Shown here: piece after piece, positions 1 to 64,000 of the stretch
How positions within the stretch are numbered: position 1 is the first letter of the stretch
Layout of the letters: the number at the start of each line of letters is the position of its first letter
Virus record (IMG/VR): IMGVR_UViG_3300028597_000007
Length of the DNA: 64,000 nucleotides
Source: a virus
Reading direction: 5' to 3' (one strand)
The notes under the pieces: generated by a model
Databases searched by the model: none
Told to the model about the DNA's origin: nothing
Seen by the model: the letters and a program-made list of their open reading frames with translations, nothing else
Position numbers and translations under genes: made by a program

Positions 1-57
1 TACGGTAACGACTACAACCTTGCCCGAGTTGTTGGGCTCATGCAAAAGGAAGAGTAA
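1..57 (+). CDS. 3' end of a gene truncated by the window start
   Basis: Open frame YGNDYNLARVVGLMQKEE* ends at TAA 55-57, directly abutting the GTG of the next gene. Confidence 0.5.
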   Translation, partial: YGNDYNLARVVGLMQKEE

Positions 58-795
58 GTGAACAAGCCCTATCAATCTGCACCCCTGTCTGAACTGCACC
101 TGCGCGTCGGTGCCCTGCTGTTCTTCGCCAACGAAGTCAACCGTGGCCTGGAGCGTAAAGAGCTGAACCCAATGGGTAGCTTCTACATGTTCGACGACCA
201 CAGCGAAATCCGTACCCCGGCCAATGTGCCCGACAACTGGCCACACGGCCTGGTGCGCATCTTCACCGAACAAGTGAAGGGCGACGAGAAGTTCGAATTC
301 CAGCTGTCTCAGTTCGACCCGGCCATGAACACCGCAGCCTACGACGCCAAACGCGGCGGCGGCCTTGACCAGCAGGGCATCCGCTTCGTGGCTGGTACCG
401 GCTGGCAAGGTCTGAGCGCGCACTACCTGATGGTGCCTGAGTATGACCAGATCTCCTACGTGCCACTGATCGGTAGTCATACCGACGACATCGAAACCAT
501 TCTGGAGCAGTCCAAGCTGGGTGGCTACGATCGCAAGGTCATTCGTGAAACCTACGAAGCCACCGCCATGGCAGCGTACGAGAACGAAGACGACCTCGAA
601 CACGCTCGTGGTGTTCCGCACACCTACCACAACTGGCTGATGCTCAACGCCCTGATCATCGCCAAGATCGTCACCCTGCGCGCGATCGCGCTGGCCGAGC
701 ATGGTGAGAACGTCCTCAACGAAACCATGCAACGCGATTCCAAGACCGGTGCTGTACTGCCGATCGACGTATCAGAAGAGCAAGATCCAGCCTGA
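58..795 (+). CDS. hypothetical protein (245 aa)
   Basis: GTG start preceded by AAGGAAGAG; strong GC3 codon bias; ends at a hairpin element. No recognisable motif. Confidence 0.8.
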   Translation: MNKPYQSAPLSELHLRVGALLFFANEVNRGLERKELNPMGSFYMFDDHSEIRTPANVPDNWPHGLVRIFTEQVKGDEKFEFQLSQFDPAMNTAAYDAKRGGGLDQQGIRFVAGTGWQGLSAHYLMVPEYDQISYVPLIGSHTDDIETILEQSKLGGYDRKVIRETYEATAMAAYENEDDLEHARGVPHTYHNWLMLNALIIAKIVTLRAIALAEHGENVLNETMQRDSKTGAVLPIDVSEEQDPA

Positions 796-854
796 CGGCA
801 TAGCTGCCCCTCCCCGCAAGGGGAGGGGCAGTGAGCCTATGCTCTTTTTTTTTT
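795..854. terminator. bidirectional hairpin with GGCATA/TATGC flanks (element 1)
   Basis: CTGCCCCTCCCC-GCAA-GGGGAGGGGCAG (804-831) between convergent genes; ACGGCATA on the left, TATGC then a T-run on the right. Confidence 0.85.
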
Positions 855-862
855 GCTTCAGA

Positions 863-1390
863 TCACATGTACTGTGCGTAGAAGCCTTGCAGGCGCTCGG
901 CCTGACTTACGTCGCTGACGCACTTCTCGATGCGACCGAAGCCGTAACGGGAGATGGCAACACCACGGCTTCGGCCGTCGCAGGTGGAGGTCATCAGGTG
1001 CAACATGGCTTCCAGCAGGCGCAGGTCCATCACCGGCATGGTCTTGAGCAGGTCCATGAAGCGGTTGCGGTAGCGCATGCTCATGACGCCATTGATGTTC
1101 TTCAGCACCCACTGCAGGAGTGCCTCGTAGGCCTGGTTGAAGTCTTGGCCTTCGAGCTTGAGTACCATCTTGATGATCTTGAGAATGGCTTTCTGCTGCT
1201 TGATGCCTTCCTCTTCGCTCGGTTCATTGCCTTTGGGGTCCATGACCTTTTCGTAGTCAGCCAGCAGGCCGTTGACGGTCTCCATGGTGATGTCGTATTT
1301 GGTCTTGGGTGTCACGTTGGCTTTCGCCACCTCTTTGGCCATGACTTCGGTACCTTCTTCGGTTGGAGTTTGTTCTTCGCCAGCCATCAT
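863..1390 (-). CDS. conserved phiKZ-like hypothetical/virion protein (gp79 position)
   Basis: GAGG SD before ATG 1390; acidic N-terminus; directly downstream of the RNAP beta' gene as in phiKZ synteny. Confidence 0.7.
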   Translation of the reverse strand: MMAGEEQTPTEEGTEVMAKEVAKANVTPKTKYDITMETVNGLLADYEKVMDPKGNEPSEEEGIKQQKAILKIIKMVLKLEGQDFNQAYEALLQWVLKNINGVMSMRYRNRFMDLLKTMPVMDLRLLEAMLHLMTSTCDGRSRGVAISRYGFGRIEKCVSDVSQAERLQGFYAQYM

Positions 1391-1397
1391 TGTTTCC

Positions 1398-2681
1398 TCA
1401 GGTGAAATGGCGCCTTGGATCAAAGCGCGTAGTTTTAAGGGCCGTACCGTGGGCTTTACCCATGAAGATGTACAGCATCATCGAACCCATGTCGGAGGCT
1501 TGACCACCAGGAGAGTTCGGGAAGCGAGCGTTCATGTCGCCCATACACTTGCCGCAGTAACCTGCACCAGGGGTCAGGCAGCGCTGAGGACTCCGCAGGG
1601 TAATCGTCTTGTTGACAATCGCGTCCAGGTTCTGCTCAGTAATGTGCACCGTCTTGCCATTGACGATGATGTAGAAGCCGATGTAGCGCTTGGCTTTATC
1701 TGCTGCCACAAACCGCTTGATACCCAGCACAGACCCGCAGTCGTCTTCGGTGATCGCATGGTTCTGGAATACCCGGATCAGGTACTGTACCGCTTCACCA
1801 CCGAGCGCTGTCTGCGCACCACGGTTGAAGGAACCTTCGCGGAGCGAGTTCGCATAGTCCGGGAGGTTCTTAAGGTTCAGGCCTTCGTCCAGAGACGTTG
1901 GGATCAGGTTCACCTGAGTACCGTCACCGAAAGCAGATTCCTCACCGTGCATGAGCAGCGTCTTCATGCGAACGATGTCGAAGTTCTTCTTACCGATGAG
2001 GTAGTCTTGCGAGTCGTCCCCCTTTACCCAGTCCTTGTCCACCTTGGACAACTCGCCTTTGATGATGGCGATGGTGGCTGGGTCGTGTAGGCGATCCTTG
2101 TACTGCTCCAGAAGCTTTTCGCGCAGTTCCCGTACCTTGGGGTCAGTCACCAGAGATTTACGCGTGGTGCCTGGTGTGAAGAGCTGCGTGAGGCCAGAGA
2201 GGATACATGCAGTAGCCTCCGTGTATCGCAGCAACTCCCAGACATAGATCTTGGCAGGATCGTTCTGGCTACGGTCTTCCGGGTTATTGGTCAGACGCTG
2301 AGCAATGATCTTCTCGATGTCTGACAGACGACGCGGGTTGGGGTCGAAAGGAATCTTGCCATTGAACGCGTAGACCACAGCCAGATGATGCCACAGCACC
2401 CAGGCGTAAGGTGCATTGCAGTCTGCCTCACATCCGATGAAGTCACCTTTCTTGAAGTCGGCCACCTCACGCTTGGAGAACAGTGGCTTGGTGATGTCTG
2501 CTTCAAAGCGAAGCTTGGACTCACCCATCTTAACCACCCACTCCTTACCTTCCACGTAAGGCTCGTACTCGCCCGCCTCACCACGGGTCAGGGAGAATGC
2601 ACGGATCGACCAGGACAAACGTTTGTACAGGCCAAGCTCCATGCATTTGAGAAAGAACAACCGCTTATCAAGCGTTTCCAT
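1398..2681 (-). CDS. virion RNA polymerase beta' subunit, C-terminal-type fragment (phiKZ gp80-like)
   Basis: RpoC-like motifs: GSFNRGAQTALGGE, ITEDDCGS, LRSPQRC...CGKCMG (Zn site) and GGQASDMGSMMLYIFMGKAHG (trigger-loop region, cf. AAQSIGEPGTQLTMRTFH). Confidence 0.88.
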   Translation of the reverse strand: METLDKRLFFLKCMELGLYKRLSWSIRAFSLTRGEAGEYEPYVEGKEWVVKMGESKLRFEADITKPLFSKREVADFKKGDFIGCEADCNAPYAWVLWHHLAVVYAFNGKIPFDPNPRRLSDIEKIIAQRLTNNPEDRSQNDPAKIYVWELLRYTEATACILSGLTQLFTPGTTRKSLVTDPKVRELREKLLEQYKDRLHDPATIAIIKGELSKVDKDWVKGDDSQDYLIGKKNFDIVRMKTLLMHGEESAFGDGTQVNLIPTSLDEGLNLKNLPDYANSLREGSFNRGAQTALGGEAVQYLIRVFQNHAITEDDCGSVLGIKRFVAADKAKRYIGFYIIVNGKTVHITEQNLDAIVNKTITLRSPQRCLTPGAGYCGKCMGDMNARFPNSPGGQASDMGSMMLYIFMGKAHGTALKTTRFDPRRHFT

Positions 2682-3507
2682 GACCCAGTACCCTTGTCAG
2701 AATTTTGTTGATCTCTGCCAAGAGGCGTTGACCTGCTTGGGAACTGCCCAGCACAGGCTCCATCAACTTGGCCACTTCTTCACGCAGGGTATCGCGCTTG
2801 AGGTCAGACATCAGTGCCATGCCAGACACCTCGACTGCCATCTGCTCAATCGGCAGTGCCTCGAACCACTTGTCGTTGTTCACGATCAGGGTGTTCATCG
2901 ACTGACCCAGTGCAGCGCCACTGCGCACGTAGTCCACGACCTTGGACTCTGGGTAGATGGCCGCGAACACACGGAAGTCGCTCAGCGCAGCGCCTGGGAT
3001 GGTGGACTCCTCATCCGAGAGCAATGGCTTGGATTCCATCGACTCGCCCAGCCGTTTGATCAAGCTGGGGGATACGGAAACGATCCAGTCAATCAGGTGA
3101 CCATCGTGGTTCTTACCGACCATCTCGAACAGTTCGGTGAGGATGTCGGTGTTGGAGTTACCCAGCTCATGGATGTCAATGCCGTCTGGGTAGTCCAGGT
3201 GTGATACACCTTCTGCCGTGTCCCAAGTCAGGAGGAACTCCAGCAGGTCGGCAGTGGTGGAGATTGCACTAGGCTCGAATTCGATCTCAACGCCAAATTG
3301 AGCATAGGCAGCCAAGATCCCATCGATCATCATCTTCTCAGCGTTACCTGCGATGACTTCAGGTTCAAGACCCTGCTCACCCTTGATGATGTGCTCGATG
3401 CGATCGGTGTGTCCGGTCATCCCGCAGCGATAGAGCAGGTTGATGCAGTGCATCAGCTCTACGGTGCGGTTGGGGTGATAAACCGCGTTAAAGAATTGTT
3501 CAAGCAT
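2668..3507 (-). CDS. conserved phage hypothetical protein (279 aa)
   Basis: Coding-like codon bias; AGGT SD; 14-nt overlap with the RNAP gene start implies translational coupling. Confidence 0.75.
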   Translation of the reverse strand: MLEQFFNAVYHPNRTVELMHCINLLYRCGMTGHTDRIEHIIKGEQGLEPEVIAGNAEKMMIDGILAAYAQFGVEIEFEPSAISTTADLLEFLLTWDTAEGVSHLDYPDGIDIHELGNSNTDILTELFEMVGKNHDGHLIDWIVSVSPSLIKRLGESMESKPLLSDEESTIPGAALSDFRVFAAIYPESKVVDYVRSGAALGQSMNTLIVNNDKWFEALPIEQMAVEVSGMALMSDLKRDTLREEVAKLMEPVLGSSQAGQRLLAEINKILTRVLGHGNA

Positions 3508-3594
3508 GGCGCACCTAAACTGTGTGTTATATAGGAAGAGCGTCTACTAAGATATAGCGGCTATGGCCTCTTCAACAGACAAGGAAATATACAA

Positions 3595-4485
3595 ATGGCA
3601 AATGGCAAGAGCGGCGCGTTCGGTAGCCGCAAAGGTATCAAGACTCCAGCGGTCATGGTTCAGGGAAACCAGCTGCGTGTGGCAAAGGACCCAGCCCCAT
3701 GGTTCGCTGACTTCGACTCGCTGGCGGCACAGTGCACCGCACTGACCACCTCCCCGGCAATGATCATGCCGTACTTCGGCGACGCCGAACTGATGGCCAA
3801 GATCGACCGTCAGGGCGTTAACGATGCCACCAAGGCATTGATGGAACAGATCAAGCAACAGAAAGAACGTCTGGCTGCACTGGTTGCTGAGACCAAGGCC
3901 ATGCGTGAAGGCGTCCCGGCCATGGACGGCAAACCTGCTCGTGCCCCGATCACCAAGGTCACCCAGGACAACACCATCGAGCTGCTGAACCACGGCGAGC
4001 AGTTCCAAACCTTCATGGATGACTGGCTGCGCATCATCTACTTCTCCATGGACAAGGTGCTGGACTTCTTCCGCGCCCTCGGTCAGGACATCCCGGTACT
4101 GTGCCCTTACAGCCAGGGCTTCGTGAAGACCGAGCAGAACATGACCCCAGAAGAGCTGAAGGCGGCCTCCGGTGCCAGCCTCGACGAGCTGGCCGCAGAA
4201 GTCGCCGAAGAAGATCACCTGGGCAAGATGATCCTCGGCGTACTGCAGGCAGCACCGCTGAAGGCGCACCAGCGCAAGGCCTTCGCCAAGATGATCGAGG
4301 TCACCCCTGAGCAGTTCAACAAGCTGATCAAGGGCGACTACCGCCAGTTCTCCCTGACCAAGCTGCGTTCCATCCATGAGAAGATGGACGGCCCTGCCTA
4401 CGAGCAGGAACTGGCAGCTGTCGAGCAGACCGAACTCCAGCAGATGGCAGAAGCTGCCGAATCCACCACTCAAAAGGTTGAGTAA
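3595..4485 (+). CDS. hypothetical protein with a C-terminal XRE/HTH_37-like helix-turn-helix
   Basis: AAGGA SD; C-terminal LGKMILGVL...AKMIEVTPEQFNKLIKGDYRQFSLTKLRSIHEKM matches the XRE pattern A..LGVTQP.VS.L..G....FS...L. Confidence 0.7.
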   Translation: MANGKSGAFGSRKGIKTPAVMVQGNQLRVAKDPAPWFADFDSLAAQCTALTTSPAMIMPYFGDAELMAKIDRQGVNDATKALMEQIKQQKERLAALVAETKAMREGVPAMDGKPARAPITKVTQDNTIELLNHGEQFQTFMDDWLRIIYFSMDKVLDFFRALGQDIPVLCPYSQGFVKTEQNMTPEELKAASGASLDELAAEVAEEDHLGKMILGVLQAAPLKAHQRKAFAKMIEVTPEQFNKLIKGDYRQFSLTKLRSIHEKMDGPAYEQELAAVEQTELQQMAEAAESTTQKVE

Positions 4486-4487
4486 CC

Positions 4488-6116
4488 ATGCAAGGTTCCG
4501 ACATCGAAAGCGAAGCACCAGCGCCGGATGATTCCGATCTGGTGCATGAGGCCGAGGCTGTTGCGCAGGTAGAACTGCCGGCCGAAGAACGTGCCCCGGC
4601 CGAAGAAAAGCCGCGCACTGAAATGCACGACGACGAAGACTCCGACCTGCCCAATGAAGACCAAGCGTCTTCCGAAGCCGGTAAGCCGTTCTTCGAAGCC
4701 GACCACTGGCAGAGCGACAAGACCTACCAGAAGGAGCCGATGGTTAAAGACCGTCCGGCTAACTTCGAACCCCCGTTCACCTTGATTGTCCCCTCGCTGA
4801 ACACCAAAGACGCTACCCGCGTTGCTGAAGCGCTGGAACCAGTCATCAAGCATGTCTCTCCACAGACTGCTGAATGGCTCCGCCGCATTGTGACCAGCCA
4901 GTCGATGATCGTGGCCAACGGTCAGTTCGAAGCTTCTCTGCAACGTGATGGCTCGCTCTGGCTGCAAGCACCTGAACACGACGGCATCAAGCTGGTCGCT
5001 CAGGTGCCCGCCATTGCACAGCCTGCACCTGGCACTATCCTGACCGGCCAAGATGCTGAGATCCACATGGCTCAGCAAACCAAGACCTATGCCCGGATGA
5101 TGTTCCCCCTGTACCACACCGGTATCTGGTTGAACGTCGCAGTGCCCCACGGCTCCGAGCTGCACGTCCTGGAAGAAGCACTGGCTGCTGCCAAGTACGA
5201 CCTGGGCTACATGACCAAGGGCCTGGTTTACTCCAATACCTCAGTCATGCAGAACATCGCGCTGGTCAACTTCGTGTTGGACCATGTGATCAACTCTTCG
5301 GCGGAACACACCACCACTGCGTTCCTGAAGAAGGTGATTCGCATCACCGACATTAACTTGATCGCTGCGAACATGTCGTCGGCTATCTATCCGTCGGGCT
5401 TCCCGCTGGAGCGCCCGTGCTCTGCTGAGCCGATGAAGTGCCACAACGTTACCAAGGGCCTGCTGCGCCTGTCCAAGATCATCTGGACCGACGACAACGG
5501 CCTGTCGGCTTACCAGAAGAAGTTCATGGCTACTCGTCTGGCTGGCCAGAAGAAAACCGAGGCGGACTTCAAGAAGTATCAGGAGGAATTCCCCGGTGTT
5601 ACTCAACGTGTTGTCGAAATTGCTCCTGGCATCAGCGTTCTGCTCATGCCTCCAACTATCGAACAGTACGAGCAGTCCGGCTATTCCTGGATCGAGTCGA
5701 TTGAGCGTGGGGCGAACGCCATGCTCAACACCCCAACTGGTCCTGAACTGAACGCTCACATGACTGCGCAGTATCAACTGCAGTCGATGCGCCAGTACGC
5801 CCACTGGGTAGACGCGATCATTTACCCGAACGACGTGTCGGTACGTGACCGCGAGACCATCAACAATCTGCTTGCCAAGCAGTCGGATAACACCGACCTG
5901 GTTGACAAGTTCATTGCTGCGGTCAAGCAGTTCATCGAAGACTGTGTTGTCTCGGTCGTCGGCATTAACAACTACAGCTGCCCATCCTGTGGTAAGTCCC
6001 AGACTGCCGAAGGTTCGCGCAATCCGAAGTTGATCCCCCTCGACCCGGTCCACACTTTTTTCACCCTCAGCGGCCTGAAGACTCAAACTACTCTCTCGAA
6101 AAACTCGGAGCACTAG
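4488..6116 (+). CDS. tail/baseplate assembly chaperone-like protein with C-terminal CPSCG (T4 gp26/gp51-like or gpG-like)
   Basis: 542 aa; acidic N-terminal extension; Cys motifs CSAEPMKC and YSCPSCG near the C-terminus; carries a T6C slippery site near its end. Confidence 0.55.
   Translation: MQGSDIESEAPAPDDSDLVHEAEAVAQVELPAEERAPAEEKPRTEMHDDEDSDLPNEDQASSEAGKPFFEADHWQSDKTYQKEPMVKDRPANFEPPFTLIVPSLNTKDATRVAEALEPVIKHVSPQTAEWLRRIVTSQSMIVANGQFEASLQRDGSLWLQAPEHDGIKLVAQVPAIAQPAPGTILTGQDAEIHMAQQTKTYARMMFPLYHTGIWLNVAVPHGSELHVLEEALAAAKYDLGYMTKGLVYSNTSVMQNIALVNFVLDHVINSSAEHTTTAFLKKVIRITDINLIAANMSSAIYPSGFPLERPCSAEPMKCHNVTKGLLRLSKIIWTDDNGLSAYQKKFMATRLAGQKKTEADFKKYQEEFPGVTQRVVEIAPGISVLLMPPTIEQYEQSGYSWIESIERGANAMLNTPTGPELNAHMTAQYQLQSMRQYAHWVDAIIYPNDVSVRDRETINNLLAKQSDNTDLVDKFIAAVKQFIEDCVVSVVGINNYSCPSCGKSQTAEGSRNPKLIPLDPVHTFFTLSGLKTQTTLSKNSEH
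6056..6062 (+). other. candidate -1 programmed ribosomal frameshift site T TTT TTC
   Basis: X XXY YYZ heptamer in the correct frame of the 4488 gene; the -1 frame is stop-free from 6056 to 6598. Confidence 0.6.
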
Positions 6117-6190
6117 AGCCTTCACAAATCCAAACCGAAGCCGGATTATCAGTTAACACTAAGCGCCACGTTAACGATCCGAACTTCGGT

Positions 6191-6598
6191 TTGGACACCG
6201 ACCTTTATGACACAGAGCTGGCGCGCATCCGCGAGGTGATCCATGAGACAGGTGATAAGCCTGACTATGTGGACTCCGAGATGATGATGCGCACGGTGTA
6301 CGAGTCTGCGTTCGGTATACACAACCACTACGGGCCTAATCAACATCCTTTCGCTTTGGTCGCGGCTCATCCAAAGGAAGATTTTGTTCCGTACTCCAGT
6401 CGGTTCCGTGACTATGCGGCTTACATCAATGCGCGGGTCTACGAGACTACCGGGATTCCAATGGACAAGTTCTTTGATCGGCCTCGTGCCGAGATTGAAA
6501 TGATCATGGGTCTTGTGCGAGTCAGCAACCGCAAGCAGGCACACAGCGCTGAAGAGATTGCCGCGGCAGCGCGAGCAGCTCAGCAGGGCAAGAAGTAA
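6191..6598 (+). CDS. gpT-like C-terminal chaperone segment, probably expressed by frameshift from the upstream gene
   Basis: Only a TTG with no SD; the frame stays open upstream to the slippery site; YINARVYETTGIPMDKFFDRPRAEIEMIM resembles the short helical T-type segments that follow tail chaperones. Confidence 0.65.
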   Translation: MDTDLYDTELARIREVIHETGDKPDYVDSEMMMRTVYESAFGIHNHYGPNQHPFALVAAHPKEDFVPYSSRFRDYAAYINARVYETTGIPMDKFFDRPRAEIEMIMGLVRVSNRKQAHSAEEIAAAARAAQQGKK

Positions 6599-6611
6599 TG
6601 GGGAGTCTACA

Positions 6612-6899
6612 ATGATCGACAACCGCATGATGCGTCACGCTATCATGGGACATGAGGAGGGGGATGATCCACGCCCCTCCCGCTTTGTGGTGGATAACCA
6701 CACACGTCGCCTGATCCCTTACCGTGACACGTACACGGAGAGCCAGGTCTGTACCAAGTTCGGTATCACCAAGGGCCAGCTGCGTAAAGCAGTGAAGTCT
6801 GGAGGCTTCCCGAAGCCTACCAAGTACGGTCCAGGCAACAAGCCGTGGTGGGCTGACACCATCATCGACAAAGTGTCCCGTGTTGACGAAGACGAGTGA
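6612..6899 (+). CDS. AlpA/excisionase-like helix-turn-helix protein (95 aa)
   Basis: GGGAG SD before ATG 6612; YTESQVCTKFGITKGQLRKAVKSGGFPKPTKYGPGNKPWW fits the AlpA pattern (HTH followed by G.FP.P...G...W). Confidence 0.7.
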   Translation: MIDNRMMRHAIMGHEEGDDPRPSRFVVDNHTRRLIPYRDTYTESQVCTKFGITKGQLRKAVKSGGFPKPTKYGPGNKPWWADTIIDKVSRVDEDE

Positions 6900-6942
6900 C
6901 GGCATAACCTCCCTCCCCGCAAGGGGAGGGAGGGCTTTATGC
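6897..6942. terminator. bidirectional hairpin with GGCATA/TATGC flanks (element 2)
   Basis: CCTCCCTCCCC-GCAA-GGGGAGGGAGG (6908-6933) between convergent genes; the polymerase stop TAA lies inside the right-hand flank. Confidence 0.85.
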
Positions 6943-8688
6943 TGCGTCTTTGTGTTCCTCGTCGTACAGTGCCAGCAGTTCGTTCGAAGCAGGCAGGCCC
7001 AGCAGTTGTTGTGCGATCATGTTACCGTTGACATGACCACCAGTTAGATCGATACCGATCCATCTCCACTGATCCTCCTCCATGCCCTCCACAGATGACA
7101 GTTCCGTTTGCGTTGTGAACTTGTCAATGTTGAGCATGTCCTGCAACTTAGGATACGTTGACACCACGTCGATGTCGGATACGTGCGTGAACAGTAATGG
7201 AACATGTCCTCGCATGTCAGACACAATGTCGTCGTCTGGTTCCGGTCCCATGTAAGCAGGTAGTGTGACGATCCAGTTTCCAAGGCCAGGGCTGGCTTGG
7301 TCCACCTCCGTTAACATCTCGTCGGAAGTAGTACCCGCCATCAGCTTGTACTTCTGCAGGAAGAAGTGCAGGTCGTCAGCGATCATCCGTGGCTGGGAGT
7401 CGTAGTTCTTGTACTCGGAGCACTTCAGAAGAGCTGGCAGGCACATGGCGATGTCGTTGGTGGTTTCATCCAGCATTTCTACCGAGATGTCGTCCCACAA
7501 GTTGTAGATGCAGTATTCCACAGGGAAATACTTCTGCATGAACTGGTGCCACTCTTTCTTCACGAACCCGTCAGCTTCCGTGAACTTAAGCTTGCCGCCC
7601 AGCTTGTGCTTACGCAGCAGATAGTCCAGGTTGTACTCGGGGTCGTTCGCCGATGCCGTGCGGATACGCTTGTACAGAAGCATCGAGTCACAGATGACAA
7701 AGGAAGCCTGGTTGGTCACCGTGTGCCATTGGTCAATCGGGTTGATTGGAACCTTGGTGTCTTTACCGCCGTCCTTCTTGACCTTGTGTGCCGCGCCTTG
7801 GTTCCATTTGAAGTTACGGAACTTCTTAGGAATACGGGGATCGCAGAATACGTCAGCCGGGTCATAGCCAGAGTCACGTAAGGCGCGTTCTGATTTGGGA
7901 ATATCGAACGCCATGTTGAAGATGGTGACGTAGTCTGGTTGCCATTCATGGGCTGCCTCAAAGCTACGCTGCACCAATTGAGCCGGGAAGTCATGGATGT
8001 TGATTTCCATGGTCTGCGGGTCAATGCCACGTTTCTTTAAGATCGGCCCTAATAACTCTTCAGCCTTGTCGCGCACCAGTTGAATGAAGCGTTCTGGTTT
8101 CTTGTCTTCAGCAGACAGCGCAGACTCATCAATCCAGCTGCCCAGAATGTTCATGCTGACATTCTTTTTGTTGGTCATCGACGCGATAATGATCTCCTCT
8201 TCTTCGGAGTTCATATTCGTCTCGATATCGTAGACCGCCACGTTACTTGGGGTAGGTGTTCCACCCCAGCGATCGCGGTAACCACGCTTGACCAACACCG
8301 GTGTAGATACGTCCGCACCGTACAGGTAAGGGGACCTGGCAAGCTGTCTCAGACCGCCCCGAGCATTGGGGTTGCCGAGGGCGCGAGCGACCTTATTATG
8401 TAGTTCATGCTGACTGCAAGTGAACTTCCGAAGCTGCGAGATAGGTGCCCACGGGCGCTTGTCTTTATGTGTCCTGTACTTTTCCAGAGTGACGTAAAAG
8501 TCACGCTGGTAGTTGTGGATCAGACGCAGGTTAGGAATAGGGGGACGCCCGTCCTTGCAGTGAATCAGTTCTTTAACGACGACCACGTCATTAGGCGAAT
8601 AGTCGTTAGCCTTCGAATAAGTTGCGTGCACACATTCGAAGCGGTCGATCTCTTCCCGATCGGGGAGATTTGGATACATGAATGGCAT
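6937..8688 (-). CDS. split family B DNA polymerase, N-terminal 3'-5' exonuclease plus motif A part (phiKZ gp82-like)
   Basis: ExoI VYDIET, ExoII FNMAFDIP, YNLDYL, ExoIII YCIYNLWD, PolB motif A DIDVVSTYP; motifs B and C absent. Confidence 0.85.
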   Translation of the reverse strand: MPFMYPNLPDREEIDRFECVHATYSKANDYSPNDVVVVKELIHCKDGRPPIPNLRLIHNYQRDFYVTLEKYRTHKDKRPWAPISQLRKFTCSQHELHNKVARALGNPNARGGLRQLARSPYLYGADVSTPVLVKRGYRDRWGGTPTPSNVAVYDIETNMNSEEEEIIIASMTNKKNVSMNILGSWIDESALSAEDKKPERFIQLVRDKAEELLGPILKKRGIDPQTMEINIHDFPAQLVQRSFEAAHEWQPDYVTIFNMAFDIPKSERALRDSGYDPADVFCDPRIPKKFRNFKWNQGAAHKVKKDGGKDTKVPINPIDQWHTVTNQASFVICDSMLLYKRIRTASANDPEYNLDYLLRKHKLGGKLKFTEADGFVKKEWHQFMQKYFPVEYCIYNLWDDISVEMLDETTNDIAMCLPALLKCSEYKNYDSQPRMIADDLHFFLQKYKLMAGTTSDEMLTEVDQASPGLGNWIVTLPAYMGPEPDDDIVSDMRGHVPLLFTHVSDIDVVSTYPKLQDMLNIDKFTTQTELSSVEGMEEDQWRWIGIDLTGGHVNGNMIAQQLLGLPASNELLALYDEEHKDAA

Positions 8689-8750
8689 GATGTGCTCCAG
8701 CGTGAATCTCGAAATTCTCTAAACAGTATCCCGGCCGGGTAGGAACTCAC

Positions 8751-10052
8751 ATGACACGTCGTCTCAAACAGTGCGCCACGATGGTGCAAGAGGCTATCGC
8801 CCACCAGGGTCGAAGCCAACTCTTCCGTGATCTCCTCATGATCATCCGCGAGGTCAAGGAAGTCCCTTACGCTGCGCTGGGCAAAGAATTGCTCATCAAG
8901 AAGGGCATCGATAAGGTGATCGAGAAACACACGGGTCTGAAGATCCCTGTGTACATCGACAACTCGCCGTACATCAATGCCTGGATCTATCCTCCGTACA
9001 TCGACGCCAACCACGCGGTGTTCGCCGGTAACCAGTGGCAGCGTGGCGACAACTGGACCCTGGAGTACATCAACAAGCAGTCCAACAAGGTCTTCGGTAA
9101 ATCCGAATCGATCTTCGGCACTGTTGACCGTGAGCGCTCGCGCGTGTCTGGTGACTTCACCAAGATCGAGTGTCCGATGTACGTCACTCGTATGGCCATC
9201 AATCATCCAGAGGCGACCCCTGAGATGATCGTGTCGGTTATCCTGCACGAGATCGGTCACGTCTTCACCTACTTCGAGTTCATGGGTCGAGTGACCACCT
9301 TCAACGGCGCACTGCAGGCTGCCTCAGAAATGTTCTTCCAGTGCAACTCCCGCGAAGACCGCCTCAAGGTTGTCCGTGACGTGGGTGACAAGTTCGGCGT
9401 CGATACCGACGACCGCGATGCATTGATGAACTCCCGCTCCAAAGACGGCTTCATTACCGTCCTGGCCCGCGGTTACGTCATCGACCGCAAGTCGAGCCTG
9501 GGTTCTTCGATTTATGACATCACCCTGTGGGAGTCGCTGTCTGACCAGTTCAGCATGCGCCACGGCTCCGGCGTTGATGGTGTGAAGATGATGGACCTGA
9601 TCTACAAGAACAGCGGCGCCTCGGCCTACCACGGTACCCTGACCCACATCATCTTTACCCTGTTCAAGGTTCTGATGTTCATCGTCATGACCTTCTCGCT
9701 GTTCGGCCTGCCTCTGCTGCTGTTGTTTATCAACCCGGCAGAGAAGATCTATGACGAGCCAGAAGCCCGCATGTTGCGCATGCGTAACGACTTCGTCTCG
9801 GGTCTGAAGTCTCCCACCATCTCCAAAGAGGAGAAGGCAAAGATCGCTGAAGACGTTAAGGAAATTGATCTGATCATCAAGGACCTGGACGACAAGCGCG
9901 GCCTGATTGAACTGTTCTACACCTCCTGCACCCCAGAAGGTCGTCGTCAGTACAGTCAGATGCGCTTCCAGCAAGCCGTAGAGAACCTGGTTGCCAACGA
10001 CCTGCTCGTGGCCTCTACCCGCCTGACCAACCTCGCTAACCGCCTTTCCTGA
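8751..10052 (+). CDS. virion protein with zincin HEXXH motif and hydrophobic C-terminal segment
   Basis: ILHEIGH (9246-9260), downstream WESLSDQFSMRHGSG and hydrophobic IIFTLFKVLMFIVMTFSLFGLPLLLLFI; first gene of the head-protein cluster. Confidence 0.65.
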   Translation: MTRRLKQCATMVQEAIAHQGRSQLFRDLLMIIREVKEVPYAALGKELLIKKGIDKVIEKHTGLKIPVYIDNSPYINAWIYPPYIDANHAVFAGNQWQRGDNWTLEYINKQSNKVFGKSESIFGTVDRERSRVSGDFTKIECPMYVTRMAINHPEATPEMIVSVILHEIGHVFTYFEFMGRVTTFNGALQAASEMFFQCNSREDRLKVVRDVGDKFGVDTDDRDALMNSRSKDGFITVLARGYVIDRKSSLGSSIYDITLWESLSDQFSMRHGSGVDGVKMMDLIYKNSGASAYHGTLTHIIFTLFKVLMFIVMTFSLFGLPLLLLFINPAEKIYDEPEARMLRMRNDFVSGLKSPTISKEEKAKIAEDVKEIDLIIKDLDDKRGLIELFYTSCTPEGRRQYSQMRFQQAVENLVANDLLVASTRLTNLANRLS

Positions 10053-10063
10053 GGAGTGCCACC

Positions 10064-10516
10064 GTGCGCGAACTTAAAATCACCCGCAAGAAGTCGGGTA
10101 ACATTCTGGCCAACATCAACCAGATGCTCACCGCCACCAAAGTCGACGCCATCGATCGTACCGCGGTAACTGAACTGGGCTTTGCTGAGCTGGTAGCAGC
10201 CACCCTGCCCCTGTGCCCAACTGGCCAAGACCCAGCCGACTTCTACCGTGCCAACTGCATCGAGGGCGTGCGTGCGTTCCTGGACCAGGTGGTCGAGATG
10301 GTCAACATCAACCAGGAACAGTGCCTGCTGGCTGTCTGGGGCGTCTACGCTTACCGCCTGTCGATCATCCAGCCGATGAACCTGACCGACGTGCGGCCTT
10401 GTGTGGGTCGCTACATGGCCAAGTTGCCCGAGCGCCACAGCGCCATGGTTGCCAAGTACCCGACCCTGAACGAGAACTACTGGGCTCTGGCTGACAGTAT
10501 CTACGTCAACGTTTAA
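10064..10516 (+). CDS. hypothetical protein (150 aa)
   Basis: GAGGAG SD, GTG start, strong GC3 bias. Confidence 0.75.
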   Translation: MRELKITRKKSGNILANINQMLTATKVDAIDRTAVTELGFAELVAATLPLCPTGQDPADFYRANCIEGVRAFLDQVVEMVNINQEQCLLAVWGVYAYRLSIIQPMNLTDVRPCVGRYMAKLPERHSAMVAKYPTLNENYWALADSIYVNV

Positions 10517-10526
10517 GGTGATCGCG

Positions 10527-11864
10527 ATGAAGATGATCACTGAGAACCTGACAGAGGAGTTGTTTACCGACGACCCTCTGATTCCCAAGGGGATCATCAC
10601 GGCCTACGAGACGATCAAACGAGATCGAATGGTAAGCCAAGAGATGGTGAGCCCCTACATCCAGAACTTCCCGATGAACGTGTCGCTCAGCAACTTTACC
10701 GTTGAGCCATCGGAGAAAGGATTGGAAATCGCGCTGGAAGGCTTTGCGGTGCTGTTTAAGGTGACTGCCGGTGTTTTGCTGGTGTCTGCCCTGGGTGTGT
10801 GCATCTTCAACTTCATACGCTCCCGTAAAGCGGCTGAAGCCACTGCAGATGCGGCCACCAATGGTGTACTCCTGCATAAGGAAATCACCAAGCTGGTTCA
10901 GGGTATCCGTGCAGCCAAAGGCTTCCATGACCGTACCATCAAGATCAAGGCAAGTGACATCCCGCTGGGTCCAACCCGGCGTGCCTTGGGCCTGCATGGC
11001 GAGATTATCTACCCCGAGTGGGCAGATCGTTTCTACGCCTACGGTCACGACCAGCACTTCACCAACGCCATTGCCTCCAAGGTAGCAACCGGTCAGTTCT
11101 TCAGCATCACCGAGCATCTCATGACGCCGATGGCTGATTACATGTCGGATCTGGCAGGTCGTGTCAAGCAGCTGACCAAGATGGTGGATAACCTCCCAGC
11201 CACCATCAACTCCGGTCGCCTGGAACAGGTCGCTCGTGACATCGAGCAACTGGACACCCGTTCTATCCGTGGCACGTTCCTGGGTCACCTCGAACGAGTT
11301 TATGGCAAAGAGCTGCCGCAGCCTCGGGTAACCTTCCAAGCCAACAGCGCGGAGTTACTAGATGCACGGGTAACGGCGCTGAAGGAGTTCTACGACAGCA
11401 CTCGGGACGACAAGAAGTTCGTCCAGAACCACTACCAGGCCAACGTTGATCGTTGGAAGGCTGGTGATGTCGAACAGATGCTGGGGCGTATCCCAGAAAT
11501 CTGCGCCCAGGCTGCAAAGCTTGGCGCTGCTCCTTCGCTGTCGACAGGTAAGTCCATCGTGGACGAATGCGAGCAACTGCGTCGCAAGATCTCTCCGATC
11601 GAAGTACCTGAGATGATTGATCAGGCGCTTAAGAACACCCTCGAAAGTATCCGACTCGATTCTATTGCGTCGGTGAACCTCTTCGAAATGGTGATCAATG
11701 AACAGCGCCAGTTCACCATCTACATCCAGGACATCCTGAACCAGACCATCGAGTGGGCAACCGCTGTGGGTGCGTTCACCAAGCCAGCTGATCCACAAGC
11801 AGCTCGGCGGTTGATGAGCGACGCTCAAGATGCAACCAAAGCCACGCGCAAGGTAAAACTTTAA
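10527..11864 (+). CDS. internal head/ejection protein paralog with propeptide ending IALE
   Basis: AAGGTG SD before ATG 10527; SLSNFTVEPSEKGLEIALE|G followed by a hydrophobic helix, shared with the next two genes. Confidence 0.7.
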   Translation: MKMITENLTEELFTDDPLIPKGIITAYETIKRDRMVSQEMVSPYIQNFPMNVSLSNFTVEPSEKGLEIALEGFAVLFKVTAGVLLVSALGVCIFNFIRSRKAAEATADAATNGVLLHKEITKLVQGIRAAKGFHDRTIKIKASDIPLGPTRRALGLHGEIIYPEWADRFYAYGHDQHFTNAIASKVATGQFFSITEHLMTPMADYMSDLAGRVKQLTKMVDNLPATINSGRLEQVARDIEQLDTRSIRGTFLGHLERVYGKELPQPRVTFQANSAELLDARVTALKEFYDSTRDDKKFVQNHYQANVDRWKAGDVEQMLGRIPEICAQAAKLGAAPSLSTGKSIVDECEQLRRKISPIEVPEMIDQALKNTLESIRLDSIASVNLFEMVINEQRQFTIYIQDILNQTIEWATAVGAFTKPADPQAARRLMSDAQDATKATRKVKL

Positions 11865-11872
11865 GCCACCCT

Positions 11873-11902
11873 GCCCCCTACAGGTTCACGCTTGTAGGGG
11901 GC
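11873..11902 (+). terminator. intergenic hairpin abutting the next SD
   Basis: GCCCCCTACAG...TTGTAGGGGGC just after the 11864 stop and 2 nt before AAGGAG; no TATG flank. Confidence 0.5.
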
Positions 11903-11916
11903 TCAAGGAGTTTTTT

Positions 11917-14900
11917 ATGAAAGAGTACGATCTGGCCAGCTTGGCCCAGGCGTCTGACAAAGATCTGGTTGAGTTCCTCGGTCAGAACGAGCGTGTCATC
12001 GGTGAGGTGACTGCCCACATTGCCAACCTGGAACGCCTCAAGGGTACCAGTCAGGCACATGCGCTTGGCTACCAGGAATACCTGCCCGACGAAATCACCA
12101 TGCAGGACTTTGACACTCACCTGTCGAAGAAAGGCTACCAGATGTCCACCGAGGCTCTGCACACCATCCTGCTCGTGGCCGCATCCGCCGCTGTCGTCGC
12201 TGGCATCGGTATCATCGCCTACAAGCTGATCAAAGCTTCGATGGCCAAGGAGCCCAAGTCCGCCGACTTCCTCAAGAAACAGAAGGAAGTTCAGCAGTTC
12301 GCCATGCATTTGATCAAGGTGCAGTGGAGCGATGCCGCCGCCCCTACCCGTGAAGCGCTGAAGACCAAGTTCCTGGCCGACTGCGTCAGCGAAGTAACTG
12401 CGAACCTGTCCGAAGCAGACCTGCTGAACGACCCGTTCAACGCCTACGTGCGCAGCGAGTTCAAGACCTCCGGCGTTCCGTACATGGCACTGGTTGCCGG
12501 CATGCGTGGTCCAGCCTCGATCTTCTCTGGCGCTGCCACCATCTACCTGACCAACGTCAAGGAATCGCTGGAAGCCTTCCGCCGTGAGTTCCTGGACGTG
12601 ATCGCTGGTGCGCCTGATATCACCGACCACCAGATGATCAACCTGGTCAATGGCCTCAAGTGGAACCAGATCGACAACGGTAACGCTGCCGGTGTTCAGG
12701 CTCTGATGGGTTGGATCAATGCCATGGGTATCCCGTCCAGCAACCGTCTGGAAGAAGCCCTGCGCAATGCCAACGACATCCTGTCGGCCCCGGCCACCAT
12801 CGACCAGATCAATGCCTACGACCAGCACATCCAAGATGAGCTGATTGGCGAGGGCACTGTTCCCAAGGTCATTGCAATGATCCAGTCGCTCAAGGCCACC
12901 GGCAAGTACATCGAAGGTGCCAAGGGTAACTTCGTGGCTGGCGAGAAACGCTCGCAGCAAGTGGTTGACCTGTTCAAGGCCCAGATCGAACGTGCGCAGC
13001 TGCTGACCGACACCATCCCTCTGATCTCGCCACTGGTGACCCTGGAGTCCGACAACATCGTTCGTCGCTCCAAGTGCATCGCCAATGCCGGCAAGGCCCT
13101 GCTCAATGCCATTGAAGATGTGGCAGACAAGCTGGAAGACAAGGAAGCGGCCAAAGAGATCCGCACCGCGTTGGACGAGATTGCCCGTGCGTCCAAACAA
13201 GTGCTGAAAATGAAAACCGAGTCGCTGGTAGAACTTCCTGCCCCGGTCAGCTACGGCACCATGATGGACCTGCAAGCCAAGTCCGTGTGGATGGAACTGC
13301 TGAAGTCTTTGGCAGTGGCCGCGATGATCGGCCTGGCCGTGTTCGCCATCCAGGCGCTGGTATTGTCTATGTTGGGTCTGCAGTCGATGGCTGCATCCTT
13401 CGCTGGCGGCATCGTTTATTTCAACAAGAACGGTAAGCGTATCACCCCTGGCGAAGCCGCCGACGCCATTGCCAAGACCGTTGAGGAAAAGCGTACTGGC
13501 AAATACGGCGCGACCCTGGTAACCGGCCAACGCAATCTGCCATTCATTCTGAACCGTAGCCATCTGGACTCTGGCTTCAAGGACGTGGCTGCTGGCGTTG
13601 AGAAGTCGCTGAACGAGTTTGCCAACGAGCTACCGCGCGGGGGTGAGATTACCAGCGAGGCTATGGTTGCCGCCGCCAACAGCGGTATGAAGCACCTTAA
13701 GCGCACCATCTCCATTTTGGAAGGTCGTTTGAAGGGCATGAAGGTCAAGGTACCAGGCGGCGACCCGTCGGTTAAAGCCACCACCCACAACCTGCGTGAC
13801 GCGATGGATGCTTACGTTGACGAGTGGTTCAACCCTGAAAAGGCGAACTACGCTATCGTGCGTCAGGGCATCGACACCACCTGGTTCGGCGTCATGGACC
13901 CGAAGATGGCCGAGCACGTGGACGCCAACGCCAAGGTTCTGACCGACGGCATCGTACGCTTTGCCAAGTCCATCCCGAACGCAAGTAAGGATGAACTGAC
14001 CAAGCTGTCGCCAGAGGCCCAAGAAGCCCATGCCAACTTCAGTCAGGCTCAGGCATACCTGGCAACCCTCGGCTTCGTCATTACTGAAATCACCAAGAAG
14101 GCAATTGCCGACGGTGGTAAAGGTATGCAGGCGGTAAAAGACAACCTCAAGATGAAGGGCGAGGATATTGGCGGCATCGAGGTCGAGGATGACTTCGGTG
14201 GTGACGACATCGTTCAGTATCAAGAGGATCTCGATCCCTTGGTTGACATTGCAGACGCCATGGGCGACCTGTATGTTGACGAACAGACTGATGCAGTGAT
14301 GGCCATCGAGAAGATGAGCGTCAAGACCAAGCGCTTGCTGATGACCGCTGGTATCGTCCTCGCATTGGGTGCTGGTGCTTATCTGCTGCTGTCCATGTCC
14401 CAGAACCGCCGCAGCCCTTCCTCGTTTGCAACTGACAAGATGTTCAAGCAAATCCAGAAGGACCTGGAGGCCAGCTTGGCATCTGAAGAGTTTGCAGCCC
14501 GGATGCAGGCTTCCAGTGAGGAGCTGGGCGATGCCTTGCAGAAGGACTTCGACCGCATGCGCAAGCAAGCGGAGAGCCTTCGCCAGAAGACCGCGCAGCC
14601 GACCGAGAAAGAAGTCGGCGGCCAGCGTGTTGACGCAGGTGCCGCGCGCCCTGCTTCTGTGCATCCGCGCATCGGCGAGACCGGTTCCCCAGTGGCCGGG
14701 TCCAACAATGCGTCTCAGGCCAACCCTGAAACCACTTGGATCAACGACGTACCACACAGCACCGAGGCCCTACAGATTGCCAAGGAAGTGGACGAACTGA
14801 TCGCCAACCTCGGCAAGTTCGACTACAAGGGTGTGCTGCGTAGTCGTCTGGTTGAGCGTGCCCCTGGCATGGTTGCTTTGAACATGGCCACCGGTGGCTT

Positions 14901-15657
14901 CGACAAGGCTAGCGAGATCCTTTCGGGTGACCGCACGCGTCGTGTCGATAAGTTGATGGACCTCATGACCCACGTCATGGAGAACATCGTTGAACCGGTC
15001 ATCGATGTGGTCCGCGGTCAGGGCGATACCAATCCACAGGCTGAGCAGGTCTACGACAAGGTTGTGGCTGCCATCGAAAAGGCAACCGCCGATGCTACTG
15101 CCGAACGACTGCTCGACGAGGCCTACATGGCTCGCACCGAGGAAGACTTCGCAGACTGGTCCAAGCCTTGCACCGAGTCCGATGTGGTGGAAGCCATGGG
15201 TCGCTTCGATCCGAAGTGCGTGCAGTCGGCCGAGCGCTACTACCTGGACGAGGCCAAGTCTTACCACAGCTTGTCGCAAGACCTGGACTCGATGTGGAAG
15301 GACAACAAGGACTTCCTCAACCGCGAAGTGGGTGATCGGTTCAACGAGCTGAAGGGTAACCGGGACGCAACCTCCAAGCTCATCCGCCGCATGGAAGAGT
15401 TCAAGCCAACCTTCAACGTCATTGCGCGTTCGATCAAGGCTCATGTGGCCATCAGCGACGTCATCTTCGAGGCCAGTGAATTCTGCCTGCGGGTGCATCG
15501 CAGTGTGCAGCGTGAGCTGATCAAGTCCCTGCAGTTCCACCAGATGAAGGTGGCCGAGCTGGATGCCCGTATGGGTAAACAGTCCGAGACGCTGGGCAAG
15601 CTCTCGAAAGAGATGCAGGATCAGATCAACCGCTTCAATGATCGCAAAGATACCTAA
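11917..15657 (+). CDS. large multi-module internal head/ejection protein (1246 aa)
   Basis: AAGGAG SD; propeptide ending MSTE|A; three hydrophobic helices; further MAIE and HSTE sites. Confidence 0.75.
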   Translation: MKEYDLASLAQASDKDLVEFLGQNERVIGEVTAHIANLERLKGTSQAHALGYQEYLPDEITMQDFDTHLSKKGYQMSTEALHTILLVAASAAVVAGIGIIAYKLIKASMAKEPKSADFLKKQKEVQQFAMHLIKVQWSDAAAPTREALKTKFLADCVSEVTANLSEADLLNDPFNAYVRSEFKTSGVPYMALVAGMRGPASIFSGAATIYLTNVKESLEAFRREFLDVIAGAPDITDHQMINLVNGLKWNQIDNGNAAGVQALMGWINAMGIPSSNRLEEALRNANDILSAPATIDQINAYDQHIQDELIGEGTVPKVIAMIQSLKATGKYIEGAKGNFVAGEKRSQQVVDLFKAQIERAQLLTDTIPLISPLVTLESDNIVRRSKCIANAGKALLNAIEDVADKLEDKEAAKEIRTALDEIARASKQVLKMKTESLVELPAPVSYGTMMDLQAKSVWMELLKSLAVAAMIGLAVFAIQALVLSMLGLQSMAASFAGGIVYFNKNGKRITPGEAADAIAKTVEEKRTGKYGATLVTGQRNLPFILNRSHLDSGFKDVAAGVEKSLNEFANELPRGGEITSEAMVAAANSGMKHLKRTISILEGRLKGMKVKVPGGDPSVKATTHNLRDAMDAYVDEWFNPEKANYAIVRQGIDTTWFGVMDPKMAEHVDANAKVLTDGIVRFAKSIPNASKDELTKLSPEAQEAHANFSQAQAYLATLGFVITEITKKAIADGGKGMQAVKDNLKMKGEDIGGIEVEDDFGGDDIVQYQEDLDPLVDIADAMGDLYVDEQTDAVMAIEKMSVKTKRLLMTAGIVLALGAGAYLLLSMSQNRRSPSSFATDKMFKQIQKDLEASLASEEFAARMQASSEELGDALQKDFDRMRKQAESLRQKTAQPTEKEVGGQRVDAGAARPASVHPRIGETGSPVAGSNNASQANPETTWINDVPHSTEALQIAKEVDELIANLGKFDYKGVLRSRLVERAPGMVALNMATGGFDKASEILSGDRTRRVDKLMDLMTHVMENIVEPVIDVVRGQGDTNPQAEQVYDKVVAAIEKATADATAERLLDEAYMARTEEDFADWSKPCTESDVVEAMGRFDPKCVQSAERYYLDEAKSYHSLSQDLDSMWKDNKDFLNREVGDRFNELKGNRDATSKLIRRMEEFKPTFNVIARSIKAHVAISDVIFEASEFCLRVHRSVQRELIKSLQFHQMKVAELDARMGKQSETLGKLSKEMQDQINRFNDRKDT

Positions 15658-15666
15658 GGAGGTAAT

Positions 15667-17031
15667 GTGAGCGACTATTCCATGAAGATGGAAGAGCTGC
15701 TCGAAGACCTTGAAGGCAATGATTGGGTGGCTGACCCTGACGCGCCTCTGAGATTAGAGGACGAAGAAGGGAACGTCATCCCAATGCCTGGGGACAACGA
15801 ACAGCCTTCGGAAGAGGAGCTGGACGATGCCGTATTCCTAGCACATGGTCGCGAAACCGAATTGGTCAACATCATGGAAATGCTCCAGAGTTCTGGCGGC
15901 GTATCCCGTGACATGGCCATGCAGTTCCGCGACCTGCTTCCGCCAGAGATGGCGATGGAATCGTTCACTGTCCAGGTGACGCAAACCAACCATGTCATGG
16001 CCATGGAGTATGTGGGGACTGCAATCAAGATCGCGGCCGCTGCCGGCGTGATCGCAGTATTGGGTGCGGTGGGTTATCTGATCTATCGCATTACCAAGTC
16101 CCGCAAACGCATGCCTAAGAACAAGTTGGACAAAGCGGTATCTGCGGCATACGGCACTGCTGAGGAAAAGCTCAAGGTTGTGTTGGAAGGGCTCAAGCAT
16201 GAGTACCCTGAAATCGAGCACGTCGAACTCAAGTGGAACAAGGAAGAGGCGCTTGTCCAGATGGCAATCCAATGCCAGATGCAAGAGCTGGACCTGCGCA
16301 TGATGACTGGGACCTACAAGTCCTTCGTTGGCATGGTGGGTTCTGATGCCTTGGTGCAGGCTAATGAGATCAAGAAGTTCTTTGATACGTCAGTCTTCCC
16401 AGAACTTGACAAGATGTCCAAGGCAGGTACGGGCAAGGATATTGACGACATCACCAAAAAGATCCAGGAATTCAAATTCACGGATATGGTGTCCAAACAC
16501 CTTGATCGTTTCGGTCACGACATGCAGGTCAACTTCGAGCGCCCTGATCAGGTCTGTGAGAAGTTCCGTGCCAAGTATTCCCGTAGCGTGAGTGTTGAGG
16601 AGGCGGCCAGTAAGCTGAAGGGTGTTAAGCCCAACGGTGTGGACGTCCCTGAGCAGGCTGCTGTTGGTCTGTACAAGGCACAGGACATCATGACCCAGAT
16701 GTTGGTCAAGGTGAAGAACTACGAGAAGAAGCTGGAGAAGACGAAAGAACTCCCAGCCGATTACGTGGCTCAGATCAAAGGCGTGTTGGAGAAGTGCAAG
16801 CAGCCTCTCAAATCCTTGGGTGATGTATTCAACATCCTGGAGATGGAGATTGCTTCGCAGACCCGCTGTGCCAAGATCAAAGGCCTGGCTGTAGCGGAAG
16901 GTTACAAGAACGTAGCCAACCACTACAAGGAGAAAGCGTTGACCGACAAGGAACACCGCGCATCCTACCGAGCCTGCGTCAAAGTGCTGGACAAGTCCTT
17001 CGACGACATCCGTGGCGCCATGAAGTTGTAA
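15667..17031 (+). CDS. internal head/ejection protein paralog (454 aa)
   Basis: AAGGAGG SD, GTG start; acidic propeptide; LPPEMAMESFT...VMAME|Y followed by hydrophobic AIKIAAAAGVIAVLGAVGYLIY. Confidence 0.75.
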   Translation: MSDYSMKMEELLEDLEGNDWVADPDAPLRLEDEEGNVIPMPGDNEQPSEEELDDAVFLAHGRETELVNIMEMLQSSGGVSRDMAMQFRDLLPPEMAMESFTVQVTQTNHVMAMEYVGTAIKIAAAAGVIAVLGAVGYLIYRITKSRKRMPKNKLDKAVSAAYGTAEEKLKVVLEGLKHEYPEIEHVELKWNKEEALVQMAIQCQMQELDLRMMTGTYKSFVGMVGSDALVQANEIKKFFDTSVFPELDKMSKAGTGKDIDDITKKIQEFKFTDMVSKHLDRFGHDMQVNFERPDQVCEKFRAKYSRSVSVEEAASKLKGVKPNGVDVPEQAAVGLYKAQDIMTQMLVKVKNYEKKLEKTKELPADYVAQIKGVLEKCKQPLKSLGDVFNILEMEIASQTRCAKIKGLAVAEGYKNVANHYKEKALTDKEHRASYRACVKVLDKSFDDIRGAMKL

Positions 17032-17071
17032 CATACGCCCCCGGCTCATTGCGAGCCGGGGGCTATGCCGT
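17031..17071. terminator. bidirectional hairpin with CATA/TATGCCG flanks (element 3)
   Basis: GCCCCCGGCTC-ATTGC-GAGCCGGGGGC (17037-17063) between convergent genes, immediately followed by TATGCCGT. Confidence 0.85.
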
Positions 17072-20007
17072 TACTTGTCAGCCAAAGCTGGGAGGTGCTT
17101 CAGGAATTGAACATCCACGTCCTCCTCCACCGTGAACGTGCCATCTGGCAGTGCGGTCAGTTTCTTACGCACAGACAGACGACCACTGTTGTCGGCCATG
17201 GAGATCAGTGGATAGTTCTTGTCGCCGCCAAGGTTGCTAACCCGTACAGTGATGACCTCACTACCCGCATTCTTCTTGATGGCCTCAGCCGTTTCCAGGG
17301 CCTCAATCCGATCCTTGGCAAAGTCGGTTGCCAGCTGCTGGATGATGGTGGTGCGGATGCCGGACTTAAGCACTTCGTTGTTCCAACCAGCCTCGGTCAT
17401 GTAGACCTGGACCTTAGGCGATTGCTCGGCATCGAGTACAACAGAAGAACCACTCTCCACCACACAGCGAACCTTGCCATTCGTTGCGATTGGCTTGAGG
17501 TACAGCTTGGTCTTTTCCAGCACCGTCTTGTTGGTGTTGCCCATGTCGGTATCGGACCACTGCAGCATCTTGGTGCAAACGAGCTTCAGGTAGTCTTCAG
17601 TCGACTTGTCGTTGGCGAAGTAGTACCGACCATCGAACAACGTCAGGTCAATCTGACGGGCAAGCTGACGAGGAGACACCAGGATCTTGTTACCGTTGGC
17701 ATCGAGGACAAAGTCACCCTTGAACTTCCGGTACTGCTGAACACCGTTCTTGATTACCGGCTCACCAACCTGGTGCAGCAGATACGTGACCACCTTACCG
17801 TTTACCACATCAACCTTCATCATGCTCGGGTTGTTGGGGTCCATCTCGAACACCGGCTCAGTGTACAGCTCTGGCACGTCGTCGTCGTAGACTTGGTAAT
17901 CAGCTTCAGTGGTAATGCTGCGGCTACCTGCCCACAGGTACTTCAGCGGGCTACCCAGTTTAACCTGGACACGCTCCTGCAGGATACCTACCGAGTCATA
18001 CGGAAGCATGTTGCGGTTCTTGTCGTTGTCGATGTCGCCCTCTTTCATGTCGACCACGGTGTAGTCGGACACGGTGTAGATCACGTCGAACGTGACCGAC
18101 AGATTAATCAAGTGATCCAGAGGGCCGTCACCGAACATGGAGAAGTTACGCAGGGTCATCGCGTCATTTGCGTTGATTGCGTAATTGGTCTCCAGCAAGA
18201 ACTCATACACCCGATCACCATCTTGCTTGGCGATCAGCGTACCATTCAGGTAAGCCTTGGCCGATTCACCCGGTGGGGTGTAAGCAAGCTGCACATGCAG
18301 TTGGTAATCTTCCAGGTCCTTATACAGATCGCCACTCTTGGTGAGCAGGTGAATAAGGTAGCCCTTCTCCGTACGCGACACCGTGAAGGTCTGTGCGGCC
18401 TGTAGGTCCAGCTGCAGGGATGGGTTCTCCATCCAGAACTGGCGCCCTTCAATGGTCGGAGCATCGAGATAGTAGGCACGTACCTCAAAGCTCTCGTTTG
18501 CCGCATCCAGGACCCAATGGAACGGGCTGAAGCGATAACCTGCAGACGACACAGCGCGGGCCATGGCTTCTGGCTTGAGCTGATACAGGTCATTGATCTC
18601 AGACTGGCTCACAATGGTCATGCCGCCATCCACGGACCTGAACAGTACCGAAGGATGGATGGTGACCGAGTCAGTGTTGTGACTGACGCCTGGAATGCCA
18701 TTGAGGTCGGCCATACGAACGATGAGGTTCTCTACGGCCCCTGAGATCGGCGTGATGGTGTATTTGTCCTGCGGGGACTCCATGACACGGGTTGCGTTCA
18801 AAGTACGCTTGGTGATGGCGTCTACGTCCTTTACGGAGGTATAGTCCATGTCACCCAGAACAAAGTCCAGGTTAACAGGCGTAATTGGAATGTTGATCTC
18901 ACCCGTGTTGTGTTGCATGACACGGTTACGCAACTCTTCCAGCGTCAGGGCAGGCTTGCCGCCAGTGGTGTACTGGTCGGAGTAAACCGAGTACGTGGAG
19001 AGCAGGCCCCAGTTCGCGGTGTACTTGCCTTGGTCTTCGCTGTCAAGGTCAAGCCACTCCTCACTCCAGTCGTTGGCCGAGAAGCCTTCGAACACCATGT
19101 CGTTCACACCTTTGGTGGTGTAGACGTCAATGCGCAGCTCGCCAGTAACTTGGCCTGTGGTCTGGTAGATCTGAGGCAGGTAGCAGTCGATCACCTTGTC
19201 GTACAGCCGGACCAACACGGTTGGGTCATATGGGTCAAACACTTGGCGAGTATAGTTGACCTTGATCTCTTTCCAGTAAGGGACGCCCGCAGCGTCGCGC
19301 GCCCGAACATAGGCACGGCAGTACGAGTAGAGGTCGTTGAAAGCGATACGGGTGTTCCACACCGTTGCCTGGTTGAGCGGGTAGACCTGGCTGTTGATCG
19401 CCATCTGCGACATATTGGCCAAGAGGCGCAGCATTGGAACGCCGTCGCTACCAGCCACCTGGTCAACTTCTAGCAGGTTACCGTTGGATGGGTTCAGTAC
19501 GCCATTCAGAGGAGTGCCGTACACAACGGTCGGCTCGCCCACAGGAGGAATGCGGAATTCAATCGGATACTCTGCAGTGAAGGTGTAGCCGTTGCAGGTG
19601 AAGTTGGAGTTCTTCGGCATCACCAACTTCTTCATACCACCGGCCGTTACTTCGACCGCATAACGAATAACTTCATCGCGGCTCACCAGCAAGGTGATTG
19701 GTAGAACAGGTGGCTTATTGAAGACGTTGAGGAAGTCCCGATCCGTCATGTGCAGATGCAGGTCTTCCATAGTCAGTGCAAGGCCAGGGTAGCGCTTGCG
19801 GTTCAATACGTCAATGCCGTTGAGTACGTGCGCACCACATGCAGCGGCGTATTCCCACATGAGCATAAAAGGACTGGTGGGATCGACCAGGCGGTAGTTA
19901 CCGGCAAGGTTGTCATCTACGGCATCCAGAACGTCGAGCGCTTTGGCAGCTGGGTCAAAGCGGGCGAAGTCCATCGCCTTCATGAGATCTTCACTGGTCA
20001 TGGTCAT
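17071..20007 (-). CDS. large baseplate wedge-like virion protein (978 aa; phiKZ gp87 position)
   Basis: TLEELRNRV...PITPVNLD resembles the baseplate J/T4 gp6 segment E...ELR.R.......A.T..D; size and synteny. Confidence 0.55.
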   Translation of the reverse strand: MTMTSEDLMKAMDFARFDPAAKALDVLDAVDDNLAGNYRLVDPTSPFMLMWEYAAACGAHVLNGIDVLNRKRYPGLALTMEDLHLHMTDRDFLNVFNKPPVLPITLLVSRDEVIRYAVEVTAGGMKKLVMPKNSNFTCNGYTFTAEYPIEFRIPPVGEPTVVYGTPLNGVLNPSNGNLLEVDQVAGSDGVPMLRLLANMSQMAINSQVYPLNQATVWNTRIAFNDLYSYCRAYVRARDAAGVPYWKEIKVNYTRQVFDPYDPTVLVRLYDKVIDCYLPQIYQTTGQVTGELRIDVYTTKGVNDMVFEGFSANDWSEEWLDLDSEDQGKYTANWGLLSTYSVYSDQYTTGGKPALTLEELRNRVMQHNTGEINIPITPVNLDFVLGDMDYTSVKDVDAITKRTLNATRVMESPQDKYTITPISGAVENLIVRMADLNGIPGVSHNTDSVTIHPSVLFRSVDGGMTIVSQSEINDLYQLKPEAMARAVSSAGYRFSPFHWVLDAANESFEVRAYYLDAPTIEGRQFWMENPSLQLDLQAAQTFTVSRTEKGYLIHLLTKSGDLYKDLEDYQLHVQLAYTPPGESAKAYLNGTLIAKQDGDRVYEFLLETNYAINANDAMTLRNFSMFGDGPLDHLINLSVTFDVIYTVSDYTVVDMKEGDIDNDKNRNMLPYDSVGILQERVQVKLGSPLKYLWAGSRSITTEADYQVYDDDVPELYTEPVFEMDPNNPSMMKVDVVNGKVVTYLLHQVGEPVIKNGVQQYRKFKGDFVLDANGNKILVSPRQLARQIDLTLFDGRYYFANDKSTEDYLKLVCTKMLQWSDTDMGNTNKTVLEKTKLYLKPIATNGKVRCVVESGSSVVLDAEQSPKVQVYMTEAGWNNEVLKSGIRTTIIQQLATDFAKDRIEALETAEAIKKNAGSEVITVRVSNLGGDKNYPLISMADNSGRLSVRKKLTALPDGTFTVEEDVDVQFLKHLPALADK

Positions 20008-21143
20008 ACGACAGTACCTGTAGTTGGAGTGTTACCTGGGACAATGATCCGGCTAGGGTTCTGCCCATTGTAAGCCATCGGGGTCAGCGCCCCCTTGGCA
20101 AAGCGGCTAGACCAAGCAATGCGAGAATCACCCAGACGTTCTTCGTACACCTCACGAGAAACCCAGCGCTGCATTGTCTGCTCCTCTGGATCAATCCAGA
20201 AGTACGTGTCGTATGTGAACAGGTGCCAGAGATCTTCATTGATCTGGACCATGTTCTTGTCACGAAGGGCGGGGTGCATGTTCGCATTGAACGAGGCAAC
20301 GATGTTGTTGAATTCAGTGAACACGATCGGGTCGAACGTATCCAGGCCATGGCACTTCCAGTTGACCGAGATCTGCTGACCTTCTTGGTTGAAGGGGGAG
20401 TCCAGCGACATGTTGGCGCCGGTAGCAGTTGGGGCAACGTAAGGATATGCAATGGTAGACCACCAACTGGTGATCCGACGCTTGTTGGCGTCTAGGGAGA
20501 AACGGTAAATCCGGCTGTGGTAGTCGATCCGATTTTGAATGATCGAATCCATGTACGGAACCATGTCCCCCTCATACACCAGGGAGGCATAACACACCCA
20601 GACGAAAAGCATCATTATTATGATGTTACCCGTCCCGTTACGCAGCGTCGTATTCAGGTCCCATACCCTGTAGTTCTTGATCGTGTCATCGATCATACTC
20701 CAGGCTTCATGGTGGTTACCCTCTACCGAGGTGAATGTGCCTGGTGCGATTTCCTGCCAACCGGATTGGGAAACCAAACCGTTAGACAGCCACGGGATAA
20801 AAGCCTGCTCGTGGTTGGCCAGCGGGGAGCCTTTGCCGTCACGCCACACACCGACAGGATCAAGCATGGCTCGAATGGCCCGTGGAAGGCTAATGCCGTC
20901 CGCACCACCGATCATGCTGAAAAACGGGCGGAATGCACGCAGGTTGCCATCGGTCAAGTTAAGTCTGGGTCGCGTGAAGAACGTGAGACCAAACTGTTCT
21001 CGAACGGGCGGCATCGTGGGGTGTGTCCCCAGGCTGTTAATGCCTCTCAGCTGTTCGTAGATCGAGGTTACGGAACTACCCTTGCCTCCGATCCGCGAAA
21101 TGAAATCAAAAATCTTCTCGTATTCTTCGCGGCTTAAACTCAT
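20004..21143 (-). CDS. virion structural protein, possibly tail-tube-like baseplate component (gp88 position)
   Basis: GGAGG SD; GLTFFTRPRLNL motif; coupled to the baseplate gene by a 4-nt overlap; synteny. Confidence 0.5.
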   Translation of the reverse strand: MSLSREEYEKIFDFISRIGGKGSSVTSIYEQLRGINSLGTHPTMPPVREQFGLTFFTRPRLNLTDGNLRAFRPFFSMIGGADGISLPRAIRAMLDPVGVWRDGKGSPLANHEQAFIPWLSNGLVSQSGWQEIAPGTFTSVEGNHHEAWSMIDDTIKNYRVWDLNTTLRNGTGNIIIMMLFVWVCYASLVYEGDMVPYMDSIIQNRIDYHSRIYRFSLDANKRRITSWWSTIAYPYVAPTATGANMSLDSPFNQEGQQISVNWKCHGLDTFDPIVFTEFNNIVASFNANMHPALRDKNMVQINEDLWHLFTYDTYFWIDPEEQTMQRWVSREVYEERLGDSRIAWSSRFAKGALTPMAYNGQNPSRIIVPGNTPTTGTVV

Positions 21144-21172
21144 AACCCCTCCAGAATGGTCAGGAGCACTTC

Positions 21173-22468
21173 ATGAACATCAATATTCTGCCAGACCTCA
21201 GTCTGGCGGCGGCACCGTTTACCACGGTACTCGGCAATGCCCTAAAGTTGGCTTCGACCGGCGATAGTGACAGCATCATACAGTATTCCGCCCCCGCCCG
21301 CGTGGAGCCGATCTGCTTGGTGGATAGCGCTCTCGCCCAGTACGAATTCCTGTACCCGATTCTGCAGACCACCAACTCGATCTTCGCCGCCTACTACATG
21401 CAGGCCGCCGCTCGTATGATCAACGTATCGGCCATGCGCCTGCTGCGTGACATCGATCCGCTCAAGCCCGACCGCAACATGAACGCTGCAATCTACGACT
21501 TCGCCGAGCGCAGCGCCCAGCAGCACTACGGTGACAACAAGACCCTACCTCAGCGCGTTGAAGGTCGTGTCCTGGACATCGTTACCGAAGGCATGCAGCT
21601 GCCGCGCCCAGGTCAGGGCAAGCCAACCATCACCTTCATGATCACTGAAGGGCAGGGCGGCAAGCCTGTGATGAAGGTGGCCTCGCCTGAAGAAGTGCGC
21701 AAGTATCAGGAAGCCTCCAAGCGGGCGGCAACCGAACTGGCCAAGAAGGAATACGACAAGCAGCTGGCTGACCTCAAGCACGCCGGTGCTTCCACCAAAG
21801 GTGGCGCGTCTCTGGTTGGTGACCTGCTCGATACCCCGAACCTGGCTACCGGCCGTATTTTCGAAGTGTCTGGCGACTACGGTGGAGGCGAAGTTACCAT
21901 CCAAGTGATGGTGGTCTTCAAGACCATGATGACTACCTCGAACAACATGGTAGACGTCTACGCCACCGGCGGCGAGCTGCGTACCGCTTCCGAGCGTTAC
22001 CACGGCTGGCGTTCGGGTCAACTGCGCTTCCTCGAAGACATCATCTTCACCAACGACATCATCGAGAACCACCGCCGTACCGCTATCCGCGACAACACCG
22101 GTGTGTACCTGCTCAACCGCGAGCGCGACACCAAGAACCGTGTTGCTGCTCTGCTGTCCGGCAAGTCCTCGATCGGCACTGCCTCGGGTGTTGCTGTGAT
22201 CGACAGCGCCACTGCCAAGCGTCTGGAACTGGCCGTAGGCGGCAAGCTTGCTGACTTCAACACTCGTGAGAAGATCTTCAAGCGCACCTACCTCATGAAC
22301 ATGATCGTCGTTGATCGTGACTGGGACCAGGTGGTTGTTTACAACCGCGGTATCCCGAAAGCCGTTGAACTGCCGGTGACCGAGTACACCAAGGCCAAGA
22401 GCAAGGGCGGCTCCGACGTGGCCGATATCGTCAAGCTGTTCCTGTCCGGCTCTGCCCCGACTCTCTGA
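21173..22468 (+). CDS. internal head/inner body protein (phiKZ gp89-like)
   Basis: AGGAG SD; strong codon bias; VTE/ITE candidate cleavage sites; synteny. Confidence 0.65.
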   Translation: MNINILPDLSLAAAPFTTVLGNALKLASTGDSDSIIQYSAPARVEPICLVDSALAQYEFLYPILQTTNSIFAAYYMQAAARMINVSAMRLLRDIDPLKPDRNMNAAIYDFAERSAQQHYGDNKTLPQRVEGRVLDIVTEGMQLPRPGQGKPTITFMITEGQGGKPVMKVASPEEVRKYQEASKRAATELAKKEYDKQLADLKHAGASTKGGASLVGDLLDTPNLATGRIFEVSGDYGGGEVTIQVMVVFKTMMTTSNNMVDVYATGGELRTASERYHGWRSGQLRFLEDIIFTNDIIENHRRTAIRDNTGVYLLNRERDTKNRVAALLSGKSSIGTASGVAVIDSATAKRLELAVGGKLADFNTREKIFKRTYLMNMIVVDRDWDQVVVYNRGIPKAVELPVTEYTKAKSKGGSDVADIVKLFLSGSAPTL

Positions 22469-22497
22469 GTCGGGTGCCTCACTAAAGGATTCAATCC

Positions 22498-23406
22498 ATG
22501 AAGATTACTGCTTTCGTTGACAAGATTGTCGACGGCTTCAGCCAGAACGCCACGGTCACTGTGCATTCGAACGTCATCAAAGAGATGATCGATCACACCA
22601 TCCCGTCTCTGGAGTTGTTCTCCGAGTACGTCAGTGCCGAACCTAAGGCCAAGAAAGTCCTCGACAAATTCAACAAGGACTTCCTGCAACGCCTGGGTAA
22701 AGGTGGCAAGGGCGAATTCTACGACCGCATCCTGGCCGCCATGCGCGCTAACGTGGCCCAGGCTGGCGACGTCGAAGACCTGATCAACAAGCTGATCCCC
22801 AAGAACGCAGATGCGCTCTCTCTGGACGGCCGTGCTGCCAACCTCGTGCAGTACGTCGAGATCCTGGGCTTCACCAACCGTTACATCCGTCACCTGCTGC
22901 TGACCTTCACCGAAGACATCGCCAAAGGTACCGGTGGTCCGAACTTCAAGTCGGGCCTGGCCAAAGAACAGGTGGATGGCCTGCAGCGCAACCTGAGCGC
23001 TTTCGCCACTGCCATCATGGTATTGGAGACGGCCGCTCCTGGTGTTGAGCGTGCCATCAAGTCGATCCCTGAGTTCAACGTGGCTCATACCGACATTGAT
23101 GCTATGACAGCAGCCAATGGCCAAGCTGCCATGGACCCACTGCGCGCCACTGGTTTCATTTCGGCCGACTGGAACCCGATCACTGCCGTGCGCATGCTGA
23201 TCGAAGACCGTTGCATCGCCAACTACCAAGGCGCCAAAGAAGACCGCCAGGCTCTGGAGTTCCGTATCCAGGCCCTGAAGGACGCCCGTGACGGTACGCA
23301 GAACCCACGACTGGAGAAATCCATCGAGTACCACACTGGCCGTCTGAAAGAGGTCAACAGAAAGATCGAGAAGTACGAAGCCTCGGTCAAGGAGAAACGT
23401 GAATGA
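22498..23406 (+). CDS. abundant internal head protein (phiKZ gp90-like)
   Basis: AAGGA SD; highly biased codons; helical 302-aa protein; synteny. Confidence 0.65.
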   Translation: MKITAFVDKIVDGFSQNATVTVHSNVIKEMIDHTIPSLELFSEYVSAEPKAKKVLDKFNKDFLQRLGKGGKGEFYDRILAAMRANVAQAGDVEDLINKLIPKNADALSLDGRAANLVQYVEILGFTNRYIRHLLLTFTEDIAKGTGGPNFKSGLAKEQVDGLQRNLSAFATAIMVLETAAPGVERAIKSIPEFNVAHTDIDAMTAANGQAAMDPLRATGFISADWNPITAVRMLIEDRCIANYQGAKEDRQALEFRIQALKDARDGTQNPRLEKSIEYHTGRLKEVNRKIEKYEASVKEKRE

Positions 23407-23957
23407 ACGATCGCGGGTTCGACGTCTACAGCTCAGGCTTTGCACGCCTGAGCCCGCTGCAAGCCGGTACGGGCTACAAAGAGCCTGATACTATGGCAGT
23501 TGCGCACTATGATGGTATGGTGAAAGGTTTGGTGTCGATCGTTGACTCCAAGACTTTCGACAGCGTCGTGCGTAATGCTTTGGCTCTGTTGGGTACTGGC
23601 CCTGACTGGATCACCGTCCAGGCCTTTAACCCCAACCTGTCGAAGTACCAGGTCGAGTTCATGGTTGACACTGTCAATTATATAGTCACCGGAAAACGCC
23701 GGTACTTGCTCGCCACTTGGCGCGAACTTCTCGCCGAGATGAACAACAACGGTTCCGTTAAGCCTATTGTTATGGGCGGACGATCCGTGAACCCGGATAT
23801 CAAGGTGCCCGCAGAACTTCTGAAAGGGCATCCCGCAGAAATCATGTCCCGCTGGATTTCCCGAGAGGGTGGTGTAGTGGATCTGATAGAGTCCCTCCAT
23901 CTCATGTTCGGTGGAGACATCGAAGTGGGTGAAGTGGGCTCGCTAGTAGCTAGCTAG
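23403..23957 (+). CDS. conserved virion-region hypothetical protein (184 aa)
   Basis: 4-nt ATGA overlap with the upstream stop; GGAG SD. Confidence 0.7.
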   Translation: MNDRGFDVYSSGFARLSPLQAGTGYKEPDTMAVAHYDGMVKGLVSIVDSKTFDSVVRNALALLGTGPDWITVQAFNPNLSKYQVEFMVDTVNYIVTGKRRYLLATWRELLAEMNNNGSVKPIVMGGRSVNPDIKVPAELLKGHPAEIMSRWISREGGVVDLIESLHLMFGGDIEVGEVGSLVAS

Positions 23958-23991
23958 CGCTAACGCAATCAACAACTCTGGAGTTAGACAC

Positions 23992-25227
23992 ATGTCCCGT
24001 AACTTCCGTTCCACCCGTGGTCGCATGGCCATCGAAAGCATCGAAGGCGCTGACCAGACCGCAGCTGAAATCGACATCGACACCGACAGCCAACACGGTG
24101 ACGGCGCCGACGCCGCCCTGCTGGATCTGAAAGACGTCAACACCGAAGTCGCCGAAAACGACGGCGCCGTCGACGAGCTGGAAAACACCGTTGCCGCTCT
24201 GGAAAGCCTGCTGGAAACCGCAGAAGCTGCCCAGGAAACCGGCGGCCTGGACCCAGTCGCTGCCGACCTGCTGCAGAAAGCGGTCGAAAACGAAACCGCT
24301 CCGCTGGGTACCCCGGCTGAAGAAGTGGTTCCTGCTCTGGAAAACTTCACCTCGCCTTCGAGCCGCCGCCAGGCGACCGTCATGGCCTGTGAAGGCATCA
24401 AGGACTGGATCGACAAGGTCTGGGCCAAGATCAAAGAGCTGATCCAGAAAGGTCGCGACCTGGCCAAGAAAGCCTACGTTGCCGTCAAGCAGTTCATCCA
24501 GCGTATCGAGCCGCGCATCAAGGCGCTGCAGGAAGACGCCGGCAAGCGCAACTTCTCGATGCCGAAGTCCGGCAACGTCAGCGACAAGGGCGAGTGGGCT
24601 CTGTCCGAAGTCGGCAAGCTGCAGCAGCTGAGCGACGCCGTTCTCGACGGCTACACCAAGGCCGCCATCGCGCACGCCAACAGCATCGCCTCCGCCCTGT
24701 CGGCCGGCGACGAAGTCAAGGCTGCCGAAGAAGGCAAGACCGAAGAGAAGGCCGAGTTCAGCGTACCGTCCAACCTGGACGCGCCTGCCAAGGTCCTGCT
24801 GGCCATCAAGAACCTGCCGGGCGGCCGCGAGTTCGTTCCTGCTGGCGACACCATGACCATCCGCACCAAGCAAGGTGGTTCGACCGGTGGCTCCAACGCA
24901 GCTTCCGCTGCCAACGAGCAGACCATCACCTCGGCTCTGACCACCCTGGCCACCGTTGCCAAGGCCGTCGTCGGCTACGAGAAGAACTTCCAGGAAAAAG
25001 ACCGCGCTCAAGAAGGCGTGATCAAGGCTGGTGACGCTTTCGCCAAGAAAGCCAAGGCCAACGACAAGGGCGACGATGCTGCTGCCCGCGCCGCGATCAA
25101 CGCTGCCAAGAACGCTGGCCGCCTGCTGGACCAACCGGCCAAGGACACCCTGTCCTACCTGGTTACCGCCATCAACGGCTACTGCACCACCATCGCCGCT
25201 CACCTGAAGCACTACGACAAGAAGTAA
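23992..25227 (+). CDS. inner body / internal head protein (phiKZ gp93 family)
   Basis: Acidic propeptide with AIE|S, ALE|S, ALE|N and ACE|G maturation motifs; extreme codon bias comparable to the capsid gene. Confidence 0.8.
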   Translation: MSRNFRSTRGRMAIESIEGADQTAAEIDIDTDSQHGDGADAALLDLKDVNTEVAENDGAVDELENTVAALESLLETAEAAQETGGLDPVAADLLQKAVENETAPLGTPAEEVVPALENFTSPSSRRQATVMACEGIKDWIDKVWAKIKELIQKGRDLAKKAYVAVKQFIQRIEPRIKALQEDAGKRNFSMPKSGNVSDKGEWALSEVGKLQQLSDAVLDGYTKAAIAHANSIASALSAGDEVKAAEEGKTEEKAEFSVPSNLDAPAKVLLAIKNLPGGREFVPAGDTMTIRTKQGGSTGGSNAASAANEQTITSALTTLATVAKAVVGYEKNFQEKDRAQEGVIKAGDAFAKKAKANDKGDDAAARAAINAAKNAGRLLDQPAKDTLSYLVTAINGYCTTIAAHLKHYDKK

Positions 25228-25255
25228 TTCTTCCGTAGCGCCTGGTGCGTTGTGA

Positions 25256-25291
25256 ATAAAAGCCGGGCCTTCGGGTCCGGCTTTTATGCCG
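25256..25291 (+). terminator. hairpin with TATGCCG flank (element 4)
   Basis: ATAAAAGCCGGGCC-TTCG-GGTCCGGCTTTTAT then GCCG; between co-directional genes. Confidence 0.85.
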
Positions 25292-25335
25292 CAGGTTGGA
25301 CATGCTATGCAGACCATTCCTTCAAGGACATTATC

Positions 25336-26925
25336 ATGCCCAATGGTAACTACGCTATTGGGAATACCTACGAGACCGTGACGCGTCCCATGGCTTTTGC
25401 CATTGCCAAGGACTGCCTTGCTCGGCTAGGGTTTCCCGAAGACGCATTCCTGAGCATCCCTGGCCACACTGAGCAGGCACTCGTTCAGGGCTCCACCATC
25501 GACAACAATTTTGATACCAAGAACTGGTTCGGCACTAACAACGAAGCCATTCTGAAAATCAAAGAAGACCCCATCACCGATCGCATCTATGAAGCCTCGG
25601 TTATCCGACGCGACAACAATGTGATCTTTAAGGACGCAGAGACGCACGTATACGTCCGTCCCGTCTATCAGCCTACCAAAGCCACGCTGACGTTTCGTCT
25701 GCGCTGTAAAGACGAGATTGAGGCCAGCAAGCTACGTGACGATACATGGGCCCGTTCCCATCTGTTGCGCCACGAGCAAGTGCACACGCTGACCTACCAC
25801 TGGCAGATCCCCGAAGTGTTCCTGGTTATCCTCCACGAGATCTGGATGAAGCAGGAAGCCCACGACAAGACCGGCGACTCGTTCCCCAAGTACCTCAAGG
25901 ATCGTTTCGATCCACGGGTGGACACTGTCACCAACTTGGCAGGTAAAGGAGGTGTGTTGGTTGTGCCTGAAGATCAGGTACGGGTGCTGGGTTGGTTTGA
26001 CTTCTCTGGCGTCATGGATGAGCCGACCTTCAACAAGGACAACGGCACCTGGGATCTGGAGTGGTCGTACAGCGTGGTTTATGACAAGCCTATTGAGGCT
26101 GTCCTGGATTACCCATTGGTTGTGCGGCAGAAGATGCTGGGGGCAGACTTCCGTCCCAAGCAAGGCATGTACAAGCTCTCTGACCACGACGTAGACCCTA
26201 ACACGGTCAATCGTACTCTCGGTAGCTTCTTCAACGTCTGGACGCCTCCTAAGGGCATTCTGGACAAACGTTACCCTGACTTCGATACATGGCAGGTGGA
26301 AGGCGGTACTCGTGGCTGTATCGACCTGTGGTATGGCCTGACAACGATCTCTGCGGATAACCGCAAGGACATGTTGTCCATCGACACCCTGGGCGTGCAC
26401 AAGCTCAGCGACGCTGCTCGTGACTTCATCATGTCTGAGCGTAAGTACGTGGTGGATTACGGCCGTAGTCTTTTTGACATCGCGGTGTACTCCGATAACG
26501 AGCGTCACTTGAACGGGCAGGTCGAGTTGACTGAAGACGGAATGATCCGTTCCCTGTTCGATGTGTCCATGGTGCCGATCTACCATGTTGTGATTGCCTT
26601 CCGCAATAACCTCTACACACTCTCTGTGGAGGACCAGGATCGCCTGCGTCAGAATGCCTGCAAGATGTATGAGGTATTGGTTCAGATGTATCCAGCGCTC
26701 GCTGCAGCCGGACAGATACCTAAGCCAAATAAGCGCTGCTTCTGGACCCGTGAAGAGTGGGAATGGATTGTTGACATCATCTCACCTCCTCGTCCAGGTG
26801 TGTGGCCTCGTCCATCTCGCCCCCCTAGTGTACCTGGCGGACATGGTGGCGGTAACCTCACCCCAGGCCAACGTCGCATCCTGATGCTGACAGTCGGTTC
26901 TTACAACATCATCACCCGGAGATAA
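25336..26925 (+). CDS. virion structural protein (gp98 position)
   Basis: AAGGA SD before ATG 25336 (the ORF-track 5' extension crosses the terminator); Pro/Gly-rich C-terminal segment. Confidence 0.65.
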   Translation: MPNGNYAIGNTYETVTRPMAFAIAKDCLARLGFPEDAFLSIPGHTEQALVQGSTIDNNFDTKNWFGTNNEAILKIKEDPITDRIYEASVIRRDNNVIFKDAETHVYVRPVYQPTKATLTFRLRCKDEIEASKLRDDTWARSHLLRHEQVHTLTYHWQIPEVFLVILHEIWMKQEAHDKTGDSFPKYLKDRFDPRVDTVTNLAGKGGVLVVPEDQVRVLGWFDFSGVMDEPTFNKDNGTWDLEWSYSVVYDKPIEAVLDYPLVVRQKMLGADFRPKQGMYKLSDHDVDPNTVNRTLGSFFNVWTPPKGILDKRYPDFDTWQVEGGTRGCIDLWYGLTTISADNRKDMLSIDTLGVHKLSDAARDFIMSERKYVVDYGRSLFDIAVYSDNERHLNGQVELTEDGMIRSLFDVSMVPIYHVVIAFRNNLYTLSVEDQDRLRQNACKMYEVLVQMYPALAAAGQIPKPNKRCFWTREEWEWIVDIISPPRPGVWPRPSRPPSVPGGHGGGNLTPGQRRILMLTVGSYNIITRR

Positions 26926-26929
26926 GATC

Positions 26930-28324
26930 ATGCCATTGGTCGAAGTCGATGAAGACAAGGTCGAGAAGCAACCCGCTACTGGTCGTGTCGTACCCGTGGA
27001 TATGCGCACTGCCTTGGTGCAGACGCGTAATCAACCTCGCCAATCCCTGATCACTCAGGCGGGTGGCTCGATCTTCCCGATCACTGTGTACAAGCAACTG
27101 GTTCGAGAGCATGACTCGGTCAAGCCTCAGGCACTGAACCTGGATGCCCCGTACCAACAGTACGAGAAGATCAACAACGTGGAGTCTCGCCTGCAGGGCG
27201 ACTTCTCCTATTCGTTCGAAGAGGAAGAAGGTGACCGTGTTATCACCGGTACCCTGATCCTCTATCCGGGCATCTACCTGAACATGCACGACATGTTTGA
27301 GGCAGACGTGGGGGATGGTCAAACTGGCCTCTTCCACATCAACATGAAGCCAGAGCCTCTGTCGTGGATGGGTCAGGCCTGTCAGCAGATTCAGTTCCGC
27401 ATGGTGGCCCGTGATGACCCACTGCGCCAAGCAGACCTCAAGGCCAAGACCGTAGAAGAGTTCTACTACGTTGTTGACTTCGTCCGCTTCGGCAAGAACC
27501 CTGTCCTGATCAGTTCGCTGTATCACGACTACCGCATGCTGTTCCGCACATCGGAAACGATGATCAGCGAATACCTGCGGTTGTTCTTCAGTCCGATCAG
27601 TCAAACTCTCATCATTCCTGGCCAGGAGCCAGAGAACGGTACCTGCTATGATCCTTTCCTGGTTTCTGCTGTGCTCAGCGTACTTGAAACTACCCAGCAC
27701 CCCCTGCTTCGAAAAGTACAGGCCCATAACACCGACGCACAGTACGCTTTCAGAACCACCACGATCTGGGATGCTCTGCTCCAAATGGAGCCAAGCCACC
27801 TTCACCTTGCCTGCCAGCAAATGGGCCTAGTGCAAAAGAGTGTCCTCAAGACCCGTGCCAACTACGGCGGGGCTTACTGGGCACAGATCGACATGGTCAT
27901 GTTCCCCATTGAGCCGCGTGAAGATGCCGACTCAATGCGTGCGCCGACCATGCAGTACACCACCACCCCTTTGCGTGACGGCCCAGCCCCGATCCATGAC
28001 TTCAATCGCCTGATCCGTGAAAAGGACCTGACCGACGTTAAAGTAGTAGAGTCGCGTGATCCCAAGGACAAAGTACCGAACATCTGGGACACCAACGACG
28101 ACACCTACTACGTCTTCAGTAAAGCCTTCTACGAGGAGGACTACACGAAGATGAGCCATCTGGAGAAACTGGTTTGGTCTGTACTGAACCAGCAGGAACT
28201 GGATGTGCCCAAGTTGGCAGAGCTGGTCCGTCAGTCGAAAGAGTGGGACAAGCTTGAGCGTTTCTATTACGTGCCAGTGTTGATGATCCTGAACATTCTG
28301 GCATTGCGAGGACCTTCGATATGA
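26930..28324 (+). CDS. virion structural protein (gp99 position)
   Basis: GGAG SD; 464 aa; coding bias; synteny. Confidence 0.65.
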   Translation: MPLVEVDEDKVEKQPATGRVVPVDMRTALVQTRNQPRQSLITQAGGSIFPITVYKQLVREHDSVKPQALNLDAPYQQYEKINNVESRLQGDFSYSFEEEEGDRVITGTLILYPGIYLNMHDMFEADVGDGQTGLFHINMKPEPLSWMGQACQQIQFRMVARDDPLRQADLKAKTVEEFYYVVDFVRFGKNPVLISSLYHDYRMLFRTSETMISEYLRLFFSPISQTLIIPGQEPENGTCYDPFLVSAVLSVLETTQHPLLRKVQAHNTDAQYAFRTTTIWDALLQMEPSHLHLACQQMGLVQKSVLKTRANYGGAYWAQIDMVMFPIEPREDADSMRAPTMQYTTTPLRDGPAPIHDFNRLIREKDLTDVKVVESRDPKDKVPNIWDTNDDTYYVFSKAFYEEDYTKMSHLEKLVWSVLNQQELDVPKLAELVRQSKEWDKLERFYYVPVLMILNILALRGPSI

Positions 28325-28941
28325 CTCCTAATCGTCCAAAACCCCTACCCGTGGGAACTAGCCTGTCGCCTGCAGAGCAGATCTCCTTCAACCACTATGA
28401 GGTCATGGTACCTCGGTTGTTCCTGCAGTCGGCAGAGGCCGCCTCCTTCTACGGGGCGATGGCGCAAGACAACCCGATGGCTCAGCGTGAGCAAGAGCAG
28501 GGAGACATGCGCGTGAACCTGCCTGCAACTAAAATGGCAGAGCTGTACGCCAAAGGTTGCAAGCCTTGGTTCATCGACCACCCCAAGTCTGCCAAGCTGT
28601 ACCGCGAGGTTGTGGGCTACCTGAAGACTGCTGTGCAGAACTTCGATCAGGCGCCTAACTCTGGTCGCTGGACACCAGACATGATGGACAACCTCCTGAA
28701 GCTTGAGAACTTCGCTCAGTGGCTCCATGGAGTTGCGTTGCCATTCCTCACCGAAGAAGACGTAGGTCCTCCACGCGATACGTTGGCAGGCTACAGCCGT
28801 CGCACTCCAATGCAGCGTCTGTCGCAGCAACAGCAGGAAGACCAACGTCAGAAGGCAGAGCACCTTGCGCCAGATCACCAACGCGTGGTTGATGACCTGG
28901 TTGAACGTCAAGTTGCTCGTGGTCGGAGAGGTTGGTCCTAA
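28321..28941 (+). CDS. conserved hypothetical protein (gp100 position)
   Basis: ATGA overlap with the upstream gene; GAGG SD. Confidence 0.65.
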   Translation: MTPNRPKPLPVGTSLSPAEQISFNHYEVMVPRLFLQSAEAASFYGAMAQDNPMAQREQEQGDMRVNLPATKMAELYAKGCKPWFIDHPKSAKLYREVVGYLKTAVQNFDQAPNSGRWTPDMMDNLLKLENFAQWLHGVALPFLTEEDVGPPRDTLAGYSRRTPMQRLSQQQQEDQRQKAEHLAPDHQRVVDDLVERQVARGRRGWS

Positions 28942-30311
28942 TGGAGACACGTCGCTCAACCTTAATGCAGGAAGTGCGTGCGATCTTTGACGATGGCTCC
29001 AAGCCTGTTCATTTCCTTTGGAAGTGCGACATCACGGCAGGAGGCGAGAAGATCGAACCCTTCCGTACCCTCAACATGGATATCGGTCGTCACTACACGC
29101 TCAACTTTGCTGAGGACATTTCGGTTGAGCTGCAAGTGCGTCCATCGGAGTACGTCGACAAGATCTACCCCAATCGCCAGAACATCACCGTCACGCTGTA
29201 TCAGATCCCTCTGAATGAAGACGGCACGGAGAATTGGGATCAGCCTCGTTACCTTGAGATCTATCGAGGTAACATCAAAGGGGCAAAAGACCCGAAGCTC
29301 AACGCCCCGCGTGAAGTGGGAACGAGCGATGACCTGGATCTACAAGGTCCAGTGGTGGTGGAGTTCCAGTTGGTATCTCGTGCGCTTGAGCAACTGCGCT
29401 TGCAGATCCCAGGTGGCAACTACCGCCACACTACCCCAGGCCGTGTACTGCGTTCGATCATGGATCAACTACGAACCAAGATCAAGGTGGATAACATCGA
29501 GGCCATCGTTGGCACCGATATGACCCCACCCGACAACACCGTCGTTCGCGAGCACGTCATTGTTCCTCCGTTACCAGTCACGAAGTTGCCGCTGTACATG
29601 CAAGAGAAAGCTGGCGGTGTTTACAACGCTGGCATCTCTTTCTTCTTGCAAGGTGACAAGTGGTACGTCTTCCCGCCGTATGGGATTGATTCCCCGACCG
29701 AACGGGATAAGCGTATCCTGACAATCTTCATCGTCCCACCTAACCAGTTCCCTGGTGTGGAACGTACCTACCGAGAAACTATCGGGCAGGTTATTGTCAT
29801 GTCCACCGGTGGCTCTTCCAACAGCGACATGTCAGAGGCACTGGACTTGAACTCCGGTAACGGTATTCGGTTCAGTGATGCGATGTCGATGTTGGATGGA
29901 TTCGTCAAGACAGAGAACGGGGTACCTGTTGCTCGTCGTGGTGTGTCGGCTTCTGAGTTCGTTGACGGGACACGTGACACGGGCCTTAACTTTGCACCAG
30001 TGGCCACCGAGCGCATCACTTCCAACGCCATGAAGATGGCATCGAAGCTTGCACCTCGTAAGGGCATGACCATGCAGGTCGTCTGGGAGAACGCTAACCC
30101 GTTCACGGTGTACCCAGGCATGCAGTGCCGCGTCTATGTGCTGCGGGACAATGTGCTCGAAGAACGTAAGGGGCGCCTGGTGGATGCGCAGTTCCTGATT
30201 GCCCCCAAGAGCAAGACTGCCCGCAATTCACAGCAGGCTTGCGTTGGACACCTCGCTGTATTCGTTTCCAGAGCGACTGAGCTTGACAGGCTACCAGACG
30301 TCACGGCATAA
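28941..30311 (+). CDS. baseplate hub-like virion protein (gp101 position)
   Basis: TAATG stop/start overlap; GGAGAGG SD; hub-like organisation (VIVPPLPVTKLPLYMQEKAGGVY...SFFLQ...WYVFP). Confidence 0.55.
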   Translation: METRRSTLMQEVRAIFDDGSKPVHFLWKCDITAGGEKIEPFRTLNMDIGRHYTLNFAEDISVELQVRPSEYVDKIYPNRQNITVTLYQIPLNEDGTENWDQPRYLEIYRGNIKGAKDPKLNAPREVGTSDDLDLQGPVVVEFQLVSRALEQLRLQIPGGNYRHTTPGRVLRSIMDQLRTKIKVDNIEAIVGTDMTPPDNTVVREHVIVPPLPVTKLPLYMQEKAGGVYNAGISFFLQGDKWYVFPPYGIDSPTERDKRILTIFIVPPNQFPGVERTYRETIGQVIVMSTGGSSNSDMSEALDLNSGNGIRFSDAMSMLDGFVKTENGVPVARRGVSASEFVDGTRDTGLNFAPVATERITSNAMKMASKLAPRKGMTMQVVWENANPFTVYPGMQCRVYVLRDNVLEERKGRLVDAQFLIAPKSKTARNSQQACVGHLAVFVSRATELDRLPDVTA

Positions 30312-30361
30312 GCGAACTCCTCTCTACGGGCCTCTGTGGGGCTCGTAGAGGGCTTTATGCC
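30303..30361. terminator. hairpin with GGCATA/TATGCC flanks (element 5)
   Basis: CTCTACGGGCC...GGGCTCGTAGAG (30322-30350); the upstream stop TAA lies in ACGGCATAA; TTTATGCC downstream. Confidence 0.8.
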
Positions 30362-30428
30362 ATTGGATATTAAAGTATCTCAAGCCTAAACTATCCATGT
30401 GAGTGTATCCACATAAAAGGAAAGCTAC

Positions 30429-30923
30429 ATGAACCGCACTGAAGTTATCGATGCGTACTTCGCCTTCTGCAAGCAGGCTGGTTACGAACCGCATCAAGTT
30501 ATCCTGTCAGCCGGTGCTGCGTTGGTGATGTTCGAGGAACGTGAGACCACCGCTGATCTGGATTGCGATGTCCCTGCACATGACTACGCTCAGTTCGTAT
30601 GTCAACGCCCATCTGGCGAGCGTCGCTCGTCGCTGGGTGCTTTCTTCGACTACGACGATGTGGTCTCCCTGCATGCCTTCCCAGAAGGCACTGGCGTTTC
30701 CCAGCACGCTACTCCCAAGGGCCTGGTCTACACCTACAGCTGGATGGCTCTGGTGGAACAAAAAATCAAGCTGGTGGAAATGCCAGATCGCAAACCAGAG
30801 AAAATCCCTCGCGATCTGGAAGAGCTGGACAACATGGTCCTCGGTCTGGCATTCGCTGGTGACGTTGCCGGTGTCAAAGAACTGATTGAGCGCGCAGGTC
30901 GCGCTAAGGCGAATCGAGTATGA
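30429..30923 (+). CDS. minimal nucleotidyltransferase-fold protein
   Basis: ILSAGAALVMFEERETTADLDCDV matches the NTase hG[GS]x(9-13)DxD motif; C-terminal QK...R..EK..RD. Confidence 0.65.
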   Translation: MNRTEVIDAYFAFCKQAGYEPHQVILSAGAALVMFEERETTADLDCDVPAHDYAQFVCQRPSGERRSSLGAFFDYDDVVSLHAFPEGTGVSQHATPKGLVYTYSWMALVEQKIKLVEMPDRKPEKIPRDLEELDNMVLGLAFAGDVAGVKELIERAGRAKANRV

Positions 30924-31381
30924 GTGTTACCTACATCGTAGTTGCAGAACCAGGTAAGCTGGGGTCTATCGAAGTCAACCAGCAGTATGTCCCCTGGGTG
31001 GCCAAGGTTGGAGGGTTCAAGGTGGCTGCTGGCGAAGAAGCCAGAGAGATCACGCTGCCAGTAGGTTCTGAGTTCGGCAATAGCTTCGAATCAGTCCTGG
31101 CAACCCTTAACCTGTCCACCTACCATTCCGACAAGTTCCATGTGGTGGTTGACATGGGGTGGTCGCTCAAGTACCTCCAGCGCATGTTCGACGAAGGTCG
31201 TGCGGTTAACCAGCGTGAGGTTAACTTCATGAACTACATTGCAGGTATTGTTCATGAGGTCGGCACCACGGACCTCACGATATCTGGCTTCGGCTTCCAG
31301 GCCAAGGTCCAGGTAGTAACCTTCGACAAAGGTGCGGCGGTCTTCCGCAGTAAGTTCAGCGCACAACTCAAGTCAGTTTAA
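30920..31381 (+). CDS. hypothetical protein (153 aa)
   Basis: ATGA overlap with the NTase stop; coding bias. Confidence 0.7.
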   Translation: MSVTYIVVAEPGKLGSIEVNQQYVPWVAKVGGFKVAAGEEAREITLPVGSEFGNSFESVLATLNLSTYHSDKFHVVVDMGWSLKYLQRMFDEGRAVNQREVNFMNYIAGIVHEVGTTDLTISGFGFQAKVQVVTFDKGAAVFRSKFSAQLKSV

Positions 31382-31390
31382 GAGGTAAGT

Positions 31391-31837
31391 ATGGGCTATG
31401 TAGTTGTTCACCACGGTCTGACTGGCCAGAATCTGGATTACGATTCTCAGGACGTTGCCAACAACATCCTGACCTACTTGAGGTTCATGGCAGATCGTCC
31501 GGCCAGCGGTACCTATGACGCTGGTCGTCTGGTCTGGGAAGAGATGTTGGATGAGCAGTTGGAGGTTACTCTCTTCCGCTTCTCTGACCAACACAACCAC
31601 AACGAGCAGCTGCACCTTCTGTTTGAGGTTGGCTCTTCTGTTGAAGAGTTGATCAGAACTAAGGGCGACATGTATGAACGCGTCATCCGTCAGATCAGGT
31701 TCCACCTCAAACATGGTGCTGGGGAACTACTGAACCTCGAAACCGTCGGCAACTGTATCGTTGCAACATGCACAAGGTCCGCCCACTTGCATGATGTAGT
31801 GGTTCGTAAGAAGCGCTCAGAAATGAAATCAGTGTAA
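31391..31837 (+). CDS. hypothetical protein (148 aa)
   Basis: GAGGT SD; coding bias. Confidence 0.7.
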   Translation: MGYVVVHHGLTGQNLDYDSQDVANNILTYLRFMADRPASGTYDAGRLVWEEMLDEQLEVTLFRFSDQHNHNEQLHLLFEVGSSVEELIRTKGDMYERVIRQIRFHLKHGAGELLNLETVGNCIVATCTRSAHLHDVVVRKKRSEMKSV

Positions 31838-31850
31838 CAAGGAGAGTTTC

Positions 31851-32174
31851 ATGTTGGATCGAAACAAGTTCGGCGAAGAGATAATCTCCGCCGATCCTGA
31901 GATGCATATCCACCACAATGAATTCTACAAGCGGAATCCTCTGGCCCAAAAGCTGGTAGGTTCTCCTTTAAGGCGGATTACCCTAATGCATGTATTAGTT
32001 GGTATCCTCTTAATTGGAATTGGAGCTACATATGTCGTACAAAAACTGGTCGGCCCTGGACATGGTGTTGGTACTGGAGTTGGCCCTGCTGAAGGATGGG
32101 GACAAACACGAGAACGTCCTCTGCTCCTTGAAGAATCTCGCCAGTCCAGACAAGACCTGGAAGCGCGGCGATGA
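31851..32174 (+). CDS. possible small membrane protein (107 aa) overlapping the next gene
   Basis: AGGAG SD; one hydrophobic stretch; the 3' half overlaps a better-biased ORF in another frame. Confidence 0.4.
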   Translation: MLDRNKFGEEIISADPEMHIHHNEFYKRNPLAQKLVGSPLRRITLMHVLVGILLIGIGATYVVQKLVGPGHGVGTGVGPAEGWGQTRERPLLLEESRQSRQDLEARR

Positions 32175-32397
32175 AAGCCTGCCTGAATACTGCACCATGT
32201 TGGCCCAGCTCCCTGATCCAGTGAAGTCTGTGCGCGATGTCTGCAGCAACTTCTACCGGCAGCTCAAGCAGGTTGACGTCTTTGAAGTGGTGTCGACTGT
32301 CCCCGCTGAACTGACAGCCGACGAGCTGGAAGAGTTTGCCCAGGCGCACCGTGAGTTGATTATCAACGACAGACTGCGTCGCCCAGAGATGGTCTAA
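32032..32397 (+). CDS. hypothetical protein (121 aa)
   Basis: GGAG SD 6 nt before ATG 32032; strong GC3 bias; ends at a hairpin element. Confidence 0.7.
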   Translation: MSYKNWSALDMVLVLELALLKDGDKHENVLCSLKNLASPDKTWKRGDESLPEYCTMLAQLPDPVKSVRDVCSNFYRQLKQVDVFEVVSTVPAELTADELEEFAQAHRELIINDRLRRPEMV

Positions 32398-32444
32398 CGG
32401 CATAGTAGCCTCCCTCCCACCTTCGGGTGGGAGGGGGTTATGCC
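32397..32444. terminator. bidirectional hairpin with GGCATA/TATGCC flanks (element 6)
   Basis: CCTCCCTCCCACC-TTCG-GGTGGGAGGGGG (32409-32437) between convergent genes. Confidence 0.85.
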
Positions 32445-32462
32445 ACCATCTTTTTTTTTGTT

Positions 32463-34010
32463 TCAGAAATCAGCCATGAAGTTCGACATGTCAGCCTGAT
32501 CTTCACCCACCTTACGCATGGACATGTCTTTCCCGTTAATGTCATCCGGGAAACCAGGTGCCAAGTTCTCAGCAAACTTGTAGACCCAGTACAGGTCACG
32601 CGATGGAGTGATCGACGAGATACGGTGCTTGCCACGACGGTTGGTCAGGTATGCAGCTCCACCGTATTCCACGATGTGGCAGTAGATCTCCATGTCCAGC
32701 TCTTGATGGAGAGTACGGCAGCCATCGTAGAAACCACGACCAGCAACTTCGTTAACCAATTGCTCGGTCACACCCATCTTGGTCAGGTTCAATGCCTCAG
32801 ACGACATTTGGTGCGCGGTGATCAGAGCGATCTTCTTCTTGTTGAAGAAGTTTCGTACACGCGAGTACAGGTTCTTGACGTCTGCACCTGCCACGCCCTG
32901 AGTACAGCCTTCCTTGTTCAGCTTGGCAAGGTAGTCGATCACGCACAGCTGAATCTCGTAGCCGAGCTTCTCGTAGTATTCGATCAGAGCGAACAGCTTA
33001 CGGAAGTTGGAGTTGTCCGGGTCAACCCGAATGAACTCAATCTTCCAACCATTCTTCTCCAGACGATCCTTAACCACAGCCGACACTTCTTCGATCGACT
33101 TGTTGATGGTCTTAGGATCAACACGAATGCCTTGCTCGTTGAGAATGATCTGGGAGTAGACGCCTTTATAGTTGTCCTCCACTGTCTGCTCGTACGAGAT
33201 GTGTAGCAGCAAAGGAATCTTGCCAGGCGTGATGACCGGGGTGTTATACTGGGCCGCCTGTCGGAAGTAGTTGAGGATCTTACCCGACTTGAAGTTGTGG
33301 GACAGCGCAGAGACGCAAAGCACATCCACACGACGCAAGCCCTGCGCGTCACCGAATGCACGGTTGTCTGCCTGCCAGCCAAACTTGAATGCGTAGGACG
33401 CTGCAGGGTCTTCTGCTTCGTCTTCCATGAACTGGTCTTTGATGTTGTCCAGCTCACCTACAGCAATACGCTCCATGACGCCCAGGTCTTCCAGACCACC
33501 CACACCACCCACACGGTGATAAGGTTCCAACTCGATGACCAGATCACGTACGAAGGACGACCAATCGATCTTGGCCGATTCGAACATGAGCTTACGACGA
33601 GCCTTGGCAATGATCAAGTCAACTTCGACCTTTGCCTTATAACTCTGAATGTCGTAGATGGTGCGATCACGATACTGGGTCATCTTTTCCTGGTCGCCAC
33701 ACACTTCCAGGAAACTGGCCAACGCTTCTACAATGAACGACTCGCCCTGAGCATTCATCGTTATTCTTTGAAGTAGGTCCTCGCGGCCGACTGGGGTACC
33801 TTCGCCCACACACTGGACCATCCAGCCGGCTGTACTTAGCAGGCCCTCGATGATCTCTCGCCCGTAGTCGTTCTCTGCACCGGCGTTGGGTAACTCCGTG
33901 GTGTTGATGATTTCGCGACCCAGCGAAAGAATGTCGTCACTGCGAGTCCCTAGCAGACCTTCAACGTGCAGCAACGAAATTACTTTGATGAGCAGGAGTT
34001 TGTTATCCAT
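32463..34010 (-). CDS. dnaB: DnaB-like replicative helicase (phiKZ gp118-like)
   Basis: Walker A variant SALSHNFKSG, Walker B LCVIDYL, LITAHQMS and the TNRRGKHR arginine-finger region; immediately before the capsid locus as in phiKZ. Confidence 0.85.
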   Translation of the reverse strand: MDNKLLLIKVISLLHVEGLLGTRSDDILSLGREIINTTELPNAGAENDYGREIIEGLLSTAGWMVQCVGEGTPVGREDLLQRITMNAQGESFIVEALASFLEVCGDQEKMTQYRDRTIYDIQSYKAKVEVDLIIAKARRKLMFESAKIDWSSFVRDLVIELEPYHRVGGVGGLEDLGVMERIAVGELDNIKDQFMEDEAEDPAASYAFKFGWQADNRAFGDAQGLRRVDVLCVSALSHNFKSGKILNYFRQAAQYNTPVITPGKIPLLLHISYEQTVEDNYKGVYSQIILNEQGIRVDPKTINKSIEEVSAVVKDRLEKNGWKIEFIRVDPDNSNFRKLFALIEYYEKLGYEIQLCVIDYLAKLNKEGCTQGVAGADVKNLYSRVRNFFNKKKIALITAHQMSSEALNLTKMGVTEQLVNEVAGRGFYDGCRTLHQELDMEIYCHIVEYGGAAYLTNRRGKHRISSITPSRDLYWVYKFAENLAPGFPDDINGKDMSMRKVGEDQADMSNFMADF

Positions 34011-34548
34011 GTACCGATCCTATATGTTCGGAGGTCAAGGCTATCAGCCGGGGGCGATTAACCTGATCGCTGTTCCCCGCTGGCTTGATTTGGCGTTCAA
34101 GGCAAAAGGTCTGACGGTCGAGCAAGCAATTAACATCGACCCTCAGTTGGGATTCACTGAATGTGTTTCGCGTAAGTTCGCGGAAGCTATAGTGTCATCC
34201 CAGGAAGTTGATTTTCACAACGAGGTCACTTGGAGTCTGGGCGAATACCTGTTCCCGGACAAGAAGCAGCGACCGCAGCGTGACGAACTATATGCGAAGC
34301 TTGTGCGCGACTGGCATGGGGTTCCTCTGGTAAAGGGGCTGGAGTTGCACCTCCACCCTATTATCTTGGGGAGCAATCTCATTGGTCTGTATCACGTCGA
34401 CCCAGTGCCTGGAGTCACTGATACAGATTTATATGGGCGCATTCTGCGTTGTGCACACACTCTGGCATACAGCAAGGTCGGCGTTGGTGCGCTGGGCTGC
34501 GATCTGATCAAAGATGTGCTTAACGAAATTTATCTGGGTCAGCAATGA
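34009..34548 (+). CDS. conserved virion-associated protein (gp119 position)
   Basis: AGGAG SD inside the helicase gene; ATG 34009 (alternative ATG 34024); lies between helicase and capsid genes. Confidence 0.65.
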   Translation: MYRSYMFGGQGYQPGAINLIAVPRWLDLAFKAKGLTVEQAINIDPQLGFTECVSRKFAEAIVSSQEVDFHNEVTWSLGEYLFPDKKQRPQRDELYAKLVRDWHGVPLVKGLELHLHPIILGSNLIGLYHVDPVPGVTDTDLYGRILRCAHTLAYSKVGVGALGCDLIKDVLNEIYLGQQ

Positions 34549-34669
34549 TCTGGAAGCAAGGTCTGGAGCTACAGGCACTGTAGTAACAGGTATTCTATAG
34601 CGAACTGGTATACGGGTCGCTCGTTAGTCGACTAACACAAACGCAGCATCCAGTCACTGGAGATTCTAC

Positions 34670-36988
34670 ATGAACGTGTTTTCCCTGGCAGGTGGCGCAA
34701 GCGCGCCCCTGGACACTCTGATCCAAAGCTTCAACAACTCCTTCACGCACCGCGCTGCTGAGCTGAAGGACAGCCGTCTGACCAAAGGCCTGACCATGGC
34801 CGTTGAAAGCCTCGACGAATCGACCAAGGCCTCGCTGACCGCTTCCCTGGGCAGCATCCGTCAGATGGTGATCGAATCGTTCGAAGGCGTGCCAGGCGTG
34901 AACCTGGGCCACATGGGCGATCCGATCGCTGCCTCCGGCGAAGAAGCCGGTACTCAAGTTGGCGCTGATACCGCCGGCCTGAACGAAAACCAGCTGCAGG
35001 CTGCTACTGCCGTTGCAATGGCTTTCGCTGACCCTGAAGGCTACGCCAAGGCCGCGACCAACACCGCGACCCTGCCAGGCACCCAAGGTGTTGCCATGGC
35101 TTCCGAAGGTATCGGCGGCCAGCTGCAACACTTCAAAGAAACCGTCATGGCTACCGAGGCGTTCTCCGAACAGCCGCTGCGCCAGATGATGGGCTGGTCC
35201 GTTACCCTCGCTGCCGCGAACGCCCGTCAGGACGCCTTCGCCGAAGCCTGGTTCCCGACCACCGTTCTGACCCCTGCCGACATGGGTCTGACCCTGACCA
35301 TCGCTCGTTCGATGATCGTCAACACCCCGATCCACCAGCTGGACGGCGCGCCGAACAACCTCGGCCGTGTGAACCTGATCGACGCCGCTCGTCACCCAGA
35401 ACTTCTGGAAGACGAATCGACCCGTATCGTGCCGGTGGTTCCGCAGGACGTCAACGCCCCTGCTCGCAAGTTCCTGGTCGACGGCTACGCCTCCTGGCAA
35501 GTCGACATCGACGGCTTCAAGGTGCCGACCGCGCCTCTGGCCTTCGGTGAAGTCGGCCTGATCAACATCTCGACTCCGAACCACATGGCCCAACAGGGCG
35601 TGATGGAACTGACCGACGCCGTTGGCCAGGGCGCTCGCCTGGACTTCCTGGTTGCCAAGCTGGGCACTGACTTCATCAAAGTCAACGTCCGCAACCTGGC
35701 TACCTCGGGCTTCCTGCCTGCACAAGAAGGTGAAGCACCTCGCCAAGTCCTGAGCTTCGACGCTCGCGACCTGCCGATCCATGCTGGCACCAAGACCGCT
35801 TCGGGCGCCGCTCTGAACTGGCCGGAAGTTGTCGACAACAACCTGACCATCCGCTACGCCGTGGATGTGACCGGTTCGCTCGACCTGCAGACCTCGATCG
35901 CCCGTGTGAACGGTTCGATCATCGGCATCAGCGCAATCCTCGACGCCGAAGGCAACGAAATCACCCTGGAAGACGGCATCGGTAAAACCGTGGCCGACAA
36001 GTTCAAGGCTGACTTCAAGCTGGTTGGCTGGTATCCGTTCGCCGTTCGTACCAACGAGAACAAACGCCAGCTGGGCAAACTGCTCGACGTCCTGGAACAG
36101 CGCTACTGCTACGGCATCCCGCTGACCGCACCGATCTCGGTTCCTGCTCCTGTTGGTTCGGCCAAACCGGCTCAGAACCTGGAAGCCCTGATCTCCGCAC
36201 AGCGCCGCCGCTGCTCGAACGCCGCGATCACCACCCTGATCAACCACGCTGGTCTGCTCGCAGACTACATGGCCGGTCAGCGTCGCAAAGGCACCATGCC
36301 ACAACTCGGTTCGATCGGCCGTCTGGTCGTTCATCCGTTCTACGAGAAGCGCGTGATCGACGCCGCCGCTGCCGTGCAGACTCTGCGCGACAACGACAAG
36401 GCGCTGGACATCGCTGCTCTGCTCACCAACACCATCAAGGACCTGGCAGCCGACATGCTGATCCAGTCGGCATACCCTGCCGCTCTGGAAGCTTCGCTGA
36501 CTGGCTCCAAGTCGGTGAAACTGCTGGTCGGTACCGACATCAAAATCGGTCAGCACCTGCAAGTGGTTGGTGACCTGCGCACCTTCGGCCCGATGTTCAG
36601 CAACATGACCGTCGTGACCACCCTGAACAAGAAGATGGACGGCCGGGTCTTCCTGACCCTGACCCGCGACAGCGAGTCGAACGTGCCTGACGTCCTGCAG
36701 TTCGGCTGGCACGCCTTCATGCCTGAGCTGGTGTCCGTGGTTCAGGTGAGCCGTAACGGTAACACCCGTCAGGAAGCGACCGTGCAGTCCCGCTACCTGC
36801 ACATCTGCAACCTGCCTATCCTGGCCGAAATTGAAGTGAAGAACCTGTCTCAGGCTCTCTACAACAAGTCGGCCATGCGTGTGGACCTGACCCAGGAGTC
36901 GGAGTTTCCCGGTGGCACTGGCGGCGGTACTGACCCAGACGCAGGTGGTGGTACCGATGGCGGCGCTGGTGCTGGCACCGGCGGCTAA
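34670..36988 (+). CDS. major capsid protein precursor (phiKZ gp120-like)
   Basis: 772 aa; GGAG SD; extreme codon bias; propeptide ending MATE|A followed by RQDAFAEAWFPTTVLTP; synteny after DnaB. Confidence 0.9.
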   Translation: MNVFSLAGGASAPLDTLIQSFNNSFTHRAAELKDSRLTKGLTMAVESLDESTKASLTASLGSIRQMVIESFEGVPGVNLGHMGDPIAASGEEAGTQVGADTAGLNENQLQAATAVAMAFADPEGYAKAATNTATLPGTQGVAMASEGIGGQLQHFKETVMATEAFSEQPLRQMMGWSVTLAAANARQDAFAEAWFPTTVLTPADMGLTLTIARSMIVNTPIHQLDGAPNNLGRVNLIDAARHPELLEDESTRIVPVVPQDVNAPARKFLVDGYASWQVDIDGFKVPTAPLAFGEVGLINISTPNHMAQQGVMELTDAVGQGARLDFLVAKLGTDFIKVNVRNLATSGFLPAQEGEAPRQVLSFDARDLPIHAGTKTASGAALNWPEVVDNNLTIRYAVDVTGSLDLQTSIARVNGSIIGISAILDAEGNEITLEDGIGKTVADKFKADFKLVGWYPFAVRTNENKRQLGKLLDVLEQRYCYGIPLTAPISVPAPVGSAKPAQNLEALISAQRRRCSNAAITTLINHAGLLADYMAGQRRKGTMPQLGSIGRLVVHPFYEKRVIDAAAAVQTLRDNDKALDIAALLTNTIKDLAADMLIQSAYPAALEASLTGSKSVKLLVGTDIKIGQHLQVVGDLRTFGPMFSNMTVVTTLNKKMDGRVFLTLTRDSESNVPDVLQFGWHAFMPELVSVVQVSRNGNTRQEATVQSRYLHICNLPILAEIEVKNLSQALYNKSAMRVDLTQESEFPGGTGGGTDPDAGGGTDGGAGAGTGG

Positions 36989-37076
36989 TCCGTAAGGGTT
37001 GGCAAGTACAACGCTCTGCTTGTATAGGGGCGGTGGTAACATGGGTCTCGTGTTACCACGCGTACTTGAAAACATG

Positions 37077-37108
37077 AGGGCAGGCCTTCGGGCCTGCCTT
37101 TATGCCGT
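37077..37108 (+). terminator. hairpin with TATGCCG flank (element 7)
   Basis: AGGGCAGGCC-TTCG-GGCCTGCCTT then TATGCCGT, downstream of the capsid gene. Confidence 0.85.
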
Positions 37109-37296
37109 CGTGTTGGAATAACCTTTTTTGAAACCTAAATTATCAAGTTGAATGGATCTGGTTAGCGGCCCTAATCAAAACCATTCAAAAGGTGCAGTCA
37201 TCCCCAAGTCTGCCACTTACTCACTAGCTGAGAGTTACAACATGGAAGCTGGCATTAACGCCAACCGATTTCATCCATCGGCACCGGAGTGGGTAA

Positions 37297-38445
37297 ATGA
37301 CTATTACAGTCACCATCCCGGACAAGATCATCCACGAAGTTCCGATTGCAGAGTTGGAGTGGTGCTCGGGCCAAGACATTCAGTTCGATCACATGCCCGC
37401 AATGGAAACAACGGTGACATGCGAGAACTACACCCATCGTGACATTTGGGTGGCTGAGCGTACTGGCGCAATTAGCAAAATCTCTCCCAAGTCTAGTTAT
37501 AACCAAAACAAGTTCTGCATCAAGATACAACGTCGAAGGGCTTCGTCTACTCATACCGAGTTTGACATCTTTGACGTCGTGGAAGATAAGTCCGGTAAAA
37601 TCAAAACAGGCAGCGGCGCAGCTGCCGTAGATCGCTCGTACTCCATCGCCAATAGTCGGGGCGGTGGGATGCACGTATGCCATGAGGTGATCTTCACGAT
37701 TCCTCTAGCAGGCTTGCAGGGCCATGGTGGATCGCTGTACCACCATGAGACTGATATGGTTCTGGCTGTCAATAAAGAGCAGGCTATACATCCTGGCTCC
37801 CCGCAGTCCAGATTGAAGTCCAAGTACCGTGAGATGGAAGCTGACCTTCAAGTCTACACGGAAGATTCACACGACATAAAGGAGATAAAGAAGGCGCTAG
37901 GGCTGCGCCGAGGTTCTGACATGGCGCGAGTCATGATCGGTATCGTTGATAATGAAAGGAGGTATGGCGACAAGTTTGTCAACCTACTGGGAACGCCTCA
38001 CTTGGTGAGAGCTGTGAAGAGCGCGACGCTCATCGATGGCGTGTATGTGGTGAGGGATGAACTGATCAACAATTCGGGTCGTTCTTCAAAGCCAACTGTC
38101 ACGCACTATTCATTCGAGGACGTCGAGACTTCTGGGATTAGGTTATTCAACTCCAGCAGCGATGCCCTTACCTATGGCGAGCCTGAGAAAGCAGCGGAAC
38201 GAGAAGCTGAAAAACTCAAGTCTGATAACTTGCGACTGAAGGCTGAGCTGGACAAGCAACAGACTCAAAGCAAGTTGGCCATTACCCAAGTCTCTGATCA
38301 AGTTGATCGGGGGGCCATAGTCCGCAAAGATTACTACGAAGAACGATCCCAAAGGCGGAAAGATTCTTCGGAGGACATGAAGTACGTTTATGCGGGCTTA
38401 GCAGGGTTCTTAGGTTTAGTGGCTCTATTCCTTAAAGCGAAGTAA
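37297..38445 (+). CDS. conserved phiKZ-like protein with C-terminal coiled coil and membrane anchor
   Basis: GGAG SD; C-terminal YVYAGLAGFLGLVALFLKAK preceded by a charged coiled coil; weaker GC3 bias than its neighbours. Confidence 0.7.
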   Translation: MTITVTIPDKIIHEVPIAELEWCSGQDIQFDHMPAMETTVTCENYTHRDIWVAERTGAISKISPKSSYNQNKFCIKIQRRRASSTHTEFDIFDVVEDKSGKIKTGSGAAAVDRSYSIANSRGGGMHVCHEVIFTIPLAGLQGHGGSLYHHETDMVLAVNKEQAIHPGSPQSRLKSKYREMEADLQVYTEDSHDIKEIKKALGLRRGSDMARVMIGIVDNERRYGDKFVNLLGTPHLVRAVKSATLIDGVYVVRDELINNSGRSSKPTVTHYSFEDVETSGIRLFNSSSDALTYGEPEKAAEREAEKLKSDNLRLKAELDKQQTQSKLAITQVSDQVDRGAIVRKDYYEERSQRRKDSSEDMKYVYAGLAGFLGLVALFLKAK

Positions 38446-38463
38446 CAACGGGGAGTTGTCTGG

Positions 38464-40083
38464 ATGAACGCACAAATGCTGGCAATTATGGCTGCGGGTA
38501 CACCGCCCATCAACCCAGACATTGCTAACGGCATTGCAACCATTCAGGTCAAGACGGCGGAATCGTACATTGACCGGGATTTGCGTGCCTGTTCGGAGCA
38601 GTTGCCGGAAGGTATCCGCTACGAAAACTATCGCCGCTGCACTCCGATGGAGGAGTACAAAATCCTTCATCAGAAGAAGGAGAAGAACTACGTTGAGCTT
38701 TCCCGCTCGGACATGTATCTGATCGAGGCGAACTTCTCGCTTCACGGACGTCCACTGGAAAGCCGCCCCATGTACATGCCATTCGTGGGGGACGCTGGTA
38801 TCATGCACATCCGGGGAACGCCGTATTCGGTGAACCCCGTCATCGGTGACGTAGCAGTGAGCGTCACCCGTGGTGGTCTGTTCGCATGGCTGGGCCTGAC
38901 CAAGGTTCAGTTCTATCGCATGAACTACCACTTCGAAACCGATGGCAAAATCCAGGGTGCGTCTGTGGCGCACTCTAACCTGTACCACCGCAGCACCAAG
39001 TCGAAGGCAGCGAAGGTTGGCAAGAACAGCCTGCGCTCCACGCTGGTGCACTACATGCTTTGCCGGATGGGTCTGACCGAGATGCTCACCAAGCACTTCA
39101 AGTGCTCGGAGGTTCTGATCGGCGACAAAGACGTGATCAACTATGATCGCGTAGATCCTGAACAGTGGCTCATCTGCACAACAGGTGGTCACGGCGGTCA
39201 CTTGAAGGTGCCTATGGATTATGTCCCTAGTCGCCTCGCCATCGCGATCCCTCGCGCTGAAGTGACTGCAGATCAGATCGATGCCATCTGCGGTGTGTTC
39301 TATGTGGTGGACACGTATCCAGAAGCGGCCACTGAGCAGTACGTGGAAAATCCACACATGTGGCAGCGCCTGATGGGTCGCATCATCTTCGGTGATTCCA
39401 TGAACGAAGGTGAGCGGATGATCCTGCTGCGCGAGCACTTGATCTCCATCGATGGTTACGTGAACTATCAGTCGCGCAGAACGCTGCACCAAGGCGGGAT
39501 CATGGTTGAAAACATCCATGACTTCTTCGCTTGGGTTGTACGCGAGTTGCCAGTGTTGATCGCAAGTGCACCTACGGAAGTAGCGTCGCTCTACGGCAAA
39601 CGACTGATGACTGTGCGTTATCTGCTTAAGGACATTAGCCGGTCCATCTACCTGCTCATGTTCAGGCTGCGTGCGCAGTACAACAAGCGGGGTCGTCTCT
39701 CGGAGAAAGAGATTCGCGATGCAATGCGTAAAGGCCTACTGCGTGACCGCATCACTGTGGTAAACGTTGGCCACGCTGAGGTATCGACCGTTTCCTCTCC
39801 AGGCGACAACAAGATCTTCAAGATCACCTCGACAGCGGTACTGCAAGAGAACACCGATAGTCCAAAAGGCAAGGGCGGCGGCGGTAGCTTGAATGACCCA
39901 TCCAAGTTCATTCACACCTCCGTTATCGAGTTCTGCAGCTACTGTGCAATGGGTAAGAACGAACCTACTGGTCGTGGTAAGTTGGGCACGCATGCCATTA
40001 CCAACGAACGTGGTGACCTCATTCGTAACCCTAAGTACATCAACCTCATGGAACATACGCAACATCTCCTGACGCGCATGTAA
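38464..40083 (+). CDS. non-virion RNA polymerase beta subunit, N-terminal fragment (phiKZ gp123-like)
   Basis: RpoB N-terminal-like segments (YMPFVGDAGIMHIRGTPYSVNPV cf. IP.MT..G.FIING.E.V.V; HTSVIEFCS...KNEPTGRG cf. H.S.YGR.CP.ETPEG); 539 aa; position downstream of the capsid gene. Confidence 0.8.
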   Translation: MNAQMLAIMAAGTPPINPDIANGIATIQVKTAESYIDRDLRACSEQLPEGIRYENYRRCTPMEEYKILHQKKEKNYVELSRSDMYLIEANFSLHGRPLESRPMYMPFVGDAGIMHIRGTPYSVNPVIGDVAVSVTRGGLFAWLGLTKVQFYRMNYHFETDGKIQGASVAHSNLYHRSTKSKAAKVGKNSLRSTLVHYMLCRMGLTEMLTKHFKCSEVLIGDKDVINYDRVDPEQWLICTTGGHGGHLKVPMDYVPSRLAIAIPRAEVTADQIDAICGVFYVVDTYPEAATEQYVENPHMWQRLMGRIIFGDSMNEGERMILLREHLISIDGYVNYQSRRTLHQGGIMVENIHDFFAWVVRELPVLIASAPTEVASLYGKRLMTVRYLLKDISRSIYLLMFRLRAQYNKRGRLSEKEIRDAMRKGLLRDRITVVNVGHAEVSTVSSPGDNKIFKITSTAVLQENTDSPKGKGGGGSLNDPSKFIHTSVIEFCSYCAMGKNEPTGRGKLGTHAITNERGDLIRNPKYINLMEHTQHLLTRM

Positions 40084-40110
40084 CCAGTATTTAAGTAAAA
40101 GGACACAAGC

Positions 40111-42489
40111 ATGTACAGCGGAAATCTGCCGTTTCCACCCGATCAGATCATCAGCGGCAACTGGTTCGATGACCCGTTCAGTGCGCAGCTCCCGGTACCG
40201 GTGATGGCGATCATCCAACAGAATCCGAACCTGCAGTGGGTTCAGGCTCTGGTGGCAGCCGTACTGGTAGGCGATCTGCAACAGAACTGCCAAAGCGGGC
40301 CGGTGAGCGCATTTGCGTACAACCTGTTCTCCAACAACCGCTACAACAACGAACCGTGGATGTTGGTAATGGACGGTGGTGTGCAGTTCGCCTTTGGCCA
40401 ACTGCGCATGAACCAGCAAGGCGATCCTCGCCAAGTTGTCAGTCAAGCAACCGTGTTCTACGCAACCTATGCAACAGCGGCCTGCGTTGAGCGCTTCCCT
40501 GAACTGCGCAACTGGATGCAACCGCATCAGGTTCAGCGCTGCATGGAAGTGATCCAGCGCTACCGCGCAATGACCGGTGGTGTTGCTGGCGCTGGTGGTG
40601 GTCATCAGCCTCAGCAATACGCCAGCGGCCATGTGAGCAACATCATGTCGCCTACTGGCGGTGCTGGTGCTCATGCTTTCAACATGCTGCACATGGAGGA
40701 GAACTCCAAGTTCGGCAACCCTAACCGCGGTCGAGCGGTGCCTTTGGGGCGTGAACCTAAAAACGAGCCCGATCAGGCTCTCAAGAATCTGGGAGTGACT
40801 GAAGTGAGCGACATCGGCCGCAACACCCAACAACCAGTGCAGGGCGAGCCGCAGCAAGCACAGCCAGCCTACACGCCTCCGGTCAATCGTCCGCGTGCAC
40901 GTCCAGTGCCGATCGGTCAACCGACCCCAGGCACCATTCAACCAGTGCTCGAAGGCGAGCTGCAACCAGCCGGCCAGGTACACGAGATTCCCACTGGTCA
41001 GCCTGCGCCACAAGCCTACGCCGCGCCTCCGGTTGCACAGCGCGTTGAAATCCCACAGCAGACGCTGGACACTTCGCTCAGCGTGAGCAACGATATCCCT
41101 GCACTCGATGTACTGGGTGTGTCGGATGCCGAGTGGGGCGATGTGCCTGAGCACCACAAAGAAGTACCTGTGGCGCAATTCGGCAATGTGCAACCAACCG
41201 AGCAAGCCCGCGACGATTACCAGGTCCACGCAAGTGGCCGCTTCATGGTGCGTCCGCAGCATCTCGATGTGGTTCTGCCGCAGACCCGCGAAGAAGCTCA
41301 GCTGGAAGAGGTGGAAGATCTGGAGGTCATCGAGATCGCCAGCCTGCCTACCGAAGGCGACTTCACCGTGCTGGAACTGGAAGATGGCAACGTGGCTGTT
41401 CTCACCACTGGCGACGATGTTGGTCGTACCTGGTCCGAGAGCAATCCGCACAACTATCCTTTCAACCCGATCACCCACCAACGTTACCTCGTACAAGTCT
41501 CCGACGATGTTCGCTACGAGGCGTTCCTGCCGCGAGACCCAGACGTGGATTACGAAGACCTGGAATTCGATGTCGCCAAGCGTACCAAGGCGAAACAGCT
41601 GCGCCTGTCCGATCAGCACATCCTCGCCGACCTCTCGGTCATCACCGAGATCGTCCCAGCAGGTGCGCCGTACACGATCATCCACGCCAACGAAGAGCTG
41701 GCCAAAGCGGCTCAAGACGAAGACCAAGGCAAGCAACTGGAAGCTGTTGAGAAGTTCCAGGGCAAGCTGACCTTCTTCGACGGCGTGACCGAGAACTCCA
41801 ACCTGCGTGAAGAGCTGTATCGCCTCGACCTGTTCTTCGATCAAGTCAAAGCGCGCAACGCAGTGGCCGTGTCGTACTTCAGCCAAGAGACTCGTTTCGT
41901 GGCGTATGGCATGTCCACCAAGGTCAGCAACCTGATGACCTCGCAGCACGCCGACCGCGTCGCCAAGATGTGGCTGTTCCTCAACGATCTGGCCACGGCC
42001 TGTCCGCGTGGTTTCCTGTTCATCGACAAGCTGATGACCGACGGCGTGAATCGCCTGCTGGGCAAAGCTTGCGGCATCACCGAGTACGACATCAAATCCT
42101 TCGCCGAAGAGTACCACGAACTCAACGAGATCGTGGAGAAGGAATACGGCGTAGTGGCGACTGAGAAGCTGCAGGCTGCCGCAAACGAACTGGCCTTGGG
42201 CCTGTCGATCTCCACCACCGGTGTAGATCTGGTTGTGAAGCAAACCTTCGCGGTAGTTGGATTGCCCGTAGGTCTGGCAAGCTTCGATTTGGCGCTCACG
42301 TCTGGGGAGATGTTTGTGACCACTTCGGTTCAAGCTCCAGAGCTGAACGCTTTGTTGGATGAAGCAAAGAAAGACCAGGCACGACCAAAGTACATCAACA
42401 CCTACCTGAGCGGCCGCGACGGCGAGGTGTACGAGGTTGTGGAATCCCTTTGGGACGACGCGTTCAAGATGCTGGTGGCTGCTAAGTAA
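40111..42489 (+). CDS. conserved phiKZ-like hypothetical protein (792 aa) with a Q/P-rich linker
   Basis: AAGGA SD; coding bias; follows the nvRNAP gene. Confidence 0.7.
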   Translation: MYSGNLPFPPDQIISGNWFDDPFSAQLPVPVMAIIQQNPNLQWVQALVAAVLVGDLQQNCQSGPVSAFAYNLFSNNRYNNEPWMLVMDGGVQFAFGQLRMNQQGDPRQVVSQATVFYATYATAACVERFPELRNWMQPHQVQRCMEVIQRYRAMTGGVAGAGGGHQPQQYASGHVSNIMSPTGGAGAHAFNMLHMEENSKFGNPNRGRAVPLGREPKNEPDQALKNLGVTEVSDIGRNTQQPVQGEPQQAQPAYTPPVNRPRARPVPIGQPTPGTIQPVLEGELQPAGQVHEIPTGQPAPQAYAAPPVAQRVEIPQQTLDTSLSVSNDIPALDVLGVSDAEWGDVPEHHKEVPVAQFGNVQPTEQARDDYQVHASGRFMVRPQHLDVVLPQTREEAQLEEVEDLEVIEIASLPTEGDFTVLELEDGNVAVLTTGDDVGRTWSESNPHNYPFNPITHQRYLVQVSDDVRYEAFLPRDPDVDYEDLEFDVAKRTKAKQLRLSDQHILADLSVITEIVPAGAPYTIIHANEELAKAAQDEDQGKQLEAVEKFQGKLTFFDGVTENSNLREELYRLDLFFDQVKARNAVAVSYFSQETRFVAYGMSTKVSNLMTSQHADRVAKMWLFLNDLATACPRGFLFIDKLMTDGVNRLLGKACGITEYDIKSFAEEYHELNEIVEKEYGVVATEKLQAAANELALGLSISTTGVDLVVKQTFAVVGLPVGLASFDLALTSGEMFVTTSVQAPELNALLDEAKKDQARPKYINTYLSGRDGEVYEVVESLWDDAFKMLVAAK

Positions 42490-42557
42490 GCAGTCAAACT
42501 AACCCCTCCCTATCAACCACTGACAACCCCGGTGACAACCAAGAGCGCCTAATAAGC

Positions 42558-42611
42558 GCATAGAGTCCAGGCCCACCGGGGGCCTGGACTCCACTTATGC
42601 CTCTATTTTTT
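42558..42611. terminator. bidirectional hairpin with GCATA/TATGCC flanks (element 8)
   Basis: GAGTCCAGGCCC-ACCGG-GGGCCTGGACTC (42563-42591) between convergent genes. Confidence 0.85.
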
Positions 42612-42618
42612 TTTTACC

Positions 42619-45345
42619 TCAGATGGCAGTATCGTCGTTGCCAGAGTCATCCGGCTTCTCTTCCTCTTCCTCGGTACTGGTGTCACCACCGTCATCATCA
42701 CCGAAGTCGAAGTCACCACCATCACCGTCGGTGTCATCATCACCCATGTCGAAGTCACCGAAGTCATCATCACCACTGTCGAAGTCGCTATCGCCACCGC
42801 CGCCAGTGCTGCTGCCTTCCACTGCTTCAGTGCCTTCCACTCGTTCGGTATCCAGACGCTCCTTAAGGGTTGCGAACTGGTTCTCGGTGATGAGCGCCTT
42901 GGAGTACAGTTGCAGGCCAACGCCCTGGATCATCTTGACCAGACGACCAACGTCCTCGATACCACCTTCGAGCAACTTGGTGCCTGGATCTTCCGGGGTG
43001 TCGTTCTTCAGCAGGTCAGTGACCTCGGGCATGATGTTGTTGTTACGGCAGTAAGCCAGCACGAGCTGAGACTTGACCGACGCTTTAACCACACCCACCC
43101 ATTCGTTGGCGCTTTCACCAGTAACTGCACCTTGCATCAGGTCATCTGGGATGACGTGATCCAGTACCTTCTCAACTGCAGAGATGTACTCATCCAGATC
43201 AGACATGCGGTTAGCCAGGCCCGTGTCAGGACGCGGCAGGGAGACCTTGTAGATCTGGAAGAAGGTCTTGATGAAGAACTCCTCACCCAACTTGGCCAGC
43301 TTCTCTTTCGGAATATCCTTGGAGTGCTCGGCCACCGCCTTACGCAGCTTGTCCATGATCCCCTTGTGGTTGATCGCAATCTTGATCAGGGTTTCACGGA
43401 TAAGGTCGTTGGTGCGGTCTTGCAGGATGATGGCGCGCTTGAGCGACAGTTCGTTCGAGGTAGCCATCTTGGAGGAGAACTCGATCTGAGTCGACAGGTC
43501 CACGATCTCTGGCGCGAGACCAAAGCCCATGGTTTGCCGCTTACGCAGGTCTTCATCCAGCTCCAGGTTGACTTCACGGTACTCGATAGGACGAGACTCG
43601 ATGGCCACCTTGGTGCCTGGGAACGTGTCACCACCTTCCACGTTGATTGCCAAGCCAGACTGCTGCGCCACCTCAACCATACGGCGAGGGTTGGAAGTAG
43701 CCCAAGGTACAGAGCAGGCACGCTGGCGCGCATACTCGTGCAGGATCATTTCCTTGGTACGCAGTTTGTTTGGATCGTCTTCGTCGATAGTGATGTTCAG
43801 GGTACGGTGATCGATCGAGTTGCGGATGTGCGTCTCGATGTTCATGAACATGGTCAGTGCGCGGATAGATGACAGGATCTTGTTGTCTTCCATCAGCGAA
43901 CGGCCAGTACCGTTGTCGTTCCAGTTGTACGCCCAGTACACCACCATGTCGGCAGGTACATAGACGATACGAGTCTGCTTGTTGGCCAGAGCACGCTCGA
44001 ACATCAGGTCGAAGGCCAACTCCATGCGGCTGACGGTAACGTTACCAACCGAGCCATTGGAGAAGCGGCTTTCAATGTCGCGCAGAGCCAACTCACGGAA
44101 CGCTTGCATCGCCTGGATGGTCATGGTCTGTTGGGTGAACCCATCATCCATATCCAACTGGCTAGCCATCTGGCCAAGCATGCCAGACATTGCGTTACGG
44201 TTGTTGAACACGCCCGCCGAGATATTGCGGAAGTAGTCGCTGCGGGCAGAGCGCGAGATCATCGCACCGAACTCGTCCAACACGAACAGGAAGCCAATGG
44301 GGCGCTTGGGGTTGCTTGGGCGCACGACAGGCATACACGATTCAGTCGGACCTACCTTGATCAGGGGCGGGCCTTCGGTGGGGCGCGAGGCGTCTTCCTG
44401 ACGCATGATGGTCACGAAGTCTTCTGGGTTGATGTCTGGACTGTGGTAGATCGAATCCAGACTACCGAAGTAGCCGCCACCCACCGACTCCAGCGCCACG
44501 CCGTTCTGCGCGGACTTGATAGATTCGGTGATCTCACCGAGCTTCATCATCTGCGGGTTGTCATAGATGGCAGGCGCTGCGAAGTTTTTGAACTTGGTGA
44601 AGTCCCACTTGGCGATGTGCGGCGATGCAAACGACTCACCCACCAAGTGCATGTTCTTCAGGGCGGCATTGGCTGATGGACTGCTGGCCAGGCTACTCAG
44701 CATGTTCTCCAGCGACATGGTGCCATAGTTCTTCCGCTCACCATCTGCCATGTATCCCAACGGCTTGGAGATATCATCATAGATGCCTTTCTCCCGGAAC
44801 GACTCCAACGAGATCTTGGTCTTGCCATTGCGACCGTTGATCAGATCGTCCAGGGAGTTTTCAGGGATGATGATGGTGACATCGGCGCCTTCCATGAACA
44901 GGGCTTTGCGCAGCTTTTCCGGCAGCAAGGCTTTAATCTTATAGTCATGCTCGGCATAGTCTGCGAGGATTTTCACCATGGCCTGCGCCATTTCTGGTGG
45001 CAGGATGTTCGGTGTGACCTCGTGCTTGAGTTCGGTCTGCGTGATGTCCTTAGGGGACAGGATCAGGGATTGCAACACCTGAATGCAGATCTCAATCTCA
45101 GGCAGCATAGCCGCCTGGTTTTGATAGTCGTCGATGTTGGTAGCCATGACATCGGCGGCTTCTTGCAGGTAGCCGAAGTTACCCAAGTAAGGACTGTCGT
45201 GGCGCTCTGGTGCAGTGCCGCTCTGGTCACGAATCATTTTCGACAGAACGGTGTCATTGCCTACTCCCGGTCGGCTGTGTTGCAGCTTCGCATTGGGAGC
45301 CGAGGAACGGATTACCGTTGCCGCGGATACACGAGGGTTGTTCAT
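42619..45345 (-). CDS. portal protein (phiKZ gp129-like)
   Basis: AAGGA SD before ATG 45345; segments alignable by eye to T4 gp20-type portals (RNSIDHRTLNITIDEDDP, GTKVAIE, DLRKRQTMGFGLAPE); D/G-rich C-terminal tail. Confidence 0.65.
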   Translation of the reverse strand: MNNPRVSAATVIRSSAPNAKLQHSRPGVGNDTVLSKMIRDQSGTAPERHDSPYLGNFGYLQEAADVMATNIDDYQNQAAMLPEIEICIQVLQSLILSPKDITQTELKHEVTPNILPPEMAQAMVKILADYAEHDYKIKALLPEKLRKALFMEGADVTIIIPENSLDDLINGRNGKTKISLESFREKGIYDDISKPLGYMADGERKNYGTMSLENMLSSLASSPSANAALKNMHLVGESFASPHIAKWDFTKFKNFAAPAIYDNPQMMKLGEITESIKSAQNGVALESVGGGYFGSLDSIYHSPDINPEDFVTIMRQEDASRPTEGPPLIKVGPTESCMPVVRPSNPKRPIGFLFVLDEFGAMISRSARSDYFRNISAGVFNNRNAMSGMLGQMASQLDMDDGFTQQTMTIQAMQAFRELALRDIESRFSNGSVGNVTVSRMELAFDLMFERALANKQTRIVYVPADMVVYWAYNWNDNGTGRSLMEDNKILSSIRALTMFMNIETHIRNSIDHRTLNITIDEDDPNKLRTKEMILHEYARQRACSVPWATSNPRRMVEVAQQSGLAINVEGGDTFPGTKVAIESRPIEYREVNLELDEDLRKRQTMGFGLAPEIVDLSTQIEFSSKMATSNELSLKRAIILQDRTNDLIRETLIKIAINHKGIMDKLRKAVAEHSKDIPKEKLAKLGEEFFIKTFFQIYKVSLPRPDTGLANRMSDLDEYISAVEKVLDHVIPDDLMQGAVTGESANEWVGVVKASVKSQLVLAYCRNNNIMPEVTDLLKNDTPEDPGTKLLEGGIEDVGRLVKMIQGVGLQLYSKALITENQFATLKERLDTERVEGTEAVEGSSTGGGGDSDFDSGDDDFGDFDMGDDDTDGDGGDFDFGDDDGGDTSTEEEEEKPDDSGNDDTAI

Positions 45346-45391
45346 CGGAAGTCCTTCTATTACAGGTGTCACAAATTTTGGGGTGCTGGCG

Positions 45392-47605
45392 ATGGCCAAC
45401 GACTTTTATCAAATCTTTCGCGAGGACTGTAAGCGACTGGCCAGAACCATGGTCATTCGACATGAAGTCAGCGCTGAGGCGACAAACCGCTACCTTGCCC
45501 TATACGGCATCGAAGTCCTCGACGATAAGAGGACGTGGCGCTACTACATGAATATCGCCGGACTATATCATTCTACCAATGAAATGATGCAGGTCAAAAG
45601 CCTGGACACCGGCGAGCTTATCGACTTCACTCGTGAGAACTTGAAGATCCACCGTGCCACTGCGCGGGGCTACGCTTACGGGTCTCGTTACTACAAAGCC
45701 CTGGCCTCCCAGTGGAAGCGTCAGGAGCGCTTGATCAAAGGTATCCTGAACCCTGTTGACATTGATTTGGCTATCAATGCGCGGGAGAATGAGATCATCT
45801 GGATGCCGCCAGAGTTGGTGGATGAGAACGAAGACAACCTCAAAGAGTTGATTCAGGCCCAGATCGATGCGGGCATGGATCGCTGGCATGTTGAGATGTA
45901 CTCGTTGACCGAGGACCTCTACGACTGCAGTCGCTACGCCATCCTTTATGCCCATCTGCCGGCCTTCATCGAGTTTGCGCGCTGGAAGAACAGCCGTACC
46001 TTCAGGGCTCACAGTTTCCATATTCGCGAGTTCCTGGCCGCCAATGGCAAACTCGACGTCTACATGGACGCGATGACCAAAGAGCAGCAACTGTTCTTCT
46101 ACCGCAACTTGCCTTATCTGCACCGCTACCCAGGCCATAGCGATACGTTCGAGTGGCTCAAGACAGAAGTGTTGGAGAAACGTCTGTTCCCACTGGCTGA
46201 TTACACGCTCAGTCAGAACACGGAGAAGATGCCAACTGACCTTGAGCCTACGATTGAGCTGATCCGTCAGGAAACCACCGCCGACTATGCAGGCGTCCTG
46301 CCCACCAAGCATGACGTGCGATCCATTCTGCGCAAGCAGGAGAAGCTCGCTCTGCGTAACGCCGAGACCATTGACGATAACGAGATTGAGACCACGCAGC
46401 TCATGCAATTGTCTCAGGTCAGCACTATGCAGACCAAGGTCTTGGAATCCGACGTGCTCGACATGTCCGACTCTCAGGTGTTCAAGCTCAAAGAGTTCCT
46501 GATCTACCATTGGGCGTACCTTGCCCATGAGGATCGTTACCGGGCACTCGTCACAATTGAGAACCCGCGTACCGGTGAACCGATCACGCTCTCTGCTTTG
46601 GATGCGTTCATCTTCTTCCTGTACGTCTACAACCTGTCTCAAAAGCAGGTGTTGACGGTTGTGCCGAACATGCATGTCAACTGCGTGTTGAAGAATCCGA
46701 AGCCGTTGCCGCCTGAGATGTTCAATGCAGTGTGCCTTGGTCCGTACGCCACTATGGCGCACGCTGAGGCTGTTTGGGACCTGATGCCTGAGTTGGGTTC
46801 GTACATCTCCACTGAATCGTTCTATGACGCTGTCAATGCGGTCTATAACGCAGCAGTGGATCAGCACAACATGGCCGCCTTCCATGGGCACTTCCAGGTG
46901 CGTGCTGAAGTAGAGGCCCTAGGTCTTTACATGTTCATGGACTACGGCATCAGCCTGGGTAACGAAGAGCCCTATGAGGATTGGCTGCGGCCTCGTGGTC
47001 TGCTTCCGATCAAGGACTACAACACCAACGAACTGGATCTGTTGTGGAACAGCCTGCTGCAAACAGCGACCGGGATGGATTTGAACACCTCCTTGTCCCT
47101 GAACGATATCCATCGCGCAATGATCGGTATCATGCAGCGCCTGTCGTCATATTCGGTTCACTACATCCGTTCCATGAACTCGTCGCCATTGTTGGCTCTG
47201 GACAATAAGTTCATCCGCATTGGCGATGCGCTCGGGGTTGGTCAGGGTGCTCACGAGTATGACATTCTCAAACTCAAAGAGATCCACGGCTACGGTCAGG
47301 TAAAGGGCGACACTGAGATCGACGTCTTGAATGACGTGCAGATCCGTGACGAGAAAACTGAGCTTACAGGTACGTCTCAAATGATCTTCGGTTTGTACTT
47401 CGAAGAACAGACAGAGAAGCATGGGTACTCCAATGTACCTTTGCCGTATCTGCGAGCCATTGAGCCCGTCCTGCGCCCAGTGACCAACTTGGATGGGATG
47501 CAGTTCACCAGTGACATCATCGTAGGTCCTCTGGACCCAAGCGACGAGCATATTGGTGAGGTGCTGGTTGTCCGCACTCTGAGCGGATTGAACTACCCAA
47601 CCTGA
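45392..47605 (+). CDS. virion structural protein (phiKZ gp128-like)
   Basis: ATG 45392, divergent from the portal; 737 aa; coding bias; synteny. Confidence 0.65.
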   Translation: MANDFYQIFREDCKRLARTMVIRHEVSAEATNRYLALYGIEVLDDKRTWRYYMNIAGLYHSTNEMMQVKSLDTGELIDFTRENLKIHRATARGYAYGSRYYKALASQWKRQERLIKGILNPVDIDLAINARENEIIWMPPELVDENEDNLKELIQAQIDAGMDRWHVEMYSLTEDLYDCSRYAILYAHLPAFIEFARWKNSRTFRAHSFHIREFLAANGKLDVYMDAMTKEQQLFFYRNLPYLHRYPGHSDTFEWLKTEVLEKRLFPLADYTLSQNTEKMPTDLEPTIELIRQETTADYAGVLPTKHDVRSILRKQEKLALRNAETIDDNEIETTQLMQLSQVSTMQTKVLESDVLDMSDSQVFKLKEFLIYHWAYLAHEDRYRALVTIENPRTGEPITLSALDAFIFFLYVYNLSQKQVLTVVPNMHVNCVLKNPKPLPPEMFNAVCLGPYATMAHAEAVWDLMPELGSYISTESFYDAVNAVYNAAVDQHNMAAFHGHFQVRAEVEALGLYMFMDYGISLGNEEPYEDWLRPRGLLPIKDYNTNELDLLWNSLLQTATGMDLNTSLSLNDIHRAMIGIMQRLSSYSVHYIRSMNSSPLLALDNKFIRIGDALGVGQGAHEYDILKLKEIHGYGQVKGDTEIDVLNDVQIRDEKTELTGTSQMIFGLYFEEQTEKHGYSNVPLPYLRAIEPVLRPVTNLDGMQFTSDIIVGPLDPSDEHIGEVLVVRTLSGLNYPT

Positions 47606-47631
47606 TACGTGCCAAACGAGTAACCTCTCCA

Positions 47632-47661
47632 TGAGCGGGCCTAGTGCCCGCTTATTTTTTT
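47632..47661 (+). terminator. canonical rho-independent terminator
   Basis: TGAGCGGGC-CTAGT-GCCCGCTTA followed by TTTTTTT. Confidence 0.7.
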
Positions 47662-47679
47662 GTCAAACGGACGATTATC

Positions 47680-48897
47680 ATGAGCGAGTTCTATGCTGCT
47701 CGGGCTACTCGACTGCCCCCGAAAGAGTTCGTACTGTTCCTGTTCAACTATGCATCTGATCTGAACATCAACGGCTACGAAGCCGATGTGTCTGATCCAT
47801 TGGGCAAAGACGCCCAAGGCCGGACCATGGTGTACATCAAAGGCAATGGTCAAGATGGTCCTAACGGGGATGGCGGCTTTATCGGTAAGGCTGAGTTTGC
47901 CTATTACCGCACTAACTTGGCCAACATCAAGTTGCCAGTTGATGGTAGCTTCTGGGACGTGATCGGATCACAGCCTTCTTTCTACGAGATCGTAGACGAG
48001 GTGATTCGCCGTACCCAGTTCGGTTGCTCGGTGGCTGACTTCATCCCAACTGAGATGCGTACGGATAACCTGACAGGCTATGTCCTTAAGGCAGATCCCA
48101 AGTCCCTACGCTTTGAAGGCCAGGTGAACCTGGGTGTTCCACGTCGCGCCAATATCGACCAGTTCATTCCAGCCGGTCTCACTGGCTCCTTCACCCAATA
48201 CAACGGCATGTTCGATTTGAACCTGTCACGTATTCCGATCAACTACGATATCACCGAATACCCAGACGTGATAAAGCAGTTGGTCAAAGGGTACAAAATC
48301 AAGACTACCGACGTTGTCTTGTTCAACCTGATGTTGGTACAAGCTGCCTATAGCGGCTTGCCCCTTACCAACAATACCACGCCCAAGGACTTGCTCAACG
48401 TCTATCAGGCAGAGGTCATTTACCATGGCCCACTACGTGCCGATGCCGACGACAAGCACCTGTTCGAAAGTCGTGACCGGGTTGTCGAGTTGCGGCCTTC
48501 TGCAACCTACGCCCCTCGGGCTCAGGGCACACTCAAGTTGTATTACGCCAGCGAAACACCGCCGACACCAGTACAGGCAAGTCTGCCAATCTATACGCTC
48601 AACATGCTCTCGACCACAGCCTCTGGCACTGCTCAGGCAGACTTCTGGTCTAAGTGCGTGGTAGGTAAGTTGCTGGACCAACAGGGCACCGCCGGCGTGA
48701 TTGCTACGGCCTTCCAGGCAGCGTTTGGAATAACATATGACGCTATCCTCAAGCAGGGCTTGAAGGTTACCTACAACGGCCCCGCAAGGCCTTCTGACCA
48801 GGTGCCTGCAGGTAAGACCACCTGCAACGTTTGTGAGCTGTCCGTAGTGGATGCTCCTAACGACTTCATCTACGGCCCAGGCAAGGTGTACTACTGA
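47680..48897 (+). CDS. virion structural protein (gp130 position)
   Basis: Internally repetitive beta-rich pattern (VTYNGP / VIYHGP..., VVELRPS / VCELSV); structural cluster. Confidence 0.6.
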   Translation: MSEFYAARATRLPPKEFVLFLFNYASDLNINGYEADVSDPLGKDAQGRTMVYIKGNGQDGPNGDGGFIGKAEFAYYRTNLANIKLPVDGSFWDVIGSQPSFYEIVDEVIRRTQFGCSVADFIPTEMRTDNLTGYVLKADPKSLRFEGQVNLGVPRRANIDQFIPAGLTGSFTQYNGMFDLNLSRIPINYDITEYPDVIKQLVKGYKIKTTDVVLFNLMLVQAAYSGLPLTNNTTPKDLLNVYQAEVIYHGPLRADADDKHLFESRDRVVELRPSATYAPRAQGTLKLYYASETPPTPVQASLPIYTLNMLSTTASGTAQADFWSKCVVGKLLDQQGTAGVIATAFQAAFGITYDAILKQGLKVTYNGPARPSDQVPAGKTTCNVCELSVVDAPNDFIYGPGKVYY

Positions 48898-49463
48898 TGA
48901 GCACAATCATTGATTTGCTCGCTGTCTCCCAAGAAGAGGCAGTGATGCGCGACATCGCCCAGCGCATGGCCATTAGCTACGACGTGATTCACCCACGGTT
49001 CTTCTCCTTCTCTTATACCCACGTAGACGATTCGCGTGTGACGGTTCAAATCCGTTCGCGTGCTCAGACCGTGGATGGGGAGAAGTCTCCATGGATCAAC
49101 GATCGGGCTATCCAGTTCAACCGCGCCACGTTGCGCGGCCTGGCCAGTCAGCGAGTGATGAATGTTAACTGGGTATCTGGCATGGCAGTTGAGCACATCC
49201 TGCGTGCGCTCAAGCTGACCCACAACTTCAACGTCTCTGCTTCTGAGATCGAGTGGCAGCAGACTGACGGGACGTGGGTGACTTTCGCTGAGTCCTATCG
49301 CCCAGTGGCCAAGACATGGGCTTGCCGCTTCTCCAAAGCACAGGCCCGCTTCGTACCAAGCACCAGCCAGTTCAGCATCGCATTGGCAGCTACCACTCGA
49401 CTGGACTTGGGTGAATACCTGCGTCTGATTGCAGCGGGTACCATTACAGGAGCACTGTCGTGA
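48897..49463 (+). CDS. hypothetical virion-region protein (188 aa)
   Basis: TGATG overlap with the upstream stop. Confidence 0.65.
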   Translation: MSTIIDLLAVSQEEAVMRDIAQRMAISYDVIHPRFFSFSYTHVDDSRVTVQIRSRAQTVDGEKSPWINDRAIQFNRATLRGLASQRVMNVNWVSGMAVEHILRALKLTHNFNVSASEIEWQQTDGTWVTFAESYRPVAKTWACRFSKAQARFVPSTSQFSIALAATTRLDLGEYLRLIAAGTITGALS

Positions 49464-49957
49464 CAACTATCACGCGTGACGAACTGCGTGGCATCTCTGT
49501 AGGTGGTTTGATCTGCCTGCATGTGAACCGCAAGAATGACCTGAACATTAAGCCCAGCCAAATCAAGCCGATCCAATCGACCTTGACGCCGGAAGGTAAT
49601 GTGCGGGTCAAGCTTGAACCCACCCCAGAGACAGGTTGGCAGAATGGTCCCATCGAGGTCCTCATTCCGCCTGTCAAAGTGGATGAGATCTACGAAGAGA
49701 CTGAGCTGGTGTTCCAAGACATCGGTAGCATGACTCGTGAAGAGGTGTTTGTTCACCTTAGCCTGCCGCCACCGCCACCTGAACTGGTTGAGGTGGAAGA
49801 GTACCTGATGCTCGATCCTGGCCCTGAGCTTAAGATCAAGTATCGCCTGCATTACAAGAATGTCTTCTTCAAGGGTTCGGTGGTTGTGCGGGTTACTGGC
49901 GCACCTAACAACCTGGACTCCTTGCAAACCCTCAACAACCTCCTCATCGGCGAATAG
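49460..49957 (+). CDS. hypothetical virion-region protein (165 aa)
   Basis: AGGAG SD; GTGA overlap with the upstream stop. Confidence 0.65.
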   Translation: MTTITRDELRGISVGGLICLHVNRKNDLNIKPSQIKPIQSTLTPEGNVRVKLEPTPETGWQNGPIEVLIPPVKVDEIYEETELVFQDIGSMTREEVFVHLSLPPPPPELVEVEEYLMLDPGPELKIKYRLHYKNVFFKGSVVVRVTGAPNNLDSLQTLNNLLIGE

Positions 49958-49965
49958 GGCTGAAC

Positions 49966-50826
49966 ATGAAAAACACAATCTCGACCATTTACGGCGCCTT
50001 TGTTCAGGCCTGCCAGTTCTTCAAGCAGCCGTTCGAGTTGGTGCCATTCACCACGCAGAACGAAAAGTACGGCATCATGCCCAAGGTCGCTCCGGCGGCT
50101 ACCGAAATGCCCTCCGTGCAATATGCGGCGATCGGTAACTGGGGTCACCGCAACCTGACCACCGCTGAAGGTCGTCCTTACACCGGTAGCAACCAGCACC
50201 TGCCATCCGACGCTGGTCTCTATGGTCAGATCCCGTGGGTGGTGCGTAAGCTCGACAACGACCTGTCCACCAACGACCGTAAGCGCTACCGCATGCGTAA
50301 GGTCCAGTCGATTGGCGGCGTCAAGTACGCGATCTACTACCTGCGCGTGTTGGACACTTCGTTGGCCAAGCCTGCCATGACCATCAACACCAAGGTCAAC
50401 GGTGTGGTGAGTTCCCGCCCGTTCGTGCCAGACTCCTCCAACCTGTCGCCTACTCCGCCTGTGCTACAGGACGGTGAAGTGTTGACGGCCTCCGGTGAAT
50501 ACCTGGCCATCAAGTCGGTCGTGGACATCATCATCACTGCCACCGAGATCGAAGACATCATCGAAGCCTGCCGCATCCTCTACGACAACGAGGGTCTGGC
50601 CGTGATCTCCGAGATCGCTCTGGTCACCGGCGTGGATCGTCAGAACTCTGGCGAAGGCATGGGCAACAACACCATCCAGTACACCGAGGCTATCGCCGCT
50701 CAGATCGCTGCGATCCTCAACACGTACTACTCCCTGCCAGCGGCCAACAGCCAGATCCGCGAGACCATGACCTTGGGTACCAGCGACCCAATGCTGCTCA
50801 ACACCGGTCTGACCAAGCAGGCATAA
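49966..50826 (+). CDS. baseplate/virion structural protein (phiKZ gp139-like)
   Basis: 286 aa; YAAIGNWGH, LYGQIPWVVR, AVISEIALVTG motifs; strong codon bias; synteny. Confidence 0.6.
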   Translation: MKNTISTIYGAFVQACQFFKQPFELVPFTTQNEKYGIMPKVAPAATEMPSVQYAAIGNWGHRNLTTAEGRPYTGSNQHLPSDAGLYGQIPWVVRKLDNDLSTNDRKRYRMRKVQSIGGVKYAIYYLRVLDTSLAKPAMTINTKVNGVVSSRPFVPDSSNLSPTPPVLQDGEVLTASGEYLAIKSVVDIIITATEIEDIIEACRILYDNEGLAVISEIALVTGVDRQNSGEGMGNNTIQYTEAIAAQIAAILNTYYSLPAANSQIRETMTLGTSDPMLLNTGLTKQA

Positions 50827-50829
50827 CTC

Positions 50830-51417
50830 ATGGATACCAGACACGATCGTGACTGTGTTCGTGTCATGGGCATAGACCCAGGGTCCCGGACCCTGGGCAT
50901 TGCTATCACCACATGTTTTCCGTACGAGCAGTGCTGGACGCTTGACGAGGCATGGACACTGAACACCGAGTACCACTTGCAGCAGAAACGTTTCCGTGCA
51001 GCGCGCGTGGGTGACCACCAGGTACGCATGGAAGCCATTGAAGAAGAGGTGTTTGAAGCGCTCTGCAACTTCTACCCGGATGTGGTGATCATGGAGACCC
51101 CCTACCTTGGACGTCTCCCGCAATCGTTTTTCGTGCTTACGCAGGTAATGGTGGCGATCGAGCGAGCTGTTCAGCGCTACTCTGCTGCCATGCACCTGGA
51201 GAAGGTTGAGCCTTCTGTTGTAAAGAAAGCGATAGGGGTTCCTGGGAACTCGCCTGACAAGACTTTGGTGTCTAAGGCTGTAATGGCCTTGAAGAACCTG
51301 GAGAACCTGTCAGAGAAGCCTCTCAGCGCCCTGGACGAACACAGTATCGATGCCACGGCTGTGTGCCATTACTACTGCACCACCGAACTCGGGTTGGAGT
51401 GGAAGAAGCCATGCTAA
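50830..51417 (+). CDS. ruvC: RuvC-like Holliday junction resolvase
   Basis: VMGIDPGSRTLGIA, VVIMETP, PSVVKKAIG...DK and DEHSIDATAV supply the RNase H-fold RuvC catalytic D/E/D/D set. Confidence 0.85.
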   Translation: MDTRHDRDCVRVMGIDPGSRTLGIAITTCFPYEQCWTLDEAWTLNTEYHLQQKRFRAARVGDHQVRMEAIEEEVFEALCNFYPDVVIMETPYLGRLPQSFFVLTQVMVAIERAVQRYSAAMHLEKVEPSVVKKAIGVPGNSPDKTLVSKAVMALKNLENLSEKPLSALDEHSIDATAVCHYYCTTELGLEWKKPC

Positions 51418-51962
51418 ACACCATCAAGGGCTACCTTGGCGTGTTGACCATAGGTGCGCTATTTACTCTGCTTTCGATGAGCCTGTACGGCACGTACAAG
51501 GTTCATAAGACGTTGCAGGAAGTAGCCGCGCTTAAGGTTGATATGGCCGTAGAAAACGTAGCTACCAAAATCGTTGTCAAACAAGATGAGGCGCTGGCCA
51601 AGATTAATAGGGCTAGTTTTGACTCAACCGCTAAACTACAGGACATTCTCAAAGATGCGCAGAAAGAGAATACTGAGCGTGGCCAGCAGTCCTCGCCGCC
51701 CATCGCTCCGCCATTACCTCTGCCGGTTAAAGACCAGGCTCCCGCGCCTAAGCAGACTCCACGCCCTGTGGAAAAGCCGAAAGCTGCGCAAGCTGTCGCT
51801 GTTGCTCATTCTGCTACCACCACTCGGGTCATTGATGAGTTGTGGGACAACTACTGTCGACAATTCCCAGCAGAGCGTAGTTGTGATCGACAAACGGATT
51901 CAACGGGGACAGTGCAGGCCAGTGCCCCCACCGGACAAGGAGGAGTCCGCCAAACGAACTGA
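51411..51962 (+). CDS. inner-membrane spanin (Rz-like)
   Basis: GGAG SD; N-terminal TM helix, coiled coil, Pro-rich linker and two C-terminal cysteines; overlaps a lipoprotein ORF. Confidence 0.65.
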   Translation: MLNTIKGYLGVLTIGALFTLLSMSLYGTYKVHKTLQEVAALKVDMAVENVATKIVVKQDEALAKINRASFDSTAKLQDILKDAQKENTERGQQSSPPIAPPLPLPVKDQAPAPKQTPRPVEKPKAAQAVAVAHSATTTRVIDELWDNYCRQFPAERSCDRQTDSTGTVQASAPTGQGGVRQTN

Positions 51963-52092
51963 CCAGGAAATGGTTCCAATCCTGGGACAGGTCATCATCC
52001 TGCAAAACGGCGTAATCGCCAAATGCATCGAGCAGATCGATTCTGGGAACGACTACCTCGATCAAGTCAATGAGGAGTTGAAGAAGCGATGA
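51655..52092 (+). CDS. outer-membrane spanin lipoprotein (Rz1-like), start uncertain
   Basis: +1 frame inside the i-spanin: WKSRKLRKLSLLLILLPPLGSLMS|C lipobox (Cys 51841-51843), Pro-rich mature part, two further Cys. Confidence 0.65.
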   Translation: MRRKRILSVASSPRRPSLRHYLCRLKTRLPRLSRLHALWKSRKLRKLSLLLILLPPLGSLMSCGTTTVDNSQQSVVVIDKRIQRGQCRPVPPPDKEESAKRTDQEMVPILGQVIILQNGVIAKCIEQIDSGNDYLDQVNEELKKR

Positions 52093-52520
52093 ACCTTTTT
52101 ACCGCGGTGACGCAGTACGAAAATTCCCCCATCGGGAATCAGTCGTGGTATCCGATGGTCCCCCTCATCCTGCTCAGCTTCCCTGCGGGTACACAGTTCG
52201 ACCCAGTCATGACGTGTAAGGAGTTCCTCCAGCATGTCATGAGCCTGGATCAGGAGAAGCGTGCCCGTATCCTGAACATGGAAATCCCGGTTGTGGCCGA
52301 ACAGGTAGAAGATGCCAAGCGTTCTGGTCACAAGAGCATGCTGCTGGCCATCGTCGGCATGGCGTTGATTGCCAGCGTGCTGATCCTGGGTGGATACTTC
52401 GCGGCCACTGCTCATGTGGGCGGTACCGCAGACTCCACCACCATTGGTAGCTTCTTCGACTTTGTCAAAGAGATTGCCAAGATGGCCTTCGAGATGCTCG
52501 CAGGTCAGCCAGGGGCATAA
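52089..52520 (+). CDS. membrane protein, holin candidate
   Basis: GAGGAG SD; ATGA overlap with the o-spanin stop; TM helix MLLAIVGMALIASVLILGGYFAA plus an amphipathic C-terminal helix. Confidence 0.45.
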   Translation: MNLFTAVTQYENSPIGNQSWYPMVPLILLSFPAGTQFDPVMTCKEFLQHVMSLDQEKRARILNMEIPVVAEQVEDAKRSGHKSMLLAIVGMALIASVLILGGYFAATAHVGGTADSTTIGSFFDFVKEIAKMAFEMLAGQPGA

Positions 52521-52560
52521 AGGACAAGCTCCCTCCCCGCAAGGGGAGGGAGTATGCCGT
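52514..52560. terminator. bidirectional hairpin with GGCATA/TATGCCG flanks (element 9)
   Basis: CTCCCTCCCC-GCAA-GGGGAGGGAG (52529-52552) between convergent genes; same core as elements 1 and 2. Confidence 0.85.
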
Positions 52561-53828
52561 CACTTGAAGATGTCGCGCTTGATTTCAAGGATGTGGGGGC
52601 GTGCAGGGCGACGACGGTCACGGTTGCTCCGTACAGCGTCTACCGCGTTGACATTTCGCCAACGGATGTCGTGCATGCGCATGTGGTCGTGAGTGCCCTC
52701 AGGGGCCATCAGCGTCCACTTAGGCGTGTGGTCGTGCAGCAGGTAATTGAGCATCCGACCATCGTGATGTTGGCAAGGCGCCTTCACGGTTTCGTGGTGG
52801 TAGAATGCACAAGGATGCTGACCGATCTCCAGAGGGATACGGTTGAAGTACACATCCGGGGAATTGACCACGACAACGAACGTCTGGCTCAGGGTCATCA
52901 GTGCCTGAATGAAAGCACGACCACGAGACTCTGCAACAGAGATCATCGTCGGTGCATCTTTCTTCTTGGACACCACCGAGCGGGCAGCAGACAAGTCCAT
53001 GTACTGCTCAGCTGTCAGGAAACGTTCCAGGTAAGGGTATTGCAACAGGTTAACTTCAAACAGCCCGTTACCCACAGCACGGAACACATTGCCCAGTGGG
53101 ATCAGATGGCCGAAGAGCACCAACATAGCAGAAGACTTACTCCAATCGACACCAGGCACAGAAACGTAGATTGGAGTATCCAGGGTAGCTCCAGCAGCAG
53201 GGAGTCCGCCGAGCATCGTAGTAGTGATAGGAACAATCTTGCAGCCTCCAAGTTTGGCAAAGCTGATCAACCCGAGGCTATTGATGTCGGACTTCTGGAC
53301 AGTACGCCCACCTTGCATGACATAAAAACCTGCGGTAGAAGAATAGGTGCGGTGCAAATAGCCTGCAACGCTGGCCAGTGTGTTGGCCTCTATCATCCCG
53401 CCGGTCAGTCCTTCTTTAGTGACAAGCAAGTCCGTCTTGGCAGCCACTGGCAGTTCAAGACTAGGCTGGCCGCCAGACACCACCATCTCGACTTTGAACT
53501 TCGCATGGATGGCGTCAGAGTAAACAGCTTGCACCGTTTCCACCGAAGTGAAAGTGGTGGTGGGGAGCGCAGTGTTGCCGAGCGCGGTGAACCACTGACC
53601 CAGCGTCATTTGTGTTTCGAACTTCTGCACGTAGGGCAGGGAGTCCTTGAAGAAATCGAACAGGAAGAACTTGTCCTTGTCCGCGTTATTGGTCAGCACC
53701 ATGCGGGTTTGGCCCAGCACGGCACCAACAGAATGCACCTCTACAGCGAGAGCGGTGGCAAGGTCTTGCTCAACCCAGCGCATGCCATTCTGGTTGACCT
53801 TTGCAAAAACTTTAGTTGGAGTATACAT
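52560..53828 (-). CDS. conserved virion structural protein (422 aa)
   Basis: GAGG SD before ATG 53828; divergent from the tail-fibre operon. Confidence 0.65.
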   Translation of the reverse strand: MYTPTKVFAKVNQNGMRWVEQDLATALAVEVHSVGAVLGQTRMVLTNNADKDKFFLFDFFKDSLPYVQKFETQMTLGQWFTALGNTALPTTTFTSVETVQAVYSDAIHAKFKVEMVVSGGQPSLELPVAAKTDLLVTKEGLTGGMIEANTLASVAGYLHRTYSSTAGFYVMQGGRTVQKSDINSLGLISFAKLGGCKIVPITTTMLGGLPAAGATLDTPIYVSVPGVDWSKSSAMLVLFGHLIPLGNVFRAVGNGLFEVNLLQYPYLERFLTAEQYMDLSAARSVVSKKKDAPTMISVAESRGRAFIQALMTLSQTFVVVVNSPDVYFNRIPLEIGQHPCAFYHHETVKAPCQHHDGRMLNYLLHDHTPKWTLMAPEGTHDHMRMHDIRWRNVNAVDAVRSNRDRRRPARPHILEIKRDIFK

Positions 53829-53926
53829 AGCGCCGCCTCTCGGCTGGAAGAAGTATGTTATGGACGATGACCGGCTATAAAATAGCCGCCTATAAACCCC
53901 GGAGACGGATTCGGAGTACCCGAGAC

Positions 53927-56089
53927 ATGTCAATTGATCTCAACACCGTCAGTCTCCCCTTCGACCGTTTGGGTACTGCCGCGACCAACAAACGAGTAGG
54001 GGAGCGCCACACTCTTACCAGCGTAGCCTGGACAGAGTTCAACATCCTGATTCCCAAATATGCTCCGTTCTACTCGGAGTCGATTGCCAACGACGGCATT
54101 ACCCACCTCCCAAGTGGCAAGAAGCTCGTCCGTGGTATTGACTGGATCGAAGGTTGGTATTTCCAATCGGCGTCTGGTGAGATCGGCCTGGATACCCATT
54201 GCTGCATTTACTTCTACGACGTTACGTTGGCGGGTGAATGCGAGATCACCTCGTATCAGGCGATGGGTGGCGAATGGCAGATCAACGGCCAGCTTCTTAC
54301 CCAGATTCTGGCAAACGCATTGCTCAACCCACTGCGTTACTACTGGGAGCAGATTGCAGAACTTCCAGAGATCTTTAACCCACTCGATCACGACCAAGAC
54401 ATCCAGGACTTCACCAAGCTGGGTGACTTGATCGACGTACTGCGCGAGATCGCTCAGGCCGTCGGCGGCTCTGCTGGTGCTGACCTTGCAGCACACATTG
54501 CCAACAAGCTCAACCCACACAACGTGAATGCGGCGCAGGTTGGTCTGGGTAAGGTCATGAACTGGGCGGTGGCGACGTTGGCGGACATTACTTCCGGCAA
54601 CCTCAATCCATCTGTGTACATGAACCCGGTCATGACGCAGAACATGATCAACACGGCCATGGGTGCGCTGACCACACACACCCAGAACTTTGCCAACCCG
54701 CACAAGGTCAAGGCCGACCAAGTTGGTGCCTACTTCAAAGCCGAAGTAGATGCCCTCATGGAATCCCTGGCCGCTGGTCTGATCCACAACCTCTATGCTT
54801 ACCGCCTGGAAGGCAAGTCGGTTGATGACATCGTTGCTATGGTCCAGTCTGGCTCCAGCGGTGCGTTGGATGCTCTGCGTCAAACGGTTAGCGCCCTGCA
54901 GAATGAGCTGACTCTGCATGAGCAGAACTTCAATAACCCTCACAAGGTTACTGCGGCTCAAGTTCTGGCGTATACCAAGGCCCAAGTCGATGGGTTGCTC
55001 ACCACCTTTGCCACTGGCACTATTGCCGACATCTATGCCCATCGCCTGCAAGGCAAGTCTGTTGACGATATCGTTAACATGGCTGTGGCTGCGGTGTCTG
55101 ATCAGTTGGGCGCAATTCCTACCCAGATCAAGGACGCCATTGACCAAGCCCTGCTTACCTTCCAGGCGCAGGACACTGTCAAGTTCGCAGGCAAGGACGA
55201 GAACCAGTGGGTCGACATCATTAATCGCGCCGTGACTGCCGGCCTCACCACCCGCACGCTGCCGTCGATTGCCACGGTTATTCCAACGCGTCCTTCCAAC
55301 GACCCGTACAAGGCAAACGCCACGGCCTACAGTGCAACCGTGCTGGGTACGTTCGACCGCTACTACCGTAACGCTGACCAGAGCATCGGGAACCCTCACG
55401 GGTCGCTGACTGCAGTGCGCATTGTCATCGGTGATTCCACCAACCTGACCCTGCCGGCCTGCGTCATCGACGTTCAGTTGGGACGCTACGCCACCAGCGG
55501 TACCTTCAGCTACACCGGCACCTTGCCGCCAGGCTTCTCGTTGTTCCTGGACGACGAGGGTACGGACAACCAGCGCCAACTGTGGCTGCGTGCAGCGCCT
55601 AACCGACCAGCCATTGAAGTCACCACCATGACCGGTACCGGATTCACCATTGGTGATGGCTCCACGCCGATGATGGAAGGTAGCTCGGTTTATGACCCAG
55701 CCACCTACCACGACAACAAACTGGTGCTGACCGGCGACAACTTGGCATTGGGTGCCGGCCAGCGTGACCTGACTACTCGCGTGGGTAAACTGGAAAGTTC
55801 CAGCACCGTGCGTTATAGCCAGAACACCGTGGTCAAGCCAGGCGTCAAGCTGACCGTAGACCTGCAGTCTCTGGTACCTACGGCCGACGTAGCGCTGTAC
55901 GATTACCTGGGTGCTCGTGTGCGCGTACGCCTGTTGGATGCGGTGGCGGGTTCCCTGACCGTCGGGAACTACATCAACTCCGAAGGCACCATCGTTACTG
56001 CGATCCGTAGCAATCGCTACCTGGACATCTACAACTACGATACGGTCGATCAAACTGTCAGTGTCCGCGTTGAGATCCCACTGACTTAA
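53927..56089 (+). CDS. tail fibre / tail-associated protein (phiKZ gp145-like)
   Basis: GGAG SD before ATG 53927; three H..N..NPH.V...QV repeats typical of phage tail fibres. Confidence 0.75.
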   Translation: MSIDLNTVSLPFDRLGTAATNKRVGERHTLTSVAWTEFNILIPKYAPFYSESIANDGITHLPSGKKLVRGIDWIEGWYFQSASGEIGLDTHCCIYFYDVTLAGECEITSYQAMGGEWQINGQLLTQILANALLNPLRYYWEQIAELPEIFNPLDHDQDIQDFTKLGDLIDVLREIAQAVGGSAGADLAAHIANKLNPHNVNAAQVGLGKVMNWAVATLADITSGNLNPSVYMNPVMTQNMINTAMGALTTHTQNFANPHKVKADQVGAYFKAEVDALMESLAAGLIHNLYAYRLEGKSVDDIVAMVQSGSSGALDALRQTVSALQNELTLHEQNFNNPHKVTAAQVLAYTKAQVDGLLTTFATGTIADIYAHRLQGKSVDDIVNMAVAAVSDQLGAIPTQIKDAIDQALLTFQAQDTVKFAGKDENQWVDIINRAVTAGLTTRTLPSIATVIPTRPSNDPYKANATAYSATVLGTFDRYYRNADQSIGNPHGSLTAVRIVIGDSTNLTLPACVIDVQLGRYATSGTFSYTGTLPPGFSLFLDDEGTDNQRQLWLRAAPNRPAIEVTTMTGTGFTIGDGSTPMMEGSSVYDPATYHDNKLVLTGDNLALGAGQRDLTTRVGKLESSSTVRYSQNTVVKPGVKLTVDLQSLVPTADVALYDYLGARVRVRLLDAVAGSLTVGNYINSEGTIVTAIRSNRYLDIYNYDTVDQTVSVRVEIPLT
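54677..55082 (+). repeat. tandem 80-codon tail fibre modules
   Basis: H.QNF.NPHKV...QV.AY.KA.VD.L....A.G.I...YA.RL.GKSVDDIV.M at 54677-54842 and 54917-55082, 240 nt apart. Confidence 0.8.
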
Positions 56090-56096
56090 AGCTTAA

Positions 56097-56118
56097 GGCC
56101 CCTGAGCAATTGGGGGCC
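56097..56118 (+). terminator. weak GCAA-loop hairpin between tail fibre genes
   Basis: GGCCCCTGA-GCAA-TTGGGGGCC; no U-tract. Confidence 0.35.
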
Positions 56119-56142
56119 GGACACTGTTAACAGGAGCATCAC

Positions 56143-57309
56143 ATGTCGCTTCGTCCCTTTAAGTTTGAGGTTGACAATACGGGCGTCAATCCAAACAACC
56201 TGGTGCCTGCCGAAGCCCACACGCTACAAGGGACTGGTAAACGGTTCGTGGTTACTGACCATGGTCCGTTCTATACCGGCTCCTTGATCGTAACGGACTT
56301 GGCCACCGGCCAAACGCTCGCCCCCCGTACCCAGTACACCGCCATCCAGCTGGAAGAAGAGGCCACCCTCGAATCCGGTAAGGAAGTCTGCTCCATCATC
56401 ATCATCGATGACACTAAAGTGTCCAATCGCGTGGCGGTGACTTACCAGGCTTACGGTGGTTGGATGTCGTACTCGATCACTGCCATCAAGGAAATGATCG
56501 AGGCGCTGGATCTGGACAACCGTGTCATCAAGTGGGGTGACATCGTTGGTAAGCCAGATCGTTACCCACCAGCGCCCCACGCCCACCCGCTGTCGGACAT
56601 CTATGGCTGGCACAAGCTATTCCCATCGCTCAATGCCATCCGTGACGCAATCCTGACTTCTGACCAGGCTGTGTTCGATGCCATCCGTACTCAGTTCGCT
56701 GCAGAAATTGCGCGGCTGGAGGCCAAGCTCAATGCGGGCGACGCGGCGGCGACGGCTCACTACAACAACTTCAACAACCCGCACAAGGTCACCATCAAGC
56801 AACTCGATGGCCTGACTGCGGCTGAGATCTACCAGCTGCTCACCGGCTACCTGCCGCTGCATGGGACGGCTGATAACTCGATGAAGTTGGAAGGTCGCTC
56901 CTGGCTACAACTGCGCGCTGAAATCGTTAGCGGTATCCAGAACTCTGAGCTGACCAACGGCCTGTTCAACAAAGCCAACCTCGGTGAGAACTGGCTGGCA
57001 TCTGACCAGAGCCGTGTACTGACCGCCACTGGCTGGAAGAACTTCAAAGCCCACGAAACCACCTTCGGTCGCACCATTACCGAACTGGGTGGCTTCACTC
57101 AGGCTGAGACCAACAACCTGCTGGCCCAGCGCCTGCCTCTGCATGGCACTGCCGACAACTCCGCATTGCTGCAGGGTAACAACGTTAGCCAGATCCTGGC
57201 TGCGGCCTACAACCAAGTGGGCACCATGGGCAAGCGTAACCTGTTCGTTTCCAGTGCAGCGCCAGACCCAGGCACCGGCGTGGTTGGTGACATCTGGTTC
57301 AAAGTCTGA
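56143..57309 (+). CDS. tail fibre protein (phiKZ gp146-like)
   Basis: AGGAG SD; W..I.GKP..YPP..H.H, HYNNFNNPHKVT, duplicated LPLHGTADNS (56851, 57133) and terminal SSAAP...G.VGDIWF, all typical fibre motifs. Confidence 0.75.
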   Translation: MSLRPFKFEVDNTGVNPNNLVPAEAHTLQGTGKRFVVTDHGPFYTGSLIVTDLATGQTLAPRTQYTAIQLEEEATLESGKEVCSIIIIDDTKVSNRVAVTYQAYGGWMSYSITAIKEMIEALDLDNRVIKWGDIVGKPDRYPPAPHAHPLSDIYGWHKLFPSLNAIRDAILTSDQAVFDAIRTQFAAEIARLEAKLNAGDAAATAHYNNFNNPHKVTIKQLDGLTAAEIYQLLTGYLPLHGTADNSMKLEGRSWLQLRAEIVSGIQNSELTNGLFNKANLGENWLASDQSRVLTATGWKNFKAHETTFGRTITELGGFTQAETNNLLAQRLPLHGTADNSALLQGNNVSQILAAAYNQVGTMGKRNLFVSSAAPDPGTGVVGDIWFKV

Positions 57310-57321
57310 TAGGGGGTAGAC

Positions 57322-58134
57322 ATGTCGATCCATTATCAGGCTGGTGGTCGGTACATTGACGTTAACACGCCTTTCATTAAACTGGCAGCCAACCAGTGGA
57401 CGATCGGTCAACAGGTCAATGTCAAGACTGGTCAGAACACGTGGTCTGAAGTTTGGCCAATGACCCGAACCTACATCCACGTAGGTACTGGTTACAACAT
57501 GAACATCGCCGCCTGCTTCGGCTATCCAACCCAGCCGGGCAAGTTCATCTTCATCAACAACGGCAACATCTACGGTGTAGTTGGTGGTTCTTCGTTGACC
57601 ACAGGCGGTCTGCCTGCAGGTTCTACGCTGACGATCATCAACAATGGCTGGATCGTTGGTGCTGGTGGTGTTGGTGGGGAGTATTCTGCTGCATATGTAC
57701 CGCTCATCTACCCAACGAACGGTGGCGATGCACTGACCCTGCAGTACCCGGCTGATCTTCAGAACAATGGTTACATCTGGGGCGGTGGCGGTGGTGGTTC
57801 TGGTGGTTCCGGTGGTCAGAAGCGTGACTGTTTTGCAGTGGGTGGTCCAGGTGCTGGCGCACCAACTTCCCCGCCAAACAAGTCCGGGTGGCACCCAGCA
57901 CTCTACTGGTCATCGCCTGCTGCTACCATCGATACTGGTGCGATCGCTGCAGGTGGTAACGGCGGTAACCCTGGTCAGCCAGGCACCACCTGTCAGCTGA
58001 GGTTTGACCGTAAGGGCTCGGGCTTCACGCAGACGCTACCAGTGGGTCAAGGTGGGCGTTCCATTGTTAACTCGGGATACCTCACCAGTTTCACAGGCAA
58101 CAACGCCAACCAGATCAAGGGCGCGATCGTCTGA
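57322..58134 (+). CDS. glycine-rich tail fibre adhesin (T-even gp38-like)
   Basis: TIINNGWIVGAGGVGG...GGDAL...LQNNGYIWGGGGGGSGG...GGPGAG pattern of polyglycine adhesins; follows the fibre gene. Confidence 0.7.
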   Translation: MSIHYQAGGRYIDVNTPFIKLAANQWTIGQQVNVKTGQNTWSEVWPMTRTYIHVGTGYNMNIAACFGYPTQPGKFIFINNGNIYGVVGGSSLTTGGLPAGSTLTIINNGWIVGAGGVGGEYSAAYVPLIYPTNGGDALTLQYPADLQNNGYIWGGGGGGSGGSGGQKRDCFAVGGPGAGAPTSPPNKSGWHPALYWSSPAATIDTGAIAAGGNGGNPGQPGTTCQLRFDRKGSGFTQTLPVGQGGRSIVNSGYLTSFTGNNANQIKGAIV

Positions 58135-58205
58135 TAAATGGAACGGGGTGCTTCACCTGGCAAGTGGGCACCCAATCCTATACTTTCCATTAGCAGGAGT
58201 CAGTC

Positions 58206-58910
58206 ATGCTCGAACACATTCGCGCTTCAGGTCTGTGGTTCTATGTCCTGGACAAAGAGAAAAATCAGCAAATCAACATGCGCCTTTCCGCGGTTCGTCA
58301 GGAGATGGTTTGTCCCCTGGTCGATCCCGTGGTGGTCGTATCGTTCGGCAGCTTTATCGTACCGCTGAAAGGCGACGCGGTTCTGCCTACTGAGGCAGAT
58401 GCAAGCAAGTGCACACCTTATACCACCGCAGACGGCGATACGGAGATCATCATGCTGTTTGAACCAGCAGTCGGCACTAACCCTGCCCTGTTGTTCGAAC
58501 GCTGTGCTACGGTGGTTACAGAGGTTCTGCTGGGCGGGCATCGCCCAATGGGCTACCAGGCCTACAAGGAATACCAGAACAGCCTGAACAAGGTTGCTGG
58601 TTCCAAGTTGCAAAGCGCCAGCGATGGTAGCCCAACGGGTCAGGTGGGTGTGTGGGACGTTCGATTCACTCGTACCTTTGGTGTGGGTGAAGATCGACTG
58701 TTCTCCAAACTCAGCAGCCTGGCTACCTACCGTGCAGGTTATGTCAATACAGGTGTCGAGAACATCGGCGGGCTGTACAGCTTCCCGACTGGCTTCAAGT
58801 TGACCAGCTCCGTGGAGGGCGTTGACTTCTTGGACGTCATGACCAATCTGCTCGCAGCAGTCAAGGTAAACGGTGATCTGGCTCAGGTCGAAAGTTACCG
58901 CATTCGTTAA
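58206..58910 (+). CDS. hypothetical tail-region protein (234 aa)
   Basis: AGGAG SD; coding bias. Confidence 0.7.
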   Translation: MLEHIRASGLWFYVLDKEKNQQINMRLSAVRQEMVCPLVDPVVVVSFGSFIVPLKGDAVLPTEADASKCTPYTTADGDTEIIMLFEPAVGTNPALLFERCATVVTEVLLGGHRPMGYQAYKEYQNSLNKVAGSKLQSASDGSPTGQVGVWDVRFTRTFGVGEDRLFSKLSSLATYRAGYVNTGVENIGGLYSFPTGFKLTSSVEGVDFLDVMTNLLAAVKVNGDLAQVESYRIR

Positions 58911-58957
58911 GTCATAGACCAGCCACTGCCCATTCGGTGGCGGTGGCTGGCTTATGC
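58911..58957. terminator. hairpin with TCATA/TATGC flanks (element 10)
   Basis: CCAGCCACTGCC...GGCGGTGGCTGG (58919-58950) after the 58910 stop. Confidence 0.8.
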
Positions 58958-58996
58958 TAAACACTATGAATTATCACCCACCTCATGGAGCCAACC

Positions 58997-61900
58997 ATGG
59001 CTAAAGACGTTTGGTTCAGTAAAGAGCCAGGTCGCTATGCGCCCCCACAAACGGTCAACTGGGTAATCTCTGACAACATTGATTACTTCGCTATCTCTAC
59101 CGACGACAAGGCCACGGCGATCTCCGAATACATTGCCTATGACACCTTGACCCCACCTAACCCGTTCATCGCGGTTACTCAAGACGGCAATGGCCAGGTC
59201 GTTTATGATGGCGGCTTCCCCAAGTTCTACAACGCCGCGGCGCCAACTGGTGACCTGACTGGCTCCATCACCATTGAGTTCAAGGCCACCTGTGCTGGTA
59301 CGAGTGACCCAGAGGCCAACCTGTACTACTACAACGCTTTCAGTGACCTGCCATGTCTCATTGCCGCAGGTGACAAGCTCGTGTACGACATGTGGCAGAA
59401 CAGCAATGATGCGCGGGTAGGTCTCGACGCTGTGACCAACCAGCCAATGACGTCGAAGTATTATTCGATGCGCGACTGGGGCAAGGACTACAACGACGCA
59501 AGTGTCCCTTACGGCCTGTATGACCAAAACGGTGTTTGGAGTCACCCAGCCGTTGACCTCGCTGGTCGTGCCACCAATAAATGGTATCACCGCGAGATTG
59601 ACCTGACCAAATGCGCAGGCTATACCTTCGTTCGTTGGTCTTTGGCGATGGAGGGGGAAAAGGCTGGCGACTTCGCTGTACGCTTCCGCAACATCCAGAT
59701 CATCGACAAGAACGGCAACCTTAAATACACGCTGTTCAAAGACAGCATCAAGCTCCCAGGCAATACTTCGGCAGAAGCTGGCGCCAGCGGTTACTCCAAC
59801 CTGGTCAAGCAACTGTTCGACCCACGCCCACCTTTGTCGGCTGCATTCAAGTACCTTTTCAACGCATTCAACTGGTGCGCCAACCCGGCCAAGGTAAACG
59901 CTGGTAACCGTAAGGTACTGATCCTGGGTGACCGCCCAGGGGCTGACGTCAACTATTCCGTTAAGGACAGCGTCGGTAACGCAGGCTTCGGTAAGAGCAT
60001 TGCTGCTATCTGCTCGCTCACGGGCTTTACGGCAACTGTCAAGACCCACGAGGACTATGCCGGATCGCTGCTCAACCCAACCCAGGCTGAGTTGAATGGT
60101 TACCCACTGGTCGTTGTCTTCTCTTCCGGTAGCGGTGGGGCTGGTCCGATTACCGAGGCAGCATGTGATGCATTGGCGGCGTACCGTGCAGGTGGTGGCG
60201 GTTTGATCATCATTACCGACCACGGGCCAGTGCTGGATACATTGGATGCGGCTAAAGCGGGTGCCCCCAATGACAGTAACCAGTTCTTCGCCACGGCTAA
60301 CAAGGTGGCAACTCGCTTCGGCGCTTGGTTCTCTGGCAACTTTGACCGCACGCCAGTTAACGTAGGTTTCCTGCGCACCAACTACGGAGACCACCCTCTA
60401 TATGCTGGCATGGCGAACAACGAGAACATCGCTGCAGGCTTCTCTGAATCCCGTGTGATGGTGCCATCGGTAACCAAGTACACCAAGGCTTCTCCTCCTC
60501 CGCCCCTGAGTTTCCCAGTGATCGGTCGCTACCCAGTGCTGGTTACCATGAAACACAAGGATGCCACGGTTGAGAGCTTTAGTGTGGTCTTCGTCATGGG
60601 GTCTACCAAGTACCTCAAGTGGACCGCTGTGGGTGGTACCGAGATCACATCCACTGACTTGGGCTGGGGTTGGCAACCAGACGTTGAGCTGGTGATGGAC
60701 ACCATCGGTCTGGGTGACTGCGCGGGCTCCATTTACCACAACACGACCAAGATCGGTGAGTTCTCTTGCACTGACTTGGGTGGTCCTGTCATCACTTGGT
60801 ACTCGGGTAGCTCCTACGCATTGAAGACCTTGGATGGCGACAAGCTCCGTGCTGTTCTGGAGTCTGGTTTGTCCTACACGGCAGACCTCGCAATCAAGCG
60901 GGTTAACTTCGATGCGACCAAGGGTCGTTCCATGGCAGCCATCGAGCAGCAGTTGCGCAGTGGTAGCTGGAACCTGCCATCGCCTGTTCCCCGTATCAAC
61001 CAAGGCGGCGACATTGTTCGTTCGTTGTTGCCAGTGGATGCGACAATCGATGGTTTCGGTAAGGTGTTGGATTTCTCGACACCGGCCCAGAATATCCGAC
61101 TACTCCGCGAGTTCGCTGCAGGTAACTTCCCACTGTTCGACGTCAATGCCATGGCCTACGCTACTACTGCGGCAGCCCAGCAAGCAATGTCGACCATGAA
61201 GCCGCCGACGTTGTTGGATGTGTTTAACACCTGGCCACGTTTCTCCAACGCCAACTGGTACCCAACTCAGGCAGACATCCCTGCAGGTAGTGAGGCATTG
61301 TCTTGGGCGTGGGATGAGGCCAGTGGTTCGCCAAAGTCCACGGTCAACTCCGCCACTTACCTTGGCTTGGTCAGCAAGGAGAAGGTGGAGAACTTCGTAC
61401 TGGAGTCTACGTTCTCGTCCAGCGCCAACGACGATGACGTGATCGGGTACATTGTTGCCGCTCGTTACACCGATAAGCTGGAAACACTCAGCCTGTTGGT
61501 TAACCCAGGCGGCTGGGCAGCATATAAGGGCATGGCGTTGGTGTACAACTACCAGTTGCCGGGCACAAAGACGCTGGCTATGAACGACCAGCTGACCCAG
61601 TGGGCGGCTAACGGCGGCTTGGGTTACTGGCCGGGGAAAGACATTCGTGTTGGCATGGTGCGCCGGGGTGCAAACCTTGCGTTCTACGCAACCGACTGGG
61701 GCGACCCCAATGGACCACGCAAGGCAGAGTTCCAGTTCGACATGAACAGCGACCCTATCCTTGCCGGACTGCTGGGAGCACAGTCCTACGGCTACAGCAT
61801 GATCTCTCAAGCCAACTCGATCTTCAAGAACGTTCGGTTTGTGGGTGGCGTGCTTTACGACGTGGTGGTGGACGTTCAGGCCAATGCCGTGTACCGCTAC

Positions 61901-62482
61901 AATGGCACTGCTTGGGTGGTTGTACCGGGTCTGAAGCCTGCCAGCATCTACGGGACTCGTCGCAAGATGATCTCCCAAGACACGTTGCAGGAGTTCTACA
62001 TCAACGCGGATGGCACCATCACCAAGTTGACTGACCCAGCGCCCATGGTGGAGTTCACTCCCCCTAACGCTGCCATGTTCCTGAACCCAGTGACCGGTGA
62101 AGCTGCAGTGCCTAAGTACCGCGTGTACTCGGCTGAGTATGGTTGGGCTTCTTTGCCAGCCAACCTCACCATGTACTACTACCGGACGATGCATTTCCCG
62201 GCAGGTACTTACATCTTTATGGCTATCGTCGACGACCAGTTGGAGATCTCCATTGACGGTGTGGTAAAGGGTACCATCTCTGGTGGTTTCAGTGCAGGTT
62301 CCACTGTGCCGAAGTTGGAAGTGACAGTGACTGCCGGCGACCACAAAGTGCGGCTCATGAACAAGAACGTCCCAGCTAACACGCCGGGATACTTCTTGCT
62401 CAAGATCTTCAACAAGGCAGATGGTTCGGTGTTCCATGAACCTACGCCGGGCACGTGGCAGACTGTAGATGTAATTGGGTAA
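58997..62482 (+). CDS. large multidomain tail/virion protein with putative carbohydrate-binding modules
   Basis: GGAG SD before ATG 58997; beta-sandwich region, GATase-like LIIITDHG segment, lectin-like FSSSANDDDVIGY segment and PA14-like YIFMAIVDDQLEISIDG C-terminus. Confidence 0.6.
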   Translation: MAKDVWFSKEPGRYAPPQTVNWVISDNIDYFAISTDDKATAISEYIAYDTLTPPNPFIAVTQDGNGQVVYDGGFPKFYNAAAPTGDLTGSITIEFKATCAGTSDPEANLYYYNAFSDLPCLIAAGDKLVYDMWQNSNDARVGLDAVTNQPMTSKYYSMRDWGKDYNDASVPYGLYDQNGVWSHPAVDLAGRATNKWYHREIDLTKCAGYTFVRWSLAMEGEKAGDFAVRFRNIQIIDKNGNLKYTLFKDSIKLPGNTSAEAGASGYSNLVKQLFDPRPPLSAAFKYLFNAFNWCANPAKVNAGNRKVLILGDRPGADVNYSVKDSVGNAGFGKSIAAICSLTGFTATVKTHEDYAGSLLNPTQAELNGYPLVVVFSSGSGGAGPITEAACDALAAYRAGGGGLIIITDHGPVLDTLDAAKAGAPNDSNQFFATANKVATRFGAWFSGNFDRTPVNVGFLRTNYGDHPLYAGMANNENIAAGFSESRVMVPSVTKYTKASPPPPLSFPVIGRYPVLVTMKHKDATVESFSVVFVMGSTKYLKWTAVGGTEITSTDLGWGWQPDVELVMDTIGLGDCAGSIYHNTTKIGEFSCTDLGGPVITWYSGSSYALKTLDGDKLRAVLESGLSYTADLAIKRVNFDATKGRSMAAIEQQLRSGSWNLPSPVPRINQGGDIVRSLLPVDATIDGFGKVLDFSTPAQNIRLLREFAAGNFPLFDVNAMAYATTAAAQQAMSTMKPPTLLDVFNTWPRFSNANWYPTQADIPAGSEALSWAWDEASGSPKSTVNSATYLGLVSKEKVENFVLESTFSSSANDDDVIGYIVAARYTDKLETLSLLVNPGGWAAYKGMALVYNYQLPGTKTLAMNDQLTQWAANGGLGYWPGKDIRVGMVRRGANLAFYATDWGDPNGPRKAEFQFDMNSDPILAGLLGAQSYGYSMISQANSIFKNVRFVGGVLYDVVVDVQANAVYRYNGTAWVVVPGLKPASIYGTRRKMISQDTLQEFYINADGTITKLTDPAPMVEFTPPNAAMFLNPVTGEAAVPKYRVYSAEYGWASLPANLTMYYYRTMHFPAGTYIFMAIVDDQLEISIDGVVKGTISGGFSAGSTVPKLEVTVTAGDHKVRLMNKNVPANTPGYFLLKIFNKADGSVFHEPTPGTWQTVDVIG

Positions 62483-62519
62483 ACATGAGCCTCCCCTTCG
62501 GGGGAGGCCTATGCCGTCA
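62483..62519 (+). terminator. hairpin with TATGCCG flank (element 11)
   Basis: GCCTCCCC-TTCG-GGGGAGGC (62489-62508) then CTATGCCGTCA. Confidence 0.85.
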
Positions 62520-62600
62520 ATCTAAACAGAGGGGGTAATCTATTAGGCGAAACACCATCGCCCACACCCGCCGAGAGGCATCCCATCGAGGAAAAGAAAC

Positions 62601-63260
62601 ATGCGCTTTAAACTACACCTGAACTCTGCGTTCAAATACTGCACCATTCCATTGAGTCAACTGCACACTCTTAAAACAGAGCTTGGTCTCTGCTTTAACC
62701 TACCCACTGATTACCTGGATGACAACATTCTGTGGGAGATCAAAGAAGGGCGCCTGGGCGGTGAGCCTCAGGACCTATTCGATGAAAAGAACACGTCATC
62801 TCTGGGCAAACGTGGCGTGTCTCCAATTGTCACGGCGTTCTTGAGCGATGCCATGACTCGACAACTAGCATCCGTTTGGGACAACATGAGTCCTCTGCTC
62901 ATGTTAGATTCTGGCCCCCGTAGCATGCGCTGGCAAGTCATCTTGGTCCCAGACGCTTTGGAGACCATCCACGAGTATCCGTTCATGGATGTTCGTGGCT
63001 ATCTGCGGGTCATTGGCAAGCACCCGCTCAGCCTGCGCGACGCGATGGTCGAGATCGCTAGCTACGAAGAGACCCCACCAAGCAATCCCACAGTGCTTGT
63101 GAAAGACGAGATCTCGGTGGGGGCAGTGCCACAGACCGATAGGTTTGTCCATCAAGTCTCGCGTCAGCGTGTTGAACGAACTGAACTGATTCCGAACATC
63201 CTGTGGCGACACAAGCCGGAACTGGACAAGCTCTATCGAGAGTACCGCGCCAGCAAGTAA
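62601..63260 (+). CDS. hypothetical protein (219 aa)
   Basis: GAGGA SD; single-gene unit between two hairpins. Confidence 0.7.
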   Translation: MRFKLHLNSAFKYCTIPLSQLHTLKTELGLCFNLPTDYLDDNILWEIKEGRLGGEPQDLFDEKNTSSLGKRGVSPIVTAFLSDAMTRQLASVWDNMSPLLMLDSGPRSMRWQVILVPDALETIHEYPFMDVRGYLRVIGKHPLSLRDAMVEIASYEETPPSNPTVLVKDEISVGAVPQTDRFVHQVSRQRVERTELIPNILWRHKPELDKLYREYRASK

Positions 63261-63261
63261 C

Positions 63262-63306
63262 GCATAAGCTCCCCGGCTCCTTTCGGGGCCGGGGAGTATG
63301 ACGTCA
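63262..63306. terminator. bidirectional hairpin with GCATA/TATGA flanks (element 12)
   Basis: CTCCCCGGCTCC-TTTC-GGGGCCGGGGAG (63269-63296) between convergent genes. Confidence 0.85.
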
Positions 63307-64000
63307 TTGGATCAGGACGTTACCTGGTTGCAGACCCTGCGCCAGCATGCCGTTCAACTTGATCAAGCATTCAGCGCGAGTGATCGCACCGTCCTTGTTC
63401 ACGTCGAGGCCGCTGTTCTGACGGTAGGTGGTTGGACGTGACTTGCTGTCCCACAGAACGTAGGTGTCAGGTTTACCAATGGCGACCGGATACAAGATGC
63501 TCATGTAAAGGTCGCCCAGATTTTTCAGGCGACCTTTGTACGGACGGAAGTAGCGTTCGACATAATCGAGCTGCTCCAATGCTGACATGGCAGCCAGACG
63601 CCTACAGGCTTCAAGACCAGCTGCCTTCTTCTGTTCAGCCGACATCTTGGCAATCTCGGCATCAGTGTTGAAGTAGACGATGGCGGTGGCAGGCATGAAC
63701 TGAATCAGGCCAGTGGCGCCGCTGCCTGCTTTGTTCACAACCGATGGAGAGAAGGTGCCACCCGACTCCCAGGCGATGCAGGTCATGAGGTCGCTTGGAC
63801 CGGTCAGATCAGGCATGCCTAAGTTCTTCACAATGGACTTGACCTTCGCCACGAATTCAGGGCTAACTTTAGCGCCCCATGCAATTTGCATCTTTGTCTC
63901 CTTTGCGCTGAGCGCAGCTTCTAAAGCGGCACGGGAACCATTTCCCCATTTGCCATCTACGTCGAGTTTGTAGAAGCCCTCGTCTTTAAGGACTTGTTGC
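63304..64000 (-). CDS. modular endolysin (peptidoglycan-binding domain plus lysozyme-like/lytic transglycosylase domain), 5' truncated by the window end
   Basis: The frame is open to the window end: QQVLKDEGFYKLDVDGKWGNGSRAAL is a PG_binding_1 motif, followed by catalytic IAWESGGTF...GATGLIQFMPATA. Confidence 0.85.
   Translation of the reverse strand, partial: QQVLKDEGFYKLDVDGKWGNGSRAALEAALSAKETKMQIAWGAKVSPEFVAKVKSIVKNLGMPDLTGPSDLMTCIAWESGGTFSPSVVNKAGSGATGLIQFMPATAIVYFNTDAEIAKMSAEQKKAAGLEACRRLAAMSALEQLDYVERYFRPYKGRLKNLGDLYMSILYPVAIGKPDTYVLWDSKSRPTTYRQNSGLDVNKDGAITRAECLIKLNGMLAQGLQPGNVLIQ

Follow-up and report, generated by a model that had tools for sequence, protein, structure and literature searches.

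The twelve gene-end elements described here, each a GC-rich hairpin with a TATG tail, are very probably the transcription terminators of the phage that carries them, and would represent the local form of a family terminator, 'stem-loop + (T)TATG-Y-Y-G-T'. They lie in the window, that is, the whole 64,000-nt stretch of viral DNA that was analysed, and function is assigned to them in this phage through the homology of their motif and position. The signal is largely ordinary, as terminators of this kind have already been mapped experimentally in phiKZ and 201phi2-1. In phiKZ, 61 mapped terminators yield the consensus BCCYCCCCHWWDGGGRRGGBYTTATKYYGT, and RNA 3' ends map to these stem-loop + TTATKYYGT elements (Putzeys et al. 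2024, microLife, PMC10914365). In 201phi2-1, terminator motif A (n=59) occurs with a stem-extending motif B (PMC11512511). The original prediction had offered the motif as a candidate new signal, and in this respect it has been overtaken by these publications; its broader claim of a gene-end termination signal with a sequence-conserved tail in place of a U-tract is supported by placement and conservation.

Window proteins match phiKZ-like phages only, at no more than 35% identity (tblastn), and PHROG matches include a major head protein, a DnaB-like helicase, an RNAP beta-like subunit, and a phiKZ GP123-like 'polymerase'. Judging from its sequence, the phage appears to be an uncultured representative, with a GC-rich genome, of the Chimalliviridae, the phiKZ-like, nucleus-forming jumbo phages. 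The features of a phiKZ-type terminator are found together in this Chimalliviridae genome: a GC-rich stem-loop (12/12), a TATG tail (12/12), and placement at gene ends.

Direct reading of the window revealed hairpins at all twelve positions named by the original prediction, and TATG starts 0-6 nt 3' of the core stem in every element (12/12). The tail reads TATGC in 11/12, TATGCC in 8/12, and TATGCCG(T) in 5/12, the exception being TATGACG at 63269; 2-4 T precede ATG in several tails. All hairpins are stable, with fold energies of -20.9 to -39.6 kcal/mol. Three loops are GCAA and four are TTCG, and the elements at 804, 6908, and 52529 do share the identical core CCCTCCCC-GCAA-GGGGAGGG. Arms of the CCYCCCC type occur in approximately six of the twelve elements, including the three with the identical core, and the remaining stems are GC-rich but different. 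Stop codons are embedded, as had been noticed, in TGACGGCATA (795, 6899) and in GCATAA (30311, 52520). Two related gene-end hairpins were missing from the original prediction, at 47634-47652 (with TTAT and T7) and at 11873-11902 (without a tail). The elements are given below, with core stems and TATG starts as read directly, together with their state in G001, a collinear IMG/VR relative (near-complete 231 kb genome, ~72% nucleotide identity to the window).

796..854, both strands: putative two-way terminator between plus gene 58-795 and minus gene 863-1390; CGGCATA 796-802, stem-loop 804-831 (GCAA loop), TATGC 838-842 (TATG from 838), T10 845-854, -39.6 kcal/mol; hairpin then TATG on both strands; in G001, another stem with a TTCG loop, with GGCATA, TATGC, and the T10 run kept.
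6900..6944, both strands: putative two-way terminator between plus gene 6612-6899 and the DNA polymerase gene 6937-8688 (minus; phrog_3011); CGGCATAA, stem-loop 6908-6933, TATGCTG 6938-6944 (TATG from 6938); in G001, loop flipped from GCAA to TTGC, stem and both flanks retained.
17032..17071, both strands: putative two-way terminator between plus gene 15682-17031 and virion structural gene 17071-20007 (minus); CATA, stem-loop 17037-17063, TATGCCGT (TATG from 17064); in G001, compensatory change of CTC/GAG to CCC/GGG, same tail.
25251..25291, plus strand: putative one-way terminator 3' of internal-head-protein-like gene 23992-25227; A-run, stem (~25258-25283) with a G-U pair that is possible in plus-strand RNA only, TTCG loop, TTTTATGCCG (TATG from 25285); left flank GAATA, without CATA; in G001, element retained, wobble shifted.
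30305..30361, plus strand: putative terminator 3' of gene 28965-30311; stem-loop 30322-30350, TTTATGCC 30354-30361 (TATG from 30356), left GGCATAA overlapping the stop codon; in G001, TATGCC kept, left CATA gone.
32398..32460, both strands: putative two-way terminator between plus gene 32032-32397 and the DnaB-like helicase gene 32463-34010 (minus; phrog_3213); CGGCATA, stem-loop 32412-32435 (TTCG loop), TATGCC 32439-32444 (TATG from 32439), T9 32452-32460; in G001, flanks and T run retained.
37073..37108, plus strand: putative one-way terminator ~90 nt 3' of the major head protein gene 34670-36988 (phrog_3231); CATGAG, stem-loop 37079-37098 (TTCG loop), TTTATGCCGT (TATG from 37101).
42558..42615, both strands: putative two-way terminator between plus gene 40111-42489 and virion structural gene 42619-45345 (minus); GCATA, stem-loop 42563-42591, TATGCC 42596-42601 (TATG from 42596), T10 42606-42615; in G001, compensatory swap of GAGTCC/GGACTC to GACTCC/GGAGTC.
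52514..52560, both strands: putative two-way terminator between plus gene 52155-52520 and minus gene 52560-53828; GGCATAA, stem-loop 52529-52552 (GCAA loop), TATGCCGT (TATG from 52553); in G001, stem entirely different (CTGCCCGCCCC), tail TATGCCGTCA identical.
58913..58958, plus strand: putative terminator 3' of gene 58206-58910; CATA, stem-loop 58919-58950, CTTATGCT (TATG from 58953); in G001, stem unrelated and left CATA absent, TATGCTA retained.
62483..62517, plus strand: putative one-way terminator 3' of the 1165-aa structural/tail-fibre-like gene 58985-62482; ACATGA, stem-loop 62489-62508 (TTCG loop), CTATGCCGT (TATG from 62510), -20.9 kcal/mol, the lowest stability among the twelve; without a separate G001 orthologue because the next gene is absent from G001.
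63262..63304, both strands: putative two-way terminator between plus gene 62601-63260 and a minus gene ending at 63304; GCATAA, stem-loop 63269-63296, TATGACGT (TATG from 63297); in G001, another stem, left GCATAG, right TTTATGCCG.
47631..47663, plus strand: variant gene-end element; stem-loop 47634-47652, then TTAT, then T7; the sole canonical-looking terminator within the window, fitting the T option at K of the phiKZ consensus TTATKYYGT; in G001, another stem with CTATTTTTTTG.

Each predicted transcription unit in the window is closed by one of these elements, and the same tail ends replication/RNAP-gene units as well as virion-gene units. Elements sit at seven convergent and five co-directional junctions, as originally described. 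At 7/7 convergent junctions the hairpin and TATG occur on both strands; co-directional junctions have them on the sense strand alone, and divergent junctions lack them (0/6), so that the motif does track incoming transcription. The same orientation is found in G001, where 20/23 convergent and 1/23 divergent junctions carry an element, co-directional junctions are divided into 23 sense-only versus 1 antisense-only, and 79 of 81 elements are intergenic. Gene-end, direction-oriented placement with two-way use at convergent junctions, as in phiKZ-type terminators, is thus shared by the window and G001.

Elements between convergent gene pairs are two-way palindromic units, and those between same-strand pairs are one-way units. 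The two-way palindromic design of the convergent elements explains why CATA flanks them to the left and TATG to the right, and why GGCAUA can pair with UAUGCC. As had been reported, the left copy is degraded at three of the five co-directional junctions (GAATA at 25256, ACATGA at 37077 and 62489). One-way elements in G001 lack a complementary left flank, and at 30322 and 58919 the left CATA has been lost in G001 with TATGC retained. Since one-way elements lack the left copy, the extended GGCAUA/UAUGCC stem is best regarded as a by-product of two-way terminators, and as the functional unit once suggested it is disfavoured.

The tail is preserved in sequence, whereas the stems have drifted through compensatory substitutions. 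TATGC is invariant at 11/11 sites orthologous in G001, at which the stems show compensatory swaps, full replacement, or a flipped loop. A mobile palindromic repeat (REP/MITE-like) was considered and rejected, as 11/12 sites have G001 orthologues whose divergence, through compensatory changes, took place in situ; moreover, three window copies have only a 20-nt core in common, against the near-identity including flanks of such repeats. When 46-nt windows were slid along each strand and folded, and TATG was sought in the 26 nt beside the loop, the top class of hairpins (-26 kcal/mol or below) carried TATG on the 3' side in 20/23 cases versus ~0.9 expected (p ~6e-26) and on the 5' side in 0/23, and weaker hairpins in the window carried it at background level. 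The corresponding counts in G001 are 46/64 and 1/64. Overall, the window holds no excess of TATGCC (13 seen versus 10 expected), and 8 of the 13 copies fall directly 3' of the twelve hairpins.

The motif search in related Chimalliviridae that had been proposed likewise favours a family signal. Among the 4-mers that lie 3' of strong hairpins, TATG shows the highest enrichment in the window, G001, phiKZ, Xoo-sp14, RP12, and Goslar, and ranks second in 201phi2-1. The tail profile, yTTATG[C/T][C/T]G[T], matches that of phiKZ and 201phi2-1, and the capsid gene is followed by a hairpin and TATG in 7/7 Chimalliviridae genomes examined. At 54-58% GC the A and G of the tail are kept (G follows TAT in 75-85%, and C is avoided), whereas in AT-rich relatives the G of TATG becomes T or A in roughly half of tails. 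In the control RSL1, a non-Chimalliviridae jumbo phage of 58% GC, TATG is not enriched (4/183 downstream versus 3 upstream), and the top 4-mer 3' of hairpins is TTTT. Among IMG/VR copies of the identical hairpin core, TATG follows 5/7 on contigs of 230-315 kb and none of eight on contigs below 40 kb.

Tails read directly and a scan of positions 30001-50000 both indicate that the twelve elements are not canonical intrinsic terminators. With a U-tract defined as at least 5 U within an 8-nt stretch that begins 0-2 nt from the stem, the scan returned 19 sites, not above shuffled sequences (15.3 +/- 3.7), and missed every TATG element on the sense strand; among plus-strand hits, only 47631-47655 lies at a gene end and is terminator-like. 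In the window, many elements have GC-rich sequence 3' of the stem, e.g. CUAUGCCGU, which does not sit well with the weak hybrid on which canonical intrinsic terminators rely.

Evidence from 201phi2-1 bears on how such an element may work. The printed termination sites all lie at a hairpin followed by TATG (TATA in one) plus 1-2 nt (8/8), ~8-9 nt past the stem, and 7/8 fall between a Y and a G. 'TATG + 2' cannot be separated from 'stem + 8-9' here, because the stem-to-TATG spacing in 201phi2-1 is nearly fixed and ONT-cappable-seq resolves ends to ~+/-2 nt (PMC11512511). Eight cloned 201phi2-1 terminators were all reported functional in uninfected P. chlororaphis, six of them matching or exceeding lambda T0 (PMC11512511), in a fluorescence trap in which a strong hairpin could reduce downstream signal otherwise than by host RNAP release; on this evidence the cloned elements would stop host RNAP as well, and the phage-RNAP specificity that the original prediction had proposed is not supported. 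Release would then be of the intrinsic type and driven by the hairpin, with a short, weak UUAU next to the stem and a pyrimidine-then-G step (UAUGYY-G) taking over the pausing and release role of a long U-tract. The signal may be read by multisubunit RNAPs generally, namely both phage polymerases and the host enzyme. The pause step in particular is inferred.

It is conceivable, though rather unlikely, that the tail is instead recognised by the phage nvRNAP itself, resulting in a pause that leads to release or in recycling of the enzyme. The phiKZ late promoter core is 5'-TATG-3', with the start at G, and is bound by GP123 (PMC4666361, PMC12809450) on the non-template strand. The window encodes a GP123 homologue (38464-40083), and across seven genomes the pocket is largely conserved (F151 and H331 invariant, K158 either K or R, H185 and Y406 aromatic); in addition, the A and G of the tail survive at 54-58% GC, where U-richness is lost. 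With a similarly low probability, nvRNAP could read UAUG/TATG via the GP123 beta-lobe pocket used at late promoters. If true, one four-base word would mark the start of this sigma-less polymerase and, after a hairpin, its pause and release or restart. However, the pocket is incomplete in the transcribing complex according to the authors of the structure, Y399 is not conserved across the seven genomes, and roughly every second tail in AT-rich relatives has T or A in place of G. The function reported for 201phi2-1 elements with host RNAP in uninfected cells also argues against this reading, and a tail that ends both replication/RNAP and virion units suggests more than one polymerase.

Somewhat less probable is a dual use in which the TATG of the tail also serves as a late promoter start for the next same-strand gene, or as an antisense start at convergent junctions. 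The tail does contain the late-promoter core including the start-site G, and many one-way elements in G001 are followed by a ribosome-binding site and start codon within ~10-25 nt, e.g. TATGCCCAAGGAG, but a compact genome would produce equal spacing to the next gene. TATG alone is insufficient for nvRNAP initiation, and the bona fide phiKZ promoter P119L has no upstream hairpin. Promoters at the convergent junctions (7/7 with the motif on both strands) would yield antisense RNA only, and just four antisense RNAs with a mapped start were found in phiKZ. In the window, hairpin-TATG is missing from the divergent junctions (0/6), the places at which promoters would be expected. The terminator-coupled promoter of the original prediction is thus disfavoured at convergent junctions and keeps a low probability at co-directional ones.

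Very improbable is an RNA tag, in which the hairpin and tail or the extended stem act as a 3' stabiliser, processing site, or nucleus-export mark: GNRA and UUCG tetraloops cap hairpins of high stability, the conserved tail could bind a protein, and flanks can pair at two-way sites, but the extended stem is dispensable at one-way elements without a complementary left flank, 201phi2-1 3' ends 8-9 nt past the stem lie at the distance expected of termination and probably farther out than exonuclease trimming back to a hairpin would leave them, and the conserved GT after the tail lies mostly beyond the mapped RNA end.

Interpreted as terminators, the elements can be compared with several known systems. 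They resemble canonical intrinsic (Rho-independent) terminators in the GC-rich gene-end hairpin, in two-way use at convergent genes, and in RNA ends that fall ~8-9 nt past the stem in relatives, but no element (0/12) has at least 5 consecutive U immediately 3' of the stem on the sense strand, and it is sequence conservation rather than mere U-richness that marks the tail. With the phiKZ late promoter core they share the same four letters and the preference for G at the fourth position, whereas phiKZ late promoters such as P119L lack an upstream hairpin and depend on downstream sequence; unlike promoters, the window elements lie at gene ends, occupy both strands where genes converge and are missing wherever genes diverge in the window. 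The consensus elemental pause of multisubunit RNAPs is G(-10) Y(-1) G(+1), which reportedly emerged from NET-seq pause studies in 2014. The tail has Y-then-G steps (UAU-G, YY-G) ~10 nt after the G-rich 3' arm, a likeness that is a resemblance only for these polymerases.

The closest counterparts are the terminators of phiKZ and 201phi2-1, in which RNA ends have been mapped, whereas the window elements are known from sequence alone. As in phiKZ, the window elements combine a C-rich 5' arm and a G-rich 3' arm (CCCTCCCC...GGGGAGGG), a tetraloop, and, no more than a few nt further on, (Y)TTATGCCGT; they sit at gene ends with two-way copies between convergent genes, and a terminator 3' of the major capsid gene is conserved in position. 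Unlike phiKZ, the window genome has 55% GC (versus 37%), K is nearly always G and YY mostly CC, such that the tail is not U-rich, the stem-to-tail spacing is 0-6 nt (versus mostly 1-3), and several stems are not of the CCYCCCC type. Motif A of 201phi2-1 is similar in its hairpin + CTTTATGYYGT, its elongated two-tier stems with pairing flanks, and a T run after a subset; for the 201phi2-1 elements, unlike those of the window, 3' ends have been determined experimentally and terminator traps run in vivo. By position, the 201phi2-1 termination site 132,419, which has been both mapped and trap-tested, corresponds to the window element at 37077.

Twelve GC-rich hairpins stand at gene ends in the window, at about 804, 6908, 17037, 25256, 30322, 32409, 37077, 42563, 52529, 58919, 62489 and 63269, all with a TATG 0-6 nt past the core stem. 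The tail reads TATGC in 11 of these elements, TATGCC in eight and TATGCCG in five. Three elements share the identical core CCCTCCCC-GCAA-GGGGAGGG, stop codons are embedded in TGACGGCATA or GCATAA, and three left copies of the motif are degraded, all of which the original prediction had described correctly. When 46-nt windows were folded on both strands with a cut-off of -26 kcal/mol and TATG was scored within 26 nt of the loop, it lay on the 3' side in 20 of 23 fold windows and on the 5' side in none, compared with a chance expectation of about 0.9 (p ~6e-26). The association between hairpin and TATG is far above chance. Weaker hairpins carried TATG at the 3% background, and TATGCC is not enriched across the window (13 observed vs 10 expected), with eight of the 13 copies directly after these hairpins. 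Final hairpin calls used strict energy cut-offs and a motif-anchored test, after more permissive finders. Since a standard scan for a stem plus U-tract gave no excess over shuffles and missed all 12 elements on the sense strand, it was fair to describe the tail as standing instead of a U-tract, with the caveat that several tails open with two to four T. No Rfam family matched the elements.

The window has a GC content of 55.4%, and its large proteins match phiKZ-like jumbo phages only, with identities of up to 35%. The Xanthomonas phages Xoo-sp14, RTH11 and LucasX and the Ralstonia phages RP12 and RP31 match best. PHROG matches in the window include the following.

DNA polymerase
DnaB-like helicase
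virion structural proteins
1398-2642, minus strand, RNAP beta-like subunit
34670-36988, major head protein
38464-40083, homologue of phiKZ GP123, the TATG-binding subunit of the phage polymerase nvRNAP

A Pfam search with eight large window proteins (one later shown to be an antisense shadow) and an IMG/VR peptide-pattern scan with the 978-aa structural protein returned no match. The minus-strand ORF at 34595-37075 was rejected as a gene, being an antisense shadow of the capsid gene. An exact-motif DNA scan of IMG/VR yielded a relative, G001 (IMGVR_UViG_3300011774_000001, 230,984 bp), that matches the window collinearly from end to end (about 72% nucleotide identity) and served as proxy for the remainder of the phage's genome. 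The contig is listed as linear in IMG/VR, with a CheckV completeness of 83%, but its two ends (1-120 and 230865-230984) overlap the same window stretch (36074-36195), which suggests a circularly permuted and essentially complete genome of about 231 kb.

On a gene map built by codon bias, every predicted transcription unit of the window is closed by such an element. The motif occurs on both strands at all seven convergent junctions and at none of the six divergent ones, and a listed element lies at five of the 34 same-strand junctions. Across G001, 20/23 convergent and 1/23 divergent junctions carry the motif, same-strand junctions carry it on the sense strand only in 23 cases vs one on the antisense strand only (p ~3e-6), and 79 of 81 elements are intergenic. 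In both genomes the placement is as expected for terminators, and the elements provide a clean transcription-unit map for an uncultured giant phage. Two further occurrences were set aside: a minus-strand hairpin with TATG at 50876-50898, which lies in a coding region and loses its TATG in G001, and a hairpin-associated TATG at 19414 (minus strand) within a gene, taken as chance. A strong hairpin at 11873-11902 (-27 kcal/mol), between two same-strand genes, lacks a TATG tail in the usual place; its stem is conserved in G001 while its loop varies, and it may be an attenuator or stability element. Directly downstream lie the ribosome-binding site and start codon of a 1246-aa ORF (11917-15657, plus strand). 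This ORF shows a strong coding signal, has a conserved counterpart in G001 and found no match by Pfam, PHROGs, megablast or tblastn (50,697 phage records).

The TATGC tail is unchanged at all 11 sites with a G001 orthologue, and the stems evolve freely. Compensatory pairs are seen from window to G001 at 17037 (CTC/GAG to CCC/GGG) and 42563 (GAGTCC/GGACTC to GACTCC/GGAGTC), and the entire stem is replaced at 804, 52529 and 58919. At 6908 the stems are identical, and the tetraloop (6919-6922) is GCAA in the window and its reverse complement, TTGC, in G001 (~202100). This looks more like a flip, an inversion within the palindrome, than four separate substitutions, and it shifts the GNRA loop onto the RNA of the other strand.

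Mapped RNA ends were available for the related phage 201phi2-1, as eight termination-site coordinates printed in the text of its transcriptome paper (PMC11512511), which we placed on the genome sequence. All eight, on the plus strand, fall 1-2 nt after the TATG (TATA in one) that follows a hairpin, about 8-9 nt past the stem, and seven of them coincide with a pyrimidine-then-G step. Since every printed end adjoins TATG or TATA, the contrary scenario set out with the original prediction, namely 3' ends mapping independently of TATG, does not hold in these relatives. The terminator behind the capsid gene is the one at 132,419, and window element 37077 is its positional counterpart. We prefer to regard the elements as intrinsic-type terminators, in which a short UUAU segment and a pause-type step between pyrimidine and G would replace the U-tract; this pause step we infer from general knowledge of multisubunit RNAPs. 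A literature search on the termination mechanism in Chimalliviridae found nothing. In a subset of terminators, runs of 6-10 T start 3-11 nt after TATG, beyond the RNA ends mapped in 201phi2-1 (window 3/12, G001 8/60, 201phi2-1 15/67, RP12 12/98; about 0.1-0.3 expected). Those of the window are conserved in G001, and such runs may act as a second-tier stop or as a signal at the DNA level.

845-854, T run
32452-32460, T run
42606-42615, T run

It is unlikely that the tail is read specifically by the phage polymerase, as was originally proposed. GC-rich lineages do keep the A and G of the tail (G follows TAT in 75-85%, and C is avoided), and the GP123 homologue of the window keeps F151, H331 and aromatic residues at 185 and 406; in AT-rich phages, G after TAT drops to 43-52%, with T or A instead. 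However, the GP123 pocket is described by its authors as incomplete in the transcribing complex, and the same tail closes window units that hold virion genes and others that hold replication and RNAP genes. Moreover, all eight 201phi2-1 elements were reported to work when assayed by terminator trap in uninfected P. chlororaphis, six of them matching or beating lambda T0 (PMC11512511), so that host RNAP itself appears to stop there. Sequence-specific reading of the tail by a polymerase would make it unusual among the termination signals of multisubunit RNAPs and would tie in with the unsolved problem of how nvRNAP chooses a four-base promoter.

TATG is indeed the late-promoter core of nvRNAP, as the original prediction had stated; transcription starts at its G, and a pocket of GP123 holds all four bases of the non-template strand (PMC4666361, PMC12809450). 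That the tails double as terminator-coupled promoters is nonetheless improbable. They stand on both strands at convergent junctions and are absent from the six divergent junctions of the window; TATG alone is insufficient for initiation by nvRNAP, the bona fide phiKZ late promoter P119L has no upstream hairpin, and only four phiKZ antisense RNAs have a mapped start site. In the 14-nt gap from which the helicase gene and, ahead of the capsid gene, a gp119-like ORF diverge, a hairpin-free CCTATATGTTCGGAGG (34018-34026) is identical in G001 and corresponds in position to P119L. TATAG and CTATA are the top enriched 5-mers upstream of G001 genes (15 regions vs 1.6 expected), usually 40-80 nt before start codons and conserved between the two genomes; one copy precedes the major head gene by 74 nt.

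3530, 3553 and 34596, plus strand, TATAG/CTATA
53879, 53894 and 34024, minus strand, TATAG/CTATA

They are a candidate promoter core of the lineage; if late promoters use it as their core, starts and terminator tails would carry different signals.

An extended GGCAUA/UAUGCC stem as the functional unit is rejected, because one-way elements throughout G001 lack a left flank that could pair, and at two same-strand sites, 30322 and 58919, G001 keeps the right TATGC but not the left CATA. The extended stem arises where two tails face each other at a two-way terminator. The reading as a mobile repeat is rejected as well, since G001 has orthologous sites.

The elements have known counterparts in relatives. 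Transcript ends of phiKZ, mapped by ONT-cappable-seq (Putzeys et al. 2024), gave 61 terminators with a common stem-loop and TTAT region, 5'-BCCYCCCCHWWDGGGRRGGBYTTATKYYGT-3' (PMC10914365), and the same motif is motif A of 201phi2-1 (n=59), often accompanied by a stem-extending motif B (PMC11512511). The window consensus, CCCTCCCC-loop-GGGGAGGG-(Y)TTATGCCGT, is this published motif. Independently of the published logo, we ranked 4-mers by enrichment 3' of strong hairpins: TATG came first in the window, G001, phiKZ, Xoo-sp14, RP12 and Goslar and second, after TTAT, in 201phi2-1, and all seven share the tail profile yTTATG[C/T][C/T]G[T]. Two controls were negative. TATG showed no enrichment in RSL1, an unrelated jumbo phage of 58% GC (4/183 downstream vs three upstream), where the top 4-mer was TTTT. 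The identical 20-nt hairpin core was found at 15 IMG/VR loci; TATG followed 5/7 of those located on 230-315 kb contigs and 0/8 of those located on contigs below 40 kb. The major capsid gene is followed by a hairpin and TATG in 7/7 family genomes examined, and direct inspection of phiKZ also showed it after gp120. The core of the original prediction, a sequence-specific terminator without a canonical U-tract, was right, but the element had already been published for relatives, and the more novel parts of the prediction (phage-RNAP specificity, extended-stem tag and coupled promoters at convergent junctions) are unsupported or disfavoured. As it stands, the window elements repeat an already known element. 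The published phiKZ and 201phi2-1 motif now extends to deep-branching, GC-rich lineages, and it is the word (T)TATG-YY-G, not U-richness, that stays conserved over the range of 37-58% GC.

Follow-up and report, generated by a model that had tools for sequence, protein, structure and literature searches.

Two protein-coding frames that overlap at a run of T residues raise the question of whether a locus of the phiKZ-like jumbo phages holds two genes or one gene with two products. The window analysed here is a 64,000-nucleotide stretch of viral DNA (IMG/VR record IMGVR_UViG_3300028597_000007), and all features described below lie on its plus strand. The zero frame (4488-6116) encodes a 542-aa protein with a CPSCG motif, and a second frame, displaced by -1, is open from stop to stop over 5996-6598. 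A first inspection of the letters of the window (hereafter the sequence-only reading) had proposed that a programmed -1 frameshift joins the 542-aa protein to the downstream open reading frame, a proposal that is strongly supported by our comparative analysis of 66 distinct orthologous loci (the window, GenBank Chimalliviridae including phiKZ, and IMG/VR contigs). Judging from these sequences, we consider it probable that the locus encodes one protein in two forms via programmed -1 ribosomal frameshifting.

The 542-aa protein was identified as the product of the Chimalliviridae core gene cg18 by full-length homology and by synteny with cg19-cg21, and is the orthologue of phiKZ gp77 and Goslar gp081. 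It matched phrog_4585 over its full length in a PHROG profile search (E = 2e-98), which, together with the synteny of cg18-cg21, confirms the phiKZ-like affiliation already suspected for this phage. Its homologues form 1311 clusters, and tblastn matched 201 phage records, PHIKZ077 among them. Megablast with the locus gave no match among GenBank phages, indicating that close relatives of the window phage are absent from that collection. The protein carries an invariant Cys4 site composed of C311 (5418-5420), C318 (5439-5441), C498 (5979-5981), and C501 (5988-5990), and its AF2 model is of good quality (pLDDT 88, pTM 0.85). A co-fractionation proteomics study of phiKZ lists PHIKZ077 in its supplementary tables without distinguishing protein forms.

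Upstream in the same unit lies a gene for a 296-aa protein (3595-4485), whose stop is 2 nt before the start at 4488; it occupies the position of phiKZ gp78, where a gene is present in all annotated relatives. The next gene downstream, for a 95-aa protein (6612-6899), has a GGGGAG Shine-Dalgarno sequence (6600-6605) and is outside the recoded pair. The cg18 locus is flanked by genes for a vRNAP subunit (cg20), a gp79-like protein (cg19), and DNA polymerase (cg21), and is thus placed outside any tail module. The 296-aa and 95-aa proteins had been described as XRE-HTH and AlpA-like regulators. Weak matches of the DNA-binding type were found for both, but the HTH_37 match of the 296-aa protein (residues 226-265) is sub-threshold (21.4 bits vs. 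a cut-off of 27), and the AlpA-like label comes down to a weak PHROG DNA-binding match of the 95-aa protein (E = 3e-4).

The putative slip site is the heptamer T TTT TTC at 6056-6062 (T6056-T6061 followed by C6062). It falls in the zero-frame codons ACT TTT TTC at 6054-6062, which encode T523-F524-F525, in the phase X XXY YYZ, and F525 is 18 codons ahead of the zero-frame stop (6114-6116), as the sequence-only reading had stated. In E. coli, U_UU.U_UU.Y belongs to the heptamers that support -1 shifting efficiently, and U_UU.U_UU.C is among those that IS elements use (PMC4066793). Elsewhere in the window gene, phenylalanine is encoded 14 times by TTC and never by TTT. When the window was compared with its three closest relatives, the longest invariant-nucleotide block of the locus was found at 6051-6082, comprising the slip site and 20 nt 3' of it (32 invariant nt vs. 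14 in the next longest run); the segment 6054-6098 is 87% invariant in the same comparison, vs. 43% across the locus.

The remaining features claimed from the window alone also proved correct: the -1 frame has no stop from 6056 to 6598, a shift would give a fusion of about 700 aa, and the only start of the downstream frame is a TTG lacking a Shine-Dalgarno sequence. A shift at the heptamer is predicted to join 525 residues of the zero frame to 178 residues of the -1 frame (6062-6595, stop at 6596-6598), yielding a 703-aa protein. The post-shift part begins with a trans-frame linker (6062-6124) that overlaps the last 18 codons of the short form and is predicted to be disordered (residues 1-18 of the AF2 model of the extension, alignment A2, have pLDDT <50). 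It continues into a folded C-terminal extension domain (6125-6595), which corresponds to phrog_12109 and phiKZ 76.4 and is conserved in the 66 loci. The predicted fold comprises a beta-hairpin, a helical bundle, and a long terminal helix, with a conserved H-V-x-x-P-x-F-G motif that begins at about 6167. The phrog_12109 match begins at nt 6155, and the model (pLDDT 83.5) is structured from residue 24, i.e., from upstream of TTG 6191-6193. This TTG, the only ATG/GTG/TTG codon of the downstream frame, is located 8 codons past the conserved H motif, inside the predicted fold. Comparison of the extension domain with solved folds (Foldseek vs. PDB; VIA-align, 48,161 chains) returned nothing meaningful, the best VIA-align match (Z 5.5) aligning the terminal helix alone.

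A run of T5-T8 on the conserved Phe-Phe codons is present in 66/66 loci, 35-104 nt before the zero-frame stop, and in all of them no stop interrupts the -1 frame between the run and a point 130-170 aa beyond that stop. The layout also occurs in nine more distant GenBank phages (Goslar, SPN3US, Wellington, two Vibrio phages, Ea35-70, Moabite, Proteus phage 10, and Centimanus). Wherever such a run exists (75/75 loci), it is on the same codons; the sole locus without it is that of RTH11. In the RTH11 record, T7 stands in place of the T8 predicted from its relatives, and the annotated CDS enters a junk frame. With expectations calculated from the codon usage of each gene, the first Phe codon is TTT in 66/66 loci (21.5 expected), the second is TTT in 48/63 (20.6 expected), and the wobble base ahead of the first is T in 53/66 (17.1 expected). 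The canonical heptamer T TTT TTN is found in 53 of the 66 loci; the other 13 carry N TTT TTT, or a T5 run whose phase differs from the canonical X XXY YYZ. Because TTT is absent elsewhere in the window gene and the run recurs in every orthologue examined, the pattern at the slip site is not a chance one; on these sequence comparisons, it is far above chance expectation.

Under programmed frameshifting, most ribosomes would read 4488-6116 and release the 542-aa short form, a Cys4 zinc protein with a predicted fold near the T4 gp51/gp26-type baseplate-hub assembly proteins. A minority would slip back one base with tRNA-Phe on T TTT TTC and read 6062-6595 in the -1 frame to make the 703-aa long form, in which the disordered linker and a mostly helical domain of ~155 aa would take the place of the final 17 residues, which form the second half of the terminal helix. 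The extension domain would be made mainly or only as a fusion, as suggested by its lack of a start codon of its own in most relatives, and may contribute a further module for binding or oligomerisation at a fixed ratio. We infer that slippage occurs, that it takes place on the ribosome and in the minority of cases, and that the two forms serve the assembly of the tail or baseplate.

The same two proteins would also result from transcriptional slippage, in which the phage or host RNA polymerase adds an extra U at the T-run and the fusion mRNA is read in a single frame. T homopolymer runs are classic slippage sites; T7 or T8 is found in 47/66 loci, and the 13 phase-0 loci without a canonical heptamer keep T6. 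E. coli genes avoid UUUUUUU in every frame, possibly because of transcriptional slippage (PMC4066793). The window, however, has only T6, and one relative has only T5. Runs of T5-T6 are short for polymerase slippage. Moreover, the conserved positions (T at -1, then TTT, TT, and a free third base) match those needed for tRNA re-pairing, not maximal run length, and in no locus does the run extend into the following codon. The variable third base of the second codon (T in 48 loci, C in 15, and G in 3) likewise fits tRNA re-pairing better than selection for homopolymer length. We therefore regard transcriptional slippage as unlikely.

A still less probable explanation is that of two ordinary genes, in which the T-run merely reflects a conserved Phe-Phe motif and the downstream gene has a start of its own, be it TTG 6191, a non-canonical codon, or reinitiation after termination at 6114-6116. 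Gene callers annotate two genes everywhere, and the frame offset is identical to that produced by ATGA-type coupled overlaps. In addition, a candidate start is present before the conserved H-motif in 13/66 loci, one of them with a GAGG Shine-Dalgarno sequence. An FF motif alone nevertheless fails to explain the TTT in all loci and the wobble T in 53 of them, in genomes that prefer TTC. Nor would two ordinary genes account for a -1 frame that is stop-free between the run and the zero-frame stop in 66/66 loci (23.0 expected). In phiKZ, the annotated "intergenic" gap consists of ~73 open, conserved codons, and the shift-permitting stretch common to the whole family is just the T-run and 35 nt. 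In 53/66 loci, the -1 frame reaches the conserved H-motif from the run without passing an ATG, GTG, or TTG. In some loci the next start codon is up to 134 codons inside the domain, and in four the motif is upstream of the zero-frame stop. The position of TTG 6191 inside the predicted fold, without a Shine-Dalgarno sequence, also speaks against two genes. Database gene calls for the small downstream protein range from 105 to 206 aa, so that no conserved start is apparent.

Homopolymers are error-prone and the RTH11 record is a case in point, but a single gene split by sequencing error, or a pseudogene, is hardly credible, given that the same two-frame layout is found in about 85 independent assemblies, that the zero-frame tail after the run is conserved (T-L-x-G-Q...) with its stop 35-104 nt on, and that the fused ~700-aa form is found in none of the best 150 of the 1311 homologue clusters. 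A dedicated search for longer, naturally fused homologues of the extension also found none, which is weak evidence; taken with the clusters, it indicates that the two-frame layout is maintained.

Some observations count against programmed -1 frameshifting. Most loci without a canonical heptamer also have a candidate start ahead of the domain, and some lineages may therefore express the extension domain separately. No conserved downstream hairpin was found across the 66 loci: the 60 nt 3' of the window slip site fold no better than shuffled sequences (z 0.17), and the folding z is below -2 in 12/66 loci, vs. 3/66 in a control segment. No Shine-Dalgarno-like stimulator is visible in the sequence upstream of the window slip site. 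Both absences had been remarked on from the window alone, and they suggest that the frameshift efficiency may be low.

The sequence-only reading had further assigned the pair to the G/GT type of tail-assembly chaperones. As a statement of family membership, this assignment is not supported, since the position is wrong, the size is wrong (542 vs. ~140 aa), and no tail-chaperone family is matched; the resemblance of the downstream protein to T segments is equally unfounded, the extension matching no solved fold. At E <= 0.01, neither the 542-aa protein nor the extension matched any Pfam family, tail-chaperone or other, and no tail-chaperone chain is among the Foldseek or VIA-align matches for either model. 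The arrangement still reminds us of lambda gpG/gpGT, P2 E/E+E' (T TTT TTG), Mu, and HK97, in which a -1 slip at a heptamer rich in U or A, close to the 3' end of the upstream ORF, gives a minor fusion product with an extended C-terminus. There, too, the downstream segment is without its own start, and the layout is conserved across a virus group despite little sequence identity. The P2 heptamer T TTT TTG itself is used in relatives of the L001 type. In contrast to the lambda-type systems, to which we found no sequence or fold relationship, the upstream protein here has 542 aa and a Cys4 site, and cg18 lies among RNAP, head-protein, and DNA polymerase genes, not between tube and tape-measure genes.

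The 542-aa model found nothing meaningful among solved structures (Foldseek vs. PDB; best VIA-align Z 5.3 among 48,161 chains). In a Foldseek search of BFVD, which holds predicted structures only, it gave more than 15 matches whose annotation reads baseplate hub assembly protein, chaperone, or hub subunit, headed by "Baseplate hub assembly protein, T4-like" (E = 5.9e-5, TM(target) 0.61). These matches begin at rank 21 and include proteins of ACP17, SP-15, VH7D, AF3, and CP220. The predicted fold of the 542-aa protein thus resembles that of many proteins annotated as belonging with T4 gp51 and gp26 (PF12322, phrog_150), a hub assembly catalyst and a hub protein, and a C-P-x-C-G zinc knuckle is common to both families. 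In T4, function needs two related products, gp26/26' (26' being a nested second product of gene 26) and the paralogue gp51; these arise by internal initiation and gene duplication, not by frameshifting. The window protein differs in being twice as long and below the Pfam and PHROG thresholds for PF12322/phrog_150, and neither gp51 nor gp26 has anything that corresponds to the extension domain. PF12322 was not matched by the window protein and was sub-threshold in 3/80 relatives (best E 0.0021). With hhalign, the family aligned with gp51 at a probability of 25.8% over 56 columns (residues 449-506 vs. gp51 37-93), as against 97.4% for the positive control, gp51 vs. gp26. Alignment of the family with the single T4 gp51 and gp26 sequences was confined to the CxxC knuckle, and no PHROG cross-matches were found between gp51/gp26 and phrog_4585/8054. 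The idea that the fusion reconstitutes a gp51-like protein was rejected, the hhalign probability of the extension vs. gp51/gp26 being <1%.

From the likeness of the predicted fold to T4-like baseplate hub assembly proteins and chaperones, a role in tail or baseplate assembly, possibly as a chaperone, with the two forms in a set ratio, appears plausible. The main text of the Goslar virion-structure preprint makes no mention of gp081, in keeping with a non-structural role in assembly. A more specific and tentative suggestion is that the short and long forms of gp77/cg18 could be the Chimalliviridae counterpart of a tail-assembly chaperone pair, i.e., an assembly factor for the hub or the tape measure, similar to gp51/gp26, in which -1 frameshifting fixes the proportion of short to long form and the extension docks a second tail component. 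In T7 gene 10A/10B and in IS3-family orfAB, some of the molecules gain a C-terminal extension or domain through a late, low-level -1 shift. The cg18 arrangement is similar in its late shift, presumably at a low level, and its C-terminal addition, but there is no relationship between the proteins. A pseudoknot or hairpin usually follows the IS3 sites, and neither is evident at the window site.

That this putative event appears undescribed for the lineage, as had been surmised, agrees with our literature search, in which no paper combining Chimalliviridae or phiKZ with frameshifting was found; the two-form layout of the gp77 locus is mentioned in no genome record or paper within reach of the search. 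Matches to "gp77" in the literature reflect the numbering of other phages (the Goslar decoration protein, a PhiPA3 vRNAP subunit, and the PCH45 small terminase).

If the frameshifting reading is true, every nucleus-forming jumbo phage (among them the models phiKZ, PhiPA3, 201phi2-1, Goslar, RAY, and SPN3US) makes an unannotated protein of ~700 aa, and a conserved 150-aa domain of cg18, a core gene to which no function is assigned, has been missed or mis-started in all records checked. The annotation would then be corrected, for example at the 219-nt "intergenic" gap after phiKZ gp77, and synonymous slip-site mutants confined to one of the two forms would provide a simple genetic handle on cg18. 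Should the tentative counterpart suggestion also be true, the G/GT strategy would have arisen independently on an unrelated fold, in a group without a known tail chaperone. In either case, frameshifting at cg18 would add a family-wide recoding event to a group of phages whose gene expression is intensively studied.

The 542-aa zero-frame ORF (ORF analysis; 4488-6116, plus strand) has ACT TTT TTC as codons 523-525 (6054-6062), and the X XXY YYZ heptamer T TTT TTC (T6056-C6062) lies in phase 18 codons 5' of the stop, as a sequence-only reading had proposed. The stop-free -1 frame claimed in that reading for 6056 to 6598 was also found, open from stop to stop at 5996-6598 on the plus strand; slipping back one base at the heptamer would add 178 residues after residue 525, and the computed length of 703 aa agrees with the expected fusion of about 700 aa. 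The sole ATG, GTG or TTG of the downstream ORF is TTG 6191, which indeed carries no Shine-Dalgarno motif. The 95-aa gene at 6612-6899 is preceded by a clear GGGGAG Shine-Dalgarno sequence and weakly matches a DNA-binding protein in PHROG (E 3e-4). The upstream 296-aa gene (3595-4485) matches HTH_37 only below threshold (21.4 bits against a cut-off of 27; residues 226-265); genes in the same position in relatives are 140-230 aa, roughly half its length.

We compared the window with nine annotated GenBank loci, including phiKZ, and 66 IMG/VR loci picked by a peptide pattern distant from the slip site, yielding 66 distinct junctions. A T-run (T5 in 1, T6 in 18, T7 in 32, and T8 in 15) was located on conserved Phe-Phe codons 35-104 nt ahead of the stop in all 66 junctions, and in all of them the -1 frame was open from the run or earlier to 130-170 aa past the zero-frame stop. 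The same layout was observed in nine more distant phages (Goslar, SPN3US, Wellington, two Vibrio phages, Ea35-70, Moabite, Proteus phage 10, and Centimanus), the one exception being Xanthomonas phage RTH11, whose run is T7 against T8 in its relative LucasX. In the RTH11 record (OQ790161.1, L005:2431-2643), the annotated 627-aa CDS continues in a junk frame past the T-run, while the normal tail and the extension occupy the other two frames; the T7 deposited there probably reflects a homopolymer error.

The conservation exceeds that of a Phe-Phe motif. Judging from the Phe codon usage of each gene, TTT was expected as the first Phe codon in 21.5 loci and found in 66/66, and as the second in 20.6 and found in 48/63; T at the preceding wobble base was found in 53/66 (17.1 expected). 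The window gene uses TTC 14 times and TTT never for Phe outside the slip site. Judged by the -1 frames of the same genes, 23.0 loci would be expected to lack a -1-frame stop from the run to the zero-frame stop; 66/66 lack one. Because the -1 frame of several loci opens just 0-12 nt 5' of the run and the nearest stop lies 35 nt 3' of it, the shift region common to all relatives is the T-run plus 35 nt. When the window is compared with the three relatives nearest to it (51-67% identical in protein), the 2.1-kb locus has its longest stretch of invariant nucleotides at 6051-6082 (32 nt), the second longest being 14 nt.

In 53/66 loci, the -1 frame has no canonical start from the run up to the conserved H-V-x-x-P-x-F-G motif; this motif lies 5' of the zero-frame stop in 4 loci, and the next start in other loci is as far as 134 codons inside the extension domain. 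In phiKZ, the 219-nt "intergenic" gap between gp77 and 76.4 holds about 73 open, conserved, start-less codons. Read in the -1 frame, this gap (AF399011.1, L004:3021-3238) is conserved and has no stop, and the annotated ATG of PHIKZ076.4 (81 aa) sits deep within the conserved domain; similarly truncated annotations occur in pEa_SNUABM_54 and FLC9. Gene callers assign 105 to 206 aa to the small downstream protein. An exhaustive HMMER search gave 1311 homologous clusters of the 542-aa protein, and there is no in-frame fusion among the best 150, since their lengths are 477-645 aa and each of them aligns almost to its C-terminus.

In 13/66 loci, mostly of the Psa21-like clade, the run is in phase 0 (N TTT TTT) or is T5 only. 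These loci tend to carry a candidate start for the extension domain, so that its separate expression may have evolved there. T5 only is present at the site in Vibrio phage pVp-JHP1101 (CTT TTT ACG, L081:2170-2240) and PS119XW (ATA TTT TTC, L008:2405-2420), lineages in which frameshifting may have been weakened or replaced by independent initiation.

The AlphaFold2 model of the extension, built from 52 aligned -1 products (pLDDT 83.5), has 18 disordered first residues (the overlap) and a fold beginning at about residue 24 (nt 6125), which consists of a beta-hairpin, a helical bundle, and a 35-residue terminal helix; a start at TTG 6191 would therefore truncate the predicted domain. The match of the -1 frame product to phrog_12109 begins at nt 6155, also upstream of this TTG. 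In the model of the 542-aa protein (pLDDT 88, pTM 0.85), the FF pair is within the last helix (520-541), and thus the shift would replace half of it. C311, C318, C498, and C501 are invariant. Neither model matched any solved structure.

The slip site is conserved as T, TTT, and TT, with the third base of the last codon free to vary (T 48, C 15, G 3), the pattern predicted if tRNA-Phe re-pairs, in tandem or at the P site, on the T-run. Efficient -1 motifs in Escherichia coli include U_UU.U_UU.Y heptamers and U_UU.Y tetramers (PMC4066793). Transcriptional slippage on the T-run would yield the same proteins, and we consider it unlikely. For ribosomal frameshifting, a low and fixed efficiency is expected because no conserved hairpin was found 3' of the site among the loci compared.

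The match to phrog_4585 spans the whole 542-aa protein (E 2e-98), and tblastn found this protein in 201 phage records, all of phiKZ-like jumbo phages, with PHIKZ077 as the orthologue. This is the "hypothetical protein" cg18 (phiKZ gp077, Goslar gp081, and RAY gp267), which adjoins cg19, cg20, and cg21 (Prichard et al., 2023, supplement), an order shared by the window. The neighbors assigned by PHROG, all on the minus strand, are genes for a virion-RNAP subunit (1398-2681), a gp79-like protein (2668-3507), and DNA polymerase (6937-8688). Judging from these neighbors and the cg18-cg21 order, the locus lies in a block of replication, transcription, and head genes rather than in a tail module, as the proposed G/GT-type pair would suggest. 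Elsewhere in the window (10518-17031 and 23950-25317), long ORFs of 448, 1246, 454, and 455 aa have no PHROG match (E <= 1e-5), the 1246-aa ORF (11917-15657) being conspicuous amid otherwise well-matched Chimalliviridae genes.

Against predicted viral structures, the 542-aa model gave, after its own orthologues, >15 matches annotated as T4-like baseplate hub assembly protein, chaperone, or hub subunit (best E 5.9e-5, TM 0.61 on the target). An ESM Atlas neighbor cluster and the labels of two GenBank annotators agree with this resemblance, and PF12322 matched weakly in 3/80 relatives. Profile-profile comparison with a gp51 alignment, however, gave a probability of just 26%, and no counterpart of the extension was found in gp51 or gp26; we treat the likeness to T4 gp51/gp26 as a fold-level resemblance suggested by the models, not as family membership. 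The gp26 family of T4 is thus one that the window protein resembles in its predicted fold, and T4 gene 26 (L078:3803-4429) itself has an annotated second product, the nested 26'; the gp51 homologue of Acinetobacter phage Berthold is annotated as a "tape measure protein assembly chaperone."

Lambda G/GT, P2 E/E+E', and T7 10A/10B use the strategy proposed for this locus, although they differ from it in the proteins, protein size, and genomic position. None of 20 annotated records has a joined CDS at the locus, and no mention of a frameshift here was found in the literature searched, a 2026 jumbo-phage review among it. We regard the family-wide recoding signal in this cg18-type core gene as real, judging from sequence comparison, and the long form as its predicted product. 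It would be a known kind of mechanism, here in a core gene hitherto annotated as hypothetical.
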